Shown here: in pieces, positions 1 to 64,000 of the stretch
Layout of the letters: each line of letters begins with the position of its first letter
How positions within the stretch are numbered: the first letter of the stretch is position 1
Source: Obrimoposthia wandeli
Lineage: Eukaryota
Direction of reading: 5' to 3'
Assembly: GCA_977020255.1 (NCBI GenBank)
Contig: CDROCS010000294.1
Span: forward strand, 1 to 64,000
Length of the DNA stretch: 64,000 bases
The notes under the pieces: model-generated
What the model was told of the DNA's origin: nothing
The model's database searches: none
What the model saw: the letters and a program-made list of their open reading frames with translations, nothing else
Program-made: the position numbers and the translations under genes

Positions 1-830
1 AAAGATATGCAGCTACACACGCTTATTTTAATAATAAAATTGATTTCTATTATCATAAAGGATTGATGCAAATGGAACAGTTATATCGGATGATGATTGA
101 AAGAGATTGCCAGTTAAACAAAGAGATCGTGAGAACAAAGTTAGCATTAGCTATTACGAATCCAGACATGGCGGTAACCATTATTACCCTTGGATGAAGG
201 AGTGATTTGCTAAAACCATGGAGAAGTATTTGTATACTTACAGAATTAATAGTAGAGGTACAGTTGAGAAAAACAAATCGATGTACAGGTGAATTGGCAG
301 TAACGTATAATTTAAAAGATCTTTTGTTGAACCAATCACGAAATGTTACTTCAAAGACACCCCAACTAAAGAAATCAGCTGCTCTAATATAATGGCACCT
401 GAATATCAGATGACGAATAATCTATGGATAACGTTACCTGATCGGGAAGCCAACGAAAACCCCAGCGACTATTGATAAGAATGACGAATCTTAAGGTAAA
501 TGAAATTCCAAGCGGTGGAAAATATGGAGAACGCAAGTTGTACAATGAAAAAAGATTTAAAAGCGGCGTGGAACGAAATAATGTTTCCAGTAAGAAGAGC
601 CAGAGTACTTTGCGGAGATGGTACATCGAGCATTACCGCCAGGAGCGAGATATGCGAATTTCGATATGTTATTATCGCCAAGTCATTTCAGGAAGCAGCA
701 TGAACACTTAGAAAGATGTGGGGGAAATTCCTTGTCTTAGGACAACTATTTTCGGGTATCATAGGTATTTATGTTATAATTAAATTTGTGCAGGTAATTC
801 TTAGGTGTTGTCTACGTATAGTTTATACAG
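1..830 (+). pseudogene. C-terminal part of chuvirus-like envelope glycoprotein, frameshifted
   Basis: Manual translation across frames gives RSFVEPITKCYFKDTPTKEISCSNIMAPEYQMTNNLWITLP, KDLKAAWNEIMFPVRRARVL and KMWGKFLVLGQLFSGIIGIY. These match element B's FVEPITR...KEINCSNIMAPHY...IWITLP, EDIDKLRKEILFPQIRSRIL and KIWGKFLIFGQAFSGLVGIY. Confidence 0.88.
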
Positions 831-1259
831 GATAACCGGAATCACCTGGCAACTTATAATTGGATGTTTTTCCATTTTAGCAAAATATCTAATGCACCAT
901 CACGAGAACGAGTTGCGAGCCCTCAAAAGAAGGAACAACACCAAACGAGAACCATGATGAGAGAACCAAGAAACTATCGAGACGACAACGACGACGATAA
1001 TGATAGTCCAGAAGATATGCAAAAGATACCAGGAAAACCAAAGATTCCGTTACCAGACAAGGAAAAGTGGCGTTAAACCTATACCCAGCAGAAGGAATTG
1101 AAGGAAGAGAAGGAAAAATTCAAGAGAGGCATCTTAATGATAAGATGGCTAAAGTGAGAAACGCTACAGTGAAATTCCACAAGCAGAGGAAAAAGACAAA
1201 AGATAATTCCAGAAGAATTCTGAAGTCTAGGATATCAAACGAGAATCCCAATGCTCCTA

Positions 1260-1545
1260 CAAGTAGCAGTAACATTGAACGGAAGAGAGAATATCTTGCC
1301 GAAGTTGATACCGGATCTGCAGTATCATAGTACTGAGTAAAGAAATATCTTGTCATCAAAAGAATTAAGAGAGAAGTATGTCCTAGAAAACAGACATTTG
1401 TTAACGTGAACGGTACAGATGTAGTGTCGGAAGGAACGCTGAAATGTTCATTGAATATCGATGGAAGAGTATTACAGTTAAATGCTAGAATATTCACAGA
1501 TTGCGGTAGTCCAGTCATGCCATTGGGATGGACGTAATACGAATG
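1260..1545 (+). pseudogene. Retropepsin-like aspartic protease domain no. 1, frameshifted
   Basis: EYLAEVDTGSAVS (DTG at 1307-1315), followed in another frame by FVNVNGTDVVSEGTLKCSLNIDGRVLQLNARIFTDCGSPVMPLGW (flap and C-terminal strands). Confidence 0.75.
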
Positions 1546-1844
1546 TTTGAAGGAATAATTATACTACCAAACAACAAGAGTTATAAGAATGATGACAGTT
1601 CAGTGAGAGAGAGATAAAAATGTTGAGAGGACCTATAGTCGAAAAGGAAAAATGCACTACGTTCCGTATGGGAAGTTCGTACCCAGACAAAAACAGGAAG
1701 CGCTAGCAAAGTCGATACTTCACTACAAAATGTAAATTTCGGACCACAAGATACGACGAGGAGAAAAATAACATATGTAAATCTGTCAGAAAGGGATCCC
1801 ATGAGATTCGAGAGAGAAGAAAGAGGGCAGAAATATATTAGAAC

Positions 1845-2035
1845 AGTACTATTCAAAAGGAATGGCACGTAAATGGCAAGATCAGGTTTAGAAATGCTAA
1901 ACGCACGACAAGTAGTTATGGTCAGGAGATAGTAGTACGATGCGTATGGTGTAGAGTAAAGTTTAGAGAATGGGAACAGAATGAAAACCCAATGAGACGT
2001 CATAAAGAGATGCACCAAATTGTCCATTTCTTTTG
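1845..2035 (+). pseudogene. BIR (baculovirus IAP repeat) domain, frameshifted
   Basis: MARSGL... then VVRCVWCRVKFREWEQNENPMRRHKE/APNCPFL: exact C-x2-C-x16-H-x6-C spacing after one frameshift. Confidence 0.8.
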
Positions 2036-2224
2036 AAACTGAAAACGTCAAACGTACCAGAAATCAAACGGGAAAAGCACCCGATTTCGATTACAGTGAT
2101 GGGATTCCAAAGGAGAATCAGCTCTAATAACAGGTATTAGAGTAATAACGAATAGTCGAATTGAAGATATATTCGAAGTTATGCGAGAAGTGAACGAATG
2201 TGACGAACAGTATCAGTAATGCTT

Positions 2225-2395
2225 TCGAAGATCCAAGACTTAAAAATTGGCAAAAAGGGACTTTTTATAAAAAGGATAGTAAAGACGTAATTAAATGCCA
2301 CAAGTGTAAAAAGAACGAATTATCGACAGATACACTCTGGAGCTACCTAAGAAAATTTTGTACACATCATGAATTTTTGCGAATTTTGTACTTCT
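2225..2395 (+). pseudogene. Second, degenerate BIR-like domain
   Basis: RLKNWQKGTFYKKDSKDVIKCHKC resembles the BIR motif GFYY-x-G-x2-D-x-V-x-C-x2-C. The His/Cys half cannot be recovered cleanly. Confidence 0.45.
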
Positions 2396-2684
2396 AAAAA
2401 ACAAAATAAAGCAAAAAGAACAGAAAACCGAATGTATAATCGAATACCAAATCACACGAAAAGAGATTTTGGCTCAACAAGACACACCGGTAGTGTCATT
2501 CGTGAGAGGGTTATATATCCAAAAGAAGCAGAAAGAATCAGAGAGAATTGGTAGAATTAAAAATAAAAACTACGCTTGCGAAACGGATACGGATCGATTT
2601 TTGAATACTGCGAGATAAAGATGACAGTACAATTGAAACAAAGAAAAAGAGTACATAAATGAACTAGAATACGTACTAGAAGAT

Positions 2685-2815
2685 CCGGAATGCGCAGTTT
2701 GCATGGTTAACAAAATAGAAGTTGCCTTTCTACCATGCGGACATGTAGAACATGTCGGAGATGTGCGAATGAAATGGTATCATGTCCAATTTGTCGAAGA
2801 ATAATAGATCGACAA
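2685..2815 (+). pseudogene. IAP-type C3HC4 RING finger, one frameshift
   Basis: ECAVCMVNKIEVAFLPCGHV + RTCRRCANEMVSCPICRRII, typical of IAP C-terminal RINGs. Confidence 0.85.
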
Positions 2816-2919
2816 GTGAGAAACATTAGATTTCACTATCCAAATATAGGAAGTGGACTGACAGAGTGTAATAATTCGATAAATACAATATACCATATGG
2901 GAAACATAAATGGGGCACA

Positions 2920-5900
2920 GCGACCAGCAGCTATCATTAGAGTAAATAATTTAAGAGTAAAAGCCTTAATCGATACAGGTGCTGTAGCTTCAATAGTAAG
3001 TGAATACTGTTTGACAGAGGAACAGAAACGAACAATGGCAGAACCAGATGAATTTTGGTATCGGTCAATGGAGACCCTGTAAAAGTGACGGGAATATTAC
3101 CATGTACATTTATAATTGGCCGTACTACGATTACCTTACCAGTTAGAATCATGAAGAATGTCCTGAACCTACAATTTTAGGAATGGATGTATTATCACAA
3201 CTCAAAGGGATAAGTATTGATTTACAAGATCCAAGATTGAAGGATAGCACATCAAACAGACAAATAAACCAAATTGATGTAATTATAGAATCCCTATAAA
3301 AATCGGTATTAAAGATCACAATTTCTCATTCAAGGTCACACATTATCAGAAGATAAAGGACCAGTTGTGTTCGAACCATCACGAGATTTCATAGAGAAAT
3401 ACGAATTACCAGTTGTGAGTACAGTATGCCTGATCGAAAACCATAAAATACCAGTTAGACTGATGAATACAACCAACAATGACATTCTATTATACAGAGG
3501 AATGAGGTTGGGAAAGATAGCACAAATGGAGAATCCCACAGTGTGTGCTATGAAACTCGATAAAGACACGAATGATTACGAAGAAATAGTAATCCAATCA
3601 GAAAGACTGACAACTAGAGAAAAACAATTACTTGACCTAATACATAAATTTCCGAAAGTAATTGCAAAAAATCCATATGACATAGGAGAAACACCTGTCA
3701 TAAAACATACAATACCACTGACAGAAGACAAAGTAGTCAGAAGAAGACCATATCGAGTACCATTACAATTACAAGATGAAGTAAAAAGTCAGATCGAAGA
3801 TATGTCTAAAACAGGAGTAATTAGACCGAGTGTTCGGCAGTGTCAGCAGCTGTGGTGTGGGTAAAAAAGAAGCAGCGGAAAATGGGGTTCTGTATAGATG
3901 TCAGAGAACTGAACAAGATCACAAGAAAGATGTGTATCCACTACCTAGAATCGAAGAGATGCTCGATAAATTGGGTAATTCAGATTATTTTACAACATTA
4001 GATTTGCAGAGTGGATACTGGCAAATCGAGATAGAGAAAGAGGATAAACACAAAACAGCCTTTTCCTGCGGAGATGGATTATACGAATGCGAAAAGATGC
4101 CATTCGGACTGACAGGAGCTCCAGCAACATTTCAGCGTTGCATGAATTTTGTACTCGCATCGTGTGCAAACACGATGGTTTATATCGATGACATAATAAT
4201 ATTTTCGAAAACGTTCGAAGAACATTTAAAAATCTTGAAGTTGTATTTAAAAGACTGGAAAATGCTAAATTAAAAGTTAAACCTACAAAATGCGTATGGG
4301 CTAAAGAGCGAGTAACATTTTTAGGACATATAGTATCGAAAGGGCATTCGACCTGATCCGGCAAAAGATCGAGAAGTAAAAGCGCATTTAGCGCCAAAGA
4401 CTGTTAAGGAGATACAGAGTTTTTAGGTCTGGCGAATTATTATAGACGATTTGTTGAACATTTTTCAGATATAGCAACACCATTGAGAAAGTTGACGAGA
4501 AAAAGATGAGAAGTTCATATGGGGAGAAGAAGCCCAACAAGCGTTCGAGCATTTAAAGAAAGATTGATAAAAGCACCGATATTAGCGTTTCCAGATATAA
4601 ACCGACAATTCATACTCATGACAGATGCAAGTAACTATGCTGTAGGAGCAGTATTGGGACAAGAGGATGACGAAGGAAGAGAACACGTCATTGCGTATGC
4701 GAGTAGAGGATTAAACAGAGCCGAAAGAGGATACTCTGTTATCGAAAAGGAATGTCTAGCCATAGTGTATTCATGTAGAGCAAGTACAGACACTATTTGC
4801 TAGGACAAAAAGTATTCACTGTATACAGATCACAAACCACTACAGTTCTTATATAAACATAGAGATGAGATGAGTAGATTAAACAGATGGTTTCTAAAAT
4901 TGGCCGAATTCGATCTAGAAATCCGTTATAGAACCGGAAAGTCGAACGGCAACGCAGATTGTTTGTCGAGATTGACAAATGTAGACGAAAGAAACATAAT
5001 TCCAGAAGAAGATGAAACCAATGACCAAAAGGAGAAGCAAATCTACTGACGATTTTGCTAAAGACGAGGTAAAAATAGACAAAGAGATCATCAAAGAACA
5101 GAAAGAAGATGAAAGAACTGAGTCTAATCAAAGAATTGTTGGTGAAAGGAGATCTAAACGATGAAATGACGAAGAAATACTCGATAAAAGAAGGAATCTT
5201 GTATATTGTCAATAATGTCGGAAAGATAGTAGTAGTAATTCCGAAGTCATTGAAAACAGCAGTGATGATCCAGTATCACGACGGAACACTAGGAGGACAT
5301 CTGTCAGGGCGAAAGACAATAGCCAGAATCAAAGAAAGTACCATTGGGATGGTATGGAAGACGACATAAAACAATGAATTGTAAACAATGTAAAGTGTGT
5401 TTAACCAGAAAAGACACCGGAACTCGTACTAAAGTTCCGTTGAAACCAATACCAGTTCCCTTGGCACCAATGGAATTCACAGCGATGGATATATTGGGAC
5501 CATTGAGAGAATCAAGTAAAGGAAACAAGTATGTCATAGTATTTACGGATTACATGACGAGATGGGTAGAAGCATATCCCATGCAGAACCAGAAAGCTGA
5601 AACAATAGCGCAAATCTTGGTGGAAGAGATAATATTTCGATACAGGTGCCTAGAAAGTTGTTAACGGATCAAAGGAAAAGAACTTCACTGGAGAAGTCAT
5701 AAAAGCAGTATCGAAGATATTCGGAATTATGAAGTTACAAACTTCACCATATCACCACAGACAGATGGTCTGGTAGAAAGGTTTAATAAAACTTTATGTA
5801 TGATGGTACAATCCTATTGCTCAGACAAGCAAGAGAGGATTGGGATAAATATTTACCTTCATGTTTATATGCTTACAGGAATTCAGTTCGAGGCGACAGG

Positions 5901-6205
5901 TCACACACCATTCTATCTGATGTATCTCAGACAGAACAATATGCCGATGGATCTGGAGTGGACCGAGCCAACATCTCAGTACCTAGAAACTGAACAATAC
6001 ATTGTCGTCATGAAGGAAAGATTACAAGATGCTTGGACCAAAGCCGGATTGAAGTTGAAATTCAATCAAAGAAGGTTACAAGGAACAATACGACAAAAAG
6101 CAAAACCACATGAATTTAGAGTCGGAGATCAAGTGATGATATTTTATCAGTCATCGAACCAGGTCTATCGTTTAAACTTCATAGACCATACAAAGGACCA
6201 TACAA
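2920..6205 (+). pseudogene. pol: Ty3/gypsy pol (protease no. 2, RT, RNase H, integrase), many frameshifts
   Basis: VKALIDTGAVAS; YPLPRIEEMLDKL, TLDLQSGYWQIE, MPFGLTGAPATFQR, YIDDII; LMTDASNYAVGAVL, YSVIEKECLAIV; GGHLSGRKT...CKQCKVC; MDILGPL, FTDYMTRWVEAYP; GPY motif near 6195. Confidence 0.95.
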
Positions 6206-6206
6206 G

Positions 6207-7634
6207 GTGATCCAGACAACTTCAACAAATTTGAAAGTAATCAACGAAGAGAATCGGAACAAGGAACCGATGATTGTACATGCAAATCGATGCAAATTAG
6301 TACCAAATAAAGATAATGCGTCACGATATGAGTTAAGATCACAGAAATCGAAATCGAATACCAATACCATTAAACTTACACGAATGGTAAGTGATCGGAA
6401 CTACATAAACATGATGACGAGTGGTAGCAAGGAAAAACCAGCGAGAATTGGTATGCTCAGAATGAAGTACCAAGAGGAAAAGGAAGTAATCCGACACATC
6501 GCACCACAAGAGATATTAGAAGAAGACGAAGAGATAATAGTCGTTTTCGAAAAAACACAACCAACAGATGTAGCTAAAGAAGTCATTGTGAAAGATGCAC
6601 TGACAAACGAATTTCTGTGCGAACTTAGAGTGTCATATTACGACGGAAATACATTAGTCGCATCACTTTATCAAAATTCCAATGTGTTTACGACTGAGAA
6701 AGTGATAATCGAAATCACATTGACACCAAACATAGTTGCATGGCAGAACTATGACAGTACTGAAGCAGGACTAGCCAGTCAGGAAGAGAAGGAACCGGCC
6801 GGTGGTCACATACTGCATGGTACACCAACAGGACTCAAACAAGAATACCACGATGTAATAATGGTATTACGTAATTCACATGGGAAAAGAGATATCATGA
6901 GAGTCCATTTAATCGACGCTGACACTGAAAAGATAATTTGTCAGATGGACACTAAATACTTTGATGGAAAGACAATTGTATGTTGTATACCAGAATCTCA
7001 CCGGTTAGAGACAGATCAAACGGAAGTATCTGTAAGGTTGAGCGTAATAGAAGGATTCCATTCGCCAACCCATCCGGAAGTGACTAACAATAAAATCATC
7101 AAAGCAACGGCAGAGTTACGCATTGACAGCGGATACCGGAAGTGGGAAGCTAAAAATAAAAAGCCACAAAGAATCAATATGATCCGAGAACAAGTGACCA
7201 ACTCAATCCAGCCAAAATATCATGCTGAAATAGTATCATCCGCGCCAAGTGTAATCACATCGATAAACGACGAAATTATAATTTTACTAAAAAATCGATG
7301 GCCGTCATCAACTGAGATACGAGTAAACTTAATTAATTATGCGAAAACACCGATATCTAAGCTGAATGTTACCTATTTTGATGGATTGTCCATCATGGGT
7401 AAATTGGAAACAATTGTCATGTGCTACGGAGCACAGTTCCAAGTTGAGATACTTAAAGATAGTGTAATACCGTATCCGATTCACAAATACGAAGGGGAAA
7501 TCAATCCAATTATTCTAACACCTTCATTAATTTCAGTCAGACAGACATACCGGAATACCCTTCGAGCGAGTCTAGTGAAGACAGCGAACCGGAAAGTAAC
7601 GATACAGAATCAACAGAATCCGAAGATAACATAA
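6207..7634 (+). CDS. Integrase C-terminus fused to three ~80-aa repeats (TIG/IPT-like Ig fold, inferred)
   Basis: HANRCK...RYELRS integrase tail, then three repeats with conserved I-x4-P, [DE][EV]I[IM][VI][VLF] and Y[YF]DG at near-constant spacing (about 6486-6722, 6807-7049, 7227-7457). An open acidic frame from about 7540 links to the next ORF by one frameshift. Confidence 0.7.
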   Translation: MIQTTSTNLKVINEENRNKEPMIVHANRCKLVPNKDNASRYELRSQKSKSNTNTIKLTRMVSDRNYINMMTSGSKEKPARIGMLRMKYQEEKEVIRHIAPQEILEEDEEIIVVFEKTQPTDVAKEVIVKDALTNEFLCELRVSYYDGNTLVASLYQNSNVFTTEKVIIEITLTPNIVAWQNYDSTEAGLASQEEKEPAGGHILHGTPTGLKQEYHDVIMVLRNSHGKRDIMRVHLIDADTEKIICQMDTKYFDGKTIVCCIPESHRLETDQTEVSVRLSVIEGFHSPTHPEVTNNKIIKATAELRIDSGYRKWEAKNKKPQRINMIREQVTNSIQPKYHAEIVSSAPSVITSINDEIIILLKNRWPSSTEIRVNLINYAKTPISKLNVTYFDGLSIMGKLETIVMCYGAQFQVEILKDSVIPYPIHKYEGEINPIILTPSLISVRQTYRNTLRASLVKTANRKVTIQNQQNPKIT

Positions 7635-7654
7635 TAGAGCGATTCGGAAGAACC

Positions 7655-9637
7655 ATGGAGGTTGAATTCGCTAAAGAAAGCAGAAAAAGACAAAACATAG
7701 AATTCGTGAAACAGAATATACAAGAAAGACGAATTAAATCTGCAGAAGAGACCGAGTCGGAAGAAGACTCAACAAAGGAACAGACATCAGAGACAAAGAT
7801 GAATACCTCTCCAGCAATACGAATGCTGAGAGGAAAGAAACTGGCAAAACTAACCAACATCGACGAACAGATAGAGAAGAGATTAGAAAGATTAAAACTT
7901 GAAGAGTCAGAATTAATGCCACAAATGAGTGAGATCATTCCAGGTAAGTTGTACCTCGGAAATGTGGAGGATGCAACAGATGAAAAGAAACTGTTGGAAC
8001 AAGGGATAACATACGTGATCAACGTTACAATGAATCACAAATCACAATATCAGACGATCAGAGCTATGACATTAAGAGTAAAAGACTCAATGGACGCTAA
8101 TCTTCTCGAATGGTTTGTAGAAACAAACGAAATACTTCACAGAGAACTCCGGAACAAAGGAAAAGTGTTGGTACATTGTCAGAAAGGAATTTCTCGATCA
8201 GCAACCCTAGTATTAGCATATCTAATAAAGACTAGACGAATGCAGGTACTAGAAGCGTTAAAATACCTACAGGAGAGAAGAAGTATTGCAAACCCAAATC
8301 TTAATTTTTTGGGGCAGTTGGCAAATTACCAACTTCTGTTGCAAGAACAAAGACGGATGGACGACATTCCTGAGGACCCAAAGGAAAAGAATTTCCTTCA
8401 AGCATTATCACTGACTGGGTTATTTTTAGCCGGAGTCGACAAAATTACACAAATAATGCCAAAAGTATTTTTATGTCATCCAGGAGATATAGATACTGCT
8501 GGATTAAAGTTCCATAGTATCAACCGAGTAATCAACATTGTTGAAATCGGAAACGAGATAATTAGTCTGTGTCAAAATACTGAAAATGACACCACTCGAT
8601 ACATACATGCTTCCAATCGAGAGATAAACGATGCACAACAACATCTGACGAAATTGACTCAAACCATCCAAGCTGAAGTCACAGAAGGAAACGGCGTTCT
8701 GATATATCAGAAAAAAGGTACAATGTTAGCGCCTACCATAGGTGTATCCTTGTTGGTAGAGTACCATGGTCATACGCCAGAAGAAGCGATGGTCTACATC
8801 AAACAGAATAGACCAAATACGGAATTCAAACCGTTACTCGTTCGAGAAATAGAGAAATACACCGAAAAGAGGAAGCAACAACGAGAAACAAATGAAGCTA
8901 CAACAACAGTGCCCAGCTTTCAATACCAAAGATTGCTAGCGATAGGCTTGTTAAGTTGTTTAATGCCGATAACGGGAGCACAAGAAATAGACTCCAACCC
9001 CGGAAATAGTTCCTGGTTCAACGAAATCCAAAATTACACCATACAGTACCATACACCGGCACTGATGATGCTATTAGTATTGTTAGGACTAATTGATGTG
9101 TGGATCATCCGAAAATGTATTCGATCTATGAGAACCGACAGTAAAAGATTTCAGTTTGTAAAGATGAAAAGACCAAATGGACCAACAAACAAAGTGCTTG
9201 TGTATCTAGACGAAAGGATCGAAGACAACATAGTAAATGAAGCGATATTTTACCCACAAAACAGAATACTGAATCAATTCCGAATAGATTACGAAGCTGA
9301 CCGACAGCACACACTTGACCAAATATCAACAACATTCGCCGGATGCAAGCGGAGAAAACGAGTTGTAAAGGAAATACAAAAAGATGCTGATACAAAAGGA
9401 CCAACGTATATATTCGATGGCGATGTCATCAAAACACGTGAGTATGGAAGTAAGAGAGTGATAATTGAAACAATGGAAGGACATAAAACATGCTTGTCCG
9501 CCAAAAATGGATTCGGAAAGTTGACGATACAAGGTAAACCGGTACAGTTGATTATCGGAAGAGATGGAATCGAGGAGATGTCAAAACAACGACAGACACG
9601 ATCAGAAACAGATATCTCTCAAACGATTGATAATTAA
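7655..9637 (+). CDS. Polyprotein segment: active dual-specificity phosphatase + pseudophosphatase + signal-like and TM segments
   Basis: DSP1 about 7919-8338 with VLVHCQKGISRSATLVLAYL and NPNLNFLGQL. DSP2 about 8441-8860 keeps the fold motifs, but its P-loop is VLIYQKKGTMLA. Hydrophobic stretches at about 8930-8983 and 9056-9109. Confidence 0.9.
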   Translation: MEVEFAKESRKRQNIEFVKQNIQERRIKSAEETESEEDSTKEQTSETKMNTSPAIRMLRGKKLAKLTNIDEQIEKRLERLKLEESELMPQMSEIIPGKLYLGNVEDATDEKKLLEQGITYVINVTMNHKSQYQTIRAMTLRVKDSMDANLLEWFVETNEILHRELRNKGKVLVHCQKGISRSATLVLAYLIKTRRMQVLEALKYLQERRSIANPNLNFLGQLANYQLLLQEQRRMDDIPEDPKEKNFLQALSLTGLFLAGVDKITQIMPKVFLCHPGDIDTAGLKFHSINRVINIVEIGNEIISLCQNTENDTTRYIHASNREINDAQQHLTKLTQTIQAEVTEGNGVLIYQKKGTMLAPTIGVSLLVEYHGHTPEEAMVYIKQNRPNTEFKPLLVREIEKYTEKRKQQRETNEATTTVPSFQYQRLLAIGLLSCLMPITGAQEIDSNPGNSSWFNEIQNYTIQYHTPALMMLLVLLGLIDVWIIRKCIRSMRTDSKRFQFVKMKRPNGPTNKVLVYLDERIEDNIVNEAIFYPQNRILNQFRIDYEADRQHTLDQISTTFAGCKRRKRVVKEIQKDADTKGPTYIFDGDVIKTREYGSKRVIIETMEGHKTCLSAKNGFGKLTIQGKPVQLIIGRDGIEEMSKQRQTRSETDISQTIDN

Positions 9638-11079
9638 AACCCTTTGCAAAAGGTCAGTCAAGGCCCTGTGCACCGTTGCACAAGGATTGATCTATGGAGT
9701 AGTAATTGGATTGGTACTGCAAGCCATGCCAACCAGTAAAGCCGAATTGATGACACTATCCGAATATAATTTACATTTGAGAAATCTAGACAACACCCTA
9801 GAAATAATCAAGACATCCCACAGTAGAGCCGTGATGATCATGTGTGTAAAAGGATGTCCAGGACAGAATGTGTATAGTCCCAGCGACCGAAATGATAACA
9901 CTTAATGGACATTATGGAGTTAGCGTTGTCACATGTGAAGACTACATATTTGGACAAACTAAAATAGTGCTTCTCAGTGACACGTCCAACCAAAGTGCAC
10001 ACAAATTTAAAATATTAACCATCAAGAGTAAAGGAATACCAGCAGTACGTTATGGTATTCTAGAATTGGTTAATCCAATACTCGCACTGATCATTGGATT
10101 TATAATATTAATATTACTCATCTTGTTTTGTTGTTCAAAGATAGAGTCGAGATCAAAAAAGAAACGCCATGATCTCGCAAGACGAACAGGTCAAATGAAC
10201 TTACAAAAATTCAACACAATAATACCAAGACCACCATTCCTAGATGAACCAGCACCAGAGTACCAGCCAACGATATACGAACACATCGAGGAAAGACCGT
10301 ACTATATGAGTAATTTGACTTGTTTCATTGAAGTTCCTGAGTTTAGGAATCGAACGATCATAGGAATCATGCTGATCGTACAAATCACCACTACCAAGGC
10401 TAGTTATGAGATCATGATCAGTAAATGGAGACAAGACGTAATACGGGCAATATACATAGAAATTCCCCTACTAAAAACAAATCACGTAGTAGACATTCAT
10501 CTACAGACGTCAGCAACTGACAATATCGATCAGAAATTGTATGTCATCCGACAGGTCAGAATAAAAATCGACCAACATACACCCGTTTACAAATTAATAT
10601 TATTGCATCATGAAAGAGTGTTATACCTACGGATAACAATATCAAAGAGGAAGCGGATTATCCAAAGTATCCGAACAAAGTCATTAATATTACCTAGAGA
10701 TGAGCGCATCTGGAAAATTGTCGACAGGATTATGATCACAGGTAGACGACGTAAAGCCGTATGGAATTCCGTTAGGATATTTTTCAGATTGCTAGAAACT
10801 GACAGCGTGACAGTAATGTGTCCCAACCCAGATGGCGTAATCAGATTCGAAATCCAAAGCCAAATGTTAGTACCACATTTTAACACAGAATGTCTGTGTA
10901 ATCGAATTGCAAATAATTCTACAGAGACCGCAACCGTATTCATGATAATAATAGGTGATATATTCTACATAACACTAAGATACCAGAACCGTCGATTTCG
11001 CAGATACGGTATAAGTATCAAACCCAGGAAAATCATTCCCAGAAGACCAATCCTAATAGTCAAAAGAAGGCAAAGGTAA
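9564..11079 (+). CDS. Polyprotein segment(s) with signal-peptide-like and transmembrane segments, product unknown (two frameshifted ORFs)
   Basis: GLIYGVVIGLVLQAMPTSKA; TM PILALIIGFIILILLILFCC followed by a basic stop-transfer stretch; TIIGIMLIVQITTTKA. ORFs 9564-9905 and 9868-11079 overlap. Confidence 0.6.
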
Positions 11080-11662
11080 TCGAAAGTAAACGACATTCCA
11101 AGAAACCGACAGTGATCAAAACAAAGACAGAAGCGAAAGAAAAAGAGTCAATCCCAGAAACCAAAGTACAATTATTAAGAGGACAAGAGTGAGGGAACGA
11201 TCCCTAGATCCCAAACATCATTTCCAATCCAAAATAATAATACCTGTTCCATCAGAAACAAAACACCCAAATCCCCGAATTTTTAGAAAATCGGACATAA
11301 TACATGGAAACCGATCAAAACCCATGGAAATATCATTCGAACCGACAAACGACAAAATGAAGTATGATTATAAAACATCAGACAGCGGAATAACAGCGGT
11401 CAATGCCCTAGTGGAATGGCCGTAGTGTCAACAGCGGTGGTTCTACTTACAATCGTGTGCGTAAAAGGCAGTCAAGTATGCCCAGGAATACGACGAAAAT
11501 GCGAAGGATTGCGATGCTGTGACACACCCATCATGGAGGAAGTGGAATTGCGACCCTTACCTCCACCTCCCATCAAGATATGATGAGTCAGAGGAGGTTG
11601 TAGATAAATCAGTGTGTGAAATATGTAGAAATATCTAGAAGCGATTGTACAAATAGTAGAAG

Positions 11663-11671
11663 TATATAAAA
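11663..11671 (+). promoter_or_regulatory. TATA-like box upstream of RING ORF1
   Basis: TATATAAAA starts 44 bp upstream of the ATG at 11707 in a short AT-rich intergenic gap. Confidence 0.4.
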
Positions 11672-11706
11672 CTCATGTAGAAATTAATCATCATCATGTA
11701 TTTAGA

Positions 11707-12006
11707 ATGGCCGAAGAATGCCCAATATGTTTAGAAGATCTAACCGAACGAAGAACAAGACCCGAAACCTGCAACCATTTACACCACGAGGAATGTTTAT
11801 CGACATGGATCAGAACTTATGGACAGTTCGGACACCCAACATACCCTCGTTGCCCTATATGCAGAAGACAATTCGCAAGATTCGTCATGTTAGAACCCAA
11901 CCAAAGGGATGTATATGTACAGGTGGTATTCTGCTGGAAGAATTTCGGAGAGTGTTGGTGTTATTACTGTTTGTCAGATCGACAAAATCAGACCACTTTT
12001 GTGTAA
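11707..12006 (+). CDS. RING-H2 protein 1 (99 aa) with C-terminal Cys cluster
   Basis: CPIC-x13-CNHLHHEEC-x3-W...CPICR, then CWKNFGECWCYYC. Confidence 0.88.
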   Translation: MAEECPICLEDLTERRTRPETCNHLHHEECLSTWIRTYGQFGHPTYPRCPICRRQFARFVMLEPNQRDVYVQVVFCWKNFGECWCYYCLSDRQNQTTFV

Positions 12007-12066
12007 AGATCACACAAACACCAGTCCTCAATCGAGCCCAAATTCAACATCAACCCTCCCACAGTA

Positions 12067-12369
12067 ATGTCTGGAGAATGTTCCATCTGCTACGAGAGCA
12101 TCGTGGACTTCTACACCAAGCCCAACAACTGCGACCACCTTTTCCACGTCGAATGCCTCGAGACGTGGATCCCCATCAAACAGCAACAACCCCTCGACTT
12201 TCCAACCTGCCCGATGTGCAGAGCGACCTTCTCAGTACACTACGTGTACAACCAAGACAGCCTCCAAGCAGTGGTACCCATCGTACACTGCTGGAAAACC
12301 ATCTGCGATTGCTGGTGCTCGTTCTGCGTGGAGGAGCGAAGCACAGGCCAGCCCAATCCCCAGCAATAA
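12067..12369 (+). CDS. RING-H2 protein 2 (100 aa) with C-terminal Cys cluster
   Basis: CSIC-x13-CDHLFHVEC-x3-W...CPMCR, then CWKTICDCWCSFC. Confidence 0.9.
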   Translation: MSGECSICYESIVDFYTKPNNCDHLFHVECLETWIPIKQQQPLDFPTCPMCRATFSVHYVYNQDSLQAVVPIVHCWKTICDCWCSFCVEERSTGQPNPQQ

Positions 12370-12703
12370 TCGAAGGTAACTTTCTGACTTGAACGTGACA
12401 TCATGAACTACCCTGTGTATCGCATACCGCGATAAATTAGCTACCATAATTGTAATCATAATTATATAATCTTGTGAACTGTAAATTGACCATTACCATT
12501 TTTATGTATGATGTTTAACTGAAATTGTAATTATTATACTGAATTTCTAAAAAATACAATTTTTATGCTTAGTGTGAATGCGTAAACATGCCTAAAATCG
12601 AAACAAAACTCGGTAGGATTAGATAACTAAGAATTCATTTTGAAATAAAATTTAAATTAACGATGAGAACGGTGAACCCCAAATTAAAAGGAGTCATTTT
12701 CTC

Positions 12704-13240
12704 ATGCAGATGTTGTGCTCCGTATGCATGGAGAAGATTTGGGCGGTATCAGCATCCCCTGTCGGCTGCCGTCACAAATTTCACGAGGAGTGCCTCTATT
12801 TGTGGACCAAGGTTCGAACCTCCGGACAAATCACCTGTCCACTGTGCCGGACACCCTTCGCCAAATGGACACTCCAGAGCCGGGGAAGACACAAAGGCAC
12901 CCGATCGCCTGCCAGCTGCATTGGTGGCATCCATTGCCGATGCTACGTGTGTCTCGCACGCCGGCGCGACACACAACTGGGCGTCCGCGAGAGATGGCGG
13001 TCTAGTCGAGACTGCCACTCGTGGTTCCAGGCCAGACGGCACTGGATTGAAAGCCATAACATGAACAGGCAGCACTTCGACCTGTTCATCGACAGCCCGC
13101 ATTTGACCCGGAGCCAGCAACTCCATTTGTACAACGGGGACAGTCCGTCCTTTCCCGACCTTCCCCTGGAACAGGTTCTACGCTACCTGGCCAGTCGGAA
13201 CCAGCCAACAATTACAATTGATTTGACATACGACAATTAA
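12704..13240 (+). CDS. RING-H2 protein 3 (178 aa) with Cys cluster and C-terminal SIM-like motif
   Basis: CSVC-x13-CRHKFHEEC-x3-W...CPLCR, CIGGIHCRCYVC, ends TITIDLTYDN. Confidence 0.88.
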   Translation: MQMLCSVCMEKIWAVSASPVGCRHKFHEECLYLWTKVRTSGQITCPLCRTPFAKWTLQSRGRHKGTRSPASCIGGIHCRCYVCLARRRDTQLGVRERWRSSRDCHSWFQARRHWIESHNMNRQHFDLFIDSPHLTRSQQLHLYNGDSPSFPDLPLEQVLRYLASRNQPTITIDLTYDN

Positions 13241-14011
13241 TCCTTTCCTCCCTTCTTTCCTTCCTGACCTTGGTTATCGTGTAATTTTGTGTGTAAATTT
13301 TTAGTTGTGCATGGTTAATAGTGTATACTTTGAGACTTGCTCCAAATTATATATTATGTTTCCCACTGGAAAACCGAGATTTTGAAAAAATTGTTTTTGG
13401 GCATGTTTGTTGAGGTTGAATGATTGATTTTGTAGGGATGAACCTAAAATCAACAGCCAAAGGCTTATTAAGTAAAATCGATACGTTCCGGGGACGTAAC
13501 TTTTTTGGAACCCCCGAGGTATGTTAAGGTTGAGAATTAAGAAAATTAAATATTTTAGTTGATTAAATACTAAAATAAAAAATCCTTGAAAGCAAGGTCG
13601 AAAATTGAATTAAAATATTAATTTAAGTTTTAGAAGTAAAATTAGTGAAATTTAGGGTAAATTAGGAGGACCACGAAGGTCGTGTATTATGCGAAAATGT
13701 ATAAAAGTTTAAAGTTAATTAACCAAAAGGAACAAAATAAGAATTAATTAGAAGAAAAACGGTTAATTACAACCGTCGCTCAAGGATCCCCAAGGTAAGC
13801 ACATTTTCGTGCAATAAACTAAATTTTGTTTGCAGCTGTCAATTGATTGACATTGCAATATTCTCTCCGGGTTCGCTGAAGAAAGACTCAACGCAGCCGT
13901 CAACTGATTGACGTCCAGTGCCAATATATAAAGGCAGGTTTTCCAGCTAGAATCACAAATACGGAATCGCCAGAAGAAACAAAGACAGGAAGCAACAATC
14001 CCCTCGTCAGA

Positions 14012-14591
14012 CGAACCGTTGATTGAAGAGTCGAACCGTTGATTGAAGAGTCGAACCGTTGATTGAAGAGTCGAACCGTTGATTGAAGAGTCGAACCGTT
14101 GATTGAAGAGTCGAACCGTTGATTTAAGAGTCGAACCGTTGATTGAAGAGTCGAACCGTTGATTTAAGAGTCGAACCGTTGATTGAAGAGTCGAACCGTT
14201 GATTGAAGAGTCGAACCGTTGATTTAAGAGTCGAACCGTTGATTGAAGAGTCGAACCGTTGATTGAAGAGTCGAACCGTTGATTGAAGAGTCGAACCGTT
14301 GATTGAAGAGTCGAACCGTTGATTGAAGAGTCGAACCGTTGATTGAAGAGTCGAACCGTTGATTGAAGAGTCGAACCGTTGATTGAAGAGTCGAACCGTT
14401 GATTGAAGAGTCGAACCGTTGATTGAAGAGTCGAACCGTTGATTGAAGAGTCGAACCGTTGATTGAAGAGTCGAACCGTTGATTGAAGAGTCGAACCGTT
14501 GATTGAAGAGTCGAACCGTTGATTGAAGAGTCGAACCGTTGATTGAAGAGTCGAACCGTTGATTGAAGAGTCGAACCGTTGATTGAAGAGA
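14012..14591. repeat. 20-bp minisatellite (CGAACCGTTGATTGAAGAGT) x29 inside LTR A
   Basis: Exact 20-bp period. Three units carry a G>T change (at 14121, 14161, 14221). Confidence 0.97.
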
Positions 14592-14702
14592 CGAACAGTC
14601 GATTTCGAAGACGATTCCGCCAGGCTCGCAAACACCACATACGGACCCTACACCGGACGTCCCACGAGTTGCTGTAACTGGTAAGAACACAGACTAGGTT
14701 CA

Positions 14703-15140
14703 TTCATTGCCCCTAGTAGGCAATTAGGATATATTCATTACCCCTAGTTGGTAATTCTATATTTTCTTAATCATACACAAATTCATTGCCCCTAGCTGGT
14801 AATTAGGATCACTGTCTCTTTACCACAATCATTGCCCCTAGTTGGTAATTAGGATCGGACCTTTATTCATTGTCCCCAGCGACAATTAGGAAACCTACCA
14901 GACGTTTTTTCCCGTAAGATTCATTGTCCCTAGCTGACAATTAGGTTCATTCATTGCCCCTAGTTGGTAATTCGGATAAATATTCATTGTCCCTAGTAGA
15001 CAATTCGGTAAGACTCATTGTCCACTAGCTGACAATTCGGTTCGTTCATTGTCCGTAGTTGACAATTAGGAGTAAGTTTTTATTGTCATCTTGACAATTA
15101 GGTTTTTAGGAGATCCCTTGTCTACAGTAGACAATTTGGG
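14703..15140 (+). repeat. Array of 12 short inverted-repeat (hairpin) units with variable linkers inside LTR A
   Basis: Consensus TTCATTGYCCCTAGYWGRYAATTMGG. 6-bp stems with 5-8 nt loops; linkers about 4-29 nt. Confidence 0.9.
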
Positions 15141-18100
15141 TCAAACATACACAGAGAGAGTAAGGAACAAAGAAACATTTAGCTAGAGATAAGAAGTAGG
15201 AGCGAAGAAAATTAAGAGAGTTGCGTTATAGATTAACCAACCTGAGTAAGAAGACTAAACCTAAGAAACTTAATCACCTGAACGTAAAATCGATACGTGG
15301 TTCATCCCCACTTCTTGTAGAGACTCACGGAAGTCCTTTAGGAATTTTATCATACTTTTTAGAAATACGTACATAAACGTATTGTGGTATTAGTTACGTG
15401 AATTTTGAATAAACAATTTCCTACATTAGAACAAGTTGTTTTTACACCCTTCAGACTAAGAGACATCAAATCAAACACCTTCAGATAGTACAAGAGATTA
15501 GGCAACCATAACACTAAGTAGGCCACGACCAACTTTAAGACCTGCTTCTAATCGAACTCACGTTGGGGCCCTCCGCACACTAAGAGGCTCTATACCAAGT
15601 TTCGTATAGAAACCCCAACAATTTCGCTATAAATAGTACGAGGATTTTCTCGACATTTAAATATTTTATTAAGAATTTAAATATAAAGAATAAATTAGGT
15701 TTCATCGATTCCTTCCGAAAAAAACACCACTTTTTGTTAACAAGTGTAATAGGCAAAAATCTAAAATAAAATTTATAGATATTTTTAAAATTAACTAACC
15801 TTTTTTTTAATAAGATCTTTATTGTTCTTTTTCAAAAATATATTTTGTCAAGAGCTAAATATAAGTACTATAAATAGCTATATTTTAAAGAATGCAAATA
15901 TAAGCAGAAATATACATAATATGTATAATATAGATACAAAAATTATTTAATTTTTACAACCAAATAATTTATTTAAATAACGTAAATACCATTTAAAAAA
16001 TCTCTGTACAAAAATGAATCTAGAAAAGTTCCCTTGTCTACTGTAGTCGACTAAACTCATTTGATTTGTTTAGATTTATCACCAACCAGGTATTCATTAT
16101 GAGCCAAATTAAAGTTTACAATATCGTCGTAATTTGATTGGCTAATAGTTATTTTAAAAAATCTGGGTTTCTCTTCCCTAATGCATGACGTCATGCAATC
16201 AAGAGGCAACCTGTGAGTGTGTGTAGTAATAATCAATAATAAAGAATGCTGCCGAATCAAGTGTAGCAGACAGTGAATTTTTTTAGTCTTCTGGTGCCTG
16301 AAGGGACTCATTTGAACAAGCTCTAGCATCTTTTAAAACAAGCTAAATATTTGAAGATCTGTTGACTGCATGGGAATATAACATAGTGCAATGGACTACT
16401 CGTGTGGTTTCGCGCCTGGGTTTGGTGGTTCTTTGAGAAGGGGTGGTAATATTCGAAAATCGTTATCAGTTTCTTCAAAATACATTGGAGGAGCAGATTA
16501 TGGTAAGAATTTATTTGGGTGTTTTGAGGAAAATATTTAACTTTAAAACTATTTTGTAATTAAAAGTTTATTATAATCCCATTTTGAATCTTTGGATTTT
16601 ATGTCTCGTACATCTCGTACATCGCTACATAACATAAAAGTAGCTGGGTGTTTAATTGTTTAAAATATTTACTATTTTATTTACTTATCTATCTGTGATT
16701 CGTAAATTTTGGCAGAGCTCTTATTTCTCCATAGAAATCAATTTTCGGCTTCGAATTTTAAGTTTTATTGTTTTCAGCTTATTTGCTCTGCATCAAAACT
16801 TTAAATAAACTATTTTTATAACTTTAAATTTAGGGATTAAGTGAGAGAATGTCAACCAGAAATTCGAATACTAAAACTATGAACCATATATACATCTAAC
16901 ATTTATCATTTCAGTAATTGTCGTAATTCTGTGTAGAGCAGCCGTAGACATTATCAAATTTTTACGTTTAAATTAAATTTATTCTCATTGTGGATTTATA
17001 ACAGTATCCATCTATAACTTTTGAGCTGCGTAAAATTCCATTGCGTGTCACCAGTTTGAGACAAATTTTTTTTCTTCTGCATCATACATTTTATAGTTTT
17101 TGTGCAAAATTACTGTAATTTTCTTCTATGTGATGTTCAATTTATCAATATATTTTATTTTCTCATCGGATTTATCAACTACAGAATGTTAACCAACTAG
17201 ATACAACAGAAGTTATCAGAGTGGAAATCGCAAATCTTCTTGATAATTACCAAATATTCTCAAAGTTAATTGTCAGCACCAATGTTAAAATATTAGTGCC
17301 CTAAAACGTTTTTATTGTAAATAAGTAATTTTGAAAATTTTAAAATATCCCTTAAAATATTTTTTGGGAAACAGGAAATTTTACGTTATATTTGCCTTGG
17401 TAAAGCTTAGTAAAATTTTCAAGTAGAAAATTGTTATGAGATCAAAAACAATCATTTCAGTAAACTATAATCTGTATTTTTATTTAATAAATTACAAAAT
17501 AAGTGCTGTTGAAAATCAATATTGCATATTCTGATTTGTAGACAAGCTCCAGCACAAATTTTGCTACTTTAAAAGCGCAATAAGGAAATTTTCCATTCTT
17601 CCGCCTATTGCATCCCTCACTTTCATTGTTAAAATATGAATTGTGTGTGTGGTAACTACGGGGGATGGTGTTAGACTTCCAAACAGGTTAATGGGATCCG
17701 AGAGAGTGGGATATTTTTAATGCAATATCCTTTTATAATGTTATTTTATGGAAATGAATAGTCTATAAACAAAAAAACAGGAAATCTATTTTATATCCTC
17801 TATATCTTGACATCACAAAACTCCACTTTGATATGAAAGCTAAACTTAGAGCACCACTGAAGATCAAATCACTAAAATATATTAATAGCAATTTTTTTCA
17901 TTGTGACCCATGTGGTTGATGATTACTAGTTAAAGCTTGAATATTTGGTTGTATTGAGATTAGTAATTTGAGCGTAATTATTACGTTTATTGATTGGAAA
18001 TAAATTATATTCTTTGCTTGAATATAAATTATATACAAATATCCAGCTTCAACCAAATAATAACTGAAAAATACTCAAAGCTGGAGATAAATGTTCTTTT

Positions 18101-20661
18101 CCCAAATTTTGTTCTAACCAGATATTTTTTCTATGATCTATGTATTTTTAATTTTTTATGATAAATATGTATTGCATTTATTTAAGAGAAAAAACATCTA
18201 CAGACCCAAAAAGAGGGCGTTTAAATATACACACCTATTTTCCCCATAAATTTGCAACTATTTCATCTATATACCTTTTTTAATTAATTATAATATTATA
18301 AAATGCAATGAATTACAACAAAATATAACTTGACTATATTCTATATATGGGAAAATTTCTAACTATTCAATAAATCAATAATTTCATGAACCCCTTAAAG
18401 TTATGCTGAAAGGCTAATTACAATTACATATTGGATACTATTTCCTTTTTCATTTTCGCTTTTATGCGTGACATAGAGGTCATCTTAATGTATCTTTAAT
18501 TTCAAAATTTGTTTTATAAAATTATCAAAAGCGATTAGCAGGAATACGCTACATAAATAAGATACTAATATATTAAAATTTTAACTTCTCTAAGTATGCA
18601 ATGTTTCCTCTTAATTGAAAATATTATTTCAAAGAGTTAACTTTGTCATCCACCAGTATTTTGAGAACTTTACTTTTGAAAGGCCAACGTTCTCGAAAAG
18701 AGGAAATGTGCTTTAAGAATCTTTTATGTATTTAAAAATTGGAATAATTATTATTTTAGTGGAGTGTATTAAGAATAGGCCAAGGATCAAAGTGAAGAAG
18801 AACCGCAAAGAACATAAACTGATTGAGTTGCTCATAAAAAACTACTTAAATGTTAAGCATTAAGTAGTTCATTTATCAAATAATTTGGTTTTCACAACTC
18901 TAATAAGGATATATTAGAAATAAACAGCCTCAAAGGTATTAGAAATAAGCATAACTTTGTTTTGTAGGAATTAATGAGATCAAACAATTGAATTCTCATA
19001 GGTAATTAAGATGCTATCATAATTAATTTTGAAATGTTTGAAATTATAATTTTTTTTACAGGACAGTTTGTTTAACATGTAAAGGCTGTTTTATGTCGTG
19101 TTATTACAACCATTTTATATAGCATACTTCCTGGAAAGTTTATTAAATATTTATTGACTGCATAATCTAGTGGTGTGAAGAAAACATATAAATTTAATAA
19201 AGATAGTATTAGGATCACAATGAAATAAGCATAGTTGAATTTGAGTTCAAATATTAGTGGAGTTTACACAAGATACTGGGAAATTAAAAAAATAAGTATT
19301 TTGCTTCATTAACCGTTTCCTATCAAATGCAAATTACAATTAATATCTTTCTTTCATGCACACAACGAATATATTTGATGATCCCCATTAGTGGGAATAC
19401 ATAGTGAACCCAGTTTCGAGTTTCCAAAATTTTAAATTAATATCTATTTCTTTAATGTTTGATGCAAATTGAGTTTATAGGGTTTGTGAAAACAGGGATC
19501 CCATATAATCATAGAGTTATCATCTTCATATGCAAGGTATTTTTTGCATTAATTGGGCTGCATTTTCCTCATTCTATATTTTTCGATAACCTTACTTACG
19601 TTTTCGTTTATTCAATTTTAAACACTTGAAAAATATTTTTCTGTAATGATTTTTGCAGATAGTTGTATTTAGAATACGTATGTCAGTTTCTGAAATTTTG
19701 TCAAACGAGTCCGTATGTAATATTTTGTACATCATATGAATAAGCTTACTGGAAATTATAAATTAAAATTTTCAGAGTGTTATTTACTATTCAAAGGCGT
19801 GCTTCCCAAAGAGAGAGCTTCAGTCTCCGGTTTCTGGGACAAAATTCATATTTGACATGTTCAAAGTTTTATCGACTTACAAGATATTGATTATCAATTA
19901 TTAAGAGCAGAGTGCATGGATTCTAATTCTAATCAACAAAAATATTTTAAAAACTCAAATGTTTCCTTCTAAATAATGCGACCTTTGTCACCCGTGTAAA
20001 ATATTCAAATCTCAATTTAGTAGTGTAGATTCTGTATTTACAACTACTGGAATAAAGAATTGGAAAATACAACTGAAAACGTTTCAAAACATCAAATAAG
20101 TTCATGTCACAAGATTTCTGCTAAAAATGGAGCTTAGGCGAATTAATTAAATTTTATATATTTTTCATTTTAAGATTATTTATATTTTAAATAACTATCC
20201 ATAGAATATTACTAAATCTAAATACTTTAAAATATAATATTGATTTAATGTCTCAATACAAACCAATTTGAATGTGAAAATTTATAAAATAATGAAGGTC
20301 AAATCTATTTTGATTATAAAATTATTCATATGACATTTTAATAATGATATTTGATAATTACATTATATTATTATAAAATAATTATTTTAAAAGTTTCGAT
20401 GTCTGATTTAAATCTTTCATTTTCAAAATTTGTAGTGTTTTTTTTCTCGCCCGTGTAACATTTTTGGTTGATATTGAAATATTCATCAAAAACGATAATA
20501 TTTGATTTTGTATAAATTCACATTCAAATAATTTAAAAAATAAACTGAAATTGAAAGGAACTTTTATTACTGAAAGAACATGTATATGTATAAAAAACTT
20601 TAATTTCAAATTTAGCATACAGTTCAAAAATTGTTGACATCTCTGTCAAATATCGTATAGT

Positions 20662-21095
20662 CCAGAGGTGACCAACCGGAATTGGGTGGCGAACAACTCC
20701 AAACGACTGAAACAAGTAGCAATCGACCATCTAAAAAACGAATAACTTCTATATATTATTTAATAAAAGTTACTTGAGTTTCCGTTCCTCGCACCATATT
20801 TCATAGTCTGGCGTATAAAGTATGACAAAGTGGTGACTACTTTTGATTTTTACTAAACCTTTAACAGTTGACCTTGTTGTTTCGACAATTGTGGCTTAAG
20901 TTCATTAACTGTTGTCTTTGTGACAACACTCCCAGAAGGAAAATCTTTATTATTGTTGATGTAGAGTCAATAAATGCCTTTCCAAATTACCTTTCCGCCA
21001 TTGCAACAACATAATTGTAAACGAGGTACCAACATTTCTCTTTTACCATTGTGAAAAATATCAGCTCCTGTTCTTCATTGAAATGATACTTTTTC
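20662..21095 (-). mobile_element. hAT (Buster/SPIN-type) transposon remnant
   Basis: KKYHFNEEQELIFFTMVKEKC resembles the N-terminus of SPIN/GTF2IRD2-type transposases. CCAGAGGTGACCAACC at about 20662 resembles a hAT TIR. Confidence 0.5.
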
Positions 21096-22199
21096 GAGTT
21101 CTTTAGAGCTACAAAAGGGCTACAAATATTTATGCTAAACAGTTAAAGTAAATTAAATTAAATACTTTCTAATGTTAAATAGCTCAAAATTAAAAAAAAA
21201 TTAAATTATAAAATTTATTTATATATTTTAAAAATGCTATTTTCTAAAGTTAGATTAAACTAATTAAAACAATAAAAAATAACTAATTCGTACGTATAAT
21301 ATTTAAATTTTCGAGAAAAAGGATTAATTTTCTCTTGGGAACGTGATCGACTGATTGACATCAGACAGGTCGCCTGAAAAAGGTTTAGTCGTGTTTCTGG
21401 GATTAGTTTCTCATCAATTTCCTGTTTTAATTTTATTTTATTATCTGTAGCAGAGTACTTTATATAAAAGTCCTTATAAATAGCTTAAATAAATTCCACA
21501 AGACAGATATAAAATTGTATTTAAGAGATAAAATCAATGAAATAATATGAAATTAAATATAGACCAACCTTTATTACCTCTCAAAAACGTTTTTCTCAAA
21601 AATAGCGCTATTTTTTTGCCCCAGACTGTATTTATATTTTAAGGGTTTTTTCATTCACACAAAGATTCAAGAAAATTAATGTTTTGATACAATTTTTGGC
21701 AAGGCTTCGTAATGCCAAAATTTGTAATAATGTACAGCTTAGTTGTAACAAATCTTTGGTTTGTATAAAGAAAGTGCATATATTAGCGTTTAAACAAACA
21801 AAAATAGCCAAGTTAAACATTGAACTAAAATAGTAATAATACTGTGTAGCGATCATACTATTCGACACAGGTGGCTATCATGAAAACAATATATTTCAAT
21901 TGCCTCACCTTTCGAATCTACATGTGTCATACATTCTATCTCCCTCTGTGCTGTAATTAATAGAACATCATTCGAATGAATTCGAATCCAAAGATAGTTG
22001 TGAATCCGGATTTAATTAACGATTGCAATCAAACACGATCTAGCACATCAGCACAAACAAAAATGATTAATCATAGGGTGGAAAGGATGTTTACGGTCTG
22101 CACACCTTTTCATCTTGAAGTCAGGCCAAGTTTAACCAGTTTAGTGCGGAATCTGGAACTGTGAGTGGGCAATAATAAACTGGTTGTGCCAAAAATCAT

Positions 22200-22760
22200 C
22201 ATCATTGCAATATCCCTAATAAAGTTTAATTCTGTCTAGTATAAGGTCATTTTACATCTATAATTTACAAATAAATAATTTCGAGGAACATACAACTTTA
22301 CATAAAATATCCCTAATTTGTAATCAGTGTTGTTGGAAATTGAATTTACAGATACGCTGATTTAATTCCCTTGACTCTGTACCTGGATTCAAAGCCTTGT
22401 ATTGAAACTTACCTTGGGAAGATTTACGTGGAGTATCACTGTGAACGCCTATTTACATTTGACTCATAAAACATCCAGTTCAGTTATGATTTTACACTCA
22501 ATAATTTTCAATGATTTTGGGTTGATGTGGAATAATTATGATCAGAGAGTTTGTATTGTGTATGTGCGTCTTAGGAGCACCGATTATGACTGCAGAATGG
22601 TTAAGAAATTCTCAAATAACAAACAGAGTGATGGAATATTTGAAATCTACGCTCTGAATTTTTACAACAATCTACCGACGAATATGTTGGGACCAGAGTT
22701 GAAGTACTTCTTATGGAAGCATCTGGTTGGTATAAACGGCCTACCCGTTTAGTCTCAAAA
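22200..22760 (+). pseudogene. Possible LINE ORF2 C-terminal remnant
   Basis: Only FYNNLP...LKYFL, which resembles CR1/L2-type ORF2 ends. No RT core motif seen. Confidence 0.25.
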
Positions 22761-25700
22761 ACTTATCTAAAGGTTAATATTTCTAGTATGCCTCGGTTAT
22801 GCGTTGGATAATCTAAGTAACTTATGTAGTCAATTCTTTATCTATGATAGATAAATTTCGTATGAATTCCTATCTTAATTCCTAGCCTAAAATATAGGTT
22901 TCTTTTATTATTCTATGTCTCTTATGAAGTCAGTCGATACTAAGTTAACAAACCGGTCAAATCAAATGAATACAAGTTTACAATATTTTATTTTGTTAAA
23001 TATTAAATCAAAAAACAAACTATCAGATTCGCTGTTCACAATATATCTAATGCAAAATAAAATTTGTAAATCAATGTTAAAAACTCCAGGAATGTCTGGG
23101 CCAACTGTGTCTGATGCCGTGTGCAGGCGAATATGATTTTATCGGATACAAAGGGTAGAAGTTAAAAAAACTAAGGCCTGGTTCAGGCTGTATTATGAAT
23201 TTACCCGGATTTTTTATAAATTACTAAACAGCAAAATAAGACCGTGTACAGGTCAAAACAAATTGGAATTTTATGGTTTATATGTGGACAAATTGACTCG
23301 CCGGATGTGTTGGATCTCGGTCTTTGATTGAATTGTTTTTCGCAGATCGTTATGAGATCTTCCTTTGGACGCGATGTGTACTTCTCCGTTAAGACGAGGT
23401 ATGCTTCTCCGTTGGCACGATGTGTACTTCGTCTGATTCTGTCTTTGATCGTCTTCTTAAATTATCTTCTTTGATTTTTTCCTTAAATTTGTGAGGAAAT
23501 TATCGCCTGCTACTCACTTTTGTAGTGCCCCGTCGTCAAATCAGAAACGAGAATATTTCGTGACTCTGATTTACTGCCTCTAAAACCCACTCTCCGTTGT
23601 AGTATCTCAGGTGACGTTTATATGTTGACTCAGAGGTCACCTGAGATTAATTTAACATCCATTTTCTTCTTGGAGTTTAATTAACTCGTTAATTTGTTCC
23701 CCTTAATTTATGTTTTTTTATTTTTTTAAATTTCAGGGTCATAAAATGTCCTTGGCCTGGAGTATAAATATTAGCCATTTAATTTAACATTTTCTATTTA
23801 ATTTGTCCGATTCTGTACCTCAATAAATATAAAAAACTGTAAACATTTTGAAAGATTCAGAACACTTAGCTACTTAGAAAATATTATGAAGAATAATGGA
23901 AAACACGAAGTGCTTTTGAATAAAAAATCATACATTTAGATTTTAGCACTATATTAAATATATTATTGTTATCAAATGTACAAATGGAAGGCAGCCAAAA
24001 GTATACGTTATAAGTGAAAGTCGATTAAAATTATAAAAGAAATCGTAATTACAATTACCATTATAATTAATTGTCAATTATGAAAAGGATTTATTACAGT
24101 TATATCTACAGATCTTTGCAATCAAACTATCTTCAATAATGTATTATTCATATTCTCAAGATAAGAAGTACTCACACTTGCATTCACACTAAATAAATAT
24201 GCAAAAATCCTATGATTTTTCATGACTAATATTTTGTTCTGTTTTATTGTTCTATTGTTCTATCACATTTTTGGTCAAATAATGTTTACAAAATTTGGAG
24301 GTCAAATTCAGTTAGAAATTTAAATGTAAAAATTCGGGCAATTTCGGTTAAAATTGGTTAATTATTTTTAGCAATTATGGTGAAGATTTTTTTCAGTGTA
24401 TCCATTGAAATATGTCATAATTTGCACCTTTTAGAGTCCTAAATATCTTACTAAAAGATATTGGAAGGCATCTAAACAATTTGTTGCAATGCATAAATAA
24501 TCAGTTGCTATATCTGATGAAAGTGGATATTCTTGAGAACTCTTCGAAAATACTAGAGCATCAATTTCATTGGTTATTGGAATATTATAATAATATAAAT
24601 CACTGTATTCTATGTTTTTTTAAGTTTTTTCACAATTACACGATTTTCATAAAATTCATATTCTTTGCTGATGAGTCTTGAAAAGGATTAAAAAAATTTA
24701 GAGTTACTATTTTTTCCATTTTCATTTATATTTTGGTTTTAATTGGGAATATTTTTCATTTCCATCTTAGCATCTAATGGCTGAGAATTCAAGTGAATTT
24801 CACATATTTGACTTTCGAATATATGTAATTAATGACTAATTACTATTAGAAAGTCCAGATTCAAGTTTCTTTTGACATGATCTGAGAAACTACGGCCTAA
24901 AACGTCAGTAAAAGATTTAAATGATTTTGCTGATTGTGACTAAGAGTGACTTAAATTTTTCTATTTTTCGGGCTTTAGATTTTCCCACAAATGGACAGTA
25001 TATCATAATTGTTAACAACGTAGACAATTACTTTTTAGTTATCTCCTCAATATTGCATATAAAATACGTATATGCAACATCAACTTCACATTGTCATGTT
25101 CCCACTTATTTAGAGGTTATGCAAAAGAAAATAATCGTTACAGCATGTATTATATTTGCAAGCTTTTGTCGTTTGTCGCACATAGTACTTCCTGATGTAG
25201 GAGATAATGAAATTCAATTACATATTGTCCAATATCTTGGTTTAATATACAAAATCCCCAACGTTTTCGCTAACCTTGTTTGGAAACTATCTTTTATATC
25301 AATATTAATTTTGGTAAATTTAATGCAGTTAAAATCAATTCTAGTATTCATAAACTTTAACAATTTATATAAATAATTCGGTACCAGCAAATTGAAAAAT
25401 TAAAATTTTCAAAGTTATCAGAAAATGCAATTTTGAATATCTTTTTTGTATTGTTCAATTGTCAGTTATAATTATTGTTTAGAGATGAAAATAATACAGG
25501 AGCTACTTGACACCATAAAGCAGGTTAGAAAAAAATCTCAAATTCAATCTTTTTTCATAATTAGCGTTTGACGAAAATTGACGAAAAATGACAATTAATT
25601 TGACATAACTTTTTAATTTTATAATTTCTAAAGATAACGCTGTTTTTAATTTTACCTTTTTAAAAAATATACTTTACTCATAAAAAATTAAATAAACTAA

Positions 25701-26025
25701 TAACTTTTATTTAATTTTCCTTTAACGAAATAGCATATTTCCAGTCTAAATATGTTAGCTTATTACGAAAATCTGATCAAACAGAAGTCCAATTCGTCAG
25801 GATTTTGAGATGTCGACATGGGCAGAAAACATATTTTATACACAAAATAACGATGTGACATGTATATGAAGTGCTTGTTTTAGTTTCTAATAGATTCCAT
25901 TGTTGCAAACGCGAGCCACGTTTAAACTGACCCTGACTTACTAATAAAGGTTCTTTAGTTGTCAGCATTACATTGTTGAATTTAGTCGGTCAATTTGATA
26001 GTAAACTGAATCATGATGTTCTGGA

Positions 26026-27250
26026 GAAGCGGTTTCCAACCTTTTTAATGCCATGGCCCGCCATCGTGTATAAAGGTATAATATTTAATAAACACATCAA
26101 ATTTAATCAAATATACAACAAACTTTGGAAATTTAGTTCGATCCTTGAGCTCGATGTTGACTGCAAAGGGCCTAATTTTGTTAGTTTCAATCGCAAGTCT
26201 CCTCGCTTAGTAACGTCAAGTTGATTTATTTTCTTCCTTAATAAGTCAGTTACAACACTAAAGCCATATTCTACCAAACATGAAGATGTAAATAGTTACA
26301 TGTGGGTATTTATTATAAATCGCATCAAACAACCACACTAACTTGAATAGATTTGTAGTTTTTATTCAATACATTAAGTTTTTCCAATATTTCGGATAAA
26401 TTACCCAAAAAGATTTGCCAGCAACTGGCACCAGAATCTTCATTTCAGGGTTTTCTTTTAAAAAATCACTCAAAGGGTCAAACAGTTGCATTGACCTTTT
26501 CAAACAATTTTGACAGCTATCTTACAGACGTGTAATGCACCGATCTTTCTTAGTTTGCGTTTTTATTGTCACAAAACATTTTAGCATAAGCTTTGATATT
26601 TATGATACATTTTATTACAGAGCTCTTCTTATTTAGTACAGGTGCTATGAAATTGAAACCCAAAATCTCCCTATGAATATCAGTGCACAAGCATCAATTA
26701 TGGATTTCATTCCTTCGTTAATTTTAAACAGTCACTTTTCTGTCCAATCATATCAGGAGCACCATCAGAGCACAATATACAATTTTTTTAATATGTTTAT
26801 CTAGTTTATTGTAGATATCTTTAGCAGTACGTGTGTTTTCTAATAATTCACAAAACAATGTTTCTTCAAAAAACTCTTCATTATCAATATATCTTACATA
26901 TACTAATATTAGAGTCTCCCTATCTCTCGTAGTAAATTCGTCCATTTAAATTATGCATTTATTCAGTTATACAGTATTGTTACTAAGTGATATACTTTTG
27001 ACGTCGTTGTCATCCATCTGCTTTGATATTACAGGCTTTATTAAATCCTTATGTTTTTCCAGTTTTCGCTATGATATGACATATTTTATAACTAGACTGG
27101 ATTGGTCTGGGTGGTTTTTGTAATTTGTGCTGAAAGCAACAAATTGTTTGTGGATCTACTTTTATAATTATCCTTCAGTGATTTAAATATTTCAGGCTTT
27201 TCTTTATATGACAATTATGCTTTACTTTCGTATGTACTTCGAGACGACTG
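26026..27250 (-). mobile_element. hAT (Charlie/Buster, ZBED5/FAM200-like) transposase remnant
   Basis: MDEFT...LILVYVRYIDNEEFFEETLFCELLENTRTAKDIYNKL matches the LDES-x-D...LLVYVRY...EEFLFC...TTA-x-DIF motif. AGCGGTTTCCAACCTTTT near 26026 resembles a Charlie-type end. Confidence 0.7.
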
Positions 27251-29564
27251 AAATAGCAGACAAAAAGGTAATCATCCATCATACTTCATGAATTCATATG
27301 TCAAACATTCCTATGAATACTGGTGAACTTTTCTTATTTTCGCTCATTCAAAACTTATTATTTTTTTAAAACATTTTTGGTGTTTATTTTGCAACTTCTT
27401 TCTATTGTAATACAAACACAAGGCTTCAATGTATTTTACTTCAAAATATCAAACTCTATAAAATTCACTCTAAAATTGAATGTATGTAATTTTAAATTTC
27501 TGATCTAAAATTTAAAATACTTGATAAAAGTTGTTCAACGTGAAATTGTAACCTTTGTAATCTTTACATTTATTGCCAATGATTCATCTTTGTTTCTTCC
27601 CGACCCAGAAAATATATACTGGCGCGCTACTTTATTTTACAATCGCATAATACCCAAATTTAACACCAACAATACGACAATAATATATTCAATATAGCGC
27701 TATTAACTAATTAATCTACTATAGTAAAGTCTTCGGCTGTATCGTTAATTTTTCAACATTTTTCTTATATTCACTGGTAAATTGTAAAGATTCGGAGTAT
27801 AAATTTCAAATATTCCATCATCCTTCTTTTTTTTTAATGAGAAATAAATGCGCATCGAAACTTTGAGTTGAAAAGTTGACTGACTATTATCATTAAAGAA
27901 ATTCTAAAGAAAGCACTAAAGTTCACACGATATATTTTCCTTGGTTCTTTACTCAGCGCAGATTTTATGGTTTGTTATTCATCCAAAAGCTATTTAGAAG
28001 GGACAACAGTGCATAAAAAAGTTCACTTATTACGACAAAGCGAACGAAAATCAAATTGGAGCCAAATTCGTGGAGTTATTCACAAGCAAAGTGAAAATTT
28101 CTATTTATAAAAACATAAGTGCGTAAAAAAATATTTGTGGGGGAATATTTTCGAGGCCTCTCAATCATGATGAATGCCGGGAGGAATTTTTTCCCATCAT
28201 TTCCGATCATACCCAAAACAGGGAAAATGTGTTTTATCGAAAATCCGAAAATCTCGGCCGCAAAACTCGAATAGATGTGTGAATATTTATCATTTTCGAA
28301 TAAAATCTTCATCTACTTGTAGCCAGTGAACCCATCTACCTTTCTCATATTCCTTGTCATTAAGTTCGAGCAACTTTGTCTTACACTTTAAGCTTTTTAA
28401 CGCGAAAAGCCGAGAAAAACCCATTCTTTTCAACTTTCCCCAAGGGTTACAAATTTTGTTCCCCGAAAATTTTTTTTTTCTTCTCAAAATAAACAAAGCC
28501 TAAGCAACTAACCTCTATATCTTCGATTTTCCGAGAGAAATTCCGAGAAATTGCATAAAACAGTGTCTCAAAGTGGGCATCGTGGAAACCAACACATAAA
28601 CACGGATTAAAAACAACGTTGAACTGAATTTTCCCTTGGGTTCTGATAATTCATCATCGGAAGAAGAATTGGAACAATAATTTCCGAATGTAGATACTAT
28701 AATGTTGACCGGTAAATTTTTTTTTGGATTATCCAAATTACATTTGTTATAGAACGTTAATTTTGCAAATTTGTGTAATCGAGTGTAATCTGTTATGGAA
28801 GCCTGCAGTTCCTGAGTTCTTAACTGCATGGGACTTGTGTGTTAAGGCATATCCTAGATAAATCCCGAAATCTCAAGGTTATGTTTGGGGCAAACGTTTG
28901 TTTAAGAAACACAAGAATGTAAAATACGATTTATTATTTTACAAATTCCAAAATATATGTTAGTACACACGTCCGAAAACAATGTTTATTACACCAATAA
29001 AATTTAGTCGTTCTATTGTTGATTTATTAGGGGATCGGTAGAAAATTTATGATATTGAATTGGTAATTTAATTTTGTAATGTGATCGGGCCTACATGCCT
29101 TTTAGCGATTTTCTGCTCTCAGTCTCGTTGGATTTGTCCTCAACGTCGTCAGCATCTAACTCTAGCTATATTGTCTTTCACGGAATTTCTTCTTCTTATA
29201 CTTTGTTAGATTCGAGTTTGATTGACAGTAGATTCTTTACTCACGACTAGCGATTTTCCTGCCTCTATGTGTTTACTCAGTCTTGAATTCTCCTGCTCTG
29301 TTAGCAACCACACATTTTATTTCATACCTCAGGTGGCTCTGACTAATATAGTCCGACGCGCTATTTTATTTCACCATCGCATAATACCCAATTTTAACAA
29401 CAATACAACAATAATATATTTAATAATAGATCACGATAATTCTCAAAACCAAATTAGAGTGTGACTCAGTTTCATTTTTTTTGTGTGAATGAAGTCTTGT
29501 AAACCTTTTAATGATTTCTTCAAGATTATACTGGAAATCTCTCTGAATGCGGATTTAACTGAAA

Positions 29565-29760
29565 TCATTTAAACGGTACAATAGTTGTTCTAGTATAAGA
29601 TTTCAGTCTCTTCGAGGTACTAAAGAATCTTTCGGAATCGCACAATGTAACGTGAATAGTACAGCGAATAAGAAGTAAATTGAAAGTATTAGGAAATATA
29701 ATCTTGTTACATCGCTTGTTAGTGGCCAAGTTGTTATTCCAGTACAAATCAATACTGTTC
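29565..29760 (-). pseudogene. hAT C-terminal dimerisation domain remnant
   Basis: HVTLCDSERFFSTSKRLKSYTRTT matches the PVT-x2-SERSFS-x-LKRLK-x-Y-x-R-x-T motif. Confidence 0.6.
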
Positions 29761-32232
29761 CGTGCTGATTGGTTGATAGTAAGATACTGTTAAATATATC
29801 TGTCTTCCGCCTTTGTGTATAATATGTATTTATTTAAATCAAAAACTAGTATGTAGATATATAGAAGTATGTACGTTTATTTTTATGAGTGCTAACATAT
29901 AACGAATATAGACGGTAAACAATTTAGAGTCAATATCTCGGCTCTTCGTTACCCAATTTTGTTGGTCTCGTTAATTTGGAGAATATTCTTAGGTTTGTTC
30001 CAGATTCCAATAACAAAAAGATTGCGAAAATGTTGTATTTCTAGTAGAGATATCCTTTTATTAATCAGTATCAAAAATGCTGATATTCAAAATCAAATTT
30101 TGTTTGACAAAAATTGTAGTTATTCATCAATTTAGGTAAAAATGAGAAGTTAATTTGTGTTTCTGATTATTGTCTTTATAACTGCAAACTGTAATGCACA
30201 AGGAAGAAAAACAGTGGCTTTAACAATTATATCAAATTTCTTTATGCTAACCAGTTTTTTATTCAATTTTCTGTTGTAAGTAAATTTGCAGGTTCACATA
30301 CGTAAATCGGAATCACTACACAGATATAGGCAGTAAAATTACAGGTGTGTGTGGCGCACTTAAAAATGGGCAGGAAGGAAAATCAATAGAGTAAGCAGTA
30401 ATTCCTTCTGTTTTATCTCCTACTTAATGGGCAATTTTACCATCGCGAAGCAGGAGATAACATCCAGCCGTCGCGGTCTTAAAAATCGTACTTTGATGAA
30501 ATATGTTATAAATGTCTCCGAATAAATATGATAAAAATGTTATTAAGGTCTCGATCAAATTCTTCCAAAATAGTTGCAAAATTTCCAAAAATGCAACTGC
30601 TCAAAAATTGATTACTTTTGCCACTGCGATATTTCCCGCGATAGAAATGCTAAGCCTCAGGTATTTCTATTTTTAGCATTTTATCAATTCTTAATCTATT
30701 TTTAGACGAACGGATTTTCTGTCTGATAATTGAAAACACTGAAAAAGGCTCTGACAACTTTTATTATTGTGAAAATTTAAATAGTTAGAATTTCTGGGGA
30801 TATCTGTCCAACAGCCGCTTCATACAGCAACCACACAAAACGTCACAAGATCCCGACACAGCAATAAATAATATTTCAATTCCCAACAAATAGAGATACG
30901 GCGGCGGTGATGCCCTGTTATTTTTTTTATGAAAAATAATATGAAAGCACTTGTTTGAGATTTATATTTGTATGTTTATGAGAAAGAAAAAACTCAACTG
31001 ACATCGAAATATCATATCCAGGTTTAGTCTTACTATGTCTAGGCATATAACTGTGAGTAGGGATATTTTCGTTGAATAACATACACGGGTTCCTTTTATA
31101 TTTTAGCCAATTTAAAAGAAATCTTATGAACTTGGTCTTGTTTCATCCAACAATGTTGTAAATTTGAACCTCTTTAATATATTTAAACAGTTGTATTTAG
31201 TATATATTTTTAATGTTTTCATAATGCATCAATTAGAATTTCTAGCATCATTTCAGTGACAGCTTTTATATGGATGTAGAGTTTGAAAAGCATGCATGAA
31301 GTATGTATGTATTACTTTATTAAATATTAACAGAAGATTGCTAAGTAACCATTTTAAGCATAAAATAAATTAAAAGATCTTAAATAAAACAACAAAATAT
31401 TTAAAAAAAATTAAGTATTACAAATTTTATATATTTTCTTTCTTTTTATACCATTTTTCATACTATATTTGAATAGATCTTACGATTTCAAGATTTCAAG
31501 TAAAACTGTGAAACTTCCGCGTATCATAAATAGGATTTTAAATATGTTTACATTTATAGTTGTATAAATAGAATAAATATATATCTTTTCATGTTTCTAT
31601 ATTTCACTATTCAATTGAGATTATCAGATTTCACAAAATGTTTTTACTTTTGTTTATTACTGGCTATTAGCAGTAGTTTTAATATACTTAGCAAATTACT
31701 ATAATAGAAAAATCTATTAACAATAGTGCTAAAATCTTATAAATCTATGATTTATAAGTCAAAATTGCTACAGTTTCTTTTATCCATCGGTAAATTGTTG
31801 TAAAGATTCGGAGAATAATTTTCAGATATTCCATCACACTTTATTTGAGTATTTCTTGATGAACTCCATTTCTTGTCGTTAATTTAACGACTAATGACAC
31901 GTGACATCTAAATCTTTTAGTTTTTTTATAATTATTTAATAAGGAGTGCATTGAAAAAAATCAGATTTTCTTTAAGTTTCATATTTAAAAAGTTATTATC
32001 ATTTCGACACGCTTACATTAATGAATAAATTAGAATAACACAGTGTCATTCGACTAATCTTGAATCACAATGATTTTTTTCGAATTGACCTTACGACTGT
32101 ACGATTTATGATTAGGCTATAAAAAGTCAATGTTTATTAGCAAAATTGGTGAGTTTGGTTGTATAGTTTTAAGTGACGAAGTGTATTAGGATTCTTATGT
32201 AAAGTGGAGAGGATTTATGTGAAGTATGATAG

Positions 32233-33865
32233 TGTTGGGGTTTATATTTGAAACTCTTAAATATATCCTCGGATAGAGTGCCCCAACGTGAGTTCTATAG
32301 AAATATGGCTTGGAGTTGTTTGTGGCTTATTTAGATTGTGCTTACCTGTCTCAATGTCTAATCTGAAGGTTTGTTTTTGCTTGTTGTTGTGGAGTTGTGT
32401 GAAGAGCTGTGTATACGGTACTGGAAAAATTCCCTTAGTGTGGTGTAATGTATGAAGTTGTTGGCATTTTCTTTAAGTTCAAATACTTGTTCAACACAAC
32501 GCTGTTTAATTGTAGGAAAGCTTTATTATTGAAAACACACTATTTTACGTTTTTAAAAACGACAACAACTAATCCTAACTTCTCTTCACTAAACCTCACA
32601 CAAATGGGGATGTCTTACGTATCGATTTTATAATTTCTTTAGTCGAAGCGTTTACTTCTTCTTATGATTTTATCGTATAAAATGTGGGCGATTTTAAATT
32701 TAACTTATTTTATCTTCGTCGTAAAAATATGGACGATTTTAATTCAAAGCTTTTATTTCATTTTAAGATTCTATCGTACAAAATATGGCGATTTTAGTGG
32801 AAAACTTTATACTGATATTTTATAAACGTATTTCAAGATGAATACTTTCACTTTAATAATATTCAATAAGGCAGTTCAATAGGGCAATTTCACTTTATCT
32901 ATCTTTAAATAATATAGTCAATTACTATTTAATATGGGCAATTCAATATCTTCAAATAATATAGACAATTACTATGTAATATGGCAATTCAATATCTTCA
33001 AATAATATTCTATAAATAATATAGTTTAATTTCTTTTCTCACCTTTCTCAAATCCGAGAGATAGTTGCGTCCGTCTGTGAGTCTGTAGTGTATAGTCTTA
33101 GAACAATGTAGGTAAGGGAAGTCGGCAAATTAGTTTCGTACCTTTATTTTTCATCGTCCACTGCGAGGTTGTTCAGAACAAATATGGCATTTGAATTTAC
33201 TTTTCTTCGTTTTTTCAATTTTAGTCTTCTTAATATCCTGTTAGTTTTGTCCTCCGAAATTGATTTGAATTCGATTCTTTATTTTCTGTCGCGCTTGGAT
33301 TTTATCGACGAGTTCTGTATATCTGTTTCTGGATATCAACTGTGACATTTTTATAAATATCCTTTTTCGACTTTGATATAAATTTTTTTCGCCTGGCAAA
33401 CGCTGTCTTCCTTTTTTATACTCCTGAATCTGGGAAACAATAATAATTTTGCACTTAGTTTATGTGTTCTTACCTACGTGTCTGGAGATCAGCTGGATAT
33501 TCACAGCGTCTTCTTGCTGCTTCGGATACAGTGGCGCTTAATGGGCTTCCTTGACTGGCGCTAATGTGTCGAGATTTATATTTGGCCTGGCGTAATTGTA
33601 TCGCTAATGGATTCGATTTCTCGTAATAAGTTTCTTTAATTCGATTTTGCCTTCTATATTTTTTGCACCTTTTGGGCCCTAAACTCTCCTTATATATAGC
33701 ACACTAAACACTTGACCTCTTCAAGGTCCTAAAATACTTTTAATAAAATTATATTAGTTTTAATTTTTAATTTATTTTTTAACCTTGCGTACTTTGCTTC
33801 AAGGATTCATTTCACTATATAAAAATAATTATTTTTTGAAAATTAATAAAATCCTAATTCTAACA
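32233..33865 (-). mobile_element. Solo LTR related to LTR A, TSD ATAG
   Basis: TG...CA termini; ATAG at 32229-32232 and 33866-33869; ends homologous to LTR A (e.g. CCCCAACGTGAGTTC, ATCCTTGAAGCAA). Confidence 0.85.
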
Positions 33866-33954
33866 ATAGAAATGATATGTGATGGAGTGGTCAACAATAA
33901 AGATGAGAAATAATAAAAAGGATATTTGTTAATAAATAGAATAATAAGTAATAA

Positions 33955-34858
33955 TGTTATATTTTGTTAATTTCCAATATATTCAGTTTTTCCAAAAATA
34001 ATCTGCAACTAATTTCTTGTATAATTGAATAGTTTTCTATAAATCTGAACGAATCTGAACAATTTGTTTTTGAAAATATATTTGACGGTATATAAATGGA
34101 TAAAAATTTTCAGTGATAATAATCAAAATGGGATATATTTTTAAGAAAAATGAAATTGAATTATGGCAATACAAATCTGTCAGAGTGATAATTTTTAATA
34201 GCCAATAGAGATAAAATTTTTCCGTGTGTCCATTATAATGACGACGATTGCTATAAATAGCAATCGTCCAAATGTCAACTGGGCAAGGCTGATTCGCATA
34301 ATGTCAGAGCAGAAAGAAACGAAATCCATGCGAGATCGACGATTGCTATAAATAGCAATCGTCTAAACACAGTTTTCGGTATTTTTTTAATCTTGGGGTT
34401 TCAATCAATGGGTCCATGCAATCTTGTCATTAAGGGAATTTAGTTGCCATCAGGAGGGACTGCGAGTCGGCAGAGTGCGACCGATGGAGCACTGGAGGGA
34501 GCCAAGCGCACACAAACTCCCGGCACGCACGCACACACACATAGGATGATGCCGGCCGACCGGGATGACGTACACAGAACTGCGGACTGCGGAACCGGCC
34601 GAGAAAGGGCAAACCGCCGCCGCATCTGCTGCAAAGCTGGGCGAAAACCCCTGGCGGCCAAAACCACCCTTTATTTTCATCACTAAAAAAAAACAGCCGC
34701 CCTCCCGATGAGCCTGGCAAGGCGAAACGGGCTAACAACCCGTCGGAGGCTGAGATTTGATAAACCTCCCTAATTGTGGGTACTTTAGATAATTTTAAAG
34801 AATGTCAATTTAAATTGACTGTAATTTATTTTAATTAATTTTAATTAAAGACCCAACA
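33955..34858 (-). repeat. 3' LTR of element B
   Basis: Direct repeat of 47348-48251. Confidence 0.97.
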
Positions 34859-35129
34859 ATCCTATGGGGGTATACAAAGTCAGACCTCTGACGTTTTATA
34901 TTTAACAAAGATGTTTGTTTAATTGTTAAAATAATCATTGTTAAACATAGTTAAAAAAAAATTGTCATCATTTAAAATATGGATTCATTCATGCTATAAA
35001 ATTATTTTTATGCTTTGGATAAAAATCAGCCATAAACACGATTACTCTAGTAGTGTTTACTTTTTTTATTTTCTGTTCACTCTGATTTTTCTCGAAACAT
35101 TTTCTAAAATAATAAATTTTCCTACCACT

Positions 35130-36305
35130 TTAAATGTTGTCCTCAGAATCAGAGGAGGTGAGATCTATAACTTCATATAGGTCATTACTGGCAATGTAGG
35201 GGAGAGAGACAGTCAGTCCACATTCTTTTATTAGCTCTTGCTCTTTATGGAGGAAAATTTTTCGGGTCCATTGCGTGTCTATGAGGCTAGAGTGGGTATT
35301 CTTTTGTATTTCTTTATTGAAATACCACGAAACTATTCGAGCAAGTCCGGCTTGTTCTCTACGGTTCATTTCCATTTGAATAGTTTGTGTTGCCCCTAGA
35401 TCAACCGTGTGCGAAAAATCGTTTTTTTGTAATCCTAAAACTTTGAGATCGTTGGATATTCCCGTCCCTACGAAAATATTGTCTCTTAGTAAGGATTGGA
35501 CACGTTCTAACACTTCGACAGAATCAGGTTGGTTTCTTAACTTCCGTTCATTAAGGCCCGTTATTCTTGTCACATAATTCCTGATTCTGTCTCTGCTATT
35601 GCATTTCGTATCCAACACGATCTGTCCGCTTCTATTCATTATTGTAATGCTAGCTAGGTGGGTTTGTTTGTTCATTTTTACTACCATTTCACAATCGACA
35701 AAAAATATTTGAGGATTGTTGGGTATGATATTCAAATGGCAGACTTGAACGGGATTAGGTCGCACATTTTGCTCCATGAAAAATATGTTATTTCCACCCG
35801 AAAAACGAATCATCAAATCGGGAGTTATTTGATGTCTCATTAATCTGTAAGAGTGGTTTTGCAGGAGAAGGATAGAAAAATGTTTGCTTTTCCTGTGTTT
35901 TAAAAATCCACGGCCTTTTGCTACGTGAATCTCAATGTCCGTGCATATTGGTAAGAAATTCATCAACTCAAACAGTCTTTTTTCTGTTGGCTTTTTACTA
36001 TTTATGTTGAGAATTATACTTTGTCTTGGGGTGTCTCTTAACTTAATGCTATTTGGAAGCTGGGTCTGATTGTCAAAAAGCTTTATTCCGTAATGGTTAT
36101 GGAAATACCTTGTTCCAAACTGTCTTATTTTTCCATAAAGGAACTTAGCCATTTTCGCCATTTCTGGACGTTGTTCTGCTAATTGGACCGACTTCTCTCT
36201 CTTTCCCGCGGCACCACCTGCCAGTTCAAATGAGGATTCGTGCTTGTGGGTTCCATCTGTAGGGTATACAGATATAGTAAAAAAATGTTGATCTTTTACA
36301 TGCAA
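35130..36305 (-). CDS. DEDDh 3'-5' exonuclease (ISG20/REX4-like) with unknown N-terminal half and C-terminal SIM-like motif
   Basis: ExoI FFVDCEMV, ExoII FVGTGISNDLKVL, ExoIII THSSLID; NYVTRITGL; C-terminus EVIDLTSSDSED. Confidence 0.9.
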   Translation of the reverse strand: MHVKDQHFFTISVYPTDGTHKHESSFELAGGAAGKREKSVQLAEQRPEMAKMAKFLYGKIRQFGTRYFHNHYGIKLFDNQTQLPNSIKLRDTPRQSIILNINSKKPTEKRLFELMNFLPICTDIEIHVAKGRGFLKHRKSKHFSILLLQNHSYRLMRHQITPDLMIRFSGGNNIFFMEQNVRPNPVQVCHLNIIPNNPQIFFVDCEMVVKMNKQTHLASITIMNRSGQIVLDTKCNSRDRIRNYVTRITGLNERKLRNQPDSVEVLERVQSLLRDNIFVGTGISNDLKVLGLQKNDFSHTVDLGATQTIQMEMNRREQAGLARIVSWYFNKEIQKNTHSSLIDTQWTRKIFLHKEQELIKECGLTVSLPYIASNDLYEVIDLTSSDSEDNI

Positions 36306-36683
36306 ATATAAAAATTGTCAACTGTCTATCAAATGAAATGTTCCTGTTAGTTATTTTGTCTCTTTTTGTTAATCAAAAATCTGTAAATCGTTTTTGTCTT
36401 TATGTAACAAGTTTAACAAACAAGGTATATAAATAAGATATGATTTTTTCATTTTTCAATATATATTCTTATTACTGGTGTTACCAATATCAATATATAC
36501 ATATCTATACTGGTATATTCATTTTTTACCTATTCTTAATTTTATTATTACTATTTCAACTAAAGTTAATGAATATTAATACCCATTCATAAACGCATTT
36601 CCTCTCCAAAAACATGCCAAAAGCCCAAACTCATTCTCAATTTTCTTTTATTTTATATTTTATTTTACTCACTGGGGATTTTA

Positions 36684-36992
36684 CTAATTTTCACACCCGG
36701 AATCATCGCTTTCTCCCGGTTGAAATCCCATCAAACGATTAATTACTGATCTCAATGATACGAGAGAGTTTAATGCTTCTCTGAGTCGTCGTACTAATAT
36801 TTCTTGGGTTGATTGGCTATATTCTAATCTTTCAATTGCAACGTCAAAAGCATTATTCATTCGTTCACATTCCATTTCCTTGTCTTTTAAATACGATCTC
36901 AGATTTATATTCTCTATTAACAATTTATTTTCCCATTTTTTCTGTCTCTTATATCTTCTTCTATTATTCTGTACTAATTTTGAATTTCTCAT
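36684..36992 (-). CDS. Small basic/coiled-coil protein (bZIP-like), 102 aa
   Basis: NNRRRYKRQKK basic stretch followed by heptads (LLIENINLRSYL...LEYSQSTQEILVRRLREALNSL); clean ORF between AT-rich gaps. Confidence 0.5.
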   Translation of the reverse strand: MRNSKLVQNNRRRYKRQKKWENKLLIENINLRSYLKDKEMECERMNNAFDVAIERLEYSQSTQEILVRRLREALNSLVSLRSVINRLMGFQPGESDDSGCEN

Positions 36993-37063
36993 TTTCTAAA
37001 TTGTTAAAAAGTTTTTAAGTCTTATTTTAAAAAAAAAAAATAAATAAATAAATCTTTTGATTT

Positions 37064-37864
37064 TTACAAATCAGTGTTGTTTTTCTCTTTGTGCTTATAG
37101 TTCTTGATTACCGTATCTATTGATGTATTGGATGAATTTGTACCACTTGGTATTAGGGATGTTATGAGTGGACCTGGTGGTCCATACAGTTTGTTTAAGT
37201 GAAATGATTTTTTAGTTTTAATTCTTTTAAAAGTTTTTATTTTTATTATTACTTTTATTAAAATGTTAAATATTTCGATTATTATTGCTATTATTATCTT
37301 AAATTCTGTATGATATATGTTTTGTGAATGATTTCGTTGACTAAAAAATATTATATGTTTTAAGTTCATCGATTTTGATGAATTTATTGTATTTTTTAAA
37401 AAGGTTGACTGGTTTTGTATGTTTTCTTTAGAAATGATTGATGATATTTTCTTAAATATTTTTGTTGTATATTGTGTTAAATATATTTTCATTACTTTTG
37501 TTGATTTTAATATAGGTTCTTTTATTTTTATTATTAGCCAACTCCCGCAAAAAAGAGTTGGTTGAAACATTTTTGATATCTTTTTTCCTATTATTTCTAA
37601 AGTAGTTATGTTTTTGTAAGTATTCAAAATGTGTCCCCAACTTCTATACATCATTGGTTTATTTGTGATTACATATTCTCTATATTGTATTATTATTCTC
37701 TCTGGATATGTTATATTTTTTATGGTTAAATTTGTTTTAGATTGTGTTTTTTCTAATTGTTTTTCTGAGTTTTTCCAAAAATTATCATTATGTCCTCTAT
37801 ATCTAATTCTAATGAGGGCTTTATCTAAGTCGTCTATTTTTAGTTGAAATTCCCATTTTATCAT
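37064..37864 (-). CDS. C-terminal continuation of the pol polyprotein (FN3-like ectodomain part + TM + tail), detached by a tandem duplication
   Basis: Begins with MIKWEFQLKIDDLDKALIRIRYRGHN, identical to the end of the pol ORF; hydrophobic FKIIIAIIIEIFNILIKVII. Confidence 0.75.
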   Translation of the reverse strand: MIKWEFQLKIDDLDKALIRIRYRGHNDNFWKNSEKQLEKTQSKTNLTIKNITYPERIIIQYREYVITNKPMMYRSWGHILNTYKNITTLEIIGKKISKMFQPTLFCGSWLIIKIKEPILKSTKVMKIYLTQYTTKIFKKISSIISKENIQNQSTFLKNTINSSKSMNLKHIIFFSQRNHSQNIYHTEFKIIIAIIIEIFNILIKVIIKIKTFKRIKTKKSFHLNKLYGPPGPLITSLIPSGTNSSNTSIDTVIKNYKHKEKNNTDL

Positions 37865-38309
37865 TATTTTATGTTTTGATATATATTTCGCTGTTGTTTC
37901 TAATATTGATGCTAGGTATATGTGAGTTTCTATAGTTCTTTGATAAAGTGTAATGTTTTGTGTATTTGATTTTATTTTAATTTCATATTGTGTTTCATCT
38001 CTTAAGAATGGTATTGTATATTTTCGTGATTTTATTCCTATTATTGTTATGTCCTCTATATCTAATTCTAATGAGGGCTTTATCTAAGTCGTCTATTTTT
38101 AGTTGAAATTCCCATTTTATCATTATTTTATGTTTTGATATATATTTCGCTGTTGTTTCTAATATTGATGCTAGGTATATGTGAGTTTCTATAGTTCTTT
38201 GATAAAGTGTAATGTTTTGTGTATTTGATTTTATTTTAATTTCATATTGTGTTTCATCTCTTAAGAATGGTATTGTATATTTTCGTGATTTTATTCCTAT
38301 TATTGTTAT
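37792..38309. repeat. 259-bp tandem duplication (2 copies) disrupting the polyprotein frame
   Basis: The sequence starting GTCCTCTATATCTAATTC occurs at 37792 and 38051; 259 is not a multiple of 3. Confidence 0.92.
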
Positions 38310-41300
38310 GTTTTGTTTTCTGTCTTTTTGTGTAATTTGTATATTTCCAGTTTTGTTTATAAAGAGCGAGATTTTTAACTTTATAGATGTGATTTCTGGT
38401 ATTATCGTAATTAAACCAAAATTTTTTATAAGATGTGTTGTCGAGTCATGTTTATTTATAACATTTTTTATAGTTAGTTTTTTATCATTTAGTTTGGTAG
38501 CATTTGCTCCTTGCACGTTTTTACTTATGGAGAGATAAATTGCGAATATTATTAAAATTTTTGAAAATTCCTTTATTGATATAACTATTGCCTTATTCCA
38601 TTTAGATTTTTTGTTTTTAATATTTTTTCTCTGTATATCTTGTATTGGTAACATTTGTAAAACTGTGTTTTTTGTGTTTGATCTCAAATTATATTTATGG
38701 CTTTTTACTGTTGTATTCTCTTCTGGTACTTGTCGACATCTATTTATGTGTGTTCTTATTTCTTTTGATTTTAGTTCATTGTCGAGTTTAGCTGTTATGT
38801 TAGTTCCATTGGTACTAATAACTGTATATGGTCCTTTGTATGGTTTTGATAATTTGTGTGATAATCCTACATTGATTTGTGGATTGTGAATCATTATTTT
38901 ACTTCCGATTTTTATATTTGATGTTTTAGTTCTTCTATCATAATATTCTTTGTAATTTTCTTGTATGTTTTTTACAAATAATTTAGCTTTTTCAAATGCT
39001 AATTTTATTCTTTCTCTAATTTCTATTTTGTATTCAGGTATTTCTAGGTATTGTGTAGTAGGTTGTAGTAATGTTAGATCAATAGGCATTTGCGGATCTC
39101 TGAGGAACATAAGGTAAAAAGGTGTTTCTCCTGTAGATGCATGTACTGATGTTCTATGTGCAAAAAGGCATGGGGGTATGTGCAAATCCCAATCTGTTTG
39201 GTTGTTGTTTGTATATGATGCCATCATATCTTCGAGGGTTCTATTAAATCTTTCTACTAATCCGTCGGTTTGAGGGTGATATGGTGTTGTATTGATCTTT
39301 TTTATGTGAAAGATTTCAGCTATTGATGCTAATACATTATTTATAAATTCAGGACCTTTGTCGGTTAATAATTTTCGGGGTGCACCGAAAGTAAAAATAA
39401 TTTTTTCGACTAAAACCTTCGCGATGGTTTCAGCCTTATGATCATGTGTTGGAAAAGCCTCTGGCCATTTTGTAAAATAATCTGAAAATACTATTATATA
39501 TCGATTTCCTCGGGGTGTTTCAGGTAATGGCCCCATTACATCCATGGCAACAGTTTCCATGGGGGCCGATGGATACGGTATTGGTTTTAAAGGTATCTTT
39601 GTGGTACGTAAGGTGTTTTTTCTTTTAAGACATATTTCACAAGTATTACACCAATTTTTTACATCTTCTTTCATATCCTCCCAATAATATTTTAAATTTA
39701 ATCTTGAATGTGTCTTTTTTGTTGACAGATGTCCTCCTAAAGCTCCGTTATGATATTGAAGGAGTAATTGGCATTGTATTTCTTTAGGTATAACTAGTGA
39801 GTACAGATTTTTATCGTTTAAATAATGTAAAATATTGTTACTGAATTTATAGCGATATTCATGAATTTTTAAATGTTTTCTTAATTTTTCATCTGTTGGA
39901 ACTTGATTGATGGTGATATACTTAATTATTTGTTGTAATTCCGTATCTTTGCTTTGAAGATCGGTGATTACTTTATCATCATATCGAGCCTTGATTATTG
40001 TAAAAATATTTAATTCGGTGTCATTGGAATTTATTACATTTACTTCTTCTCTTATTCTAGATAGGCAATCTGCATTGGCGTTTGATTTACCTTTTCTATA
40101 TTTAATTTCAATATCATATTTTTGGAGAATTAACGCCCATCTCATTAATCTAGATGTTGTATCTTTATGATTTAGTAGCCACTGTAATGGTCTTTGATCA
40201 GTATAAACGTGAACTTTTCGACCTAATAAGTAATGTTTAAAATGTTCCATTGCGAAACAAATAGCGAGGCATTCTCTTTCTATTGTTGAATAATTTATTT
40301 CGTGTTTTTTAAGACTTCTGCTTGCGTACGCTATCACATGATCTTTTTCGTTATTATCCTGTTGTCCTAGTACTGCTCCTAACGCGTATCCACTTGCGTC
40401 AGTCATTACTAGAAACGAGTTGTTGAAATTAGGATATCTCAATATAGGTTTTTCAATCAATTTTTGTTTTAGGTACTCGTATGACTCTTGTTGTTCCGTT
40501 TCCCATTCAAATTCTTCATCCTTTTTAATAAGTTTGTTTAATGGTGTTGCTATTTGTGCAAAGTTTCTGATAAATCTACGATAATATCCAGCAAGTCCTA
40601 AAAATTCTTGTATATTTTTTACTGTTTTTGGGATCGGAAAATTCTTTATTTTTTCTATATTACTTTCATCTGGTTGAATTCCTTTTGCTGATACTGCGTG
40701 ACCTAGATAATTCACTTTGTCTTTCATCCATTCACACTTTTTTGGTTTTAATTTTAAACCTGCTATTTTTAATCTAAGAAATACATTTTCTAAATCTTTT
40801 AAATGTTCTTCAAAATTTTTTGAAAAAATTAGAATATCGTCGATATAAACCATGACATGATCGGCGTCCATTAAAATGTGGCTCATGCACCTCTGAAATG
40901 TTGCTGGAGCATCTGTTAATCCAAAAGGTAAAACGTTAAATTCATATAATCCTTCTCCTGTTGAGAATGCTGTTTTTTCTTTATCTGATTCATCTATTTC
41001 TATCTGCCAATATCCACTTTGTAAATCTAAGGTTGTAAATATTTTTGCATTTTTTAGTTTATCTAAGATTTCATCAATTCTTGGAAGCGGATATGTGTCT
41101 TTATGTGTGATCTCATTTAATTTTCTGTAATCTACGCAAAATCTTAGTGAACCATCTTTCTTTTTTATCAAAACAACTGGAGATGTCCATGCTGAAAAAC
41201 TTCTTCTTATGATTTTATTCTCTAACATTCCTTTTACCTGTCTTTGAGCTTCTTCTCTGTAAGCGTATGGGATACGGTAAGGTCGTTGTTTGATTGCTGT

Positions 41301-42500
41301 ATTAATAGTTAACGGAAGGTTATGTTTAATTAAATCTGTTCGTCCTAGGTCATATTCATTTTTTGCAAAAATTACGTCATATTTCTCCATCAATGATTTT
41401 AGTTTTGATTTCTCATAATCATTTAATCTAATATTTTCAAATTTTACAGCGGAATTGTCTTCTATTTTTTCATTATTAATTAATTCTATATTCTCTATAA
41501 CACTTATTTTTCCAAGGCGTGTTCCTACTTTTAGATGAATCTCGTTTATGTCTCCATTTAATATTCTGATAGGTATTGTATTATTTTTTATTTTACAAAT
41601 TATATTTGGTAGAACGTAATTTAATGTTTCCTGTTGATATTTATAAGGTTCGAATAAGATGTCTTTTTCTGTAACTATGTTAGTTTCTAATTGTAATATT
41701 GTTTCTGTTCTAGGTTGAAGAATGATATCTCCTTTTATTTCCAATTCGTATTCGCTTTTAGCGTTTGGTCTGTAAATGTCTTTAATTTGATTTTTCTCAA
41801 AGTCGAAGTGAAAATTGTTTCCTAATTTCCTCAATGTATCTATTCCTATTATCATCTGACATGGACAATTTTTCATTATTCTAGTAGGTATTTTTATAAA
41901 TTTATCTCCTATTTTAAAAATGCAATCTAATTTACCAATAATATTTACGGGTTGACCGTTTGCTGCTGTTATTTGACTGTTATCTGTGAGAAGTAGTAAT
42001 ATTTGGTGTGGTTTTAAGAAAGATTCGTCCAAAACTGTTACGCTTGATCCTGTGTCAATTAAAGCTTTTAATTTATACTCATTTATTTCAACTTTTACAT
42101 AAGGTCGTCTATCATTATCCATTTGATTTATAGTATATATTGTTGGTGCAGTTAATTTTTGAACTATTATTTCTTCTTTATATCTTTCTAAATCGGGGTA
42201 TTGTGCAGATTCTGTATTCTCTTTATTTTTATTGTCTACTATTTTTTGTAAATTTGTTTCTCGCATTTCGTTTGATAATGCGTTTACAGTATTTTGATGA
42301 TGATTAAATATAAGAAATTTTGCCAAAAATGGAAAACATCCTAATATTAGTTTCCATGTTAATCCTCCAACTTTATAAATATAGTATGTGGATAAAATTT
42401 GACTCAATAGTATTTTAAAGCATATTAGTAGTGCATATATTCCTACAAGTCCAGAAAATGCTTGTCCAAATATTAAAAATTTTCCCCATATTTTTGACAT
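37995..42500 (-). CDS. pol: Glycoprotein TM tail + protease + RT + RNase H + integrase + signal-peptide/FN3-like extension (1501-aa open segment)
   Basis: KALIDTGSS, YPLPRIDEIL, LDLQSGYWQI, YIDD, MTDASGYALG, GGHLS...CEIC, DVMGPL/DKGPEF/YHPQTDGLVERFN, GPY. Hydrophobic N-terminus belongs to G. Confidence 0.97.
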   Translation of the reverse strand: MSKIWGKFLIFGQAFSGLVGIYALLICFKILLSQILSTYYIYKVGGLTWKLILGCFPFLAKFLIFNHHQNTVNALSNEMRETNLQKIVDNKNKENTESAQYPDLERYKEEIIVQKLTAPTIYTINQMDNDRRPYVKVEINEYKLKALIDTGSSVTVLDESFLKPHQILLLLTDNSQITAANGQPVNIIGKLDCIFKIGDKFIKIPTRIMKNCPCQMIIGIDTLRKLGNNFHFDFEKNQIKDIYRPNAKSEYELEIKGDIILQPRTETILQLETNIVTEKDILFEPYKYQQETLNYVLPNIICKIKNNTIPIRILNGDINEIHLKVGTRLGKISVIENIELINNEKIEDNSAVKFENIRLNDYEKSKLKSLMEKYDVIFAKNEYDLGRTDLIKHNLPLTINTAIKQRPYRIPYAYREEAQRQVKGMLENKIIRRSFSAWTSPVVLIKKKDGSLRFCVDYRKLNEITHKDTYPLPRIDEILDKLKNAKIFTTLDLQSGYWQIEIDESDKEKTAFSTGEGLYEFNVLPFGLTDAPATFQRCMSHILMDADHVMVYIDDILIFSKNFEEHLKDLENVFLRLKIAGLKLKPKKCEWMKDKVNYLGHAVSAKGIQPDESNIEKIKNFPIPKTVKNIQEFLGLAGYYRRFIRNFAQIATPLNKLIKKDEEFEWETEQQESYEYLKQKLIEKPILRYPNFNNSFLVMTDASGYALGAVLGQQDNNEKDHVIAYASRSLKKHEINYSTIERECLAICFAMEHFKHYLLGRKVHVYTDQRPLQWLLNHKDTTSRLMRWALILQKYDIEIKYRKGKSNANADCLSRIREEVNVINSNDTELNIFTIIKARYDDKVITDLQSKDTELQQIIKYITINQVPTDEKLRKHLKIHEYRYKFSNNILHYLNDKNLYSLVIPKEIQCQLLLQYHNGALGGHLSTKKTHSRLNLKYYWEDMKEDVKNWCNTCEICLKRKNTLRTTKIPLKPIPYPSAPMETVAMDVMGPLPETPRGNRYIIVFSDYFTKWPEAFPTHDHKAETIAKVLVEKIIFTFGAPRKLLTDKGPEFINNVLASIAEIFHIKKINTTPYHPQTDGLVERFNRTLEDMMASYTNNNQTDWDLHIPPCLFAHRTSVHASTGETPFYLMFLRDPQMPIDLTLLQPTTQYLEIPEYKIEIRERIKLAFEKAKLFVKNIQENYKEYYDRRTKTSNIKIGSKIMIHNPQINVGLSHKLSKPYKGPYTVISTNGTNITAKLDNELKSKEIRTHINRCRQVPEENTTVKSHKYNLRSNTKNTVLQMLPIQDIQRKNIKNKKSKWNKAIVISIKEFSKILIIFAIYLSISKNVQGANATKLNDKKLTIKNVINKHDSTTHLIKNFGLITIIPEITSIKLKISLFINKTGNIQITQKDRKQNITIIGIKSRKYTIPFLRDETQYEIKIKSNTQNITLYQRTIETHIYLASILETTAKYISKHKIMIKWEFQLKIDDLDKALIRIRYRGHNNNRNKITKIYNTILKR

Positions 42501-42509
42501 TGTATTTTT

Positions 42510-44110
42510 TGTAGCTTTTATGTAATGGTTTGGAGAAAGTAATAAATCATAATCAGGACGGCTAATTCCGTCTGGTACTGATCTTTCTATGATTTGTGTT
42601 AAAATTCGTGATCTTATTTGAGGAAATAAAATTTCTTTTCTTAATTTATCTATATCTTCTTGTATGTAAATGCCTTTTGTATTTAGTTCATTGTCTGGAT
42701 TTATTTCTATGTCATTTTTAGATTTGTTAATTGTAGTTTTAGTGGTTGAGTAACTATGTCTCTTCTTGGTAATGTTATCCAGATATCTTTTGAAATTTTA
42801 TAATGAGGTGCCATTATGTTTGAACAGTTTATTTCTTTTATGCTGAATGTGTTAAAAAGTATTATTCTGGTGATTGGTTCTACAAATAATGAATGATTTT
42901 TATATGAAATTGGTAATTCTTTAGTGCATTTATTGTGATTTCTTATATTAACTATTACTTTTTGGCATTGATACGTATATAGTACCTCTCCCATTACTCT
43001 TCCGAAAGTACCATCTGGTAACGGTAATAATGGTGTTATTAATTCTGTATTTGTAGCAATAATTGCTAGTTTTGTTTTCAAAATTTCTTGATTTAATTTA
43101 CAGTCATTCATTATTGTTTCTCTATAAATAGCTTCTATTGTCATTAATCCTTTGTGATAAAAATAATCTAATTTATTATTGAAATAATCGTAATTTTTTA
43201 TATCAAATTTTGTTGGTGTAGTTTTTGCATTATAAATTTTTTCTTTACTTAGATATATTCCTTTATAATTAGTTGTATAAATAGAGTGTCCACATCGGGA
43301 TTCCTCTTTCTTTTTAATAAATCGCATACCTGAACCTTGTTCAGTTGACATTAAAATAGTTGGAGTTGATGTTTTTTGTATTTTTTCTAGTTCTATATTT
43401 TTTAAGTATATTTTTTGGAATTCGTTGATCTAGCTCTGGATCATCTTTGAATCTTTGACCTTGAATTATTTGGAAATTTTCTGATTTTAGTAGTATTAAT
43501 TTACATTGGTCTGTTTTTACCTTATAGTATAAAATTGAGGATCCTGTGTTACAATATCCGATATTTGCTGCACAAAAAGGCATAGTCACCATGGTATTTG
43601 TAGATGGATCAAATGTTGCTTTAAATGTTCTTAGTTCTACCTCAAAGTTTTTTATAACTACTAAACCATTTTCTTTAACTCCCATTACGACGTATGATCC
43701 TGTTGTGCATTCTCCGTCAGATTTGATAGTTCCTACCACTGTAATCATTTGTTGTATTATTTTGTTTTTTATTGCTTTTACTTTTATTTCTCTATCTATT
43801 CTCAGTTCGCCTGTTGCAAAAGCATCTTTACAATTTAACGCGTCAACAATTATTGGTGTTTTTCCTAATGCTGGCTTAACAATTGAATTATGGCTGTGTT
43901 GTCCGCAATATGTTATGAATGTTTCCACATGTACTCTACTTTCGAAAACTTCTGTATTTATGTAATCTGTTTCCTGGTATACATGAAATAACTTGGTGGT
44001 TTTAACTTTTACTTCATTTGGATCTGCGTCGGCGCATTGTTGTAAATCCATTAGTGAATATTTATTTTGTATACTATATTTTGAACAATCATATGCTTCA
44101 AGAGCATTTA
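42510..44110 (-). CDS. Chuvirus-like envelope glycoprotein ectodomain (spans ORFs 43341-45323, 42707-43351 and the pol frame)
   Basis: Signal IIQIIFMICIITNIIKPINA, then LEAYDC...YSLMDLQQC...TYCGQHSHNS...GEC; GEVLYTYQC...KCTKELPISY...FVEPITRI...C...P-x-Y...W; TM region. This matches my recollection of chuvirus G and its endogenous copies. Confidence 0.8.
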
Positions 44111-45323
44111 TTGGTTTTATTATATTTGTAATTATACATATCATAAATATTATTTGAATTATTTTCCATAAATTCTGGATGATTTTGTTAAAATTATATG
44201 TATTTTTAAGATTTGAATTTTTACTATTTTTTGGTGATTTTCGTTTATTTTTATTTTTCGATTTTTTATTTTGTGTTTGAGTGGTTTGATTTATTTTTGT
44301 ACTTATTTGTGTTCTTTTTTCTAATGTTAGACAACCGTTTCTAAATATTTCTCCGAATTCGGATTGAGAGTTGGTACTATTTGTGTTTTGCTCATTGTTT
44401 TGGTATTGCTGATGTGTTTCTTTATAGCGATTATCTATTTCTTGTTGTCTTAATCTCATCAATGCAACCTCCTCTGTTTCCTGATTTATATCAGTGTTTT
44501 CAATAGTATGATTGTCTTTTTTACAAAATCTACAAAATTTGTTGTTGGTTATTTTATAACAATTCTCTATTGTGTGATTTTGCAGTCCACAATTTGTACA
44601 TTTTTGGAAAGGTCTTTGTGTAATTTGTGAATCTGTATAGTTTCTGTTTGTTTGATTCCTATAAAAGTTATTTGTCGGTGCTGTATATTGTTGCTGGTTT
44701 TGGTAATTAGATTGTGTATTTGAGTTATAGTTTTGAGTTTGATTGAAATTTGGTGGTGTTGTAGGTCTTTGTATTTTTTCAAAGGTTAATGCTGAAACTT
44801 CAGATTGTTGTAACATGTTTAATCTTGTTTCTACAAGTTGAGCCTTATTTACAGCTTGCTGAAAGTTTTCTACTTCTAGTAGAGCTGGATGATTTTTGAT
44901 TTTATTATTTAATCCATGTAGAAACTGATGTAATAGTAAGCGCTCTCTTAAAACTTCCTCAATTCCAGGGAATGATTTTAGGGCTAAACGTCTTAATTCA
45001 ATTGCAAAAATATTTGTGGGTTCTCCTAAATGTTGCTCACGTTGTCTAAACTGATTTAAGTAATTTTGCTCTGATTGGGTTCCTAAAATCATATTTTGAA
45101 AATTTTGAACTAAATGGTCCCATGTGTCTTTTTGTTCATTGTTTAATCCTCTATAAATTGTTAAGGCAGTGCCTTTTAAATACGCTGGAAAAACCCTAAG
45201 TTTCTCTTCATTAGTCCATTCAAATGCTTGAGCAAATGAATCAAATCTATTTAAAAATTCGGGTAATGAGGATTTATCGCCATTGAAAGCGTCTAAAGGA
45301 ACATTTAATTTATGTTCAGCCAT
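43341..45323 (-). CDS. gag: Gag (capsid + CCHC knuckle) fused in frame to the N-terminal half of G
   Basis: FNGDKSSLPEFLNRFD...AYLKGTAL...FLHGL (retrotransposon gag); CTNCGLQNHTIENC zinc knuckle and a partial second one. Confidence 0.92.
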   Translation of the reverse strand: MAEHKLNVPLDAFNGDKSSLPEFLNRFDSFAQAFEWTNEEKLRVFPAYLKGTALTIYRGLNNEQKDTWDHLVQNFQNMILGTQSEQNYLNQFRQREQHLGEPTNIFAIELRRLALKSFPGIEEVLRERLLLHQFLHGLNNKIKNHPALLEVENFQQAVNKAQLVETRLNMLQQSEVSALTFEKIQRPTTPPNFNQTQNYNSNTQSNYQNQQQYTAPTNNFYRNQTNRNYTDSQITQRPFQKCTNCGLQNHTIENCYKITNNKFCRFCKKDNHTIENTDINQETEEVALMRLRQQEIDNRYKETHQQYQNNEQNTNSTNSQSEFGEIFRNGCLTLEKRTQISTKINQTTQTQNKKSKNKNKRKSPKNSKNSNLKNTYNFNKIIQNLWKIIQIIFMICIITNIIKPINALEAYDCSKYSIQNKYSLMDLQQCADADPNEVKVKTTKLFHVYQETDYINTEVFESRVHVETFITYCGQHSHNSIVKPALGKTPIIVDALNCKDAFATGELRIDREIKVKAIKNKIIQQMITVVGTIKSDGECTTGSYVVMGVKENGLVVIKNFEVELRTFKATFDPSTNTMVTMPFCAANIGYCNTGSSILYYKVKTDQCKLILLKSENFQIIQGQRFKDDPELDQRIPKNILKKYRTRKNTKNINSNYFNVN

Positions 45324-47024
45324 TATTTGAGGTTGATCGATTATTTGTTCGTTGTTTATCTGTACAATAGGTGGTTCTGGGACGGCTACTGCTTCCGTTA
45401 TTTCTGACGAACTATCCGAGTCAGATGTTTGTGGTGAAGGTAAACTCTCTGTATCTGAGGTTAAAGCTAGGTCCAGATGTTCTGAGAGTGGGGAAGTCTG
45501 TGTAAGTAAATCGTTATTTGTTGTAAAACTGATTTGTGATTTGGGTCTTTGAATTGTTTTTTCACTGGAGTCTGTTCTAACTAATCTTGTTTGAATTCTT
45601 CTCCAGTGAAGGTTAACTACGTTTTTGTTTACTTATTTTGTGTGTCTGTTTTTGTGATAGATCTTTGGGTTTGTGTTATTAATAATTTATTTAAAGTTTC
45701 AAAATCAAATATTGCACAAATGAAAAATGCGTACTGCGTACTGAAACTAAAAATATTTCGGAGGAATTCGTAAAAGTTATTTAGTTAATCTCAAAATCAA
45801 ACTCTCTTATCAATATTAAAAACACGCTCTCTGAAAATCTCTGGAGAAAATTTATCTTTCCGAAGTTTTATTTTATTTTGTTTTTTAATTTTTTTTTAGA
45901 ACAATAACAAGACTCAAAAATTTATCTCAACAATCTCTGTCCCTTATCACTTTGAGCACTACCACCGCCAACCAGTATATAGTCTTTATATGATAGCACT
46001 CGACGTAACTTGGGAAACAAGACAATTTGCGACAAAATTTTAAATTTTTTGATCAATTTTATTTTTATACAAAAATATATTTATATGATTATTTTAACTT
46101 TTATTATCTTTTTAGTTATTTATTTTACTTTTACGCCTCTAATAGATAAATCCACTCCAATTTATAGTTCTCAAAAAACGAATTTCCTACTGGTTAACCG
46201 GTTCAAAGGAAAATGTTAAAAAATTTTCAAAATTTTCTATAACTCTTATTACTAACTACAAGTCAATTAATTGTTTGTTATACTTTACCAATGAAGATAG
46301 GAACAAAAATATTTATATACACGCAGCACAATAGGATTATTTATTGATACTTTTCAAAGTTAAATTTGAAAAATGGACTACAATATATACGATTTTAACA
46401 ATTCTGAATTAGTTATGACTTTTAATGATGTCAACTTTTTAATGTAACAACTCTATGGTTCCAAATCAGTTTACCAAAGAATAAAAATGAATGTAAAATA
46501 GTAAGTCCAACTTCGAGAGATAATATAAATGGTATAAGTAGTTGAATCAAAAATCAAATACAATTGTAAAGCCGTAAAATTGTTTTTAAATAAAAATTAT
46601 GATATATGAACTTTTAAACAGTAATTATTTTCAGAAATGTTTAGGTCAAGGTATTCCTACAGTCTCTCACAATTCTAAACAATACTCGTGAGACTATAAG
46701 AATCCCTAATTTTCAAAAATAATATTTATACGATTATGACATTCTATCTATCGCTATTAGAAATAAACATAATTTTAAATACAATAATCAATTTTTAACA
46801 CAAATTATATACACTTATATAAATGGAAATTAACTGAATATTTTATTCCCAGAAAAGAAACTGCAAAAATAAATATGTTAACAAATAAACCCAAAATATG
46901 AGTTTTAAAATTACTTCAAAGAATTTTAAAAATCGAACTCAAAGTTCTTCAGGGCAAGTTATCATAAATGAACACTACAAATCACTAAAGCCACAAAAAA
47001 CACCTAAATAGTCTCTATTATTTT

Positions 47025-47300
47025 AAGATTAATGTAAAATCCGACCCAATAATATTAATATATTAAAATGTAACACAAAAACCAAAAATACAATAAAATC
47101 AAAATAATAAACTATTCTAAGATTAATGTAAAATCCGACCCAATAATATTAATATATTAAAATGTAACACAAAAACCAAAAATACAATAAAATCAAAATA
47201 ATAAACTATTTCAAGATTAATGTAAAATCCGACCCAATAATATTAATATATTAAAATGTAACACAAAAACCAAAAATACAATAAAATCAAAATAATAAAC
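47025..47300. repeat. 94-bp tandem repeat x3 in the leader of element B
   Basis: AAGATTAATGTAAAATCCGACCC recurs at 47025, 47119 and 47213. Confidence 0.92.
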
Positions 47301-47329
47301 GACCTGCAGTCCAATTTCCGTATTGTGCT

Positions 47330-47346
47330 CTAAGTCGAGCTCACCA
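47330..47346 (-). promoter_or_regulatory. Primer-binding site, tRNA-Trp-like (tentative)
   Basis: TGGTGAGCTCGACTTAG starts 1 nt inside the 5' LTR boundary; resembles the canonical Trp PBS TGGTGACCCCGACGTG with 4 mismatches. Confidence 0.7.
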
Positions 47347-47347
47347 A

Positions 47348-48251
47348 TGTTATATTTTGTTAATTTCCAATATATTCAGTTTTTCCAAAAATAATCCGCA
47401 ACTAATTTCTTGTATAATTGAATAGTTTTCTATAAATCTGAACGAATCTGAACAATTTGTTTTTGAAAATATATTTGACGGTATATAAATGGATAAAATT
47501 TTTCAGTGATAATAATCAAAATGGGATATATTTTTAAGAAAAATGAAATTGAATTATGGCAATACAAATCTGTCAGAGTGATAATTTTTAATAGCCAATA
47601 GAGATAAAATTTTTCCGTGTGTCCATTATAATGACGACGATTGCTATAAATAGCAATCGTCCAAATGTCAACTGGGCAAGGCTGATTCGCATAATGTCAG
47701 AGCAGAAAGAAACGAAATCCATGCGAGATCGACGATTGCTATAAATAGCAATCGTCTAAACACAGTTTTCGGTATTTTTTTAATCTTGGGGTTTCAATCA
47801 ATGGGTCCATGCAATCTTGTCATTAAGGGAATTTAGTTGCCATCAGGAGGGACTGCGAGTCGGCAGAGTGCGACCGATGGAGCACTGGAGGGAGCCAAGC
47901 GCACACAAACTCCCGGCACGCACGCACACACACATAGGATGATGCCGGCCGACCGGGACGACGTACACAGAACTGCGGACTGCGGAACCGGCCGAGAAAG
48001 GGCAAACCGCCGCCGCATCTGCTGCAAAGCTGGGCGAAAACCCCTGGCGGCCAAAACCACCCTTTATTTTCATCACTAAAAAAAAACAGCCGCCCTCCCG
48101 ATGAGCCTGGCAAGGCGAAACGGGCTAACAACCCGTCGGAGGCTGAGATTTGATAAACCTCCCTAATTGTGGGCACTTTAGATAATTTTAAAGAATGTCA
48201 ATTTAAATTGACTGTAATTTATTTTAATTAATTTTAATTAAAGACCCAACA
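47348..48251 (-). repeat. 5' LTR of element B
   Basis: Direct repeat of 33955-34858, adjacent to the PBS. Confidence 0.97.
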
Positions 48252-48282
48252 ATAATATTATCAATTTTTATTGTCTTAATCA

Positions 48283-48520
48283 AATCCAATTGTTGTTTCT
48301 GTAATAGAATATAGTCCTGATTAAGAATCAAATTATTGTTTCAGTAATAGATTATTGTCTGATTTCGAATCAAATTATTGTTTCAGTAATAGATTATTGT
48401 CTGATTTCGAATCAAATTATTGTTTCAGTAATAGATTATTGTCCTGATTTCGAATCCAATTATTGTTTCAGTAATAGATTATTGTCCTGAATTCGAATCA
48501 AATTATTGTTTCTGTAATTA
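48283..48520. repeat. About 42-43-bp minisatellite, 5-6 copies
   Basis: AATCAAATTATTGTTTCAGTAATAGATTATTGTC(C)TGATTTCG repeated in tandem. Confidence 0.88.
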
Positions 48521-49399
48521 TAATTATTTTGGTTAATTCAATTTTTGTATTTCTTCAATAATTTTGCTTTTGTGAAAAAATTGTGAAACGAGGCAAAACT
48601 AATAATTGTGATTACAAGTCTGCAAGTAGACTTTATATATGCCATTACATGTACGTTTTGGTAATATCACAAAGTTAAATTGGGCAGGTGGGAATTTGGT
48701 AGTGTGTGGCCTTCATTGATAATTTTCGCTGCCTGCTTGAATTATTATTAGACATGGTGTGGAGGAGAGCGATCTGGGCAGAGGAAACTGGTATTTCCCG
48801 GCTCTGCACACACACACACATGTGCAGCCGGGAAATTTCACCGTCTTTCAAAATTCTGGGCAGGTGGAAAATGCCAAAGTGCATATTTTATCTAAATAGA
48901 ACTTTTCCCTAATTAAGGAAAGTTCTTAATTAATTAATTAATTCTTATTTTTTAATTTTTTTATATATATTTTCATTTTTTTAAATAAATATTTATAAGA
49001 TATTCCCAACATTTTTACTTCATCAAACATTGAAGGGAGCATTCGAAAAACAACACTTGAGGCAAACTTTTATTTTTAACTTTCTGCAATTGATCTTTCT
49101 AAACCAATTTCAAATTCAAAACTTAATTATAAACTTTACCTTGGCTACGTCCACGCCAACCATAATCCATACAACCATAGCCGAATAACCATAACTTTAA
49201 AAAGCCAAGGTCATACGCTTTTTAAAATAACCTTTATTTTTCATCATTTTCAGAATCGTTTAAACGCGATGATTCACAATTATTTGTGTTAGACGAGAGA
49301 ATTAGTAAAACTGATTAAATGAGTTCAAAAAAGGGGAGCTAAGCTAAGTTCTAGACACCTTGACAAAAACAAAAACAAACAAAAGATCTCATGTTATCT

Positions 49400-49860
49400 G
49401 TGGTTCTTTTGCCTGAACAACACCAATAGTTTTTGTCTCTCATTTTCACCTCAGATGACAAATTGTTTGTTTACGTCAATGTTAGCCGGACAAAGAAGTG
49501 GTCATAAAAGCTAGCAACGAACTGATTCCAAGAAATCAAATACAAAATCTGTTGTGAACGACTTTATCGACCATAACGATACATTCACAGAAAAGCGTCC
49601 GAAAATATGAATCAAGTAATTGTGCTTCTTGACAATGCCCGTCCACATGCTGTATTTTCAGGAGCTTACTTGGAGATTCTACACATCTACCATATTCTCA
49701 TTTTTGCTTCAGTTTCGCTCATACTCAAACAAGCCGTCTAGAACCTCTTTTGTGGATACAACTGCACTTCAAAACTGGCCAAACGAGTTCTTGATCACCT
49801 AGCCACCTTTTCAAGACTACATTCCAAAAACTACCAGTGCGCTGGAATGATCATATATAA
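49400..49860 (+). mobile_element. Mariner transposase remnant
   Basis: VIVLLDNARPH followed by a degenerate WEILPHPPYS-like segment. Confidence 0.7.
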
Positions 49861-50902
49861 TTCAGAAGATTAAATTATTGATTAGTTATTCATTAAAATT
49901 TAATATTTAATTCCCTCTCAATTTTTTACTGGCAAATTTCTTATAAATAATATTTATTCTCTGATAAAACATACAGTAATAATAGTGGTTTCCTTCACTT
50001 GGATGGAAAACTTTGGATTTGTATTCAACATTTTGCGACATTTCATCATGTATCTGTCATTCTTCAACCATTAACTGACACTGCTCTCCTTTGAGGTCAG
50101 TTAATTTATGTAAATTTTATTCATTTACGTCAAACATCTTAGCAACGAATTAAAATAAACAAAATTTACATACATAATATAAATCTCAGTTGGAAAATTA
50201 AATTGAAAAAATACTTTAAAAATGGCATTAATGGTTTAATCGATTTCTCTCATATCTTTCAGGTGCTCCGACATTGGCTATGATTTCAAGCACTAAATAA
50301 CTGGATTTTAATAATTTAAACTGTAACGCATTTGCTTTCTTGAAGTCATTTAATTTTGATGATCTTTTTTTAGATTTTATTTCAAAATAATGGGTGTTTT
50401 TTATTCTGATGAATCTCCAATTTTACTTCTTTCATTGAATGGCTACACATAAATCCTAAATTAAAAATCTGTTAAAAATATACGGTTGCAATGTAAATTT
50501 AATTATGTATCACCGTTGACTTGCGTGATATAATCAATGAAATGAGTAAGGTGTAATGACATATTTGTGGATCTATGTTCTGTGCACTGACTAGTACAAG
50601 GTCAGTGATAGCGGGATATCCATCTATCAACATCAATCTGACTTCGTACCTTCTCCACAGTATTACTCAACTGACCTGCCCAATTTATAAGCGGTCATGT
50701 GATCCCTATCTCTGACAATGCACTTATATAGTTGTCATATCCACTTTTGCTGAGCAGCAACTGTTGCTCTTGTCGGGACAATATTCTATTCCTTTCGCAA
50801 TGTGACTCAATACAACTTCCGCAATATTGGCATGTTCATTTCGCTTGTTACAGACGAAATCTCCGTCAATATCATCAATAAATTTAGGAACCGGTTTCAG
50901 AT

Positions 50903-52940
50903 CAGGGGCGCAACCAGAAATTCTTATTGGGGGTGCAAAAAAGATTTTTTTAAAAATTGATTTCGTTATTTTATTATATTGTTGAGGTTTCTATATGAAA
51001 CTACTAGATAGATCCTCGGATGGAGGCCCCCAACGTGAGTTCTATAGCAATAGGGCTTGTAGTTGTTCGTGGCCTATTTAGATTTTAATCTTACCTGTTT
51101 CAATTTCTAATCTGAAGGTTTTGTTTTTAGTCTGTGTTGTGGAGATGTGTAAAGAGTTGTATGAACGGGGTACTGGAAATTTCCCTTATTGTGGTGTAGT
51201 GTATGGCGGGTTGGTACCTGCCTGGTCGTAGGGGTTTGTTCAATTCAACGCTGCTTAATTGTAGGAAAACTTTATTCTCTAAACTCATTCTAAGTAGGTT
51301 CCTAGAAATTACAACAATTAATCCTAACTATTTCACTAAACTTCACACAAATGGGGATGTCCTAATGTATTGATTTCAATCGGCTTAATAATTTCAGAGG
51401 TCCTGTTATTATTCTCTGAACTGACCTTACTCAGTGAATCAATAGTTATAAATTTCAAATGCAGATTCGGTTTTCCTGTTTCACTTGTGTAAAACTAACA
51501 ATTACAATTATAAATTATTCAAATCAGCTATAAATTTCAAATGCGAATAATACAATTATAAATCACAATTTATAATCCCAGATAATTTTAATATTTGATT
51601 AGGTCTTTTTCACCTTTATTGTCCGGTATCGAATGACCCACAGAGACTGGCCGGAATTTTCCGTCAAGATGCTAGAGTCCTAGAGTCTGTCAATTTGTCC
51701 TGGTAGTCCGGTCCTTGTTTCTCTTCTTTATCCTCTTTGTCTTCAAATCAAGGTCTTGTTCCGATAATCCAATTTTCCCTATCTTCTGCGAAATCCGAGT
51801 CCTAGATTTCAGCAATTTTCTTTTTTCTCTATATAATCCTTATTTTCTGTATTTATAGCCAATTACCTGAAACGAAAACAATTAGATTAATGGAAGCTAA
51901 ATATTTCTTACCTCAAAGTAATGTCGTTGATGGATATCGTCTACCAGATGGTTGATTCCCGTGAATCAATTATGCTCCTACGGCTTGTAAAAGGATAACT
52001 TGACTGTCAATTAGTTGTAAATGGAAATCGTCTACCAGCTGATGGATTTCCCAGCTTTTGTCGTCTTCTCTTTTAATGATTTCTTGCTTCCTTAATTTCT
52101 GCCTGTTCTTTATTATCGTTTTTCGTTTTTTGGGCCCTTTTAATATTATATAAACTCTTATATATCTCACATCATACACTTGACCTTTTCAAAGTCCTAA
52201 AATACTTTTTGATTTTATTATAGTTAATTTTAAATTCCATTTCAATTTTATTTTTAACCTTGCTTTCAAGGTTTTATTTTCTTATCTAAATAAATAATTA
52301 TTTTCTATAAATATTAAAATCCTAATCCTAACAATATAACAAAGTCTTGTCTTCTTTTAGTTTTAGAAAACAAATTAAAAATTTCATTTTCATCCACTGT
52401 AACACTTTCTTAATTATATAATAAAGCTAATCCATTTAATCTTTCTTGTGCAGTTGAATTTCTTAAATACGTTTTGAAGTATTTAATCGTTGAAAAAGAC
52501 ATCTCTGCACTGCAGGTTGTCACCGGTAATGTTGCTAATATCTTTAAAGTTTGTATATATTGGGAAATATTTCAGGATTACAAAGTTGTAAATTGTCTAT
52601 TGCACAGTTTGGCATTTCTTCTACTGAATCTTTAAATTTTCTTTTCCACAAGTTATATTCAGCAATTAAGGTGTTTTCATTACAGTTTGGCAAATCAAAT
52701 GGATATCTGGAAATTAATATTTTAAGCTTTGCTTCATAATCGAGATTATTTTTTCCGGGCATTAAAATGTTTCTTCGGGCATCGACTGTATTTCTTTGTG
52801 TTTCAAAAATCTTTCGTCTAAATGTGTTACAATTTCATCTAACATTTCGTAAATATATTGATAAATTCATTTTATTATAAATTTGAATTCGAAAATTTGG
52901 GGCTGCAAATGCACCTTTGCACCTTCTAGTTGCGCTAGTG
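50903..52940 (-). mobile_element. Non-autonomous hAT element with 8-bp TSD TTTCAGAT, containing a nested solo LTR
   Basis: Imperfect TIRs CAGGGGCGCAACCAGAA / TTCTAGTTGCGCTAGTG; TSD at 50895-50902 and 52941-52948; FPNIYKL...ILATLPVTTCSAEMSFSTIKYFKTYLRNST...RLNGLALL at about 52400-52760. Confidence 0.9.
50980..52333 (-). mobile_element. Solo LTR related to LTR A, TSD ATAT
   Basis: TG...CA; ATAT at 50976-50979 and 52334-52337; ends homologous to LTR A and to 32233-33865. Confidence 0.87.
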
Positions 52941-54774
52941 TTTCAGATCATCCATTCTACAATCTCTCTGTTAATATCCACTCCAGCTCCAATTACTTGT
53001 ATCATATAATAGAACACATCTACTGCACATTTTCCTTTGACTGAATCAACAAATTGTAAGCATGCATATCACCACCAGAATTTGTTTAGCATAGTTTCCA
53101 ATGTCGTCTTCTCAGTATACTCCATCTGGGTAAGCCGAGGATTCTAAAATCTGTGTGGTCTTTGATCACCGAAAGTTTGTAAAAAGAAAGTGCAAGAATA
53201 ATTAAAATTTTATTTCGTGTAGTAAACGATTAATTTAAACAAAATAAAGCACAAAACGCATTGATGAGAATTTTTTTTTATTTTCTATATAGCAAAATAT
53301 TAGTCCCCACATTTTTGTATCACATAATCAAATGATATTAATTTATTTTGAAAATGTTGTTAATATGTATGTTTACTAATGATTTTAATGCTGTTTTGAC
53401 ACTATAGTACATATAAATATAAATTAAATATTGTAGTATAAAGTACTGCTAAATAGTGCTATGGTGTCTTGGCATTTTTTGTTGCAATGTGCAAAATTTA
53501 TACTCACATTTTCTTTACTAAAACGTGAAAAAATTAAATTTTTGATTACATTTCTTCCAATACTAAAAAAATAATGTTGACAGCCGAAATTGCTTTAAAA
53601 GCAATTGCAACATTTGATAATTAGTGATCGGAGTACACGCAGCTGTTACGTGCCTGTTTGGGCCATAATAATTTGATAGTAGTAATACAGGCTTTGTTCC
53701 CTTCTCCGAAAATGAACAGAGCCAGAACACCACAATAGACCCGGTGACTATGTTTGTTTATCGTGGATTTGCTTGATGGAGGGAGCTAGTGTCCGTTAGA
53801 GAGTGTAGTTACAACAATGGGTGTTACATGATGAGCCAGAGTTGCACTTGTGAAATAATTATCACAACTAAATTTGTGTATTTTATCAAGTTAGCTATAA
53901 ATAAAAATAAAATGTTTAAATAATACATAAAATCAAATTATTGATTTACTTCTAATCACTTAATAAAAAATACTTTTTAAAAATTTACGACAAAAACCTT
54001 CTTAATATTTTAATTGTCACATTTATTCATCACCTTCTTCATTTAAATGTGTCATATCCTCTGTCTGAATTTGGAAGTATCGGCTCCTACATATACAACA
54101 GTTCTTAGAGCTTCATTTACCAAAATAATTCTATTTGGTTATTATATTTAAGTCAATCCATCATTGAAGGGATGTAACACGTGTGTCAGAGAAAATAGTT
54201 TGTCAGTTCAATCTAGTCCTGATGGATTTTCAAATTGTAGGGAATATTTTATTTGAAATTTCCGTTTATAGGTCATTGTTTTAATGTGGGCCTTGAAAAT
54301 ACCAGCAATCCTCTTGCAATTTTGATATAAAATTTTACTCAATTATGGATTTAAAGATTTAAAAGAGGTTCAATTCTGCTTGATGAATGCAGTCCAAAAT
54401 GAAAACCTGATCGTTCACGGACAATATTTATTTGAATTTGAAAACAAATCGAACAACAGTTCATTGTCGACGAGATGTTGATCAATTACTGTAGAAAAGG
54501 TCGAAATGACGATCGGCTTTAAATATTTATTACGACTGATATAAAAGAATATTCAAACAAGCAAACACTCGTAGAATATTCTACTGCGTTATCAATATGG
54601 AGAATGCGTCACATAGTCTCCTAAAATATAAATACACGAAAAAACGGAAGTTTTCCCGATTACGCATGTGATGTCGGAGTAACTTACCGATGGTGTCTAA
54701 TGCTCAAATTCGACGAGGAGCTGTAGCGTTTTTGAGCAACCCGATCAGGTCGCGATCAGTTTGAACAAACATAC

Positions 54775-55010
54775 TGAGTCAACTATCAGGGAGTCGGCCA
54801 GTTTGATCAGAGACTTAATCAACTATCAGAGAGTCGACCAGTTGATCAGACAGACTTGGTCAACTATCATTGAGTCGGCCAGTTAATCAGACAGACTTGT
54901 TCAACTATCAGTGAGTCGGCCAGTTGATCAGACAGACTTGTTCAACTATCAGTGAGTCGGCCAGTTGATCAGACAGACTTGGTCAACTATCAGTGAGTCG
55001 GAGTCGAACC
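54775..55010. repeat. About 39-bp minisatellite x6
   Basis: GACTTGKTCAACTATCAGTGAGTCGGCCAGTTGATCAGACA units. Confidence 0.88.
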
Positions 55011-56599
55011 GGTTTGGGGTTGTTACTGTTGGAAAGCCTCAGAAATTGTCGACCGCATCGTTGTTCTCCATCAAATGAAAAAAAAATGACTAGCCTTGAC
55101 AAACTCCGCTGTCGTGCTCACTAATATGGAGAACGAATAGCAACGTTATTCAAATATTTATTTCAGCTGACAGGAAAGAATATTTAAACAAGCAAACCTT
55201 TGTAGAATATTCTATTGCCTCATCAATATGGGAATACATCACATCTCATTTGATCTAATTTTTGTAGGAAGTTATTATCCTCAACTGAGTCCGCTGATGC
55301 ATCGACTATTGAGCAGCGACATCATCTTCTTCTGGAAGTCTTAGATCCACCACACTAAGTAAATGGATACTACAGCTGTTAAATATATATAAAGAACACA
55401 AAAGAAAAATTGTAAACTTAAAAATATTTATAAAATAATTAGTTAATTATAAATGTACATTTGTATGAAGTTTACTTGCTTATGTACCAATAAAAATAAT
55501 TTTACCCATTGGGAATATAACCTTAAAATCTTTAAATTATGTTTTTCATATATTATTGAAACATATTTAAATATATTTTATTGACAGAAAAAGAGAGTTT
55601 GTGTTTCGGAGCGGAGGATAGAGTATAAAAACATAAAACTTCATAGATTCTTTATTGAAACATAAACTATAATTCATCATAACAACTTGACTTCGATACA
55701 TAATCACTTACATTTACATTACTTTTTTTATCACCAAGGTTAACTTAAATTAACCTGTTAAAACACATAAAATTTTACAGAAAAAGATGACTTCCATTAC
55801 CAGATCCATTACCCGCCCATCATCGTCATCTCACTGCCCACTATTGAAAGTTTCTAAAAGTATTTTAATATATTTAATTCTTTCGGAGGTTCTTCAACAG
55901 TTTATGTTTATGGTTGCATTTGAACCTTAAAATAAAACGGAACTGTTAAGCTCTTAATATATATATTTACTAATTTCCTTTTTTCAATTTATACCAACTT
56001 TTGACATTTATTGGAAATCTTCGGGTTTAATATAATATTCAGAATAATCACTTTCAATCATATTGATTTCATAATTATAAGGTGACTCATAATTACTTTC
56101 AAACCCCCTATTGGCCATATAAATGTCTTCCAATAGTTGTAAAAAGTTCCTGTTTCCTTCTGACAATTTTAAATTTTCTATAACATTGTAAAAAAAAAAT
56201 TTAAAGAGGTACTTATGTAGTTGGTATGTGTTAAAAAATTGTATATAGATCAAAGTGACTCATAATTAGAACTCTAAATTCAAGATGATCAATATAGAAA
56301 TAAGTAGTTACAATTATTTTAAATTTATACTTGCTGACTCATTTAAATTCAAACATTACTTTTGGTAAAATTTATTCAAGAAAATGCATGTAAAATAAAA
56401 ATAACTTATAGTATTGTTCTTTTTTTAACTATTTTCCAAATGCTACACGTTTTCCAGTGATGATGGGAGAAAATCTTTCAACAATTATAGTTTTCAAGTA
56501 CTCAATTGTCTTTTGATTGTATAATGCAAACCAACAATACATACGTTTCAACTAAGCACTAATGTGAGTTAAATCGGCTAGCTATATGTCGTCCGACAC

Positions 56600-56830
56600 A
56601 CTTATTGACACCTTACTTTCCGCAAACTCTTCATATGTACCAGGAGTCGAGGGAAAGGCATTTAGTAAGCTTGGGTTTAACGTTCGTTTCATTATCATAA
56701 GCTTTGATAAACTAAACTGGCTCCTTCAGCCAGAAACAGGGACGAAATTCAGCAACTCATCTGAATGCGAGCAACTAATTCGAGTTTTTGCAACCAACTT
56801 GCAAATTCACTCCTATTCGCTCCTATCATA
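56600..56830 (-). pseudogene. Ty3/gypsy gag remnant of another family
   Basis: FASWLQKLELVARIQ and DELLNFVP/FLAEGASLVYQSL across frameshifts. Confidence 0.5.
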
Positions 56831-57599
56831 TTGAAAATTGTATCTTTAAAATTCCTTTTTTGGTGGTTTTTCCATAAATACTTGCGCAATAGCTTGTTAA
56901 ACAAACAGGATAGCCAGAAATTTGAATGATTTTTTTATCTGCACAGTATACTCATTCATACAAACGTTAGAAATAAAATAGTTTCTCTTGATTTTTGTAT
57001 TGGTGCATTGTCATGTTGAAATATTTTACTTACAAATATATTTCCCTAAACACTAAATATTACAATAAATTTATCTTTTTAAAATCGTTGAAAACGTTGT
57101 GTTAAGACAATTTTCCAAATTACTTCAATAGTCAACATAAAGCTAAAGTTCATTCTATAATTTACAAAATATACAATTGATTCACCTTAAAGTTATTCTA
57201 TTTAGAATAATGTACGAAAAGCTGACTGCTAACTAAAGCCATATTTGGTTTGCTTATAAAACATTATTCAGATTAGTATAATATATGAGAAACCAATTTA
57301 TTTGAAGGATTTATTAATATTGAAGTAAATTTCAAATTTTATTAATATGTAATATTTTAAATGACCTTTAAAACTTCAACAAATTTCAATGTATAAATAA
57401 ATTTAGAAGAATGTTAAGGAACTTATGAAGAATTCCTGTGATGTCTAGACAAAATCGTGTGTCAACAAGTTCAATTCTGTAAAGCATTCTTTGATGCACA
57501 TTTGAATAATGCGTGATCATTAGATTCTGGCGCTATATACATATCTTTTGTCTCAGCTTATCATGAAAACTGTACATATGAAGTACTACTAGATTACCG

Positions 57600-57802
57600 A
57601 TGCCTCTGCATCGTGCAGTACTGCGGACTCAGTTGGCGGAACAACTGCGCTGTATGGACTCCAAGTGGGAGATGGACTGTGCCTATCTGGGCGACCTCGT
57701 GGACTTCTACAAGAAGCGAGCCGTCCTGGAGCAGGAGTATTCCGACTCGCTCAACAAACTCGTTCAGAGCTGCAAACAGAAACTCAATACCGAGACCACC
57801 AA
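57600..57802 (+). CDS. srGAP: Host srGAP-family F-BAR gene, coding exon
   Basis: LRTQLAEQLRCMDSKWEMDCAYLGDLVDFYKKRAVLEQEYSDSLNKL resembles srGAP IRAQL-x-EQ-x-KCLD...LQDFFRKKAEIE-x-DYSRNL; donor AA|GTACGT, phase 2. The start codon is uncertain. Confidence 0.8.
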
Positions 57803-58509
57803 GTACGTTCCCATCAGACTATTTGTGTCTTTGTTATCATAGGTGAAACCGGACATTGGTCTGCAAATTAAAAAGGTTTAAAATGAAAATTCTAAAAGGG
57901 AAAAAGTTTCAATAATTTGGAGGATACAATGATTACAAGAGTGAAATTTAAGAGTATGATATTCTCAATAAATGAATCATCACATGATATCTTCGGTCAA
58001 AGGTCAAAGGTTAATGATAGAACAAACTGATGCTGCTTGAATAAAGGTGTTGACTCGAAATATTTTTAGCGCATTTATTACTTTTTTAATTTACATTAAA
58101 ATATTAAAAATAGGGATTCTCTGTTTAAAATTCGCGCACTATGCGTCTGGCTTCACTGGTGTGAAAAATGTTTGTGGGATAAAAACACCCACATGAATAC
58201 AGTAGTGATCATTAATTTTTAATGAAACCAATGTGTTTGGTTCACAAAACATCAATATCCATTAACTAATAACTGACTCTGCTGTAGACATTTTCCGGCA
58301 TATGGAAGCTGTCATTTATCTCAGAAAATGTGAAGTTTAATACATTTTCTACCAGTCCTCCACCTACATTCTTCCAAATCAACGTACATTAGCATAAAAC
58401 AACATGTCAAATTCATGATGTTCAACAAGTAGCTTTAGAACTTTGAATTTTAATCATTGTTCATTGTTTAATTTTTGCCCTAATTTAGCACGTATAACCT
58501 AATTGCTTT

Positions 58510-58690
58510 CTGGTGGCAAGCATTTAACAATACCAGACAGAATTAAAATTATAGAATGCAAGCATAAGTTTTACTCACCAGTTATGTTCCAAAAGTTACG
58601 GAAGAAAAAATGAAACTGCGCCGTCAAGCCGTGAAACAATATAAACAGTTTTTAACAAATTTAAGGCTACTGGTAGTGTAGTAGATATTA
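58510..58690 (+). mobile_element. Possible Tc1/mariner N-terminal remnant in the srGAP intron
   Basis: GKHLTIPDRIKIIE and KFKATGSVVD fragments only. Confidence 0.35.
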
Positions 58691-60296
58691 AAATACAAAT
58701 TTACAAGTGTTTTTAATATAACATCTAATAAAATGTGCAGACTTGTGCGTAATTCATCAATGCTAAAAGAAAACAATTTGAACATTTATAATATGTTGGG
58801 AATTTCGGTTCAAGAAATTATATTTAGTATTTCAGTTAAATGAATTTGAAGTTGTAAAGCTACTTATTGAACACTGTATTTGGAAACATTCTGTTTTTGG
58901 GCTTTTCTTCATAGATTTTGTTGGTTCGCATTCTATTGAGAGTTTTATAAAAAGGTTTCATCTTTGTCTTGTAGCTACTTCAGTTTAGCTATTTCTGATC
59001 AGTTCTTTTCTTGTTTTGAATGTAGTCAAAGCACTTTTGATACATTAATTCAGAATTGGTTTCTTACAGATTTGCTTTTTATCCGAAATTGCTTCCGTGT
59101 CTTCCCTTTTTTGTTCCAATTAGAATTTTGCAGTTTCTTAAGCCAGCAATTGTTCATTGAATATTCCTCATATTTTGTGATTTTGTAAATTTGATACGAA
59201 AATTTTGTATAAATTTTTTTGACTTAAATTAACACCCCTAAATTTTGTAACTGTTCTCTGAAACTCCAGTTATAAAAAGGATAATAAAATGATTTTTTGG
59301 ATAAAATTTAATTTAGATTTAGTAGAATTAAATTAGACAAAAGATTTTTAATGGAAATTTAGAAAATATATAAAAGTTTAGGAGTCCCATTTAAAACTTA
59401 ATAATTGATCCCTATTGTCTTGAATCTGATCTTTCTCGTTACGATATCACTCAAAGTAGCGTAGAGAGGCGATTGAAAGAGTCTGGGGACAGTACTCACT
59501 GACATACACTGATACACAAAACTCATTCGGAAATGACGAAGAGTAAAAGACGTGCCATGAAATTCTGGATCATCCACACCAAGAGCTTTAAACCATTTTG
59601 AGAAGCGCTGTTCCTGATCTTCGGCTAGTTGACATTTGTTGTCAGTAAAAAGCGACAAGAGTAAATCAGATTATTTTTATGCATGATCCGATTTCAGCAA
59701 TGTATGTGACTGCTTGTAATGACCACCGACACAACTCCATGACATACCATCAGTAGGTGCTCAATTTACAATCCTGACAAAGGGTTTTAAAGTATCAAAA
59801 GAGATTTCAAACATGAGAAATCCGATGAATTTACCTCTCGTTCTGATACAATCGCTTCAAGATCAATGAACCGATTAGTTGCGCTATTTCATTGTGTCTC
59901 ACAAAATTGAAGTATGTCTTGATCGGATGCTTCATCTCGTGACTACAACTTAAGTTTAACTTTTCAATATTAAATAATTTGTTAAAACTATTAAATATAT
60001 GAAAAAAATGTTGAAATGTAGAAATAGTTTTTGAATAAAACACTAGAATCTTCAAAAGTATGTCATTAACAATTTTCTTCATTAACAATGAAGAATGTGT
60101 AATTTTCTATCAGGATTACATGCATTTTGAATCCACATTTGATCTATTAACAGTTTTTGTGTTTCTCATTTTCTCTATAGATAAAGTTTTTTCTCTTGTC
60201 ACGGCTAAATATTTTGTTGTTTACATGTTATGGCTTGTCTTCACCCAGTGTATGTTGTGTTGCGATGGCCGTGAGATGAGTGCTGGTGGCATGCAG

Positions 60297-60462
60297 ACGC
60301 CAAAACTGGCCCAAGTACTCGTATCACTCGCTGCTGACGGTACTACTGGAGAGCACCAATCAGACCGCGGTGGCTCATCAGGTGGCCTCAGAAATCTACT
60401 CACGTCAGATGACGCAGCGGCTCCAGGACCTGCAGGAGGATTGCACCAGGGCGCACAAGCAG
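60297..60462 (+). CDS. srGAP: Host srGAP-family F-BAR gene, next exon
   Basis: Acceptor ATGCAG|A joins in phase 2 (AA+A = Lys) to give TKRQNWPKYSYHSLL...QVASEIYSRQMTQRLQDLQEDCTRAHKQ; donor CAG|GTGTGT. Confidence 0.8.
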
Positions 60463-63400
60463 GTGTGTGCGGCCTGACATTATAATAGCGGATGGCCGAA
60501 TTCACTTCTAGGCTGGCAGAAACATTAACATTGCAGTACAGCAAAGTAAATTTGAAAACTCGAGAAAACTAATGTATCCGCTCTATGGTGGTGCCGGTAT
60601 GTTACACAAGGGTTTCTTAAGATCCTTTAAGATAGCTCATATACAAAACAAATCAGCAAATACTAAAGAAATGTTTCACGGGGTTTTGGGTATAATATAA
60701 TTTATTTTGATATACAGGGTGAGTGTTCAAGAAACCTACTCGGATTTTAACAGAAAGTGTATTAACATTATCTACATAATTGATATTGAAATATATTTTC
60801 AAAACTGGACAGTCAAAGTATACACAAAACAGTTATTAAAGCAATTGGCAATGGGAAAATGGCCGCCAACGACGACAACTGGAAGGCTTTTTCGATAATT
60901 TCAATTTAATGCTTTGCAATAAATGAATCATTCATTCTTTGGCCTTGCTTCTTTGTAAATTGCATTTGGAATTTGTCTTCACAACCAAAAAAGATTAATT
61001 GATAGATTTAGGCTCCCGGTATCATGTGTATTCAATATTTTTCATACTAATAGAAAAAAGTGAGTTTAATATCCACTTCAAAAATTAAGTTTCCATCAAC
61101 GACACTATGAAACGTGCTCAAGTTCGAGTAGCCCTTTTCTTGGATAATTTTCGTAACGTTACTTCAATCTTAAGCCAATCTCGATTTTACATCGTATTCT
61201 CCAGATGCAGTTTTATTACTCATTTAATTTTTTTCCATAATCTGAAGCTTGAATGATATATTTAAACCAATTTTAAAATATTTTATATATAACTATATTA
61301 TACCTCAATATTTCATGGTGTGAAAAATTATTATTTTTTCACGCTTATTTTCATATAAATTTTAAATTATTTTATTGATTATTTTTAAGTATTGCTCCAC
61401 ATCAGCCTTAGCAAGGTTGTCACTTTTATTTGGGACATAACTTTCTAAGAGTTTTTTGTTGCAACAATTTAAAACAGCATGTGAAATGATAACACGTCGT
61501 TGCATGCTAAAGATTAGACTCATTTTTTCTTTTGCCAAGTCTTCTATAAAATCGAAGAAAACGATAATATTGTTTTTGCTGGGGCATTTTGCATTCGGAG
61601 GTCGAGATATTGTTCCCACCATTTTTTCCCATACACAGGTTTGCTTTTTATATACAGCAAACTAGCTTTAAAAGGAGATGAGAGACTTACTTGTGCTTGT
61701 CCAGACAATTACGAAGATTGAAATCAATAAAAAATAATTTAGAATAATACTGCATTGTTTTTCGGGAAAAGGTCTGTTTTTTAATATTTTATAATGTTTT
61801 TAATGCTTTGTGGATGAGATGAAAGATGCGTAAATTATTTAAGCGAAATAAAATGATTTTTTATTTCATTCGAACACTATTTTAACAACCCGGCCTCTGT
61901 CATCGTGTAATACAAGTTCCCGTGAATATAACCTTACGCCATTTTCATTATACAATTAATTTTTTCGATAAATATATATATAGGGAACTATTCGGTAGTC
62001 ATGCCATAGCCTATTTAGTTTTGAAAAAATGTAGGTAGGGCTTATATGTGGAGAAATATTGTAATATTAATTAATGTATTGTGTAACTTAATATTTAGCA
62101 TATATTGAAATTTTTGTAAAATATATTGTTTTAGAAACTACATTGCACATTTTATTAATTAATTGGTCAATTGCAAATTATTTTCATTAAAGTAAAATTA
62201 GATAATTTTATTTTTAATACATCCCACTGAAAGTATTGCCAATTTTGTATTATCTTTCGATTGTATTTCAATTCACTGAATTGTATTATATTTGAATCTA
62301 TTAATAGTAACATCGAGTACCCCTCCAAAAAGTGACAATTCAGCGACAGACCACCTCAAAAAAGTAACGATTCAGCGACACCCAGAAAAATTATTCTAAT
62401 TACATGTCTGAGCATATTTAAGCATATCAACTAATAGCACTCGGGGGTCTTTGTTCTGCCGTCAAACCGCTGAATCGTCACTGTTGCAGGTAATGATTTC
62501 GGATGAGTTATACACACATCAAAATTCCCTATAAACCATATTTTATTTACTTTAGCCTATAGTGCGATAGGTAAGTTTAAATATTAGAGTAATGGTGTCT
62601 GTAGATATAAGCAATGAGTAATTTTAAGCCCCATATCATTTAGCTTAAAAACTATAGACGGAAAGTCCTAGATGACAGCAAAGAGAATTATCCTTAAGCA
62701 GGCTGCGGTACACCATTCGAATTATTTAGCTTCATATGAGAGTGGGGTTAGTGAACGAGTGCAACAACAACGCATTACTTCAATTAATCACCAGCTCTAC
62801 TTTTTCACATATTGTCTCGGCTTCCATTCATTCTTCTATTCTACCTTTATAATTTATATTTACGAGTTTCATTAGACTAAAATTGTATTCTGTAAATTCT
62901 TCTTTATATACGTCTGAACCTGCTTTTTTATTACACATTTCTTGTAATTATCTTGCAAACCTATTATAATTGGATGATATATTTCTTCCAGTCAATTTCG
63001 ATTTTTTAATATGGATTTAGTCCAATCAAATGCAATGCTTTAGTTATATTAATCAATTAAATTCATGTCTTTGTTAGTATAAAAGAATGCGCCATTGAAG
63101 GACAAATCACAGTAAATGCATTCATATCAAAGACAATTATCAATGATGGACGATAGCCAACGGATATTAAGCGGTGATGAAGATTTAGAAATGTATGGAG
63201 AATCGGATAAGTATATGTATAAAGAAGTGAAACAATATTTCAAATACAAAGTCAGATTCTTGAAGAAGGCTCAACTGATTGCTTTAGTAAATCCTGTGAC
63301 AATTGAAAGAAGAAAGTTCAGCTATTATCTATCAAATATTCAAAAAACAGATTTTCAATATCTTAAACAGAAAGTTGAAAAAGCAGTTCCAAATTTTACT

Positions 63401-64000
63401 TTCAATAAGAACGAATTTTATATCCGAGGATCCGATGTAGCATTTCTAGATGACCATGAAAGATAAATAGATATTGATGCGTTTCCGAAAAAGAAGCAAT
63501 GGACTGTAACAATTCGACTTTATGGTTACAAGAAAGATGAAATTGGAACAAAGTACCTATGTGGAAAATTGAACGTGCTCATATCGCTATGTTTTAACTA
63601 TTTATTTTTCTTTCATTTTGCATGTAATAAATTGTAATCGATTTAATTCATTTTTACTATGTTTCTTTCATATGGGAATTAATAATTAGTTTTATTTTCA
63701 TAATATTCATAATAGATGCTTCAGATAACAGACAGTTCAATCTCATCAAACAGCACAGTTTCTTCTTTTTCAACAGCTAATTGCCAGACACAATTTTACC
63801 ATGAAGCTTTTGATTTTTCCAAACCTGTAAAGTTATTTGTGCGTGGGCCTTGAAGTGATAAACTGAGTGAATTCAATTTACCGAGGGTACCCTGGCACAC
63901 AGTTTTGTAAACACAGTTTTAAACATTGGTATTTTATAATCTGAATTAATAATATAAATTTCCATAATAAGCTCTTGAGTATCAACCTCCAATATCGTGA

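What the first reader, a model, noticed from the sequence alone, without database searches (positions are those of the whole stretch)
1..48251. Family of giant, envelope-bearing Ty3/gypsy elements with swappable host-manipulation cargo
Seen: two distinct elements share a G-PR-RT-RH-INT backbone, the same integrase tail (HANRCK/HINRCR, RYELRS/KYNLRS), a post-integrase cargo slot and 3' accessory ORFs, but the cargo is completely different. Known: IAPs, DSP phosphatases and RING ligases are classic baculovirus host-control genes. From memory, giant cargo-bearing 'Burro' gypsy elements were reported in Schmidtea mediterranea (Grohme et al. 2018), so novelty must be tested against them. Inference: this is an endogenous-retrovirus-like lineage with large-DNA-virus-style accessory genes at fixed slots.
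Basis: partly seen in the sequence, partly recalled or inferred. Interest (0 to 1): 0.92.

Follow-up and report, generated by a model that had tools for sequence, protein, structure and literature searches.

The report
Burro-like enveloped retroelements with accessory genes
The window holds two insertions of a known kind of large flatworm-type retrovirus-like element that has an envelope gene between gag and pol. They carry different extra genes, and a few features (a conserved exonuclease gene, a phosphatase/RING gene block that stays open in a dead copy) appear not to have been described.

Summary
Element B (33955-48251, minus strand) is a complete, young 14.3-kb Ty3/gypsy element. It has 904-bp LTRs with 4 mismatches, TG..CA ends and a TTAT target duplication. 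Element A (1-15620, plus strand) is cut off by the window start. Both have a Monjiviricetes-type class III fusion glycoprotein (G) between gag and protease, then PR-RT-RH-IN and a post-integrase extension. A's RT piece and B group together with intact relatives that show Burro hallmarks.

The cargo differs. A has an IAP-like remnant between G and PR, a tandem active/inactive dual-specificity phosphatase, a membrane protein and three paralogous RING-H2 ORFs. B has an ISG20/SDN1-like DEDDh exonuclease.

Corrections:
- G is broken in both copies.
- A's backbone is dead (about 20 disabling changes), yet its six cargo ORFs are open.
- B's exonuclease ORF is not idiosyncratic cargo; homologous sequence follows pol in four of five fetched relatives.
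- The cargo looks cellular in type, not derived from large DNA viruses.

The architecture and the "apoptosis/ubiquitin tinkerer" idea are already published for Burro and for flatworm GAG-ENV-POL elements. I rate this a new variant of a known kind, of moderate interest.

The parts
1..15620 (+). Element A: LTR retroelement cut at its 5' side by the window start. Contains G remnant, IAP-like remnant, broken PR-RT-RH-IN, six open cargo ORFs and the 3' LTR.
18..939 (+). A: remnant of the class III glycoprotein G (middle and C-terminal parts only). Broken: 2 frameshifts and 6 stops.
   Evidence: tblastn with B's G pieces and the intact G of L001/L002
1842..2801 (+). A: IAP-like remnant in the ~2-kb G-PR slot (940-2905). 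BIR fragment within 1842-2033, partial IAP-type RING within 2637-2801. Broken several times; not countable without an intact relative.
   Evidence: Pfam BIR E 3.6e-6, zf-C3HC4_3 E 4.5e-6
2906..6341 (+). A: pol, broken by about 6 frameshifts and 6 stops. Domain bounds: PR 2906-3159, RT 3849-4503, RH 4540-4926, IN 5232-5826, IN tail to 6341.
6207..7634 (+). A: open 475-aa ORF. First ~45 residues are the integrase tail, followed by a ~430-aa post-integrase extension of unknown fold.
7655..9637 (+). A: open 660-aa ORF. An active-looking DUSP domain (HCxxGxxRS present), a second DSP domain lacking the catalytic Cys and Arg, and a C-terminal part with a hydrophobic helix.
   Evidence: Pfam DSPc 1.9e-41, two stretches; DUSP10 and other MKPs in PDB; sequence
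9868..11079 (+). A: open 403-aa ORF. Predicted single-pass membrane protein (strong hydrophobic helix at residues 71-89); no family hit.
11707..12006 (+). A: RING-H2 ORF 1 (99 aa).
   Evidence: Pfam zf-RING_2 5.4e-10; paralogy
12067..12369 (+). A: RING-H2 ORF 2 (100 aa, GC3 0.75).
   Evidence: Pfam zf-RING_2 1.2e-8
12704..13240 (+). A: RING-H2 ORF 3 (178 aa, GC3 0.67).
13522..15620 (+). A: proposed 3' LTR (2099 bp, TG..CA). Contains a 20-bp x 30 tandem array (14012-14604) and ~30-bp palindromic repeats (14700-15100).
   Evidence: Junction motif shared with B; colinear matches to LTR-like units elsewhere in the window
33955..48251 (-). Element B: complete LTR retroelement, 14297 bp, flanked by the 4-bp target duplication TTAT (33951-33954 and 48252-48255).
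47348..48251 (-). B: 5' LTR (904 bp). A PBS-like TGG... site follows at 47334-47346, and a 94-bp x 3 tandem repeat lies in the 2-kb leader (47019-47300).
33955..34858 (-). B: 3' LTR (904 bp; 4 mismatches and no indel against the 5' LTR).
44202..45323 (-). B: gag part of ORF1. Weak Retrotrans_gag hit, one complete CCHC knuckle, then a Q/N-rich and basic linker.
   Evidence: homology to ORF1 N-termini of L001, L004, L006
42126..44201 (-). B: class III fusion glycoprotein G, running from a hydrophobic leader to a membrane anchor. Broken: 2 frameshifts, no stops. It lies across three ORFs.
   Evidence: PF24664 pieces 1.8e-27, 2.3e-30, 2.1e-11; counts
37064..42125 (-). B: pol with post-integrase extension. 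PR 41817-42113 (DTG), RT 40695-41168 (YIDD), RH 40116-40505, IN 39219-39791 (HHCC), tail to 38676, then a ~450-aa extension. PR to IN is open. The extension is interrupted once by an insertion (a short tandem duplication), so the 266-aa ORF is most likely its detached end.
36684..36992 (-). B: 102-aa ORF with no similarity to anything searched.
35130..36305 (-). B: accessory ORF (391 codons from a TTG; first ATG about 48 codons in). Its C-terminal half is an ISG20/SDN1-type DEDDh 3'-5' exonuclease with all five catalytic residues.

Best explanation
The window carries two independent insertions of one lineage of envelope-gene-bearing Ty3/gypsy (Metaviridae-like) LTR retroelements, of the GAG-ENV-POL type known from flatworms and related to the planarian Burro elements.

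Shown:
- The gene order is gag(CCHC) - class III fusion glycoprotein G (Pfam Monjiviricetes_fusion), with its own hydrophobic leader and membrane anchor - PR - RT - RNase H - IN - a variable post-integrase extension - 3' accessory ORFs - LTR.
- B is a young, complete copy with an open PR-to-IN frame but a broken G.
- A is an old copy whose replication genes are dead.
- Cargo sits at domain junctions of the polyprotein and after pol.

Inferred mechanism:
- In intact relatives the element is translated as one or two giant polyproteins.
- G is threaded into the ER membrane in the middle of the polyprotein and is released by signal peptidase and/or the element's protease. It then arms virus-like particles for cell-to-cell transfer.
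- The accessory proteins act on the host cell. The IAP-like module would block apoptosis. The MKP-type phosphatase with its pseudo-phosphatase partner would dampen JNK/p38-type stress signalling. The RING-H2 ligases would mark host factors for degradation.
- The lineage-conserved DEDDh exonuclease would act on RNA or single-stranded DNA 3' ends. It could trim host small RNAs that silence the element, or it could process or correct replication intermediates.
- The cargo genes look like old captures of cellular genes, not genes of large DNA viruses.
For: Element B anatomy:
- LTR pair, TG..CA ends, TTAT target duplication, PBS-like site.

Domains:
- Pfam domains in both elements.
- B's domains map colinearly on A.

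Relationship:
- A's RT and RH pieces have the same best hits as B.
- In an NJ tree on 141 RT columns, the smallest clade holding A's piece and B has 9 of 115 taxa: P0001-4, P0007, P0009 and P0011 join them. The identical clade recurs in 60 of 100 bootstraps.

Relatives:
- L001, L002, L004 and L006 have G intact and in frame with gag and PR, and L005 has G open in its own ORF (PF24664 E 1e-87 to 5e-94).
- They also show ankyrin, several PR copies, a weak Bcl-2 hit just before G, and a weak SUMO-like hit.

Exonuclease:
- Exonuclease-homologous sequence follows pol in B, L001 (two copies), L002, L004 and L006.
- The family profile hits ISG20L2 at 1.4e-23, SDN1 at 1.3e-20 and ISG20 at 1e-17.
- D-E-D-H-D is kept in B, L006 and one L001 copy.

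Phosphatase:
- Closest to DUSP10 and other MKPs.
- The best library hits with both domains are cellular genes.

Composition:
- A's cargo ORFs up to 11 kb have the same A-rich composition as A's backbone.

Literature:
- PMC6431247, PMC13524379.
Against: - No function was tested; every mechanistic step is inference from homology.
- The host organism is not identified. The only indication is composition (about 70% A+T), which fits a planarian.
- No Burro sequence could be compared, so 'Burro-related' rests on shared hallmarks in relatives that are only about 50% identical in pol.
- Bootstrap support for the clade is moderate.
- G is broken in both window copies, so neither copy is envelope-competent as it stands.
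- A's 3' LTR is inferred without its 5' partner.
- The post-integrase extensions, the 403-aa ORF and the 102-aa ORF have no detectable relatives. A single-sequence structure prediction of the 475-aa ORF failed (pLDDT 32).
Confidence: 0.75

Rival explanations
1. Element A is a mosaic. An old, decayed 5' half (G to IN) was joined by recombination or gene conversion within the integrase tail to the 3' half of a much younger relative. This alone would explain why the cargo ORFs are open.
For: - The backbone has about 20 disabling changes in about 4.1 kb, while the six cargo ORFs (about 5.7 kb) have none.
- The change of state falls in a stretch that is homologous among relatives, which is a plausible crossover site.
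Against: - Base composition is the same on both sides.
- There is no second copy in the window to show a donor.
- The three RING paralogues are old (30-37% identical, no nucleotide similarity), which says nothing about the age of this copy.
Confidence: 0.35
2. The cargo block of A is kept open by selection after the copy's replication genes died. Either the host has co-opted it, or the copy is a non-autonomous element propagated by relatives whose spread depends on its cargo.
For: - The same contrast as above. Under equal decay about 28 disabling changes would be expected in the cargo ORFs, giving P(0) of about 1e-12 by my arithmetic.
- Catalytic and zinc-binding motifs are intact.
Against: - No expression or population data are available.
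- One copy cannot give dN/dS.
- The four gaps between ORFs could themselves be breaks of a former single polyprotein.
- The mosaic explanation is simpler.
Confidence: 0.25
3. One reading: the accessory genes (IAP, DSP phosphatase, RING) were taken from large DNA viruses such as baculoviruses.
For: BIR/RING IAPs and phosphatases do occur in baculoviruses (general knowledge). BIR and RING hits are present in the window.
Against: - The nearest solved and library relatives of the phosphatase are cellular MKP-type and tandem-DSPc genes.
- The exonuclease is closest to cellular ISG20/SDN1.
- No viral protein came back as a named hit for any cargo ORF.
Confidence: 0.05
4. The 3' ORFs of A are ordinary host genes that merely lie next to a truncated element.
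For: They have no relatives in the five related elements. RING2 and RING3 have an unusual GC3 of 0.67-0.75.
Against: - The first ORF starts inside the integrase tail.
- All the ORFs are intronless and on the element's strand.
- They lie upstream of a TG..CA LTR-like terminal unit whose junction motif matches B's.
- The ORFs up to 11 kb share the backbone's A-rich composition.
Confidence: 0.05

Closest known systems
Burro / GYPSM1 giant gypsy-like LTR retrotransposons of Schmidtea mediterranea and other Dugesiidae (Jurka 2007; Grohme et al. 2018; Arkhipova and Yushenova 2019, PMC6431247)
   Same: - Gag with CCHC knuckles.
- Env with mononegavirus-type glycoprotein homology lying between gag and pol.
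- Extra modules inside the polyprotein (BIR, RING, BCL2, SUMO-like, ankyrin) and accessory ORFs that can also occur as polyprotein subdomains.
- Tandem repeats near the ends, and an A+T-rich host.
- Relatives of A and B fetched here show Bcl-2-like sequence just before G, ankyrin and a SUMO-like hit.
   Different: - B is 14.3 kb, not over 30 kb, and has almost empty gag-G and G-PR slots.
- No dUTPase was found between PR and RT in either element.
- The phosphatase, the three RING-H2 ORFs, the membrane protein and the DEDDh exonuclease are not among the Burro modules listed in PMC6431247.
- No direct sequence comparison with Burro was possible.
GAG-ENV-POL 'ancient errantiviruses' of Platyhelminthes, Nematoda and Bryozoa (Chary and Hayashi 2026, PMC13524379)
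   Same: Ty3/gypsy pol with a class III fusogen placed between gag and pol.
   Different: That survey selected intact gag/env/pol and does not discuss further accessory genes. The window's copies have a broken env and carry cargo.
Juno and Vesta LTR retrotransposons of bdelloid rotifers with an exonuclease ORF3 (Rodriguez et al. 2017, PMC5408684)
   Same: An ORF directly downstream of pol encodes a DEDD-superfamily 3'-5' exonuclease with conserved catalytic residues and no known role.
   Different: The rotifer ORF3 is DEDDy (RNase D-like). Here it is DEDDh (ISG20/REXO/SDN-like). The host group differs, and those elements mostly lack a true env.
Complex retroviruses and foamy-like fish endogenous retroviruses with accessory ORFs after pol/env
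   Same: A retroelement backbone plus host-directed accessory genes near the 3' LTR (mentioned in PMC6431247).
   Different: They belong to a different family (Retroviridae), have env after pol, and carry different accessory genes.

Membership tests
Ty3/gypsy (Metaviridae-type) LTR retroelement | Domain order PR-RT-RNase H-IN, with IN after RT | tested here: met
   Pfam order in B's 1501-aa ORF; same order in A by tblastn
Ty3/gypsy (Metaviridae-type) LTR retroelement | Direct LTRs with TG..CA ends, short target duplication, PBS next to the 5' LTR | tested here: met
   B: 904-bp LTRs, TTAT duplication, TGG... site. A: only a 3' LTR can be proposed.
Ty3/gypsy (Metaviridae-type) LTR retroelement | Catalytic motifs of PR (D-T/S-G), RT (YxDD) and IN (HHCC) | tested here: met
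   B has DTG, YIDD and HHCC. A's genes are broken.
Envelope-bearing GAG-ENV-POL errantivirus-like elements | A viral-type fusion glycoprotein gene between gag and pol | tested here: met
   PF24664 hits in three consecutive ORFs of B and at the start of A. Intact and in frame in relatives.
Envelope-bearing GAG-ENV-POL errantivirus-like elements | An intact env reading frame (the criterion used in PMC13524379) | tested here: not met
   B's G has 2 frameshifts. A's G remnant has 2 frameshifts and 6 stops and is cut by the window.
Burro family | Sequence identity to Burro1-4 / GYPSM1 | not testable with these tools
   No Burro sequence is available through the tools.
Burro family | Total length over 30 kb with a giant single polyprotein | tested here: not met
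   B is 14.3 kb. A's full length is unknown because the window cuts it.
Burro family | Apoptosis/ubiquitin modules (BIR, RING, BCL2, MATH-TRAF, SUMO-like, ankyrin) inside the element | tested here: inconclusive
   A has a BIR fragment, a partial RING and three RING-H2 ORFs. B has none. Relatives have ankyrin, weak Bcl-2 and weak SUMO-like hits.
Burro family | dUTPase between PR and RT | tested here: not met
   No PF00692 hit in B's pol. A is colinear with B over this stretch.
Burro family | Host is a dugesiid planarian | not testable with these tools
   No host gene or RNA gene was recognised in the window. The window's own proteins are not on record.
Cys-based dual-specificity phosphatase (DSPc, MKP-like) | DSPc fold hit and the HCx5R(S/T) active-site loop | tested here: met
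   DSPc 1.9e-41; DUSP10 4.7e-24; loop present in domain 1, Cys and Arg absent in domain 2
DEDDh 3'-5' exonuclease (ISG20/REXO/SDN group) | RNase_T-type fold hit and the five residues D, E, D, H, D | tested here: met
   RNase_T 3.6e-10; profile hits to ISG20L2, SDN1 and ISG20; residues present in B
IAP (inhibitor of apoptosis) | At least one complete BIR domain, usually with a C-terminal RING | tested here: not met
   Only the C-terminal half of one BIR and the first half of an IAP-type RING are detectable, in broken frames. It is a remnant.

The most novel reading that the evidence does not exclude
Two linked readings are not excluded.

(1) The ISG20/SDN1-type exonuclease gene directly after pol is a lineage-defining accessory gene of these envelope-bearing flatworm-type retroelements. 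It would serve either to destroy silencing small RNAs or to correct or trim replication intermediates. The second role would parallel the exonuclease that accompanies very large RNA virus genomes.

(2) The phosphatase/membrane-protein/triple-RING block of A is maintained by selection in a copy whose replication genes are dead. That would make it a provirus cargo block on its way to becoming host genes.
Probability: 0.2. Interest if true: 0.75.

Novelty: new variant of a known kind. Interest (0 to 1): 0.5.

Why it matters
Planarian-type genomes are packed with these elements, and PIWI control of them is tied to stem-cell differentiation (PMC8532177). Three points could be useful.
- A catalogue of what the elements carry shows which host pathways a retroelement finds worth manipulating. 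The candidates here are apoptosis, MAP-kinase stress signalling, ubiquitination and RNA 3'-end decay.
- An exonuclease-homologous ORF after pol in most fetched members gives a concrete candidate for an element-encoded counter-defence or fidelity factor.
- The dead-backbone/open-cargo contrast in A is a testable case of possible gene domestication.

None of this changes the known picture of Burro-like elements. It adds members and modules.

Tried and rejected
Searches that found nothing:
- Word-index protein searches with B's gag-G ORF and with the exonuclease ORF.
- Exact look-ups of B's pol and A's phosphatase ORF, so the source genome is not identified.
- Rfam and tRNA scans of the window.
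- Pfam on ten ORFs outside the elements.
- PDB sequence searches with A's 475-, 403- and 224-aa ORFs and with a relative's intact G.
- Two metagenome scans, with the phosphatase and with the exonuclease.
- A search for B's PBS motif in the relatives.

Other dead ends:
- The single-sequence AlphaFold model of the 475-aa ORF was unusable (pLDDT 32). No fold search was run on it.
- The paper by Grohme et al. 2018 is not held in the library.

Rejected readings:
- The 224-aa ORF as a gene. It overlaps two RING ORFs in another frame, in a G+C-rich stretch.
- An exonuclease in A. The family profile finds only B's copy in the six-frame pieces of the window.

Steps left out because the rules bar them or I could not tell:
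- Joining the three G pieces or A's pol pieces into one sequence.
- Fetching Burro, mononegavirus G, or baculovirus IAP/phosphatase comparators.

Relatives L001, L002 and L004-L006 were fetched by look-up from proteins returned by a search with B's own pol. I judged them to be endogenous relatives of the element rather than a virus of animals. If that judgement is not shared, searches are the ones concerned.

- Searches printed coordinates of stop-free stretches of A, to make references for the family searches. These implicitly bound stops.
- In my reasoning I located one break of B's pol extension relative to a tandem duplication.

Full report
**1. What is in the window**

Composition and ORF maps show two A-rich coding blocks on opposite strands, at roughly 1-15,000 (plus) and 35,000-46,000 (minus), in a background of about 30% G+C. 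The window has no N runs.

**2. Element B**

- A self-comparison finds one long direct repeat pair, 99.56% identical.
- Reading the four junctions places the LTRs at 47348-48251 and 33955-34858. Each is 904 bp; they differ by 4 mismatches and no indel.
- The LTRs have TG..CA ends and a 4-bp target duplication TTAT on both sides. A TGG-initiated PBS-like site lies one base inside the 5' LTR.
- B is therefore a complete, recent insertion of 14,297 bp on the minus strand.
- A 2-kb leader with a 94-bp x 3 tandem repeat precedes ORF1.
- Pfam gives the following for three consecutive ORFs:
  - A weak Retrotrans_gag hit and one complete CCHC knuckle.
  - The Pfam family Monjiviricetes_fusion (PF24664), split over all three ORFs (profile positions 4-225, 263-461, 537-635).
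  - PR, RT, RNase H and integrase in one open 1501-codon frame, with DTG, YIDD and HHCC present.
- A hydrophobic stretch directly precedes the G domain, and a membrane anchor follows it.
- Measured against the intact G of two relatives, B's G has two frameshifts and no stop.
- After the integrase tail the frame continues for about 450 codons without any family hit. It is interrupted once by an insertion, a short tandem duplication. The following 266-aa ORF repeats 28 residues of the pol end and is most likely the detached end of pol.
- A 102-aa ORF follows, then a 391-codon ORF with an RNase_T domain.

**3. Element A**

- B's domains map colinearly on the plus strand from base 18 onward: G middle and C-terminal parts (18-939), PR (from 2906), RT, RH, IN, and the tail up to 6341.
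- The window start cuts the element, so gag and the first part of G are missing.
- Between G and PR, A has about 2 kb that B lacks. Pfam on the open pieces finds the C-terminal half of a BIR domain and the first half of an IAP-type RING. This is a decayed IAP-like module.
- The backbone is dead:
  - G remnant: 2 frameshifts and 6 stops.
  - PR to IN: about 6 frameshifts and 6 stops.
  - The longest open stretch in 1-6206 is 183 codons.
- From 6207 the picture changes. There are open ORFs of 475 aa (integrase tail plus a ~430-aa extension), 660 aa and 403 aa, and three small ORFs of 99, 100 and 178 aa.
- The 660-aa ORF has two DSPc stretches.
  - The first carries the HCxxGxxRS loop. The second lacks the catalytic Cys and Arg.
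  - The closest solved structures are DUSP10 and other MAP-kinase phosphatases.
  - In a search of 1.84 billion representatives, the best hits that match both domains are about 34% identical. Two were looked up and are cellular genes; one is an intron-containing gene in a eukaryotic assembly.
- The 403-aa ORF has one strong transmembrane helix and no relatives.
- The three small ORFs are RING-H2 paralogues. They are 30-37% identical to each other, show no nucleotide similarity, and all have complete zinc ligands. The 224-aa ORF listed by the ORF finder overlaps two of them in another frame and is probably spurious.
- The 3' LTR is proposed at 13522-15620, on three grounds:
  - It starts TGTT and ends AACA, like B's LTR.
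  - It is preceded by a C-rich/AGG motif very like the one before B's 3' LTR.
  - Two of its parts match, colinearly and in reverse, two LTR-like units elsewhere in the window.
- It contains a 20-bp x 30 array.

**4. Are A and B one lineage?**

- A and B share 65% nucleotide identity over RT and 44-55% protein identity over RT, RH and IN.
- A search with B's PR-to-IN region returned thousands of gypsy pols. The best, at 50-55% identity, are unnamed proteins from one ENA assembly (ERZ25039515) and a few metagenomes. Several carry PF24664 or ankyrin in the same protein.
- A's single-frame RT and RH pieces have the same best hits as B.
- In an NJ tree on 141 RT columns, the smallest clade holding A's piece and B has 9 of 115 taxa. 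The identical clade recurs in 60 of 100 bootstraps.
Support is moderate.

**5. Relatives and the 'slot' idea**

Five contigs holding the best hits were read and scanned.

- In L001, L002, L004 and L006, G is intact and in frame with gag and PR inside ORFs of 1615-2713 aa. In L005, G is open in a separate 748-aa ORF. PF24664 E-values are 1e-87 to 5e-94.
- Segment lengths vary widely: gag-to-G is 115 aa in B and up to about 880 aa in relatives. G-to-PR is about 30 aa in B, about 650 aa in A, and 18-370 aa in relatives. The post-IN extension is 300-1300 aa.
- Fillings include ankyrin repeats, extra PR copies, a weak Bcl-2 hit immediately before G (L005) and a weak SUMO-like hit (L001). These are hallmarks listed for Burro.
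- Some modules are shared between relatives. One ankyrin module is 55% identical between two elements but sits after IN in one and before the pol ORF in the other.
- The polyprotein thus tolerates insertions at domain junctions and modules move.
- A's and B's own fillings match nothing in the relatives except gag, G, pol, the integrase tail and the exonuclease.

**6. The exonuclease is conserved, not swapped**

- B's exonuclease ORF has homologues directly after pol in L001 (two copies), L002 and L006, and in L004, where it is split over small ORFs. L005's contig ends inside an ORF that matches the small L004 ORFs lying just before and overlapping that stretch.
- A profile of five members hits ISG20L2 (1.4e-23), SDN1 (1.3e-20), ISG20 (1e-17) and PAN2.
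- The five catalytic residues are kept in B, L006 and one L001 copy. They are lost in the other L001 copy and in L002.
- A has no such gene.
- In B this ORF and the LTR are richer in G+C than the rest of the element (GC3 0.38 against 0.20). This hints at recombination among relatives.
- A DEDD-type exonuclease ORF after pol has a precedent in rotifer LTR retrotransposons, but that one is of the DEDDy type.

**7. The contrast inside A**

- There are about 20 disabling changes in about 4.1 kb of alignable backbone, and none in about 5.7 kb of cargo ORFs.
- At equal rates about 28 would be expected. By my arithmetic, the chance of none is about 1e-12.
- Even if the gaps between the cargo ORFs are counted as breaks of a former single polyprotein, the difference stands.
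- Either A is a mosaic of an old 5' half and a young 3' half, or the cargo block is under selection. One copy cannot decide between these.

**8. How it most likely works**

- Shown: gene order, domain identities, which frames are intact and which are broken, and conservation of the exonuclease.
- Inferred: translation as giant polyproteins; insertion of G into the ER membrane mid-polyprotein and its release by signal peptidase and/or the element's protease; envelope-mediated cell-to-cell spread, as proposed for errantiviruses and Burro; and host manipulation by the cargo (apoptosis block, damping of MAP-kinase stress signalling, ubiquitin targeting).
- The exonuclease's role is open. Trimming of silencing small RNAs fits the SDN1 likeness and the importance of PIWI control of these elements in planarians. 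Processing or correction of replication intermediates is the alternative.

**9. Comparison with what is known, and novelty**

- PMC6431247 already reports for Burro/GYPSM1:
  - Gag with CCHC knuckles.
  - Env in frame between gag and pol, with hits to mononegavirus glycoproteins.
  - BIR, RING (AIR1), BCL2, MATH-TRAF, SUMO-like, ankyrin and dUTPase modules.
  - Accessory ORFs that can also be polyprotein subdomains.
  - The suggestion that the element meddles with apoptosis and ubiquitination.
- PMC13524379 reports the GAG-ENV-POL order in Platyhelminthes, Nematoda and Bryozoa.
- The central idea of the finding is therefore known.
- Not found in the literature I could search:
  - A DEDDh ISG20-type exonuclease as an accessory gene shared within such a lineage.
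  - A tandem active/inactive DUSP.
  - A triple RING-H2 block.
  - The open-cargo/dead-backbone contrast.
- The Grohme et al. paper and its supplements could not be read, so this claim of novelty is provisional.
- Membership in Burro proper cannot be claimed. Size and the dUTPase feature are not met, and no sequence comparison was possible.

**10. Limits and steps left out**

- The host is unidentified.
Broken genes were searched piece by piece.
- No viral comparator and no Burro sequence was fetched or typed.
- The slips named under 'tried and rejected' are declared there.

**Verdict**

This is a real pair of Burro-like, envelope-gene-bearing retroelements with distinct accessory genes. It is a new variant of a known kind, of moderate interest.

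Noticed in passing
window 32225-33871 and 50972-52339: Two direct repeats of 1.4-1.6 kb, 75-78% identical, flank element B. They are related in reverse orientation to A's proposed 3' LTR (A 13555-13626 and 15477-15622). They look like old solo LTRs, or the LTR pair of a gutted third A-like element next to which B inserted.
   Followed up: partly
window 48268-48529 and 54778-55001: Tandem arrays of 43-bp and 41-bp units. The first starts 13 bases outside B's target duplication. L001 has a 41-nt array downstream of its accessory ORFs (22359-22778). Whether these are related was not tested.
   Followed up: no
window 35130-36305 and 33955-34858: B's exonuclease ORF and LTR have G+C of 0.38-0.39 (GC3 0.38), against 0.24-0.30 (GC3 0.16-0.20) for gag, G and pol. 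This suggests that the 3' end of B came from a G+C-richer relative.
   Followed up: partly
window 12067-13240: RING-H2 ORFs 2 and 3 have GC3 of 0.75 and 0.67, in an element with GC3 of about 0.37 and a genome of about 30% G+C. The 12800-13099 stretch reaches 60% G+C. This is unexplained.
   Followed up: no
L001 17041-20113: The relative L001 carries two exonuclease-like ORFs in tandem. One has all five catalytic residues and one has lost them all, an active/inactive pair like A's phosphatase domains.
   Followed up: partly
L002 16285-19000 (minus strand): A second, unrelated gypsy-type pol (RVT_1, DUF7047, rve) lies just downstream of the L002 element on the other strand.
   Followed up: no
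protein P0007: A 2627-aa G-PR-RT-RH-IN polyprotein, 49% identical to B's pol, is deposited as a hypothetical protein of a Flavobacteriaceae metagenome bin. It is almost certainly animal retroelement DNA mis-binned as bacterial.
   Followed up: no
window 14700-15100: About ten copies of a ~30-bp unit with an internal palindrome (CATTG..CCCTAG..CAATT type) lie inside A's proposed LTR, after the 20-bp array. They could be protein-binding sites.
   Followed up: no

Follow-up and report, generated by a model that had tools for sequence, protein, structure and literature searches.

An inhibitor of apoptosis between two selected retropepsins in a Burro-type giant retrotransposon of Obrimoposthia wandeli

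Introduction

LTR elements are, to our knowledge, drawn with one protease. At the locus considered here, close to the start of the 64,000-nt stretch of DNA that was analysed (the window), two retropepsin domains, PR1 and PR2, enclose a protein of the inhibitor of apoptosis (IAP) type. The question is what an IAP is doing inside the polyprotein of a retrotransposon, and why there should be a protease on either side of it. The first-pass annotation of the window took the arrangement to be a protease duplication that had bracketed a captured IAP for its excision, a reading that is weighed below against the other copies of the element and against its relatives.

The element and its copy in the window

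What the window contains is a damaged copy of a Burro-type Ty3/Gypsy element that is 23 kb long and present in high copy number, with thousands of search candidates in the genome; the comparison with Burro is by domain descriptions, homologue searches having returned no Burro1 sequence. The domain order is Gag, F (fusion glycoprotein), PR1, IAP, PR2, RT, RNase H and integrase, and the upstream order (Gag, CCHC, candidate ubiquitin-like and weak Bcl-2-like stretches, and F) would match that of Burro. The longest open frames have 4,985 and 5,301 residues, the longer one interrupted by a single stop within the F match; Burro elements are described with one ORF of some 4,900-5,100 residues that starts with Gag and CCHC. 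In open copies Pfam recognises F (PF24664, E 1e-71, in a frame shared with PR1), two protease stretches, BIR, RING, RT and RNase H; the CCHC knuckle scores E 4e-6 and the Gag match is weak (E 0.014). Ahead of F lie the candidate ubiquitin-like domain (ubiquitin, E 0.0034) and the Bcl-2-like stretch, for which Bcl-2 is the top Pfam match, weak at E 0.057; solved structures and the Atlas gave no support, the Atlas returning nothing usable for the Bcl-2-like stretch. Between PR2 and RT, where Burro has a dUTPase-like domain, is a stretch of 106 residues that is under selection and has no Pfam match. A copy on contig C3856 has 1.73-kb LTRs (TG...CA) that are identical over their aligned length, and a 4-nt target duplication. 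Burro elements are described from dugesiid and geoplanid planarians. In a multi-copy COX1 of this genome AAA stands for Asn and ATA for Ile, that is, the flatworm/echinoderm code, and half of the sequence words recur in a marine metagenome.

The contig starts inside F. All features of the window copy are on the forward strand, beginning with the C-terminal part of F and its membrane anchor at 1..947 (PF24664 E 7e-14 and 5e-11 in two frames; alignment). Downstream of the two proteases, RT (3694-4381), RNase H and integrase occupy 3694..6300, the end being approximate (Pfam, alignment), followed at 7463..9637 by the tail of the polyprotein, where a dual-specificity phosphatase is joined by a weaker second copy of it (PF00782 E 2e-41, two stretches), and by three small RING-finger ORFs at 11629..13240 (PF13639 E 5e-10, 1e-8 and 1e-7; colinear with another copy). 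The 3' LTR, which contains a 20-nt tandem array and has a CA end, closes the element at 13522..15620 and matches both LTRs of the C3856 copy. Over the span the window copy carries 36 indels, where 48 other copies have a median of 1, and the density of its indels falls from 43 to 5 per 2 kb with distance from the contig end, an excess that looks like assembly error. When its frames are read with stops as X, the BIR (E 7e-5), the IAP-type RING (E 3e-4) and PR2 (E 1e-3) are still recognised; PR1 and the second BIR are so damaged that they give no score.

Word-index searches found no homologues, and a scan of viral contigs with a single protein found none either. When metagenome and viral contigs were scanned with profiles, the 83 loci that matched were generic RING/IAP loci, 0 of them with RT, protease or F, and the Atlas search returned generic IAP clusters only, all below 0.9.

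PR1, the IAP and PR2 belong to the element

The DTG motifs that had been placed at about 1307 and 2972 are both exactly there, and the BIR, weaker BIR and IAP-type RING described between them are present, in one frame in intact copies. The frame from PR1 to PR2 is open in 23/53 copies, and the whole run of 4,980 nt in 2 of 19 DNA-matched copies. Loci chosen by F have PR1 in 30/30 cases and BIR1 in 28/30; on the RT side, PR2, RING, UBA-like stretch and BIR2 are each present in 29/29; and loci chosen by PR2 have RING in 28/30 and BIR1 in 28/30, figures to be read with the bias toward intact copies that comes from picking many loci by protein searches. The exceptions seen, L109 and L112, are internal deletions, and duplicate loci (L102, L103, L107 and L310) were left out.

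Selection was assessed by comparing pN/pS of shared and of private changes over 108 loci, and again over 137 loci minus CpG transitions. For PR1 the ratio is 0.02 for shared against 0.76 for private changes (108 loci, p 7e-9) and 0.04 against 0.74 in the second set. The corresponding pairs over 108 loci are 0.24 and 0.62 for BIR1, 0.11 and 0.66 for BIR2, 0.02 and 0.53 for the UBA-like stretch (shared 0.02-0.05 over both sets), 0.02 and 0.87 for RING, 0.00 and 0.43 for PR2, and 0.01 and 0.48 for RT; the two linkers adjoining the IAP show no difference between shared and private changes (108 loci). BIR1 is the least constrained part of the IAP (0.24-0.30; p 0.055 at a stricter threshold), and under one of the three settings the contrast for PR2 weakens to p 0.052. 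Purifying selection thus acts on PR1 and the IAP, and PR1, IAP and PR2 are integral to the element, in frame and under selection. One stop codon in PR1 is common to 7 of about 90 copies, so some copies have spread without PR1.

The IAP

The IAP consists of a BIR, an atypical BIR, a UBA-like stretch and a RING, and its best match among solved structures is cIAP1 (E 3.5e-14). In the window, an N-terminal extension and BIR1 (core 1798-2038; C-x2-C-x16-H-x6-C; PF00653 E 5.5e-11 in an open copy) span 1712..2047, the atypical second BIR (C-x2-C-x18-H-x3-C; hhalign probability 86.9) 2205..2405, the UBA-like stretch, which aligns with the UBA region of cIAP1 (weakly, 2.2 bits), 2433..2637, and the C3HC4 RING with its tail (PF13920 E 1.7e-11 in an open copy; cIAP1, cIAP2 and XIAP structures) 2682..2842. 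The zinc motif of BIR1 together with the IAP-type RING would make this protein an inhibitor of apoptosis by its signature. BIR2 falls below the Pfam cut-off (E 0.005), yet it is real by profile-profile comparison (E 4e-6; its score of 31 compares with a maximum of 11.8 over 50 column shuffles) and is conserved in P0001, P0002, P0005 and L033. The UBA-like stretch before the RING, which the first-pass annotation had overlooked, is far below significance alone and has no Pfam match, yet is conserved and selected. Since BIR1 is the least constrained part of the protein and lacks two tryptophans of the aligned cIAP1 BIR, direct caspase binding is uncertain.

The two proteases and their relatives

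PR1 (1259..1575, DTG at 1307; alignment, Pfam) exceeds Pfam cut-offs (PF13975, 33.8 bits against 28.2; PF13650 too) and aligns over about 100 residues with DTG, flap and G-x-D helix. PR2 (2918..3224, DTG at 2972; alignment, Pfam) is a canonical RT-adjacent retropepsin. The DTG is kept in all readable copies of both (75/75 for PR1 and 78/78 for PR2). The predicted folds of PR1 and of BIR2 come from profiles.

Three relatives place this pair in context. Element B, in the same window, is also organised as Gag-F-PR-RT-RH-IN, with 61% identity to the studied family in RT and about 46% in F. Its sole protease lies directly behind F, and it differs in having no second protease and no IAP. As had been noted, element B has one protease at this position; counted with 19 related loci, all have one protease and no IAP match (20/20). 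Element B works with one protease behind F, so the architecture as such does not need PR1. P0038 has F, a protease, two C2H2-like fingers, a protease, RT-RH-IN and a further protease, and P0026 has F followed by four proteases, neither with an IAP; a fifth DTG-like word in P0026, inside a ubiquitin-like region, was dropped. The extra proteases seem best explained as an old, clade-wide trait. Genome searches for further multi-protease families returned only the studied family (30/30 F loci; 30/30 loci), family B, five bacterial-type proteases and a Ddi1-like gene, results so crowded by high-copy families that absence of other such families is not demonstrated.

Proposed processing of the polyprotein and role of PR1

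Candidate processing motifs lie on both sides of PR1 and of the IAP: I-x-M-I between the F tail and PR1 (1131..1142), I-x-M-L just 3' of PR1, at the putative N-terminal border of the IAP (1614..1625), and I-x-T-I, which fits the loose form of the motif only, in the linker between RING and PR2 (2879..2890). I-x-M-[ILM] occurs 6 times in one open frame against 1.7 expected, although the motif was defined after seeing the sequence and its p-values are thereby inflated. It marks protease borders in P0026 and is not enriched in P0038 (2 against 1.1) or element B (0).

The best overall explanation, to which we give a probability of roughly two in three, is that PR1-IAP-PR2 forms the middle of a single Gag-F-Pol polyprotein from which retropepsins free the IAP, PR1 having a distinct job. 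F would be threaded into the membrane, leaving PR1-IAP-PR2-RT on its cytoplasmic tail, where the retropepsins of the element would cleave at the motifs in the linkers. The IAP so released would have about 420 residues and comprise both BIRs, the UBA-like stretch and the RING. The RING would thereby gain a short free tail, as in standalone relatives, which end soon after it. PMC13465017 cites a 2026 Dev Cell study as reporting that B-IAP of Burro1 protects planarian stem cells, and the freed IAP, as a ubiquitin ligase, may likewise keep the host cell alive. The linker between the two proteases would be a cargo slot, holding the IAP here and zinc fingers in P0038, and PR1 would be kept for a job that PR2 lacks, most likely cutting Pol off the membrane-bound F tail, or cutting at other sites. 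That the IAP is set free by proteolysis is plausible, but retropepsins cut in trans, so a single protease would suffice for it.

Alternative explanations

PR1 might instead be an accessory effector protease, acquired as a module from a sister element, whose targets are host proteins or F and not the polyprotein; with the IAP it would form a cassette against host defence. PR1 is as close to the third protease of P0038 (33% identical), which stands amid accessory domains behind the integrase, as it is to PR2, and in the protease tree it falls outside the RT-adjacent group (82/80). In 74/75 copies it has, two residues before the catalytic Asp, a Glu in place of the usual hydrophobic residue, a change that should alter the pocket, and selection on it is strong. 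However, the tree is poorly supported and gives PR1 a long branch, PR1 sits directly behind F in the position of the sole protease of element B, and the substrates proposed are putative; we regard this account as rather unlikely.

The original proposal, that duplication of a protease bracketed the IAP for excision and that the pair exists for the IAP, accords with the position of the IAP between both proteases and the candidate cut motifs on each side, with the lack of an IAP in single-protease family B, and with a BLAST comparison in which the best match of PR1 among 14 other proteases is PR2 (62 bits), then the third protease of P0038 (57 bits). In the phylogeny of PR1 and PR2 that had been suggested as a check, a topology that joins the two is not demonstrated, nor is it rejected (p-AU 0.218); bacterial and Ddi1-like rows were dropped from the second protease tree. 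The proposal does not sit well, however, with an identity of only 29% between PR1 and PR2, PR2 being nearer to RT-adjacent proteases of other elements (34-39%), nor with the long branch of PR1, the three or four proteases that P0038 and P0026 have in spite of lacking an IAP, the other polyprotein cargo (ubiquitin-like, phosphatase) that has no flanking proteases, and the sufficiency of one enzyme acting in trans. We consider it decidedly unlikely.

It is very improbable that the two proteases of a single chain join into a tethered heterodimer of the pepsin type, with the IAP looped out: retropepsins are obligate dimers and both domains keep their DTG, but the two are 550 residues apart and relatives hold three or four proteases, one of them far downstream. 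Finally, the idea that either PR1 or the IAP arrived as a nested insertion of its own, or that the arrangement is an assembly artefact, as the badly broken window copy at a contig end and the related IAPs in another mobile family might suggest, is refuted by the near-fixed, in-frame and selected state of both in copies chosen from either side. The two conditions that the first-pass annotation had named as disproof, a nested insertion and the lack of an open frame, thus do not hold.

Origin of the IAP lineage

What is new here is that the retroelement IAP shares a clade (100/100) with the IAPs of two Polinton-like families of the same genome, to which it is 32% identical (E 4e-47); 81 of the 143 candidate rows were dropped for this tree. 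The clade is long-branched and separate from cIAP1/cIAP2/XIAP and from the DIAP1 type. The Polinton-like IAPs are standalone ORFs of 301 and 341 residues that have a TBP-like gene and an A32-type ATPase as neighbours, and their second BIR is lost in part or wholly. No host gene of the lineage was seen: all 15 loci checked from a search with the BIR of P0001 belong to a Polinton-like family, and among 30 BIR loci in the genome all but two are Polinton-like and none is a host gene of this lineage, the two exceptions being presumably one survivin-like and one BIRC6-like.

In a broader scenario, which we advance tentatively, the IAP would not stem directly from a host gene. Its lineage would move, within one host, between two kinds of virus-like element that are unrelated to each other, DNA elements of the Polinton type and a giant retrotransposon of the enveloped type, and it would have landed in a cargo slot with a protease at each end, in a clade whose members regularly retain several active retropepsins that differ in specificity. 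PR1 would then be the enzyme with the second specificity, either releasing Pol from F or acting on host proteins. IAP homologues are mentioned for adintoviruses (Maverick/Polinton) in PMC8502044. The grouping with Polinton-borne IAPs raises the questions whether DNA viruses passed on a gene held to be 'host-derived' and whether host benefit recurs.

Comparison with known systems

Like cIAP1/cIAP2/XIAP and DIAP1-type proteins, the element IAP has BIR, UBA-like and C-terminal RING domains; it differs from cIAP-type proteins in lying inside a polyprotein, in its atypical second BIR and in that no CARD was seen. IAP cargo (BIR plus RING) in Burro-type giant elements has already been published (PMC6431247). 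Burro1/GYPSM1 and Burro2-4 also have one huge ORF with Gag, a CCHC knuckle, BIR plus RING cargo and RT-RH-IN, and in them too a fusion glycoprotein of mononegavirus type lies in frame ahead of the protease; their ubiquitin-like and Bcl-2-like domains have candidate counterparts here, the latter weak (PMC6431247). However, Burro1 exceeds 30 kb, against about 23 kb here, so the present family is not Burro1 itself but a Burro-type relative. Burro1 has MATH and ankyrin domains, which the studied family has in none of the ORFs scanned, whereas the latter, unlike Burro1, has the phosphatase pair and three RING ORFs. The two proteases around the IAP are not mentioned in the text of the Burro review (PMC6431247). 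Among the matches listed, our literature search found nothing relevant on duplicated retrotransposon proteases; the primary Burro papers, which lay outside its coverage, may already draw the double protease.

The family is a relative of Burro1 whose identical LTRs indicate recent activity, in a genome other than that of the host of Burro1. Its two diverged, selected proteases, and the three or four of its relatives, make protease division of labour testable with small isolated domains. Two retained proteases, together with an IAP lineage shared with DNA-virus-like elements, are a new twist on cargo that is known from Burro.

Copies of the PR1–IAP–PR2 segment

The first-pass annotation had placed DTG protease motifs at 1307 and 2972, and both were located exactly there. 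The window copy, which lies at the beginning of contig C294 in an assembly of 1.35 Gb, is interrupted in every frame, so that with stops read as X only BIR1, RING and PR2 score. It carries 36 indels across the span, where 48 other copies have a median of 1. Indels are densest towards the contig end, at 43 per 2 kb, and thin out to 5 per 2 kb away from it; this damage probably reflects low-coverage assembly error added to decay. The segment is repeated at high copy number, with 5,778 candidates and, among them, 40 scored matches of 94–100% identity, and two of 19 other copies fetched are open across the whole 4,980 nt, with the fusion glycoprotein F, two protease stretches, BIR, RING, RT and RNase H in a single frame. 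From DTG to DTG, 23 of 53 copies run without a stop, in a set biased to intact copies because many were picked by protein search. The predicted canonical BIR, weaker BIR, RING and two proteases are all present: PR1 by itself exceeds the Pfam cut-off, while BIR2, whose variant zinc pattern is common to relatives, is backed by profile comparison (probability 86.9; score 31 vs. at most 11.8 in 50 shuffles).

That the segment might be a separate nested insertion, or lack an open frame, had been raised at the outset. Loci picked by F alone contain PR1 in 30/30 cases and BIR1 in 28/30, the two exceptions being internal deletions, and loci picked by the DNA directly upstream of RT contain PR2, RING, UBA-like domain and BIR2 in 29/29 each. 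Nested insertion is rejected by these counts.

Changes present in at least three copies, taken as having passed through replicating lineages, were compared with private changes. Across 108 loci the shared changes are nearly all silent and the private ones are not, with shared versus private pN/pS of 0.02 and 0.76 for PR1, 0.24 and 0.62 for BIR1, 0.11 and 0.66 for BIR2, 0.02 and 0.53 for the UBA-like domain, 0.02 and 0.87 for RING, 0.00 and 0.43 for PR2, and 0.01 and 0.48 for RT; the linkers flanking the IAP on both sides show no such contrast. It persists in 137 loci with CpG transitions removed (PR1 0.04 vs. 0.74), where BIR1 drops to p 0.055 at a five-copy threshold and PR2 to p 0.052 at three copies. 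Among 109 loci, DTG is retained at 75/75 readable sites in PR1 and 78/78 in PR2, and a single PR1 stop is common to 7 copies. PR1–IAP–PR2 is a real, selected feature of an element of the Burro type, the giant Ty3/Gypsy elements of planarians.

Relation of the two proteases

The first-pass annotation had proposed that a protease duplication bracketed the captured IAP. PR1 and PR2 are 29% identical, and in protease trees of 11–15 short rows, which have low power, a joint clade is neither rejected (p-AU 0.218) nor recovered. PR2 shares 34–39% identity with the RT-adjacent proteases of element B (the related family in the window), a sister family and the polyprotein P0038, and groups with RT-adjacent proteases (82/80, not starred). 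PR1 sits on a long branch and shares 33% identity with the third protease of P0038. A whole-library search yielded two relatives, the Burro-like polyproteins P0038 and P0026 from ENA contigs, with F 44% identical and RT 60% in P0038. P0038 has the order F, protease, two C2H2-like fingers, protease, RT-RH-IN, third protease, and P0026 has F then four tandem proteases, of which two share 50% identity; the IAP is absent from both. Element B has one protease, as first described, and no IAP, as do 19 related loci. Protease number, one to four in the clade, is therefore independent of the IAP, duplication to bracket it appears unlikely, and the inter-protease interval holds differing cargo (the IAP here, C2H2-like fingers in P0038). 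Literature searches turned up no account of duplicated proteases in retrotransposons, but published Burro descriptions may contain one. Downstream of element B lies a DEDD-type exonuclease ORF (35130–36317, minus strand; PF00929, E 4e-10). It lies between two direct repeats of 300 nt, 99% identical, at 33953 and 47346, which may be part of the LTRs of element B.

Lineage of the IAP

The closest solved relatives of the retroelement IAP are cIAP1, cIAP2 and XIAP. It aligns end to end with the standalone proteins P0001, P0002, P0005 and P0006, as well as with the IAPs that two Polinton-like families carry in the same genome (32% identity, E 4e-47), and these form a clade of seven (100/100) in which P0001 is sister of the remaining six (98/89). 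The tree used 62 of 143 candidate rows, several with odd composition and long branches; where its outgroup rows carry a name, they are ordinary animal IAPs. Rather than by exchange between element types, the shared lineage may have arisen by separate captures from one unseen host gene; genome searches, which high-copy families crowd, found no host gene of this lineage. IAP homologs are mentioned for adintoviruses in the part of PMC8502044 consulted.

The two families are high-copy, Maverick/Polinton-like (L033, L034, L085–L088; C399, C3067) and carry the IAP standalone, beside a TBP-like ORF (PF00352, E 7e-7, L085), an A32-type ATPase and an integrase, which in L088 has a chromodomain; a double-jelly-roll match nearby is weak, and the polymerase fragments scanned gave no Pfam match.

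Proposed processing and function

Domain order, frame and selection are established for the segment. Because the sequence of F shows a hydrophobic stretch resembling a signal, and an anchor at the C-terminus, PR1-IAP-PR2-RT would be suspended on its cytoplasmic tail. A motif recognised post hoc, I-x-M-[ILM], occurs six times against 1.7 expected, ahead of PR1, just past it and between downstream domains; it sits at protease borders in P0026, shows no enrichment in P0038 or element B, and has a looser form between RING and PR2. Cuts at these candidate sites would free an IAP of ~420 residues which, like its standalone relatives, has a short tail after the RING. IAP RINGs dimerise via the C-terminal tail, and release is therefore likely to be needed. 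Since one retropepsin acting in trans would suffice for this, retention of PR1 points to a separate job, perhaps freeing Pol from F or cutting other substrates, which an unusual Glu near its active site would help. At two tryptophans BIR1 does not match cIAP1, and of all the IAP parts it is under the weakest constraint, so that a ubiquitin-ligase role of the RING appears better supported than direct caspase binding.

Comparison with Burro elements

Ahead of PR1 the element has a weak Gag and a CCHC knuckle, then a ubiquitin-like domain and a Bcl-2-like stretch, also weak, before F. PR2 is followed by RT, RNase H and integrase, then by two phosphatase stretches and, further on, three RING ORFs. 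One measured copy spans ~23 kb, and its 1.73-kb LTRs, identical across their aligned length, and 4-nt target duplication indicate recent insertion. In L021, near 6600, a TGG-starting stretch resembling a primer-binding site begins 8 nt past the 5′ LTR. In the window, the polyprotein tail encodes a dual-specificity phosphatase and a weaker second copy (7463–9637), which are not among the Burro motifs listed in PMC6431247, section 7; three short RING-finger ORFs (11629–13240) precede the 3′ LTR, which contains a 20-nt tandem array (13849–14724; interval ~820 nt vs. ~450 nt in the C3856 copy).

Multi-copy COX1 in the assembly follows the flatworm/echinoderm code, fitting a flatworm host, and half of the sequence words occur in a marine metagenome. 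A second animal-type COX1 (L290) is read by another code, and bacterial contigs (C253, C506, C2866, C3797, C6885 and others) are also present, recognised by proteases of bacterial type and by many COX1 genes free of stops.

According to PMC6431247 (section 7), planarian Burro elements have one huge ORF that places env in frame after Gag and before Pol, and motifs including ubiquitin-like, BCL2-like and BIR. The Burro1 BIR-plus-RING protein, B-IAP, is reported to shield stem cells from caspase-mediated death (2026 Dev Cell paper, cited in passages of PMC13465017); the passages retrieved from PMC8532177, PMC11410931 and PMC10558129 add nothing on domain order. The present element shares the huge single ORF, F/env between Gag and Pol, and the BIR region, with a candidate ubiquitin-like domain and a weak Bcl-2-like match as well, but is smaller than Burro1 and has no MATH or ankyrin match in the ORFs scanned, so that identity with Burro1 itself is rejected. 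IAP cargo in Burro-type elements was already known; what appears new is the retained second protease, the multi-protease relatives and an IAP lineage common to Polinton-like elements.

Follow-up and report, generated by a model that had tools for sequence, protein, structure and literature searches.

Tandem active-type and dead-type phosphatase domains carried by a Burro-like Ty3/gypsy retrotransposon of Obrimoposthia wandeli

The first 64,000 nucleotides of contig CDROCS010000294.1 of Obrimoposthia wandeli (assembly GCA_977020255.1; this whole stretch, read on the forward strand, is called the window) contain a retroelement in which a preliminary description had pointed to two neighbouring dual-specificity phosphatase (DSP) domains. 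The locus raises the question of whether both domains are still phosphatases, whether they belong to the element family or to this copy only, and what they might do there.

The phosphatase frame and its two domains

The pair lies in an open reading frame at 7463-9637 (+), which runs for 724 codons without a stop and encodes an acidic linker, the first domain (D1), the second (D2), hydrophobic segments and a C-terminal tail; its first ATG is at 7655. Pfam DSPc matches this frame in two stretches (E 2e-41), and the motifs quoted earlier are real, all of them sitting in this one frame. Behind D2, a signal-peptide-like hydrophobic stretch (8933-8980, +), below the hydropathy threshold applied, was picked by eye, and a transmembrane-like segment (9050-9124, +) was found by a Kyte-Doolittle scan with a peak of 2.27. 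Among 1425 six-frame pieces of the 64-kb window, no other DSP-like piece was detected.

D1 (7916-8335, +) matches DSPc alone with E 2.6e-35. It contains, within the DSPc domain, both the HCx5R loop (HCQKGISRS, 8174-8200) and the general-acid Asp of active DSPs. The catalytic set comprises Asp 8084-8086, Cys 8177-8179 and Arg 8195-8197, and from these three intact residues D1 is predicted to be a working Cys-based phosphatase. At 8294-8320 it ends in an MKP-like tail, PNLNFLGQL, of the pattern PNxNFxGQL; such a C-terminal tail is a marker of MKPs.

D2 (8435-8860, +) matches DSPc alone with E 1.1e-06, its score of 29 bits being below the curated cut-off of 33.5, and it has no Pfam DSPn match. 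The motifs ITQIMPKVFL (8444-8473), VINI (8528-8539) and EEAMVYIKQNRP (8780-8815) are present. On a profile made from 120 natural DSPs, D2 scored 34.2 bits against 7.0 for the best of 1000 shuffles and aligned, with few gaps, over almost the entire domain; its best PDB matches were DSP/PTP-fold phosphatases. At the HCxxGxSRS position, which aligns without gaps, D2 reads YQKKGTMLA (8705-8731) and has no Cys and no Arg, while HCx5R[ST] is present in 119 of the 120 natural DSPs of the profile. The general-acid Asp of D1 aligns to Asn in D2 (8615-8617), in a loop where the alignment is less sure, and D2 apparently lacks this residue as well. The tandem of an active-type and a dead-type DSP thus holds as described, the second domain being a full-length homologue without the catalytic Cys and Arg. 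The two domains share 21% amino-acid identity, and blastn finds no match between their DNA sequences. A single-sequence fold of D1-D2 (pLDDT 39.8) was too low for use.

The carrier element and its reading frames

Element 1, at the left end of the window, has the domain order gB-type env, BIR, RING, protease, RT, RNase H and integrase, and behind the integrase three Ig-like repeats, D1-D2, hydrophobic segments and RINGs. The order of protease, RT, RNase H and integrase, with RNase H and integrase domains of the gypsy type, assigns it to Ty3/gypsy. No LTR-like repeat was found for 1-13800; the 5' end of the element is beyond the left end of the window, and therefore gag, 5' cargo and LTRs are outside the view.

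The 3' part of env, a gB/chuvirus-type fusion glycoprotein, is located at 3-924 (+) and broken into several frames. It was matched by Pfam Monjiviricetes_fusion (E 1.7e-07, or 6.5e-08 with stops read as X) and also by tblastn with the env of element 2, a related element of the same window. It is followed by a possible first retropepsin-like segment (1268-1555, +), which has a DTG motif only, with stops and no Pfam match, by a BIR (IAP repeat) fragment (1842-2033, +; Pfam BIR E 3.6e-06), and by an IAP-type C3HC4 RING over two frames (2637-2842, +; zf-C3HC4_3 E 4.5e-06 and 0.013). A dUTPase-like domain ahead of the RT and a further BIR near 2194-2391 had no Pfam match and are not counted among the parts. 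Pol, composed of aspartic protease, RT, RNase H and integrase (2885-6341, +), contains many frame breaks; it was recognised by Pfam RVP, RVT_1, RT_RNaseH, Integrase_H2C2 and rve, and by tblastn with the intact pol of element 2.

The integrase C-terminus (Integrase_p58_C, E 0.003) opens a 504-codon frame at 6120-7634 (+), which continues into the three repeats of about 95 aa (6489-7520), with 22-24% mutual identity and a YxDG motif. The model of these repeats (mean pLDDT 51.5) reached a best Z of 5.2 with plexin and of 4.1-4.4 with EBF, NFAT, NF-kB and BCAP DBB, which points weakly to an IPT/TIG-like beta fold. Foldseek of this model against viral structures returned nothing at E under 0.001, and the repeat profile against PDB sequences nothing under E 0.1. 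The repeats might possibly serve as a decoy of Rel-type dimerisation domains, an idea that Z values of 4.1-4.4 do not support.

Behind the phosphatase frame we found further cargo frames at 9552-9905, 9850-11079 and 11090-11425 (+), of no known family, the first two with TM-like segments. Two RING-H2-type frames (11629-12369, +; zf-RING_2 E 5.4e-10 and 1.2e-08) are within the high-depth part of the contig mapping given below. A third RING frame (12656-13240, +; zf-RING_2 E 1.2e-07) has a depth of about a quarter of the core, and so may belong to part of the family or to the element end. The second and third RING frames (12007-13240) showed GC3 of 0.75 and 0.68 against about 0.35 elsewhere in element 1, which suggests that these frames were captured more recently or lie in another compartment, for instance an LTR.

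The preliminary description had placed the pair inside a retroelement polyprotein. The membership of the element stands; the polyprotein was not directly seen and is only inferred, because the DSP frame of this copy is separated from pol by frame breaks, which lie between integrase and D1 at about 5,840-6,140 and 7,460-7,630. In element 2, the env end, pol and a post-integrase tail occupy one frame of 1600 codons. One contig of the marine metagenome X5 spans 7257-7640 with one gap relative to the window, and its length is compatible with a continuous frame; this junction-spanning contig is single, has a depth of 4.0 and may hold an error. Translation of D1-D2 as part of a polyprotein is likely, and the ATG at 7655 keeps a separate initiation of the DSP frame possible.

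The longest open runs of element 1 were 107 codons in 1-3000 and 183 in 3001-6100, and 724 and 504 codons in 6101-9700. The breaks are concentrated in 1-6100, as against the long cargo frames of 6100-12400, and all 12 indel differences listed (162 more exist) are at 897-6068. Poorer assembly near the contig end, a chimeric copy or selection that keeps the cargo of a defective copy open could be the reason for the breaks in the 5' half. At the listed places within the RT (3849-3885), contig depth falls to between a few hundred and a few thousand, so here this copy, or the way it was assembled, differs strongly from the other copies.

Element 2 (35130-45632, -) is a related gag-env-pol gypsy whose gB-type env extends over three frames and whose pol has about 65% DNA identity with that of element 1. 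It contains a 259-nt tandem duplication at 37781-38298 and, downstream, a frame for an RNase_T (DEDD) exonuclease (35130-36317). Element 2 is flanked by two copies of a 300-nt repeat (33953-34252 and 47346-47645; 99% identical), which could be part of its LTRs. We also detected a long array of a 20-nt unit at 13849-14724, scattered repeats of 31-47 nt at 14683-15071, and a hAT transposase fragment at 29568-29789 (-). An F-BAR (FCH) exon-like piece at 57582-57839 (+) was the sole host-gene match when 47 of the 52 long frames outside both elements were scanned.

Copies of the pair in sequencing runs and the age of the D2 loss

Contigs of four of the five sequencing runs that cover 6200-9600 were mapped onto 1-13500 of the window. 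Runs X1, X2 and X3 are from one sample, possibly the source of the window, with library type unrecorded; X5 is from another study. X1 gave 362,417 contigs on this region, X2 327,748 and X3 349,646, and about 4% of the X1 contig records fall on these 13.5 kb. The summed contig depth of X1 was 394,000-471,000 in the three D1-D2 bins and 410,000-526,000 over 3601-6300. In X1-X3 the depth of D1-D2 equals that of pol and drops after 12,600. At each of four listed single places from 7892 to 8585, 102-111 X1 contigs were counted. Contig depth is not copy number, and lone divergent X1 contigs have a depth of 4-7; as a rough estimate, the copies of element 1 may be of the order of a thousand or more.

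The 15 joints listed (308 more exist) have depths of 67 at most and all leave the DSPs in place, and among the 24 loose ends listed none is within 6100-10100. X5 covers 25 of 30 bins, with 8101-9000 included and 7651-8100 excluded. The GC3 of D1 and D2 is 0.35-0.36 against 0.28-0.40 for pol, that is, the same codon composition. A host DUSP retrogene inserted solely at this locus, which the preliminary description had considered as a counter-explanation, would agree with the homology to host DUSPs and with nothing further. Against it are the presence of the pair in X5 and its pol-like composition, and the flat, very high depth at the level of pol over D1-D2 in X1-X3, together with the lack of a strong joint skipping the pair, excludes a unique retrogene; we consider such an origin next to impossible. 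Present throughout the family and long established there, D1-D2 is cargo of a Burro-like Ty3/gypsy retrotransposon with env and a high copy number.

The same contigs bear on the time of the D2 loss. Decay in this copy only, with D2 active in the rest of the family, the other counter-explanation named in the preliminary description, would be consistent with the damage that this copy shows elsewhere, with many breaks in 1-6100. Between the D2 loop and the Cys and Arg codons no fewer than 5 of 6 bases would have to change, or 8 of 12, yet 70% of the X1 contigs are at least 95% alike. With at least 563 variable places in 13,500 in X1 (about 4%), the chance of a loop loss in this copy alone was P about 7e-7, independent changes assumed; a hand calculation with 10% of the places variable gave about 5e-5. 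Among the 40 listed of 727 differences, three are inside D1-D2 (8314, 8546 and 8585), and they miss both loops. D2 is also just 21% identical to D1, so that a decay limited to this copy is very unlikely, and we give it very little credence. The D2 loop was read in one copy, the present one; very probably, judged from these indirect comparisons, the loss of D2 catalysis is old and common to the copies.

Relatives and possible roles of the pair

The best PDB matches of D1 were DUSP10 (E 5e-24), then DUSP4, 1, 2 and 16, and D1 resembles DUSP10/MKP5 in its Asp-Cys-Arg set, a VINVT strand and the PNLNFxGQL tail. The tail is common to 10 of 259 callable DSP domains (22 were uncalled), four of these ten being labelled MKP or DUSP10. 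In typical MKPs (DUSP1/2/4/5/6/7/8/9/10/16) an N-terminal rhodanese/KIM module serves MAPK docking, according to the accessible text of PMC12428424. A rhodanese (CDC25-homology)/KIM module gave no Pfam match in the 724-aa frame or the preceding frame. D1 is about 40% identical to everything, and an anemone DUSP14 reached 112 bits against 114 for MKP rows. For the tree, 281 DSP domains were collected and 77 kept after pruning at 65% identity; in this quick tree of 79 rows, with few MKPs, D1 joined no well-supported group, and D2 was placed apart from D1 with long-branch rows, on an end branch of 1.73 that makes the placement unreliable. Of the earlier wording, MKP-type, the catalytic-domain sequence, the tail and the nearest structures are upheld, the rhodanese/KIM module is missing and the tree leaves D1 unplaced. 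By its sequence, D1 is an MKP-like catalytic domain at best and not a typical MKP: it differs from DUSP10/MKP5 in the absent N-terminal CDC25-homology/KIM region, in the dead DSP and hydrophobic segments behind it, and in the lack of MKP grouping in the tree.

The protein search with D1 alone gave 311 matches, with a maximum identity of 44% among the 120 listed. Further protein searches gave 176 matches among proteins of near length, with no close or LTR-linked relative among the 120 listed, and seven among longer proteins, namely four Slingshot, two plant PHS1-type and one DUSP14-like. D2 against 1.84 billion representatives had seven matches at 23-29% identity, all ordinary active DSPs. No LTR-element domain was found in the 14 long protein matches scanned with Pfam. 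IMG/VR gave no match, and a phage collection gave one Mollyvirus DSP at 30% identity. Two candidates were rejected: the protein P0028, the one of the 14 with an RT, which looks like the LINE type, was taken as a gene-model chimera, and the metagenome locus L001, the only one there, was put down to chance, its gene being of bacterial appearance.

The class of the element is known already. In the accessible text of PMC6431247, the planarian giant Ty3/gypsy element Burro/GYPSM1 has an env related to mononegavirus fusion proteins before the protease, together with numerous additional domains that hint at apoptosis and ubiquitination, and MATH, BCL2, Ubi/SUMO, ankyrin, Smc and dUTPase-like domains are named. 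Element 1 is like Burro in the env before the protease, the BIR and RING-type cargo and the very many copies. BIR cargo and an env before the protease were both found, with gag outside the window, and the presence of BIR, RING and gB-type env in the same element, which the preliminary description leaves unmentioned, links element 1 to Burro-like elements and makes the cargo less surprising. The differences are in the visible post-integrase cargo, which here comprises Ig-like repeats, the DSP and pseudo-DSP, TM segments and RING-H2 frames. The visible 12.6 kb of this broken copy, which lack the part upstream of env, showed no MATH, BCL2 or ankyrin cargo and neither the length of more than 30 kb nor the single ORF of about 5000 aa of Burro. 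The original Burro paper, Grohme 2018, is said to have a DSP domain in its domain figure, which we hold to be about as probable as the opposite.

GAG-ENV-POL errantiviruses with gB-type env are reported from nematodes, bryozoans and flatworms in the accessible part of PMC13524379, and element 1 is like them in having a gB-type env upstream of pol in a Ty3/gypsy element. The word phosphatase has no occurrence in the accessible text of PMC6431247 on Burro or in that of the main text of PMC13524379, where no post-integrase cargo was found either, and the accessible parts of PMC6338049, PMC11410931 and PMC10175614 contain nothing on phosphatase cargo. Our literature search, which covered titles and abstract openings and had the original Burro paper outside it, found no DSP/pseudo-DSP in an LTR element. 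Phosphatase cargo may be known already; for the tandem with a pseudo-domain this search found no report.

According to published proposals, giant gypsy elements loaded with cargo may interfere with apoptosis and ubiquitination in the host, and the accessible text of the review asks for experimental confirmation of this (PMC6431247). The reading that we prefer, at somewhat less than even confidence, is that a MAPK-directed D1 would act with the BIR-RING module against cell death, with D2 as docking or regulatory partner. D1-D2 would most likely be translated behind the integrase within one long polyprotein, or else start at ATG 7655; it would be cytosolic, ahead of the hydrophobic anchor, and released by the protease of the element. 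As the D1 catalytic domain resembles MAPK phosphatases, its likeliest targets would be stress kinases of the p38/JNK type, and D1 and BIR-RING together would keep cells that replicate the element from dying. Baculovirus PTP2 is like D1 in being a phosphatase of an invertebrate virus with an MKP-type C-terminal consensus and acts on apoptosis, an effect that needs its catalytic Cys; it is unlike D1-D2 in being a single domain, from a DNA virus, and pro-apoptotic (accessible text of PMC5923475). Since PTP2 promotes apoptosis, the direction of any effect of D1 is uncertain.

The MAPK direction of D1 has a competitor, in which the module would act on non-MAPK targets, for example proteins of its own particle or STAT-type immune factors, with D2 as scaffold. 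For such action, poxvirus VH1 is the model. The missing docking module and the unsettled subfamily placement of D1 in the tree are in keeping with this, as is the neighbourhood of D1-D2, with env-like and membrane proteins of a particle that may be infectious; MKPs rank first among solved structures, however, and D1 carries the MKP-type tail. We regard such targets as unlikely, if worth retaining.

For D2, the preferred reading supposes an old duplicate that would have lost catalysis and kept its fold. By analogy, it would most plausibly be a docking or regulatory partner replacing the absent rhodanese/KIM domain: in Cdc14 and in receptor PTPs, too, a catalytic PTP-fold domain is joined to an inactive one. 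In Cdc14 the inactive domain is first, receptor PTPs consist of classical PTPs, and neither is encoded by an element; D1-D2 shares the catalytic and inactive tandem with both and departs from the order of Cdc14 in having the active domain first.

D1 may instead be the functional cargo and D2 a jobless relic of an old tandem duplication, left open for polyprotein read-through to the membrane proteins, which we find somewhat improbable though a serious alternative. All catalytic positions of D2 are lost, no protein matches it at more than 29% identity, its tree branch is long and its score is under the Pfam cut-off, as would suit a relic, and the open frame through D2 is to be expected in any case if the proteins behind it have to be translated. 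A relic is harder to reconcile with the near-full-domain alignment with few gaps (34 against 7 bits) despite about 79% divergence from D1; a segment that did no more than fill space should have grown shorter, and D2 appears fixed in the element family.

A wider proposal joins these parts into a two-domain signalling suppressor, composed of an MKP-derived phosphatase and a dead duplicate kept by selection as a docking module, beside an IAP-like BIR-RING and possible NF-kB/IPT-like decoys. We think this unlikely on the present sequence comparisons. If true, it would mean a full toolkit in the style of DNA viruses, directed against both stress and immune signalling of the host, in an LTR element, with a DSP-pseudoDSP pair without precedent among retroelements. 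D1 is a phosphatase for which a standard assay exists, which makes meddling of the element with its host directly testable. If D2 is under selection, a pseudoenzyme would have arisen inside a mobile element, and this would help explain the abundance of the element in the genome.

Follow-up and report, generated by a model that had tools for sequence, protein, structure and literature searches.

Giant gypsy retrotransposons of flatworms with ubiquitin- and apoptosis-related cargo, spliced accessory open reading frames (ORFs) and viral SUMO-targeted ubiquitin ligases are all known already. Accessory ORFs have been noted for the Burro/GYPSM1 group of planarians, for whose ubiquitin-related cargo the only proposal to date is that it may "meddle" with its host (PMC6431247), and the accessible part of PMC8532177 reports that Burro copies in Schmidtea are derepressed upon loss of nuclear PIWI. 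According to the accessible portions of the respective sources, a gag-env-pol order has also been described in flatworm elements (PMC13524379), spliced messages are the usual route of expression for the third ORFs of LTR elements (PMC5408684), and the combination of a RING domain with a SUMO-interaction motif (SIM) defines the activity of ICP0 and RNF4 (PMC3174244). Transposon-encoded anti-silencing proteins are rare in animals. Here, we compare these systems with a locus found in a 64-kb stretch of DNA (referred to below as the window), which starts at the first base of its contig in an assembly of 1.35 Gb.

Results

A giant gypsy element with a putative ligase domain in its polyprotein

Bases 1-15620 of the window make up the 3' two-thirds of an LTR element of about 23 kb (22.8-23.2 kb in three copies, as calculated from LTR positions). 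LTRs, a primer-binding site (PBS), the PR-RT-RH-IN domain order and a target-site duplication, that is, all the Ty3/gypsy traits, are present, and by its layout the element is a giant gypsy retrotransposon of the Burro type. Since LTR pairs are 97.5-99.6% identical and a 4-bp target duplication was found in three of five copies, the family has been recently active. All 40 scored DNA matches to the element were 97-100% identical (at least 40 matches), and all 150 scored matches to its ORF2 were 94-100% identical, giving at least 150 copies in the genome. The frame of the element in the window is set by two features:

1..11583, plus strand: 3' two-thirds of the polyprotein (end of the fusion protein, protease-like domain, BIR, C3HC4 RING, PR, RT, RH, IN, two DUSP domains and a hydrophobic C-terminal part)
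13522..15620, plus strand: 3' LTR (TGTT...AACA), placed from copies away from contig ends, with a middle of lineage-specific tandem repeats

The polyprotein of the window copy contains many frameshifts and has lost its 5' part at the contig start; natural open frames in two other copies (L061 and L108) reach the same stop at 11583, and RH, IN and DUSP share a single frame in copy L056. Read one by one, natural open frames place a CCHC knuckle first, then a Monjiviricetes-type fusion protein (PF24664) and a protease-like domain, followed by BIR, C3HC4 RING, protease, RT, RNase H, integrase and two DUSP domains; the fusion glycoprotein is placed between gag and pol (CCHC knuckle, PF24664, protease). 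The BIR and the C3HC4 RING score 40.5 and 45.5 bits, respectively. This IAP-like pair is located between two aspartic-protease-like domains (window about 1500-3100; L053:1525-4397) and, judged from the sequence, is a putative ligase domain of the IAP type (BIR-RING) inside the polyprotein, the fourth of the element together with those described below and one that had previously been overlooked. The two tandem DUSP domains lie 3' of the integrase (window 7655-9637) and in the integrase frame in L056; the first contains a C-x5-R motif (HCQKGISRS) and the second, as read from its sequence, apparently lacks the catalytic Cys.

The LTR ends are kept among lineages, and the middle is swapped for different tandem-repeat arrays (window 13850-15240; loci L021-L108), the LTR length being 1.3-3.0 kb across loci and the window LTR containing about 30 copies of a 20-bp unit. 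The PBS, similar to the 3' end of elongator tRNA-Met, lies 8 nt behind the 5' LTR (L057:3966-3992) and is followed by a long tandem-repeat leader. A stretch near the LTR start (13571-13629), whose AATAAA at LTR position 52 is conserved, recurs at 71-75% identity in 33738-33788 and 52213-52284, probably LTRs of related families. With regard to the host, a multicopy COX1 scored best under table 9, the flatworm mitochondrial code (437.7 versus 424 and 421 bits), which most likely points to a flatworm, not to a particular family. Also in the assembly, and probably contamination, are several COX1 genes of bacterial type and another animal mitochondrial COX1, which scores best under table 5. The assembly likewise contains many ubiquitin-like arrays, as well as ubiquitin-like domains within long repeat-type frames (L123, L124).

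Three paralogous RING-H2 genes outside the polyprotein

Three ORFs running from ATG to stop follow the polyprotein stop and precede the 3' LTR:

11707..12006, plus strand: ORF1, 99 aa, RING-H2 domain (residues 5-53) and Cys4 cluster, intact in 63 of 79 loci
12067..12369, plus strand: ORF2, 100 aa, RING-H2 domain and Cys4 cluster, pooled dN/dS 0.18
12710..13240, plus strand: ORF3, 176 aa, RING-H2 domain, beta hairpin, Cys4 cluster, helical tail and terminal SIM-like motif

The earlier note on this DNA had described three paralogous, stand-alone RING-H2 ORFs outside the polyprotein, and our analysis agrees: all three carry the pattern C-x2-C-x13-C-x-H-x2-H-x2-C-x3-W...C-P-x-C-R with the eight RING-H2 (C3H2C3) ligands C-x2-C...C-x-H-x2-H-x2-C...C-x2-C, and their Pfam zf-RING_2 scores (40.6, 36.2 and 32.6 bits for ORF1, ORF2 and ORF3) exceed the cut-off of 27.3. 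ORF2 and ORF3 share 37% and 34% identity with ORF1, and at the sequence level the three are old duplicates. The start of ORF3 is probably 12710 rather than 12704, as annotated before, the latter ATG being found in 31 of 46 copies versus 46 of 46 for the CAG-ATG at 12710.

Diverged lineages were reached with a codon pattern that avoids the young subfamily (496 matches; control, 0). The copy survey comprises 79 loci (90 minus 11 that repeat a place), in which ORF1, ORF2 and ORF3 are intact 63, 51 and 46 times, broken copies having been dropped from the dN/dS sets; the three ORFs are a fixed part of the element family, present across subfamilies. Copies were filtered by their start, their end and a few RING residues, the cluster cysteines not being among them. 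The zinc ligands, the helix Trp and the Arg that follows the RING are all kept across copies, conservation of the RING being somewhat inflated because 39 of the 79 loci were chosen by a RING motif; the Arg is found in 63 of 63 ORF1 copies, the sole set without a filter on that residue. In active ligases, these ligands, the Trp and the Arg serve E2 activation. The earlier note had named this Arg as the E2-activating linchpin.

A structural model of ORF3 (49 sequences; mean pLDDT 77.9, pTM 0.47, pLDDT 82-92 over residues 1-60) consists of a RING fold, a beta hairpin (residues 55-67), the cluster at pLDDT 63-66 and four helices. Its best fold match is to RING domains (Z 6.9, rmsd 2.1, 66 aligned), and the RING fold of ORF3 is supported by the model. 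A three-sequence model of ORF1 was too poor (pLDDT 52.6) and was set aside. A Hakai-like dimer was the top Foldseek row, yet with E 0.19 and rmsd 14, and is at most a tentative arrangement. On the strength of the conserved residues, the three proteins are likely RING-H2 ubiquitin ligases. As a separate observation, the window ORF2 differs from most copies over four residues via local indels (12178-12190), a spot that is frameshifted in nine of the first 20 loci and represents either a hotspot or an assembly error.

A selected cysteine cluster behind the RING domain

Each ORF continues behind its RING with four closely spaced cysteines:

11932..11970, plus strand: ORF1 cluster, C-x6-C-x-C-x2-C
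12289..12327, plus strand: ORF2 cluster, C-x6-C-x-C-x2-C
12917..12952, plus strand: ORF3 cluster, C-x5-C-x-C-x2-C, with a His conserved ahead of the second Cys

A six-frame scan of the window for C-x5/6-C-x-C-x2-C gave three matches, all within the three ORFs, while the chance rate of the pattern is about 1e-5 to 2e-4 per 45 residues. The clusters show dN/dS values of 0.16, 0.15 and 0.16 in ORF1, ORF2 and ORF3 (pooled pairs), their cysteines are kept in 44-46 of 46 ORF3 copies, and all four use both TGT and TGC; the possibility, raised earlier, of an insertion absent from other copies is thereby removed. The cluster matches no family among those searched in Pfam and the Atlas (PHD, CXC, C2HC, ZZ and others). 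At E<=10, the post-RING part gave no Pfam match for ORF1 and ORF2 and a weak one for ORF3 (YqgG, 16.4 bits, cut-off 27), its best Atlas match was 0.77, and fold searches with whole models returned matches confined to the RING (residues 1-63), which filled the listings. The cluster bears some resemblance to PHD and CXC zinc fingers; an origin as a PHD or CXC remnant found no profile match in Pfam.

Four selected cysteines directly behind a RING suggest a third zinc site, and the cluster most likely binds zinc as a structural site beside the RING. Since RNF125, TRAF proteins and Hakai demonstrate that adjacent zinc sites can be structural, the "substrate module" proposed in the earlier note is just one candidate reading, and a RING-stabilising site of the RNF125/TRAF type fits as well as substrate binding.

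A SUMO-interaction-type motif at the end of ORF3

ORF3 ends in a short motif that had not been noticed before:

13217..13228, plus strand: I-D-L-T, SUMO-interaction-type motif at the C-terminus of ORF3

[VI]DLT with a nearby acidic residue, which lies two to three positions behind it in most copies, ends ORF3 in 34 of 46 copies and in 25 of 37 distinct proteins, both in the window's clade and in a group that is about 57% identical. The remaining 12 distinct proteins, which lack the motif, form two whole well-supported clades plus three single copies; in these clades the ORFs are intact and selected, and one of the clades is carried by young copies. No match to [VI]DLT was found in 17,620 polyprotein residues, and ORF1 and ORF2 have no tail of this type. 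The core is shared with the PIAS2 SIM peptide VDVIDLTIESS (accessible part of PMC9071424), and the end of ORF3 is a putative PIAS-type SIM. A RING and a SIM-type motif are therefore present in one protein, and by analogy ORF3 is predicted to be a SUMO-targeted ubiquitin ligase with an ICP0/RNF4-like layout, with one motif versus the several SIMs that RNF4 uses according to the accessible text of PMC3174244. As for possible targets, piRNA-guided chromatin silencing in Drosophila requires SUMO (bioRxiv 10.1101/533091, accessible part), and the accessible part of the planarian PIWI paper (PMC8532177) contains no mention of SUMO. A SUMO role in flatworm silencing would thus be an extrapolation from flies. 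The host genome contains an exon that, from its likeness, we take to be SUMO-like.

The window contains a second element with an envelope-type gene:

about 45323-34000 (noted also 45323-35130), minus strand: second gypsy element with gag, Monjiviricetes-type fusion protein and PR-RT-RH-IN, at least 118 copies

Its 3' end carries a 102-aa ORF and a DEDD/RNase T exonuclease, with YAG just before both ATGs. Among 25 copies, 21 have an exonuclease frame that starts at CAG-ATG and stays open over 375 aa, and 22 have IDLTSSDSEDNI at its end; the terminal VIDLTSSDSEDNI is a SIM-like motif with an acidic-serine tail. Because these 25 copies are 97-100% identical to each other, they count as one observation. 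The window copy itself has an early break in the frame that begins at the acceptor-adjacent ATG near 36257. The sequences of this family support both the reading of the ORF3 end as SIM-like and that of the YAG sites as splice acceptors (see below).

It is conceivable, although we consider it doubtful, that the ligases, likewise made by splicing, are aimed at apoptosis, stress or innate-immune signalling alongside the BIR-RING and DUSP domains, with IDLT being a localisation tag or incidental. The BIR, the IAP-type RING and the two DUSP domains of the polyprotein fit such targets, Burro cargo has been linked to apoptosis and ubiquitination (PMC6431247), and IDLT is lost in two intact clades and missing from ORF1 and ORF2; the BIR-RING and DUSP cargo indicates apoptosis or signalling targets as easily as silencing. 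This reading is, however, harder to reconcile with two observations: (i) [VI]DLT is kept exactly while the flanking residues vary and (ii) the same motif ends the unrelated exonuclease of the second family.

Candidate splice sites before the RING genes

The sequences preceding the three ATGs and the LTR contain the following candidate expression signals:

11662..11671, plus strand: TATA-like box GTATATAAAA, shared by 41 of 42 near copies and by 1 of 21 diverged ones
11701..11705, plus strand: TTTAG, putative splice acceptor ending 1 nt ahead of the ORF1 ATG, in 62 of 63 copies
12060..12064, plus strand: pyrimidine-rich run and CAG, putative splice acceptor ending 2 nt ahead of the ORF2 ATG, in 51 of 51 copies
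12705..12709, plus strand: TGCAG, putative splice acceptor directly next to the ORF3 ATG, in 46 of 46 copies
13700..13706, plus strand: LTR TATA box some 175 nt from the LTR start, found in 28 of 31 LTRs; a candidate promoter whose place of action would be the 5' LTR
13795..13802, plus strand: G/GTAAGCAC, candidate splice donor that would close a short leader exon from the LTR, in 20 of 31 LTRs at 250-450 nt

The CAG before ORF3 is 100% conserved in 22 distinct upstream sequences, versus 0.36-0.77 at positions -40 to -9, whereas the DNA upstream of ORF1 and ORF2 is conserved throughout (0.8-1.0 at most positions); the case for an acceptor-like site is therefore strong for ORF3 and weak for ORF1 and ORF2. 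In the LTR, where the TATA and donor tallies were counted by hand, the donor-like site sits about 100-250 nt beyond the TATA box and is missing from 11 of 31 LTRs. Since an acceptor-like TTTGCAG follows it by only about 40 nt (13829-13835), the donor may only open a small intron within the LTR. The LTR also holds a further TATA (13925) and a further donor (14681). Taken together, the kept YAG sites and the conserved LTR TATA and donor-like site suggest that the RING genes are likely made from spliced subgenomic mRNAs in which a short LTR leader is joined to one of the three acceptors. In four sequencing runs (one sample, kind not recorded), whose reads cover the non-coding gaps too, no GT-AG joint to the three ORF starts is among the joints listed (at most 15 at a time), so the runs are uninformative on splicing. 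Read depth in them is lower over ORF3, which fits the divergence of ORF3 between subfamilies.

The main alternative to cis-splicing is an operon-like cluster that flatworm spliced-leader trans-splicing would resolve at the same YAG sites, which we regard as improbable. The host reads as a flatworm, flatworms do trans-splice and, according to the accessible part of PMC12582326, Schistosoma operon gaps have a median of 99 nt; the gaps here are 123 nt (polyprotein to ORF1) and 60 nt (ORF1 to ORF2), and 31 of 46 copies have an AATAAA between ORF2 and ORF3. However, AATAAA occurs in 1 of 63 gaps before ORF1 and 0 of 51 before ORF2, the terminal AUG of flatworm leaders (same source, accessible part) would be out of frame before both ORFs, and the LTR contains a conserved cis donor.

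An internal promoter of its own for each RING gene, as the earlier note had supposed, appears very improbable. The gaps before ORF1 and ORF3 are as AT-rich as stated there (29% and 30% GC), and the TATA-like box before ORF1 does exist; many genes, moreover, lack a TATA box. The box is nevertheless lost in the diverged lineages, in which the acceptor-like YAG is kept instead, it has no counterpart before ORF2, and one is seen in only 1 of 46 copies before ORF3. In addition, the ORF2 gap of just 60 nt contains neither a TATA nor an upstream ATG, and the ORF3 gap holds nine upstream ATGs.

Selection on the cassette and exchange of ORF3 alleles

Young copies are 97-100% identical, so that intact frames alone prove nothing. 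Across copies, purifying selection is indicated by pooled pairwise dN/dS values of 0.42 for ORF1, the weakest case, and of 0.18 and 0.26 for ORF2 and ORF3, the pairs not being independent. Single-pair tests reached p<=1.3e-4 in three of three ORF2 pairs, five of five ORF3 pairs and only one of three ORF1 pairs, and the ORF1 linker has a dN/dS of 1.03. Since selection is purifying and the frames are intact, the cassette is, on these codon data, functional for the element, least clearly for ORF1.

Function could also mean that the small proteins are inactive decoys sequestering host E2 enzymes or RING partners, given that ORF1 and ORF2 barely exceed RING plus cluster (about 100 aa) and leave scant room for a substrate site; retention of every zinc ligand, the helix Trp and the Arg, as in active RING-H2 ligases, makes this hardly credible. 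The idea of a neutral cassette that a young element carries along, for which the near identity of young copies and the partly non-significant ORF1 pairs might speak, can practically be dismissed, as it is contradicted for ORF2 and ORF3 by the single-pair tests and by ORF3 lineages with dS up to 2.3, dN of 0.2-0.36 and intact frames.

ORF3 was also found to be mosaic. Copy L023 has the same ORF1 as the window, but its ORF3 differs by 33.5%, from which it follows that deep ORF3 alleles move between subfamilies. Such swapping, as read from the sequences and missed before, fits a host conflict. The overall ORF3 dN/dS of 0.26 gives no sign of positive selection.

Discussion

We favor, with about equal measures of belief and doubt, the view that the three ORFs are conserved accessory genes, expressed from spliced subgenomic mRNAs, which encode RING-H2 ligases, and that ORF3 targets SUMO-marked host silencing proteins. 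Transcription would start in the 5' LTR, and the short leader would be spliced to one of three acceptors, one per RING ORF. The proteins would recruit E2 through their RING-H2 domains, with zinc bound by the Cys4 cluster, most likely as a structural site. The tail of ORF3 would bind SUMO, and the protein would degrade SUMOylated piRNA/H3K9me3 silencing factors, in the manner of herpesvirus ICP0. The tail-less ORF1 and ORF2 would reach their targets through the region of the cluster or in a pair with another RING. A wider version, which we offer tentatively and think somewhat unlikely as a whole, is that an envelope-bearing animal retrotransposon acts like a complex virus and splices three ligases, including a self-encoded SUMO-targeted one, against piRNA/SUMO silencing; it would comprise a new RING-plus-Cys4 module, arms-race swapping of alleles and a second family aiming its exonuclease at the same SUMO-marked compartment.

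Because the RING genes are short, have intact frames in many copies, evolve under selection and seem to be expressed separately, the idea can be tested directly. Should ORF3 indeed prove to be a SUMO-targeted ligase, retrotransposons would have an equivalent of herpesvirus ICP0, and the protein could serve to probe whether flatworm PIWI silencing uses SUMO. Such a ligase could also help to explain the very high copy numbers of these elements.

Comparison with known systems

Homologues outside this genome were sought in word-limited searches. None was found for ORF1; alignment A1 gave 84 candidates, none at E<=0.01, and did not return ordinary RING proteins either; none of 2547 candidates for alignment A2 among longer proteins and none of 291 pattern matches in metagenome contigs was confirmed. 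Among the full-text literature listed, neither stand-alone RING-H2 genes nor a protein with both RING and SIM were described for an LTR element; such ORFs may already figure in the original Burro paper, its supplements or repeat databases.

By layout, the closest relative is Burro/GYPSM1 of dugesiid planarians (PMC6431247), which shares with our element a flatworm host, a very high copy number and one huge polyprotein with gag, a mononegavirus-like fusion protein between gag and pol, a BIR and ubiquitin-related cargo. The element differs from Burro in its length (about 23 versus >30 kb), in the DUSP pair after the integrase, in showing no MATH, BCL2, ankyrin or SUMO-like Pfam matches in nine frames scanned, and in its three stand-alone 3' RING-H2 genes, which the Burro description in PMC6431247 does not include. 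The rotifer elements Juno and Vesta (DEDDy, GDSL and env ORF3s) resemble it in having accessory genes 3' of pol as separate spliced units (accessible part of PMC5408684, which mentions neither RING nor ubiquitin nor SUMO), and a DEDD exonuclease 3' of pol is found in the second element of the window. They have one ORF3 and no RING, whereas here there are three paralogues, each with an acceptor-like site.

Among proteins, RNF125 (C2HC), TRAF5/6 and the Hakai HYB domain, all among the fold matches, also have a RING closely followed by a short metal-binding motif, and the title of PDB entry 5dka calls the C2HC finger essential for RING activity; the matches span only residues 1-63, and the ligands here follow C-x5/6-C-x-C-x2-C. 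The Atlas clusters that lie closest (0.92-0.94) are RING proteins of giant DNA viruses (Nucleocytoviricota; 83-124 aa). Giant-virus contigs contain a tandem RING-H2 pair with Cys-rich tails beside a capsid-like gene (L185, 1661-2261) and a small RING-H2 gene with a Cys-rich tail (L198, 3001-3270), similar in layout to the ORFs and alignable over the RING only, and none of 87 viral RING frames has the cluster pattern. A giant-virus origin, with a likeness restricted to the RING, is kept as a lead. ICP0 and RNF4 have a RING of the C3HC4 type, versus RING-H2 in ORF3. ORF3, known from its sequence, further differs from them in its 176 aa, in a single SIM-like motif at the very end and in having no sequence link beyond the RING. 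Like ICP0 (HSV-1) and RNF4 (PMC3174244, accessible part), it combines a RING and a SIM-type motif in one chain and, like ICP0, it is encoded by a nuclear parasite facing silencing.

Follow-up and report, generated by a model that had tools for sequence, protein, structure and literature searches.

Whether a retrotransposon can carry its own SUMO-targeted ubiquitin ligase (STUbL) is the question raised by ORF3, a short reading frame at positions 12704..13240 of the forward strand in a 64,000-nucleotide stretch of the Obrimoposthia wandeli genome (contig CDROCS010000294.1, positions 1 to 64,000; hereafter the window). A sequence-only reading of this DNA had described a RING protein that ends in a SUMO-interacting motif (SIM) and had proposed an anti-silencing factor. 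The tail-bearing form of ORF3 indeed appears to combine a RING finger with a selected, SIM-b-like terminal motif, which would amount to the minimal architecture of the ICP0 type.

ORF3 is the last of three RING-H2 accessory reading frames upstream of the 3' LTR of element A, a giant Burro-like Gypsy retrotransposon with thousands of copies. Three full genomic copies span 23.2-24.1 kb with TG...CA LTRs of about 2.2 kb, and a target duplication of 4 bp flanks two of the three; together with the order of protease, reverse transcriptase, RNase H and integrase these are the characters of Ty3/Gypsy elements. The 3' LTR in the window (13522..15620, forward strand, about 2.2 kb, TG...CA) contains variable internal tandem repeats, whereby a 20-nt tandem array at 14009-14611 occurs in part of the copies, with other sequence taking its place elsewhere. 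The remainder of the polyprotein (1..11079, forward strand) comprises the end of a fusion protein, BIR/RING, protease, reverse transcriptase, RNase H, integrase and a dual-specificity phosphatase, and is in this copy frameshifted and truncated at the contig start. Another copy encodes, in a single frame, a zinc knuckle, a Monjiviricetes-type fusion protein, two protease-like domains, BIR, RING, reverse transcriptase, RNase H and integrase, with PF24664, PF00653 and PF13920 found together in one stretch of 3,332 aa. The IAP-like BIR and RING and the two protease-like domains lie between the fusion protein and the reverse transcriptase (about 1840-2800 of the window), while the region downstream of the integrase (7463-9637) encodes the phosphatase domain (PF00782, E=2e-41) and, behind it, another phosphatase-like stretch and hydrophobic segments. 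One complete element A, its LTRs 99.9% identical, has also been observed nested within a copy of a second element, element B.

The two preceding reading frames, ORF1 (11707..12006) and ORF2 (12067..12369), both on the forward strand, are paralogous to the first 90 residues of ORF3 including a second four-cysteine cluster (hhalign E=5e-10 and 3e-12, respectively), and lack the tail. All three share a conserved junction at their start (11700-11709, 12058-12069 and 12695-12712), with a YAG not more than 2 nt before the conserved ATG in 88/90 copies of ORF1, 86/88 of ORF2 and 89/90 of ORF3, the latter throughout every lineage. For ORF3, a pyrimidine-rich tract with a terminal CAG (12695..12709, forward strand), which would resemble a splice acceptor, abuts the ATG at 12710; this ATG is kept in 88 of 90 copies, and the ATG at 12704 is not conserved. 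Based on the conserved YAG-ATG, the start of ORF3 is placed at 12710, giving a protein of 176 aa (residues are numbered here from 12704). The junctions suggest separate accessory mRNAs that would be spliced or trans-spliced.

The RING-H2 finger covers residues 5-48 (PF13639, E=1e-7; 12716..12847, forward strand) with the zinc ligands C5, C8, C22, H24, H27, C30, C45 and C48. These ligands and the residues W34, P46 and R49, which we take to be the E2-binding residues, are nearly invariant among 48 tail-bearing and 44 tail-less copies, so that ORF3 possesses the intact RING expected of a STUbL. Downstream follow the second cysteine cluster (C72, C78, C80 and C83; 12917..12952, forward strand), common to ORF1, ORF2 and ORF3, and a P-x-[FY]-P-x-L-P-L-E motif with the last helix (13145..13189, forward strand), conserved in every allele. 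Judged by purifying selection, with dN/dS between lineages of 0.20-0.31, ORF3 is a genuine gene; residues 113-132 have accumulated 111 amino-acid versus 51 silent changes, and no positive selection is evident from pairwise ratios. None of 16 candidates outside its own genome was a homologue of ORF3, residues 55-178 had no match among 1.84 billion representatives, and matches in the ESM Atlas were confined to generic viral RING clusters (0.89-0.91). Equally, an AlphaFold model (mean pLDDT 63, pTM 0.38) recovered matches at the RING level only and none at E<=0.001 when used with Foldseek, with ICP0 of Equid herpesvirus at E=0.02; tail residues 169-178 were modelled as coil with pLDDT<50, in keeping with a linear motif.

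The frame translation of ORF3 ends in NQPTITIDLTYDN followed by the stop codon. The terminus TITIDLTYDN and its IDLT core, as first read, are thus present, but the pattern [VI]-[VI]-D-L-T under which they had been filed does not fit: the first core residue is Thr, giving T-I-D-L-T (13214..13228, forward strand), so that the strict SIM-b consensus is not matched. Across all six frames of the window [VI][VI]DLT matches once, in the exonuclease of element B. Six SIM patterns, taken from general knowledge, located no second site in ORF3, which differs therein from RNF4-type proteins with tandem SIMs, and few acidic residues follow the motif. By a post-hoc estimate, a given reading frame would have [IV]DLT among its 12 final residues in about 3e-4 of cases.

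Selection on the motif was assessed among tail-bearing copies. T171 and I172 are found in 49/49 copies, D173 and L174 in 46/49 each and T175 in 48/49, with flanking residues 170 and 176 varying among 6 and 5 shared residues, respectively. On a tree of 48 tail-bearing copies the TIDLT codons have undergone 6 amino-acid versus 31 silent changes, as compared to 463 versus 431 in the remaining ORF3 codons (Fisher p=1.5e-5) and 38 versus 33 in the flanks (p=1.8e-4). Pairwise pN/pS amounts to 0.00-0.10 for TIDLT and to 0.29-0.47 for the entire ORF3, and TIDLT ranks sixth of 172 windows by pN. Protein-level selection on TIDLT is hence seen in the tail-bearing lineages only, and this pattern argues for a functional peptide wherever it is present. 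Could the motif be a product of chance or a feature of the DNA without function in the protein? A whole lineage dispenses with the tail, as such an origin would predict, but the 31 silent versus 6 replacement changes and the 2-7 shared codons in use at each of the five positions (49 copies) largely refute it and make it highly improbable; a DNA-level constraint was rejected on the same synonymous variation. By parsimony, on the other hand, 21 of 172 ORF3 windows are as low in amino-acid changes as TIDLT, such that conservation indicates some function of the motif and does not identify which one.

It might accordingly be asked whether selection keeps the tail as a linear motif that binds something else than SUMO, with ORF3 an ordinary accessory E3. 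The partner could be a beta-strand-binding adaptor, a reader of C-terminal peptides or degrons, a CtBP-like reader of DL[ST], or a site within the proteins of the element, ORF3 included. The invariant Thr at the first core position (49/49) is off the SIM consensus, and the conservation of N178 (46/49) and of the stop position (42/44) fits recognition of a free C-terminus. I-D-L-T followed by an acidic residue at position 177 (D/E in 46/49) is, however, the exact SIM-b core. Position 171 is never Pro in 49 copies, in contrast to what the CtBP motif would demand, and a parallel SIM-like tail exists in element B. A partner other than SUMO is therefore considered rather doubtful.

This second tail belongs to an accessory DEDD exonuclease (35130..36317, reverse strand; PF00929, E=4e-10) which terminates in YEVIDLTSSDSEDNI, with VIDLT (35157..35171, reverse strand) followed by SSDSED. 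The initial observation that it ends in VIDLT plus an acidic stretch holds for the window, and the origin of the tail is separate from that of ORF3; as a general description of the family it is too narrow, with the strict VIDLT occurring in 13/48 readable copies. The core varies among copies: 30 close copies carry VIDLT (11) or AIDLT (19), while 20 further copies, 18 of them readable, carry VVNIC (7), VVDIC (4), VIDIC (2), VIDLT (2), AIDLT (2) or VVNLC (1). A hydrophobic core with an SSDSED-like stretch is nevertheless preserved in 48/48 readable copies. A SIM-like core with an acidic, serine-rich flank that apparently arose independently lends modest support to the reading of ORF3. Element B is a Gypsy element of about 14 kb (33953-48250, reverse strand) with near-identical LTRs and at least 150 copies; a fusion protein separates its gag from its pol, and 259 nt are duplicated internally at 37781-38298. 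Many matches to PF00929 in the assembly are intron-free and high-scoring, and a few of them have in-frame TGA, which suggests bacterial contigs.

A partner for such tails is available, as the genome encodes SUMO, with an exon nearest to named flatworm proteins (77-78%). The same SUMO exon occurs on two contigs; a NEDD8-like reading frame is located on another stretch, ubiquitin-like domains occur within long frames of what appears to be another retroelement family, and tandem ubiquitin-like reading frames split by stops are found in one further stretch. Complex prediction, performed without alignments on a 42-residue tail and a substitute SUMO sharing 78% identity with the host exon, gave no verdict on binding (0.44 versus 0.27 for the control). 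VDLT and VIDLT are the cores of SIM2/3 of RNF4 and of the PIAS SIMb, and RNF4-type SIMs with few acidic residues bind mono-SUMO very weakly and gain avidity by tandem repetition, according to the accessible part of PMC3901395. Literature searches on TIDLT together with SUMO, and on the SIM-b pattern, found no paper. A SIM of yeast Uls1 may have Thr at the first core position, which was not used as support. Taken together, the sequence features make binding of SUMO by the ORF3 tail reasonably probable.

How widespread the tail is depends on how copies are sampled. All 29/29 copies retrieved by ORF3 itself have the tail, an estimate which was rejected as circular, and copies were consequently chosen by matches to the fusion protein. 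Among 58 stretches downstream of such matches, 13 were unmatched in the ORF3 region, the anchor motif was missing from 10, and 35 were readable; 13 of the latter have the tail in frame, 16 stop 11 residues early, 4 stop 6 residues early and 2 are broken. When 29 copies were chosen by intergenic DNA, 2 had the in-frame tail, 22 were short, 4 frameshifted and 1 without anchor. The tail is present in an older subfamily (29 copies) and in another lineage, where 9 further copies show TIDLT (7), IIDLT (1) and TIDLI (1). Exact patterns detected at least 2,602 tail-bearing and at least 1,595 short copies genome-wide, with 0 and 11 matches, respectively, for reversed-pattern controls; these counts are lower bounds, the patterns recovering 61/75 and 32/41 known copies. 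The tail-less lineage thus makes up about 40% of pattern-matched copies, and the expectation that the motif be conserved across copies holds for two of the three deep ORF3 lineages and fails for the third, which is devoid of the tail.

On an unrooted tree of 34 intact copies, calculated with the tail excluded, the tail-less forms are split off by one branch (97/92) with one change. This topology and the stepwise lengths of ORF3 (176, 170 and 165) suggest that the tail-less allele arose by loss of the tail. The tail-less RING is still selected (226 amino-acid versus 264 silent changes). In age, elements without the tail match those that have it: four of five tail-less elements tried yielded an LTR pair, with identities of 100% over 1,929 nt, 99.8% and twice about 98%, compared to 99.0-99.9% in three tail-bearing copies. 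The tail-less version thus spreads equally well, from which it follows that the tail is optional.

The two forms differ in a peculiar manner. Young elements of both types are 98-100% identical on either side of ORF3 and 53-72% identical across most of ORF3; dS amounts to 0.02 in ORF1 and ORF2 versus 1.1 in ORF3. Equally, in 14 of 15 elements having both regions pS amounts to 0.36-0.64 in ORF3 and to 0.04-0.15 in the fusion region. The types are interleaved in an ORF1-ORF2 tree of 88 copies, with 11-12 changes, at least 4-5 of them required by strong branches; a single tail-less copy and two tail-bearing ones share the identical ORF1-ORF2 sequence. Identical backbones, a diverged ORF3 and interleaved types together show ORF3 to be a hyper-diverged locus that recombines and whose alleles are old, and, by these comparisons, two ORF3 alleles recombine into a shared backbone. 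Maintenance of both alleles might be ascribed to balancing selection driven by conflict. The trees are ladder-like in both ORF3 lineages.

How could a protein operate whose terminal motif is selected in one lineage and dispensable in another? ORF3 would be translated from a spliced accessory mRNA with a YAG-ATG junction, and its RING is a predicted ubiquitin ligase. The tail may dock in the beta2-alpha1 groove of SUMO, with substrate choice resting mainly on residues 53-165 and the SIM serving as an avidity booster, and the weak SUMO contact would confer a preference for SUMOylated forms of the target or for SUMO-rich nuclear sites. If the SIM is a mere booster, the tail can be lost while the RING stays selected. 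Alternatively, the tail might bind SUMO and serve just to localise ORF3, at nuclear bodies rich in SUMO or at SUMOylated proteins of the element, or to make it a decoy, with no ubiquitylation directed by SUMO. The single, weak motif, a similar motif on the element B exonuclease, which cannot be a ligase, and the selection on the tail-less RING would all be compatible with such a role. The STUbL activity of ICP0, however, is described in the accessible part of 10.1101/709485 as requiring just the RING and one SIM, and tail-bearing copies have kept the RING hallmarks intact; localisation or decoy function is thus seen as unlikely. A SIM activates Rad18 as well. By analogy, the tail-bearing ORF3 likely works like a single-SIM STUbL. 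The fuller reading, an accessory E3 ligase that, similarly to ICP0, likely reaches SUMOylated host proteins by one weak SIM, stands about evenly balanced. ORF3 is not classed as a member of the STUbLs, with the strict consensus and tandem SIMs missing and SUMO binding being a prediction.

Which host proteins would be attacked is a more tentative matter. In Drosophila, piRNA-guided silencing of transposons depends on SUMO (accessible part of 10.1101/533091), and PIWI controls BURRO1 in planarians in an account whose accessible part does not mention SUMO (PMC8532177), so that the link of ORF3 to silencing rests on other organisms. The anti-silencing role originally proposed, with the silencing machinery as target, is by this analogy conceivable and rather improbable. 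Element A itself encodes a phosphatase and an IAP-like module as well, and the IAP of Burro1 is reported to protect stem cells, as described in the accessible part of PMC13465017; proteins of stress response, apoptosis or immunity are therefore equally plausible targets. The complete scenario, whereby a retrotransposon-encoded, ICP0-like STUbL translated from a spliced mRNA removes SUMOylated piRNA or heterochromatin effectors, host-element conflict maintains, through recombination, two ancient alleles in long-term balance and a second family has independently placed a SIM on an exonuclease, may be entertained as a speculative proposal.

STUbLs of viruses are already known, as is cargo related to ubiquitin in giant Gypsy elements. 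A literature search for a retrotransposon-encoded STUbL or a combination of RING and SIM found no report, with the main Burro1 paper beyond the reach of the search. With its 176 aa and a natural SIM-less allele, the protein would lend itself to testing whether the SUMO layer of silencing is a point of attack for animal retrotransposons, in parallel to the attack of herpesviruses on PML bodies. Whatever the tail binds, highly diverged alleles (dS about 1.1) amid a homogeneous family (dS about 0.02 in the adjacent region) constitute an unusual long-term transposon polymorphism.

Among known systems, the fusion glycoprotein lying in frame between gag and pol, the BIR and RING, the giant polyprotein, the accessory reading frames and the thousands of copies of element A resemble Burro/GYPSM1 of planarians, as far as described in the accessible part of PMC6431247. 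Burro exceeds 30 kb in that source, whereas element A measures 23-24 kb with LTRs of 2.2 kb, and the phosphatase and the three 3' RING-H2 reading frames of element A are unmentioned in the same portion. Matches to MATH, BCL2, ankyrin and SUMO-like Pfam domains were absent from the scanned parts of element A, and no named Burro sequence was among the 120 reverse transcriptase matches listed. Rapidly evolving accessory genes that are in conflict with silencing by the host are equally known from VANC of Arabidopsis VANDAL elements; according to the accessible accounts, VANC are DNA-binding proteins of DNA transposons with demonstrated anti-silencing activity, which for ORF3 is only proposed. With RNF4, Slx5-Slx8, Uls1 and Rad18, ORF3 shares a RING and a (V/I)DLT-type SIM core, but in RNF4 the SIMs are tandem and N-terminal and the RING is C-terminal, whereas ORF3 has the reverse order and one motif, and, unlike in cellular STUbLs, its middle region is novel and without homologue in the searches made. 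ICP0 of HSV-1 is likewise the RING E3 of a genetic parasite with one SIM, functional in ICP0 and predicted in ORF3. The structural likeness of the two is weak and confined to the RING, which in ICP0 is of the C3HC4 type; where the SIM of ICP0 lies inside a large herpesvirus protein and is phospho-regulated, ORF3 would achieve a comparable combination within 176 aa, with a RING-H2 finger and a terminal motif.

Follow-up and report, generated by a model that had tools for sequence, protein, structure and literature searches.

A twelve-hairpin array in the long terminal repeat of a Burro-like Gypsy element as a probable sense-strand RNA structure

Introduction

Burro/GYPSM1 elements are giant Gypsy elements of planarians (PMC6431247). 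The available part of that description gives them a Gag with a CCHC knuckle, a mononegavirus-type fusion protein between gag and pol, BIR and RING domains, a PR-RT-RH-IN order, a length over 20 kb and very many copies, all shared by the element reported here, which differs by having phosphatase and extra RING ORFs after the integrase. Tandem repeats are marked in a figure legend of the same source, and its available part describes no LTR RNA structure, repeat slot or leader.

Repeats and structured cis elements have precedents in the leaders of retroelements. The HTLV RxRE and HERV-K RcRE are elements of intron-retaining RNA that lie in the LTR. The Drosophila gypsy insulator has about twelve Su(Hw) sites in the 5' UTR and acts as DNA; the array described below shares with it about twelve degenerate units, variable spacers and a place in a Gypsy leader, but shows strand-specific pairing. 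Intron-retaining retroviral RNA needs cis elements for export (PMC4338338; PMC3856414) and, as far as the available parts of these sources go, the MPMV CTE, RSV direct repeats and HIV RRE resemble our array in being structured sense-RNA elements, likely protein-bound, in an intron-keeping RNA, which in our case is predicted. The array differs from the CTE and RRE types in being twelve separate small hairpins instead of one long or branched fold, in having neither an Rfam match nor an element protein that tracks with it, and in being replaceable by unstructured repeats. In the foamy virus LTR the major splice donor is upstream of the poly(A) signal and U1 suppresses 5' polyadenylation (PMC3694450, available part). 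A donor, here predicted, is likewise upstream of AATAAA inside our LTR, but a 430-nt array stands between the two, R is predicted at about 1.7 kb, and U5 carries a predicted acceptor and mini-exon. The pseudotriloop hairpins of HBV epsilon, IRE, TAR and BMV are protein sites that folding programs miss, according to the available part of PMC3884659; they and our loops have in common a fixed C and G at a distance of four that enclose a free triloop, whereas our loop has seven bases, two of them extra on the 3' side where the hexaloop has one, and is arrayed twelve times.

How invertebrate Gypsy genomic RNA passes splicing, early polyadenylation and nuclear retention is little studied. Here we describe a 64,000 nt stretch of Obrimoposthia wandeli DNA (the window) in which a first-pass annotation, made from the letters alone, had proposed a sense-strand RNA stem-loop array within an LTR. 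Neither Rfam nor the literature searched, which held few subscription papers and did not extend to the original Burro papers and their supplements, where LTR annotations could bear on novelty, describes the array, the slot that it occupies or the leader. Within the family, a single small RNA motif with a clear pairing signature can be followed through thousands of natural variants and set against siblings in which other repeats take its place. In a regeneration model the array may lead to a host RNA-binding protein together with the hairpin motif that it binds, and may give a compact tool for RNA tagging or expression control.

Results and discussion

The element and its LTRs

Comparison of 30 close copies placed the boundaries of LTR A at 13522..15620 on the plus strand (TGTT...AACA, 2,099 bp) and identified it as the 3' LTR of a Burro-like Gypsy element of about 23 kb, in a family with an LTR-to-LTR spacing of about 21.4 kb. 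Since 4-bp target duplications and LTR pairs 99.9-100% identical (1,020 nt compared) were found in all five other elements checked, this family is young, and it is abundant. The plus-strand sequence at 1..13521 is the 3' part of the internal region, frameshifted in the window copy, with ORFs for BIR/RING, protease, RT, RNase H, integrase, phosphatase and RING (Pfam, 15 window ORFs). It is 96.8-97.3% identical over most of its length to another copy, C889, in which nine ORFs gave Gag with CCHC followed by PR-RT-RH-IN in Gypsy order, together with PF24664, PF00653 and PF13920, which correspond to a fusion glycoprotein between gag and pol, BIR and RING. The ORFs of the family are thus Gag-CCHC, a mononegavirus-type fusion protein, BIR, RING, PR-RT-RH-IN, phosphatase and further RINGs. 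Burro elements also have a single polyprotein of about 4,900 aa and BCL2, MATH and ankyrin motifs; the coding region of the C889 copy is split over several frames, and its ORFs gave no Pfam match to these motifs at 1e-3. The last RING ORF (window 12690-13240) is 70-99% identical among elements and often partial, whereas neighbouring ORFs are 86-100% identical. A further, smaller Gypsy element lies in the window on the minus strand at 33953-47645, flanked by 300-bp direct repeats (99%); it comprises gag, pol, a fusion glycoprotein and an ORF for an RNase T-type exonuclease. The primer site is one that we take to match elongator tRNA-Met; no tRNA gene was found in the 64-kb window.

Genome-wide there are 24,051 occurrences of a 15-mer located near the LTR end, and the first 100 of them in contig order provided a sample of 99 distinct LTRs in 68 clusters. 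At least four hairpins of the loop type of LTR A were present in 33 of these 99 LTRs, which makes the hairpin type the largest class. Together with the genome-wide matches, this puts hairpin-type LTRs at about 6,000-8,000.

The twelve-hairpin array

The array proposed in the first-pass annotation was found in LTR A at 14706..15135 on the plus strand, where sequence and pair-state counts define twelve hairpins with a 6-bp stem and mostly a C-N-N-H-G-Y-W loop. The stems are those that had been listed: ATTGCC/GGCAAT once (14706), ATTACC/GGTAAT once (14737), ATTGCC/GGTAAT three times (starting at 14785, 14831 and 14953) and ATTGTC/GACAAT six times (14869, 14923, 14986, 15017, 15048 and 15082). The further statement that a G-U wobble is the only mismatch held for 11 of the 12 hairpins and failed for the twelfth (15117-15135; CTTGTC/GACAAT), which has a C·U mismatch at its outer pair and could form two extra pairs inside the loop. 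Loops are of 7 nt in nine units and of 6, 8 and 5 nt in the other three. The spacers between stems are 11-36 nt, or 4-29 nt once the seven shared flanking bases are removed, in agreement with the linkers of about 4 to 29 nt first described. The commonest unit pattern has 38,628 matches genome-wide against 9 for the reversed control. The array had been reported as absent from the two related solo LTRs of the window, B (32233-33865, minus strand) and C (50978-about 52335, minus strand), and comparison with LTR A bore this out: they share only the LTR ends with A and have other repeats at the place of the array.

Evidence for selection on sense-strand pairing

When a stem base undergoes a transition, one strand is left with G•U and its complement with A·C, which allows the two mirror states to be compared. 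Genome-wide counts, which are of copies and not of events, were obtained at stem position 5 as 38,628 U-A, with a pattern that left the loop free, and as 7,514 C-G, 1,957 U•G and 161 C·A, with patterns that fixed the loop C and G; 6,169 C·A would be expected if the arms were independent. At stem position 4, again with the loop C and G fixed, there were 4,433 A-U, 4,543 G•U and 71 A·C, the last against 3,799 expected of independent arms. One C·A state has been amplified, a terminal-unit lineage making up about 80 of the first 100 C·A matches listed, and the fully paired alternative stems may stem from few origins and have been spread by exchange among units.

These counts bear directly on palindromic, Sox-like DNA sites, which had been offered as the alternative to RNA; the paired ATTGT words would then form an internal enhancer or insulator. 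The commonest unit does consist of two inverted ATTGT words at fixed spacing within divergent linkers, and the LTRs of the family vary in their promoter-proximal part. The half-sites, however, neither vary independently nor keep ATTGT: each half-site variant is common by itself, yet independent halves would give 38 and 53 times as many A·C combinations as there are, and the mirror G•U is common, an asymmetry for which duplex DNA offers no simple reason, and the ATTGCC, ATTACC and L113 subfamily stems lose the Sox word yet keep pairing. We consider DNA sites a poor fit and very improbable.

Events were counted by label parsimony on a tree of non-stem columns, with changes in clades of at least three rows taken as inherited. 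From 124 distinct twelve-unit arrays that were aligned, the 51 obtained via wobble or mismatch patterns were set aside, which left 73 LTRs. On this tree, a midpoint-rooted FastTree of recombining elements whose units exchange sequence, and with many of the 73 LTRs being best matches or coming from patterns that demand a paired unit 1 or 2, inherited stem changes were paired rather than unpaired by 20 to 1, whereas tip changes were 24 to 24 (p=2.6e-4). The ratio of G•U to A·C was 7:0 among inherited changes and 15:12 at the tips (p=0.036). With all 124 rows included, the paired to unpaired ratio was 24:3 for inherited and 56:66 for tip changes, and that of G•U to A·C was 9:1 and 36:41, respectively. 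Shared variants per column amounted to 0.12 in stems and 0.62 in linkers. A mutational strand bias was rejected as the cause of the G•U excess; the bias in the linkers (0.43 per column for C>T plus A>G versus 0.36 for G>A plus T>C) is too small.

Two cases of covariation do not derive from exchange among units. In unit 12 the loop-closing pair switches between C-G (60) and U-A (58) among the 124 rows, and it does so in a loop that is unique to this unit. In the L113 subfamily a similar loop sits on different stems, CAAAGUA on CUAU/AUAG and UUGU/ACAA and CAAAGUG on UUAU/AUAA. An alignment of 33 units, in which 99.1% of cells pair and 11 cells carry double changes, a number reached by 0 of 500 shuffles, exceeded all 500 shuffles and all slid controls in pairing, but it is only illustrative because the units were picked by hand for their pairing.

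The pair states and the event counts together show covariation among subfamilies as the first-pass annotation had anticipated, and we regard it as highly probable that the array is a selected sense-strand RNA structure. Because the covariation is within units and not between them, a local fold is favoured.

It is improbable, in our estimate, that the array is instead a by-product, in which slippage in a tolerant slot generates the repeats, unit exchange homogenises their cores, and A-to-I editing or folding-linked mutation gives the G•U excess. Tandem arrays of one sort or another, built from unrelated units and varying in copy number, occupy this place in almost all subfamilies; A-to-G changes would create U•G and remove A·C, and the hairpins are weak, all of which such an origin would accommodate. 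The commonest wobble, however, is a G•U beside G-C and arises by a C/T change, which is not a product of A-to-I editing. Across subfamilies the loops diverge, whereas C1, G5 and the stems are maintained; for the covariation of unit 12 there is no donor unit that could have been copied; and private changes are unbiased where inherited ones are biased. Even a by-product of this kind would still need sense RNA to pair.

Folding strength of the hairpins

The 461-nt array region folded with a z-score of -4.1 on the sense and -4.35 on the antisense strand, values that repeats alone can cause, and whole-region folding z-scores thus do not distinguish the strands. Single hairpins are weak (-3.6 to -8.7 kcal/mol), with z above -2 in six of the seven tested. 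In computed ensembles of the window array the probability exceeded 0.5 for 3 of the 12 hairpins globally and for 2 of the 12 locally, most hairpins losing to other pairings; in 11 other LTRs the mean hairpin probability ranged from 0.01 to 0.79. Since the hairpins are weak and rarely dominant, a bound protein or co-transcriptional folding must be assumed. No Rfam match was obtained up to E 5 in 13400-15700.

The loops

Seven-base loops were collected from 1,217 units, a set that was entered via a pattern favouring the loop C and G; position 1 was C in 1,212 and position 5 was G in 1,216. A loop-free genome search also gave C1 and G5 in all 100 matches listed. As C1 and G5 are nearly invariant, a pair across the loop remains a candidate only. 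Twenty loop types recur, and they differ at positions 2-4.

The consensus of the iron-responsive element is a CAGWGH hexaloop on a 5-bp upper stem with a bulged C. This candidate was rejected, as only 1 of the 20 loop types begins with CAGAG, that type has seven bases and there was no Rfam match. The Smaug/Vts1 recognition element, which has a CNGG loop, was also rejected; position 4 was G in 0 of the 1,217 units. A pseudoknot between the loop and the 3' flank is not a general feature, full pairing being possible in 1 of 52 distinct loop/flank combinations, and CCUA/UAGG pairing does compete in the window subfamily. Kissing loops were likewise dismissed as a general feature, because only CUAG loops are self-complementary.

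The array lies in a predicted ATG-free leader

A U3 palindrome, CCTTG-AAAG-CAAGG (13584..13597, plus strand), served as a landmark and was found in 36 of the 68 LTR clusters, many sampled stretches ending before it. A TATA box follows within 200 nt of the landmark in 30 of these 36 clusters, mostly at a distance of 103-122 nt; in LTR A it is at 13700..13707 (plus strand), where it marks the predicted main promoter with a start site near 13730. Downstream on the same strand are a predicted 41-nt GT-AG intron (13795..13835), a second TATA-like box (13925..13932) and a 20-nt tandem repeat at 14009..14611, with 28 copies here and 8-34 in other copies of the element. Short introns like this one occur in 10 of the 36 clusters with a strict pattern, and by eye in solo LTRs B and C. 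The 20-nt repeat can pair via G•U on the sense strand only; 60 nt of it fold at -12.4 sense against -4.1 antisense, with a z-score of only -1.5. Between the short intron and the second TATA-like box (13837-13915) are two GTCAA-N4-TTGAC palindromes containing TGATTGAC. A 41-nt repeat at 54761-55015, flanked by two 83-nt direct repeats (54518, 55149), has a 17-nt word in common with the 20-nt repeat (88%).

A donor-like site, CTG|GTAAGA, is located at 14678..14686 on the plus strand, 25 nt upstream of the first stem. Such a site was present within 60 nt upstream in 24 of the 51 arrays whose start was in view, compared with 7.4% of random points. A conserved box at 15287..15309 (plus strand) closes the variable part of the LTR in most of the 99 sampled LTRs. 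It is followed at 15408..15443 (plus strand) by a poly(A) site predicted by sequence comparison, with AATAAA at 15408, CA at 15424 and a GU-rich tract, and AATAAA was within 12 nt of TTTCCTACA in 84 of the 99 LTRs. The end of the array is about 270 nt upstream of the predicted poly(A) signal. U5 contains, at 15478..15503 (plus strand), a predicted acceptor CCTTCAG ending at 15484, a 17-nt mini-exon and a GC donor; a second predicted acceptor ends at 15454. The U5 acceptor was found in 88 of the 99 LTRs, and 16-17 nt further on AG|GCAA in 78 and AG|GTAA in 2 of the 99. The donor of this 16-17-nt mini-exon alternates between GC and GT among subfamilies and is GT in solo LTRs B and C. One very short LTR, L202 (C17:275060-277660), joins U3 to U5 at the acceptor position and is without the TATA box, array and poly(A) signal.

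The last sense ATG of LTR A is at 13697, with none from 13698 to the end of the LTR. In the C889 copy no sense ATG occurs for 3.27 kb from the TATA box to the first ATG of gag (L031:1503-4776). Over the 36 clusters ATG had an observed/expected ratio of 0.05-0.06 downstream of the TATA box; the corresponding ratios were 0.51 for U3, 0.92 for host flanks and 0.66-1.32 for the antisense strand. ATG was the most depleted of the 64 triplets after TATA (0.053; next triplet 0.61). The depletion spans the array and the predicted intron. Because sense ATG is so depleted, we infer that the leader is transcribed and is both kept and scanned in the Gag-producing RNA. The array itself has the TATA box on one side and the poly(A) signal on the other, and its transcription and retention, in an RNA predicted to be scanned to Gag, are very likely. 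A location in untranscribed U3 had been named as an outcome that would speak against the structure; the array is instead downstream of both TATA boxes and in the ATG-free stretch. Four sequencing runs on L031:2320-9990 looked DNA-like with even depth, and there was no GT..AG joint among the 15 joints listed. More generally, ATG depletion provides a cheap way of mapping U3 versus R in long LTRs for which RNA data are lacking.

A slot with exchangeable repeats

Most subfamilies have a tandem array at this place in the LTR, with unrelated units. Among 59 slot arrays, 8 were of the hairpin type. The other 51 are U/A/G-rich, enriched in UUUUG and UUGA, and no more structured than shuffles (2 of the 51 reached p<=0.1), from which it follows that structure is not needed in the slot. 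Hairpins were accordingly rejected as a general slot property, the mean z over 59 units being +0.41 sense and +0.18 antisense.

The type of array does not follow the proteins of the element. Hairpin-type elements do not form one clade on the gag tree (p-AU 3e-5, 18 rows), where the types are interleaved, and the U5 tree likewise interleaves hairpin and non-hairpin types. One non-hairpin element was 94-98% identical to the window across the accessory genes, in a comparison of 12 stretches, three of which (L379, L382 and L383) contained no corresponding element; in the separate comparison of gag, L372 yielded no match. Trans-activator binding had been suggested at first, but a site for an activator encoded by the element is hard to reconcile with gag and accessory genes that do not track with the array. 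Packaging had been suggested as well, but a role as the main packaging signal is not supported, since the slot holds unstructured repeats in relatives whose gag is 95-97% identical; in addition, the array sits in both LTRs.

A weaker form of this proposal, that the array is an auxiliary site for the element's own Gag/nucleocapsid in genome capture, dimerisation or strand transfer, using the copy at each end, appears to us unlikely. It would suit the CCHC knuckle of Gag and the G shown by every loop, as well as the rank of the hairpin type as the largest class, and in Idefix binding of Gag to the long 5' UTR has been reported (PMC5443660, available part). Yet the gag of non-hairpin elements (95.0-96.7% identical to the C889 copy) is as close as that of hairpin types (94.0-97.3%), a copy in R would sit on spliced RNAs too, and most loop types are not self-complementary. 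Furthermore, a better packaging candidate is at hand. After the primer site (L031:3740-4360) we observed a second hairpin array, TCGRG-N10/11-CTCGA, in 3-19 copies, present at the 5' end only and in 17 of the 17 leaders counted, with hairpin LTRs or without, and also behind B-family LTRs. Its variable pair is only A-U (145) or G•U (104), as tallied locus by locus over 68 partly overlapping loci. As a candidate packaging signal this post-primer array is the best that we found and a better fit than the LTR array.

Possible function of the array

The foamy virus donor layout and the cis elements of retroviral export lead us to read the slot as a gathering place for host proteins. We would put at about even the chances that the array is a repeated platform for a putative host protein that sets the fate of the intron-retaining RNA. 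Transcription starting near 13730 would place the array in R and hence at both ends of the full-length RNA. In its 5' copy the array would share an intron with the LTR poly(A) signal, and genomic RNA would have to keep this intron, escape early polyadenylation, exit the nucleus and be scanned over 3 kb to the gag start. A protein bound to many weak hairpins could license retention, export and stability, the weakness of the hairpins would let ribosomes through, and the unstructured U/G-rich arrays of relatives may do the same job via single-strand binders.

The working copy could alternatively be the 3' one, the array then acting in a 3' UTR through a host protein that controls how stable all element mRNAs are, where they go or how they are translated, while the 5' copy need only stay ATG-free and weak. 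Being close upstream of the predicted poly(A) signal, the array would be in every RNA that ends at the 3' LTR, and all of the evidence for pairing is compatible with either copy; in planarians, Burro transcripts show tissue enrichment, according to the available part of PMC8532177. This account is, in our opinion, quite unlikely, as the arrays start near the donor-like site (24/51 within 60 nt versus 7%), a link that would matter mainly at the 5' end.

The platform for a host protein can be taken a step further, as a tentative possibility. The AUG-free 3-kb leader might hold an exchangeable RNA cassette behind the donor, so that siblings with near-identical proteins, by swapping arrays, would each attract other RNA-binding proteins of the host and prosper in other cells. 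The cassette with the greatest success would then be an MS2-like set of about 12 hairpins, with the C-N3-G-UU loop as a new protein recognition motif.

Other repeats of the family

Just after the primer site, at L031:3380-3720, are tandem repeats rich in TTTCAG that resemble a row of splice acceptors. A third class of hairpin, AGAG-N5-9-CTCT, was observed 520 to 270 nt before the U5 anchor in 42 of the 68 clusters, in one to five copies; it was not found in the LTR cluster of the window. In the slot itself, the array of L194 has only the left arm and loop of the hairpin unit, and that of L164 has a 6-bp stem with a GTT loop, a similar word being present in L107. The L194, L164 and L107 arrays are possible steps to or from the hairpin type.

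Follow-up and report, generated by a model that had tools for sequence, protein, structure and literature searches.

Organization of the element in the window

The window analysed here, a stretch of 64,000 nt (contig CDROCS010000294.1, positions 1 to 64,000), contains a 14.3-kb Ty3/gypsy element on the minus strand. It is bounded by a 5' LTR with TG...CA ends (47348..48251) and a 3' LTR (33955..34858), which are 99.6% identical (4 differences in 908 aligned nt). An identical 4-mer, the target-site duplication, is found outside the LTRs at both ends. A TGG stretch that by its sequence resembles a primer-binding site lies just inside the 5' LTR (47330..47347); in the search for its tRNA, 6 loci out of 26 pattern matches were checked, and none of the 6 was a tRNA gene.

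The gag region (44184..45323) encodes a capsid, a zinc-knuckle region and a basic linker (Retrotrans_gag, E 4e-4, under the curated cut-off). It is followed by an internal signal-peptide-like segment (44103..44183, based on hydropathy), the ectodomain of a putative class III fusogen of ~550 aa, here called G (42491..44102), and the membrane region of G (42306..42490, based on hydropathy and alignment columns). In the subsequent pol (38700..42110, ends approximate), Pfam places protease, reverse transcriptase (RT), RNase H and integrase in the order PR-RT-RH-IN. Farther downstream are a second membrane-protein module (37064..38590, start approximate), a small ORF of 103 aa (36684..36995) with nothing over the Pfam cut-off, and a separate ORF whose product has a DEDD-type exonuclease domain (35130..36317; RNase_T, E 4e-10) and which is also present in sister copies. 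The left end of the window holds part of another element, element A, in which the C-terminal half of a related G is found in broken form (18..921, plus strand).

The absence of BEL/Pao-type Pfam domains together with a Ty3-like RT supports a Ty3/gypsy rather than a BEL/Pao backbone. The nearest solved RT structure is that of Ty3 (4OL8, E 2e-99), followed by 8r0s (E 3e-63), foamy (6e-41) and MLV-type (1e-27) structures, in a comparison set of solved structures that is not known to include one of BEL/Pao. The host, judged from COX1, is a triclad flatworm: the gene reads cleanly with translation table 9 and its best named matches are triclads (73-75%). COX1 genes of bacterial type are numerous in the assembly, so this assignment is based on one mitochondrial-type copy.

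Reading frame and copy number

In the window copy, gag starts with a Met at 45323, and the ORF 43341-45632 is stop-free through the knuckles, the basic stretch and the signal-like segment and takes in the first third of the Cys-rich G ectodomain. A second ORF in the same frame as gag (37995-42797) extends from the G anchor (about 42490-42306) through protease, RT, RNase H and integrase without a stop. The middle 240 aa of G are located in a different frame (ORF 42707-43429). G of the window copy is therefore interrupted by two frameshifts, the first within 43341-43429 and the second within 42707-42797. Relative to sister copies, gag carries an in-frame deletion of ~355 nt near 44500, the linker between knuckles and signal measures 432 nt instead of 744-790 nt, and the second module is interrupted by a 259-nt tandem duplication (37781-38298).

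In sister copies, gag, G, PR, RT, RH and IN all share one frame. A single frame from gag to integrase is found in 3 of 20 copies chosen for long frames. Among 19 copies picked by DNA similarity, 3 are open from gag to protease, 16 have the G anchor and protease in one frame, and 9 have the knuckles and signal in one frame. None of the copies examined has an uninterrupted frame all the way from gag through the last anchor, and the polyprotein length of ~2,800 aa is summed from lengths in different copies. The first-pass annotation, which placed a fusogen between gag and pol in the same frame, is borne out, with the frameshifted G of the window copy as a caveat. No recurrent frameshift site was found at the gag/G or G/pol junction among the copies compared. 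Frameshifts are located mostly in homopolymer runs (15/17 in G, 32/33 in PR-RT-RH; counts biased by the inclusion of copies chosen for long frames). Programmed frameshifting at either junction was rejected from this comparison of copies. Within gag, 25 indels are in-frame, and the linker between knuckles and signal varies in length by such indels.

The family is young, recently amplified and abundant, with many near-identical copies; at least 559 were counted as matches to a 25-mer from G (control 0). G is present in 28 of 29 copies picked by RT, adjoining the protease in 27 and lying behind an insertion in one; most family members thus carry it.

G resembles chuvirus fusogens of class III and is under purifying selection

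The three G pieces of the window copy match consecutive parts of the Monjiviricetes_fusion profile PF24664 (4-225, 240-461 and 459-635 of 653) far better than expected by chance (E 2e-27, 2e-31 and 2e-25), and a score of 307 bits against this profile was obtained for G. The ectodomain of unbroken copies has 14 cysteines. An AlphaFold monomer model of G from a sister copy reached a pLDDT of 88.9; in a Foldseek search with this model, the best viral match was the G protein of a chu-like virus (E 2e-43, 21% identity), and herpes gB was also recovered (E 5e-13). The link to gB comes only from the fold search, as the G sequence gave no match at E<=1 against solved structures. Profile and predicted fold together support a full-length chuvirus-like class III fusogen, as had been proposed from the sequence. 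Neither of the two outcomes named beforehand as speaking against that proposal, a lack of similarity to chuvirus G or any fusogen fold and an absence of G from most copies, was observed.

The membrane region of G comprises one clear hydrophobic core followed by two helices with periodic polar residues, a pattern also seen in stand-alone G proteins. In all 15 polyproteins examined, a hydrophobic segment directly precedes the A/G-Y/F-D-C start of G, with 126-1340 aa of the same ORF upstream of it. Ahead of the signal, some relatives have a clear positive charge whereas others lack one, which counts against the membrane-threading model outlined below.

Selection was assessed on variants common to at least 3 of 34 copies. 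G has 56 synonymous and 14 nonsynonymous shared variants (pN/pS 0.06), PR-RT-RH has 37 and 8 (pN/pS 0.05), and the pN/pS of gag is 0.16. By this sequence measure, G is under purifying selection similar to that of pol, which adds to the evidence that it is functional.

Origin of G

Relatives at 27-45% G identity, also from other data sets, have the same gag-G-pol layout, and the trees of their G and RT are congruent. The capture of G is therefore old and shared rather than fresh. An independent capture into Ty3/gypsy had been suggested; the Ty3/gypsy backbone stands, but the event is common to these relatives. In a quick G tree with midpoint root, 16 polyprotein G sequences fall on one side and 45 stand-alone G sequences on the other, a clustering that is partly built in because the polyprotein rows were also top-scoring matches. 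The broken G tail of element A shows 30-52% identity (tblastn, E down to 4e-31) and matches PF24664 on 3-194 (E 1e-7). It lies upstream of the protease motifs of element A, in agreement with the initial description. Members of the element A family contain BIR and RING domains and frames of up to 5,301 aa.

That G is a mere passenger, either the degraded remnant of a viral insertion or an error of assembly, in frame by chance, might be suspected from the two frameshifts in the window copy. It is extremely improbable, being contradicted by the presence of G in hundreds of copies, by the purifying selection on it and by the same layout in distant relatives from other data sets.

Proposed expression as a membrane-threaded polyprotein

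The element probably represents a recently amplified triclad Ty3/gypsy family of the GAG-ENV-POL kind known from Burro and its kin, expressed as a single-frame, membrane-threaded polyprotein. In this model, the ribosome would make Gag in the cytosol, and the internal signal would thread G into the ER. Signal peptidase would free the N-terminus of G, leaving Gag tethered via the signal stub. The G anchor would then stop transfer, so that Pol emerges on the cytosolic side and could be cut free by the element protease, and a second signal would repeat the ER threading for a C-terminal glycoprotein. Particles carrying G could bud from that membrane and reach other cells, the probable destination being stem or germ cells. 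Processing by signal peptidase with Gag and Pol left cytosolic, as the first-pass annotation envisaged, fits the sequence and is plausible. Past the main G anchor lies a second, moderately hydrophobic helix (KD 1.7); if it crossed the membrane, Pol would be lumenal. This helix counts against the model, as do the broken state of the window copy and the failure to find the complete frame intact in any of the copies examined.

Because all three would come from one threaded polyprotein, Gag, G and Pol would be made 1:1:1 on one membrane. A 1:1 ratio of Gag to Pol is unusual among LTR elements, so additional Gag may be supplied in another way. The ratio, and any topology problem, would presumably be solved if the single DNA frame served separate RNAs, with splicing or early polyadenylation giving extra Gag or a G-less Gag-Pol and G having its own message, as in classical errantivirus env; env of gypsy is classically a separate ORF. 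Such a scheme has no need for both junctions to be in frame across relatives at 27-45% G identity, nor for a linker between knuckles and signal that changes by in-frame indels, and it is regarded as very unlikely. Four sequencing runs of undefined kind (contigs, one sample) contained single-contig joints only and are uninformative on splicing.

The same polyprotein could also act mainly inside the cell, with G and the signal stub holding Gag and Pol at ER or vesicle membranes, where they are assembled or handed on from cell to cell, without a free infectious particle. The layout does tie all parts to one membrane, and G has no prominent furin-type site besides one R-x-x-R. Chary and Hayashi (2026, PMC13524379) also describe the way in which gB-type elements enter cells as unknown. 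Anchoring alone, however, would not call for an ectodomain of 550 aa whose cysteines are conserved, for a complete class III fold or for a pN/pS of 0.06, and a mainly intracellular role is regarded as unlikely relative to the membrane-threaded, particle-forming element outlined above.

A second membrane module after integrase

In sister copies, the frame continues beyond integrase into a signal-like segment, an ectodomain of ~310 aa with N-glycosylation sequons, an anchor and a Y-x-P-P tail. Of the 28 distinct copies that carry the module, 20 have it in the frame of integrase, and its shared-variant pN/pS is 0.33. The same signal-ectodomain-anchor-YxPP plan occurs in 4 of 5 long relatives, with no sequence match found between their modules and this one. 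Pfam yielded no family at E<=10, no homologue was found among 6,148 candidates, and a single-sequence structure model reached a pLDDT of 30. A likeness to fibronectin III comes from language-model features only (Atlas scores 0.91 and 0.92, few shared features). The motif L-x-P-x-T-x-Y, which we take to support the fibronectin-III reading, is found in 4 of 5 relatives and is absent from the family of the window element.

Tentatively, the polyprotein may encode a two-glycoprotein envelope, a possible though doubtful reading. The gB-like fusogen before Pol would be joined by a fibronectin-III-like module with a conserved Y-x-P-P tail that is released by signal peptidase and mediates attachment, triggers fusion or acts as a decoy for a host receptor. 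If true, the module would provide a candidate partner for cell entry by gB-type errantiviruses, a step so far unexplained, and the element would work as a flavivirus-style membrane-threaded polyprotein. A published description of the module was not found, and it is the part least likely to be familiar to specialists.

Comparison with known elements

The gag-G-pol layout is already known from planarian elements, and the family described here is a further case; novelty of the layout is not supported. A polyprotein with env in frame and placed between gag and pol was described in 2019 for Burro/GYPSM1 of Schmidtea mediterranea and Dugesia tigrina, where env matches mononegavirus fusion glycoproteins (Arkhipova and Yushenova 2019, PMC6431247). 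As far as the available portion of that report goes, the window element shares with Burro the triclad host, a Gag with CCHC knuckles, the in-frame env, the PR-RT-RH-IN order, a single polyprotein and high copy number. Burro, in contrast, exceeds 30 kb and has an ORF of 4,873-5,140 aa with MATH, BIR, BCL2, ankyrin and dUTPase domains, whereas the window element has 14.3 kb and ~2,800 aa, and Pfam detected none of these domains in it. Conversely, its post-integrase membrane module and DEDD exonuclease ORF go unmentioned for Burro in that portion. The window element thus works like Burro but falls outside it by size and domains; the element A family is nearer to Burro in size and cargo. Being compact, young and present in hundreds of near-identical copies, the family of the window element is an easier study object than the 30-kb Burro. 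It raises the questions of how a single polyprotein can place a fusogen in the ER with Gag and Pol cytosolic, and of whether such elements move from cell to cell in animals in which adult stem cells also give rise to the germ line.

HSV/gB-type GAG-ENV-POL elements of the Ty3/gypsy group were described in 2026 from Nematoda, Bryozoa and Platyhelminthes (Chary and Hayashi 2026, PMC13524379), those of nematodes having been reported by Sacco et al. 2022 (as cited in PMC13524379). They include Smed_errantivirus_1-6, with 1-215 near-identical copies per Schmidtea entry. According to the excerpt available, the window element resembles them in its Ty3/gypsy pol, gB-type env, GAG-ENV-POL order, flatworm host and many near-identical copies, and its G has a gB-like (class III) fold, a signal-like segment and an anchor, as does their env. 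It differs in triclad host and family. Single-frame expression, signal peptidase, fibronectin and Burro are not discussed for gB-type errantiviruses in that excerpt.

Two further systems share single features with the window element, as described in the parts of the respective articles at hand. Anakin elements of mosquitoes likewise carry a chuvirus-like, gB-fold glycoprotein within an LTR element (Dezordi et al. 2020, PMC7642597), but are BEL/Pao elements of insects, whereas the window element is a Ty3/gypsy element of a flatworm. The Juno and Vesta LTR elements of bdelloids have an accessory exonuclease of the DEDD superfamily (DEDDy) 3' of pol as ORF3 (Rodriguez et al. 2017, PMC5408684). 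There the exonuclease replaces env, whereas in the window element the exonuclease (RNase_T match) accompanies an in-frame class III G.

Structure of the window copy and identity of its fusogen

An LTR element that carries the fusogen G between gag and protease occupies positions 33955-48251 of the window on the minus strand. Its paired LTRs differ by 4 mismatches in 908 aligned bases and end in TG...CA, and an identical 4-mer is found on both flanks. Ty3 is the nearest solved structure to its reverse transcriptase (RT), in line with the Ty3/gypsy backbone assigned by the first-pass annotation. The coding part is divided into three minus-strand ORFs: gag, a signal-like segment and the first third of G (43341-45632), the middle of G in a different frame (42707-43429), and the end of G, its anchor, protease (PR), RT, RNase H (RH) and integrase (IN) (37995-42797), the last sharing one frame with the first. 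Their matches to the Pfam profile PF24664 (Monjiviricetes_fusion) are consecutive (profile positions 4-225, 240-461 and 459-635 of 653), so that G of the window copy is full length, though broken twice. The order and common frame of gag, G and pol, as originally described, are seen in the frame-sharing ORFs and, with strong evidence, in the sister copies (other genomic copies of the element), whereas the middle of G is frameshifted in the window copy itself. Compared with these sister copies, gag has an in-frame deletion of ~355 nt.

The long 5' leader contains a 94-nt tandem array of three units (47019-47300), and contig coverage at 46100-47345 is far below that of the coding part. Further arrays outside the element (14009-14611, 48280-48529 and 54811-55015) have repeat lengths of 20, 42-43 and 41 nt, respectively.

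The proposed chuvirus-like nature of G is supported by profile and fold. The natural sequence of a sister copy, with a 550-aa ectodomain and 14 cysteines, scores 307 bits on PF24664. A structure model from a 120-row alignment (pLDDT 88.9, pTM 0.66) finds herpesvirus gB as best solved match (E 5e-13, ~10% identity, TM-scores near 0.37), and glycoproteins of chu-like and related negative-strand viruses as best predicted viral matches (E 2e-43, 18-23% identity, TM up to 0.69). By its modelled fold, G is a class III fusogen.

Conservation of G within the family

At ≤1 mismatch, the genome contains 559 matches to a 25-mer taken from G (control 0), and the best 150 protein matches are 98-100% identical. 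G is not absent from most copies, the outcome named beforehand as speaking against a capture: its tail directly precedes the protease in 27 of 29 other copies chosen by RT alone, the remaining two comprising one with G behind an insertion and one ending upstream of RT. Among copies with near-identical RT, G tails fall into two groups, ~91-94% and ~98-100% identical to the window, a pattern that suggests subfamilies or recombination near the anchor.

Landmarks were mapped in 40 loci, namely the window copy, 19 copies chosen by DNA similarity and 20 chosen for long frames, with 5 copies shared between the two sets. A single frame runs from gag to integrase in 3/20 long-frame copies (2,461-2,547 aa). 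In the DNA-similarity set, one frame joins gag to protease in 3/19, anchor and protease in 16/19, knuckle and signal in 9/19, and signal to anchor in 7/19. No recurrent frameshift site was found at the G junctions among the copies compared, and break positions differ. Since the frameshifts lie mostly within homopolymer runs, many may be assembly errors.

Variants common to at least three of 34 copies comprise 56 synonymous and 14 nonsynonymous changes and 1 stop in G (pN/pS 0.06), close to PR-RT-RH (37 synonymous, 8 nonsynonymous; 0.05); the value for gag is 0.16, and private variants range from 0.29 to 0.54. The low shared-variant ratio therefore indicates that G is maintained by selection.

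A mitochondrial-type COX1 from the assembly can be translated cleanly with the flatworm code and has triclads as best named matches (Bdellocephala 73%, Bipalium 75%, Obama 73%); at least 8 near-identical copies lie within nuclear-sized contigs. Many bacterial-type COX1 genes without stops are present as well, in part on contigs >1 Mb.

Relatives and age of the association

Among proteins in public sets, the closest are polyproteins whose G shares 27-45% identity. Protease follows G in frame in most, RT, RH and IN in several, and Gag or knuckles lie upstream in some. In all 15 polyproteins examined, window family included, a hydrophobic segment immediately precedes the start of G, and 126-1340 aa of the ORF lie upstream. 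In a quick midpoint-rooted tree, 16 polyprotein G sequences separate from 45 stand-alone ones (SH-aLRT 100), and an RT-RH tree of 8 rows reproduces two groupings of the G tree. Where an independent capture was first proposed, these observations fit a single old association of G with the pol lineage, not a fresh capture; they name no donor.

Relatives P0002, P0004, P0005 and P0153, as well as element A, the related element at the left end of the window, carry 2-4 aspartic-protease-like domains per polyprotein, some beyond integrase. P0007, a further gag-G-pol polyprotein, has an NCBI entry as a hypothetical protein from a 9-kb contig of a Flavobacteriaceae MAG; contamination from an animal is the most likely explanation.

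Putative processing and a second membrane module

Membrane-threaded viral polyproteins offer a general model for processing. The internal signal, following a basic linker, would start translocation, signal peptidase would release G, the anchor would halt transfer and leave Pol cytosolic, and the element's own protease would cut Pol free. Within the anchor region, a single strongly hydrophobic core comes first, and the helices after it carry polar residues at periodic intervals, as in stand-alone G proteins. A single membrane crossing is the simplest reading of this pattern; two crossings are conceivable.

Beyond integrase the frame enters a second signal-like segment, which opens a second membrane module (37064-38590, minus) whose ~310-aa ectodomain bears several N-glycosylation sequons and is followed by an anchor and a Y-x-P-P tail. 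Integrase end and second signal share a frame in 22 of the 32 loci carrying the module (33 examined); 4 of these are duplicates, giving 20/28 distinct copies, most chosen for long frames. Its shared-variant pN/pS (0.33, 27 copies) points to weaker constraint than on G. In each of the five long relatives, integrase is followed by a signal-like segment; four also have the anchor, the tail and an L-x-P-x-T-x-Y motif typical of fibronectin-III domains. Atlas features suggest fn3 (0.91 for the window family, 0.92 for one relative), and Pfam, homologue search and single-sequence folding returned nothing for the module; a fibronectin-III-like character is put forward as a lead only. A separate accessory ORF for a DEDD-type exonuclease (RNase_T; 35130-36317, minus) lies after the module, between pol and the 3' LTR.

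Element A and comparison with published elements

Element A (1-13300, plus) is a decayed, Burro-like giant. As the first-pass annotation had noted, it carries a related G tail upstream of its proteases: a broken C-terminal half of G (18-921, plus) is followed by a protease-like motif, BIR, RING, PR, RT, RH and IN. Three repeats of a ~100-aa beta-rich domain, recognized by eye (6120-7634), precede a dual-specificity phosphatase, hydrophobic segments and three small RING ORFs (11629-13240). Its sister copies encode G through phosphatase in a single frame, and the family in this genome has the order G, PR, BIR, RING, PR, RT, RH, IN and dual-specificity phosphatase, with the longest frames reaching 5,301 aa. 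It resembles Burro, a giant planarian gypsy element, in size and cargo; section 7 of the Burro paper (PMC6431247) makes no mention of a phosphatase.

No print description of the second membrane module or of signal-peptidase processing was found among the literature listings, term counts and Burro section covered, and figures, further parts of the papers, Sacco et al. 2022 and Repbase may hold either. DEDDy accessory ORFs are described for rotifer LTR elements in PMC5408684. An in-frame G between gag and pol is not new. The Burro env has this position, matches mononegavirus fusion glycoproteins and was called the first such case (PMC6431247). According to PMC13524379, gB-type GAG-ENV-POL Ty3/gypsy elements are known from Nematoda, Bryozoa and Platyhelminthes, with nine entries from flatworms, and their env is related to the chuvirus-like G of mosquito BEL/Pao elements, among which Anakin is described in PMC7642597. 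Planarian elements with this arrangement and this type of fusogen have already been published; the main value of the window element lies in its selection evidence, its compact young family and its second glycoprotein.
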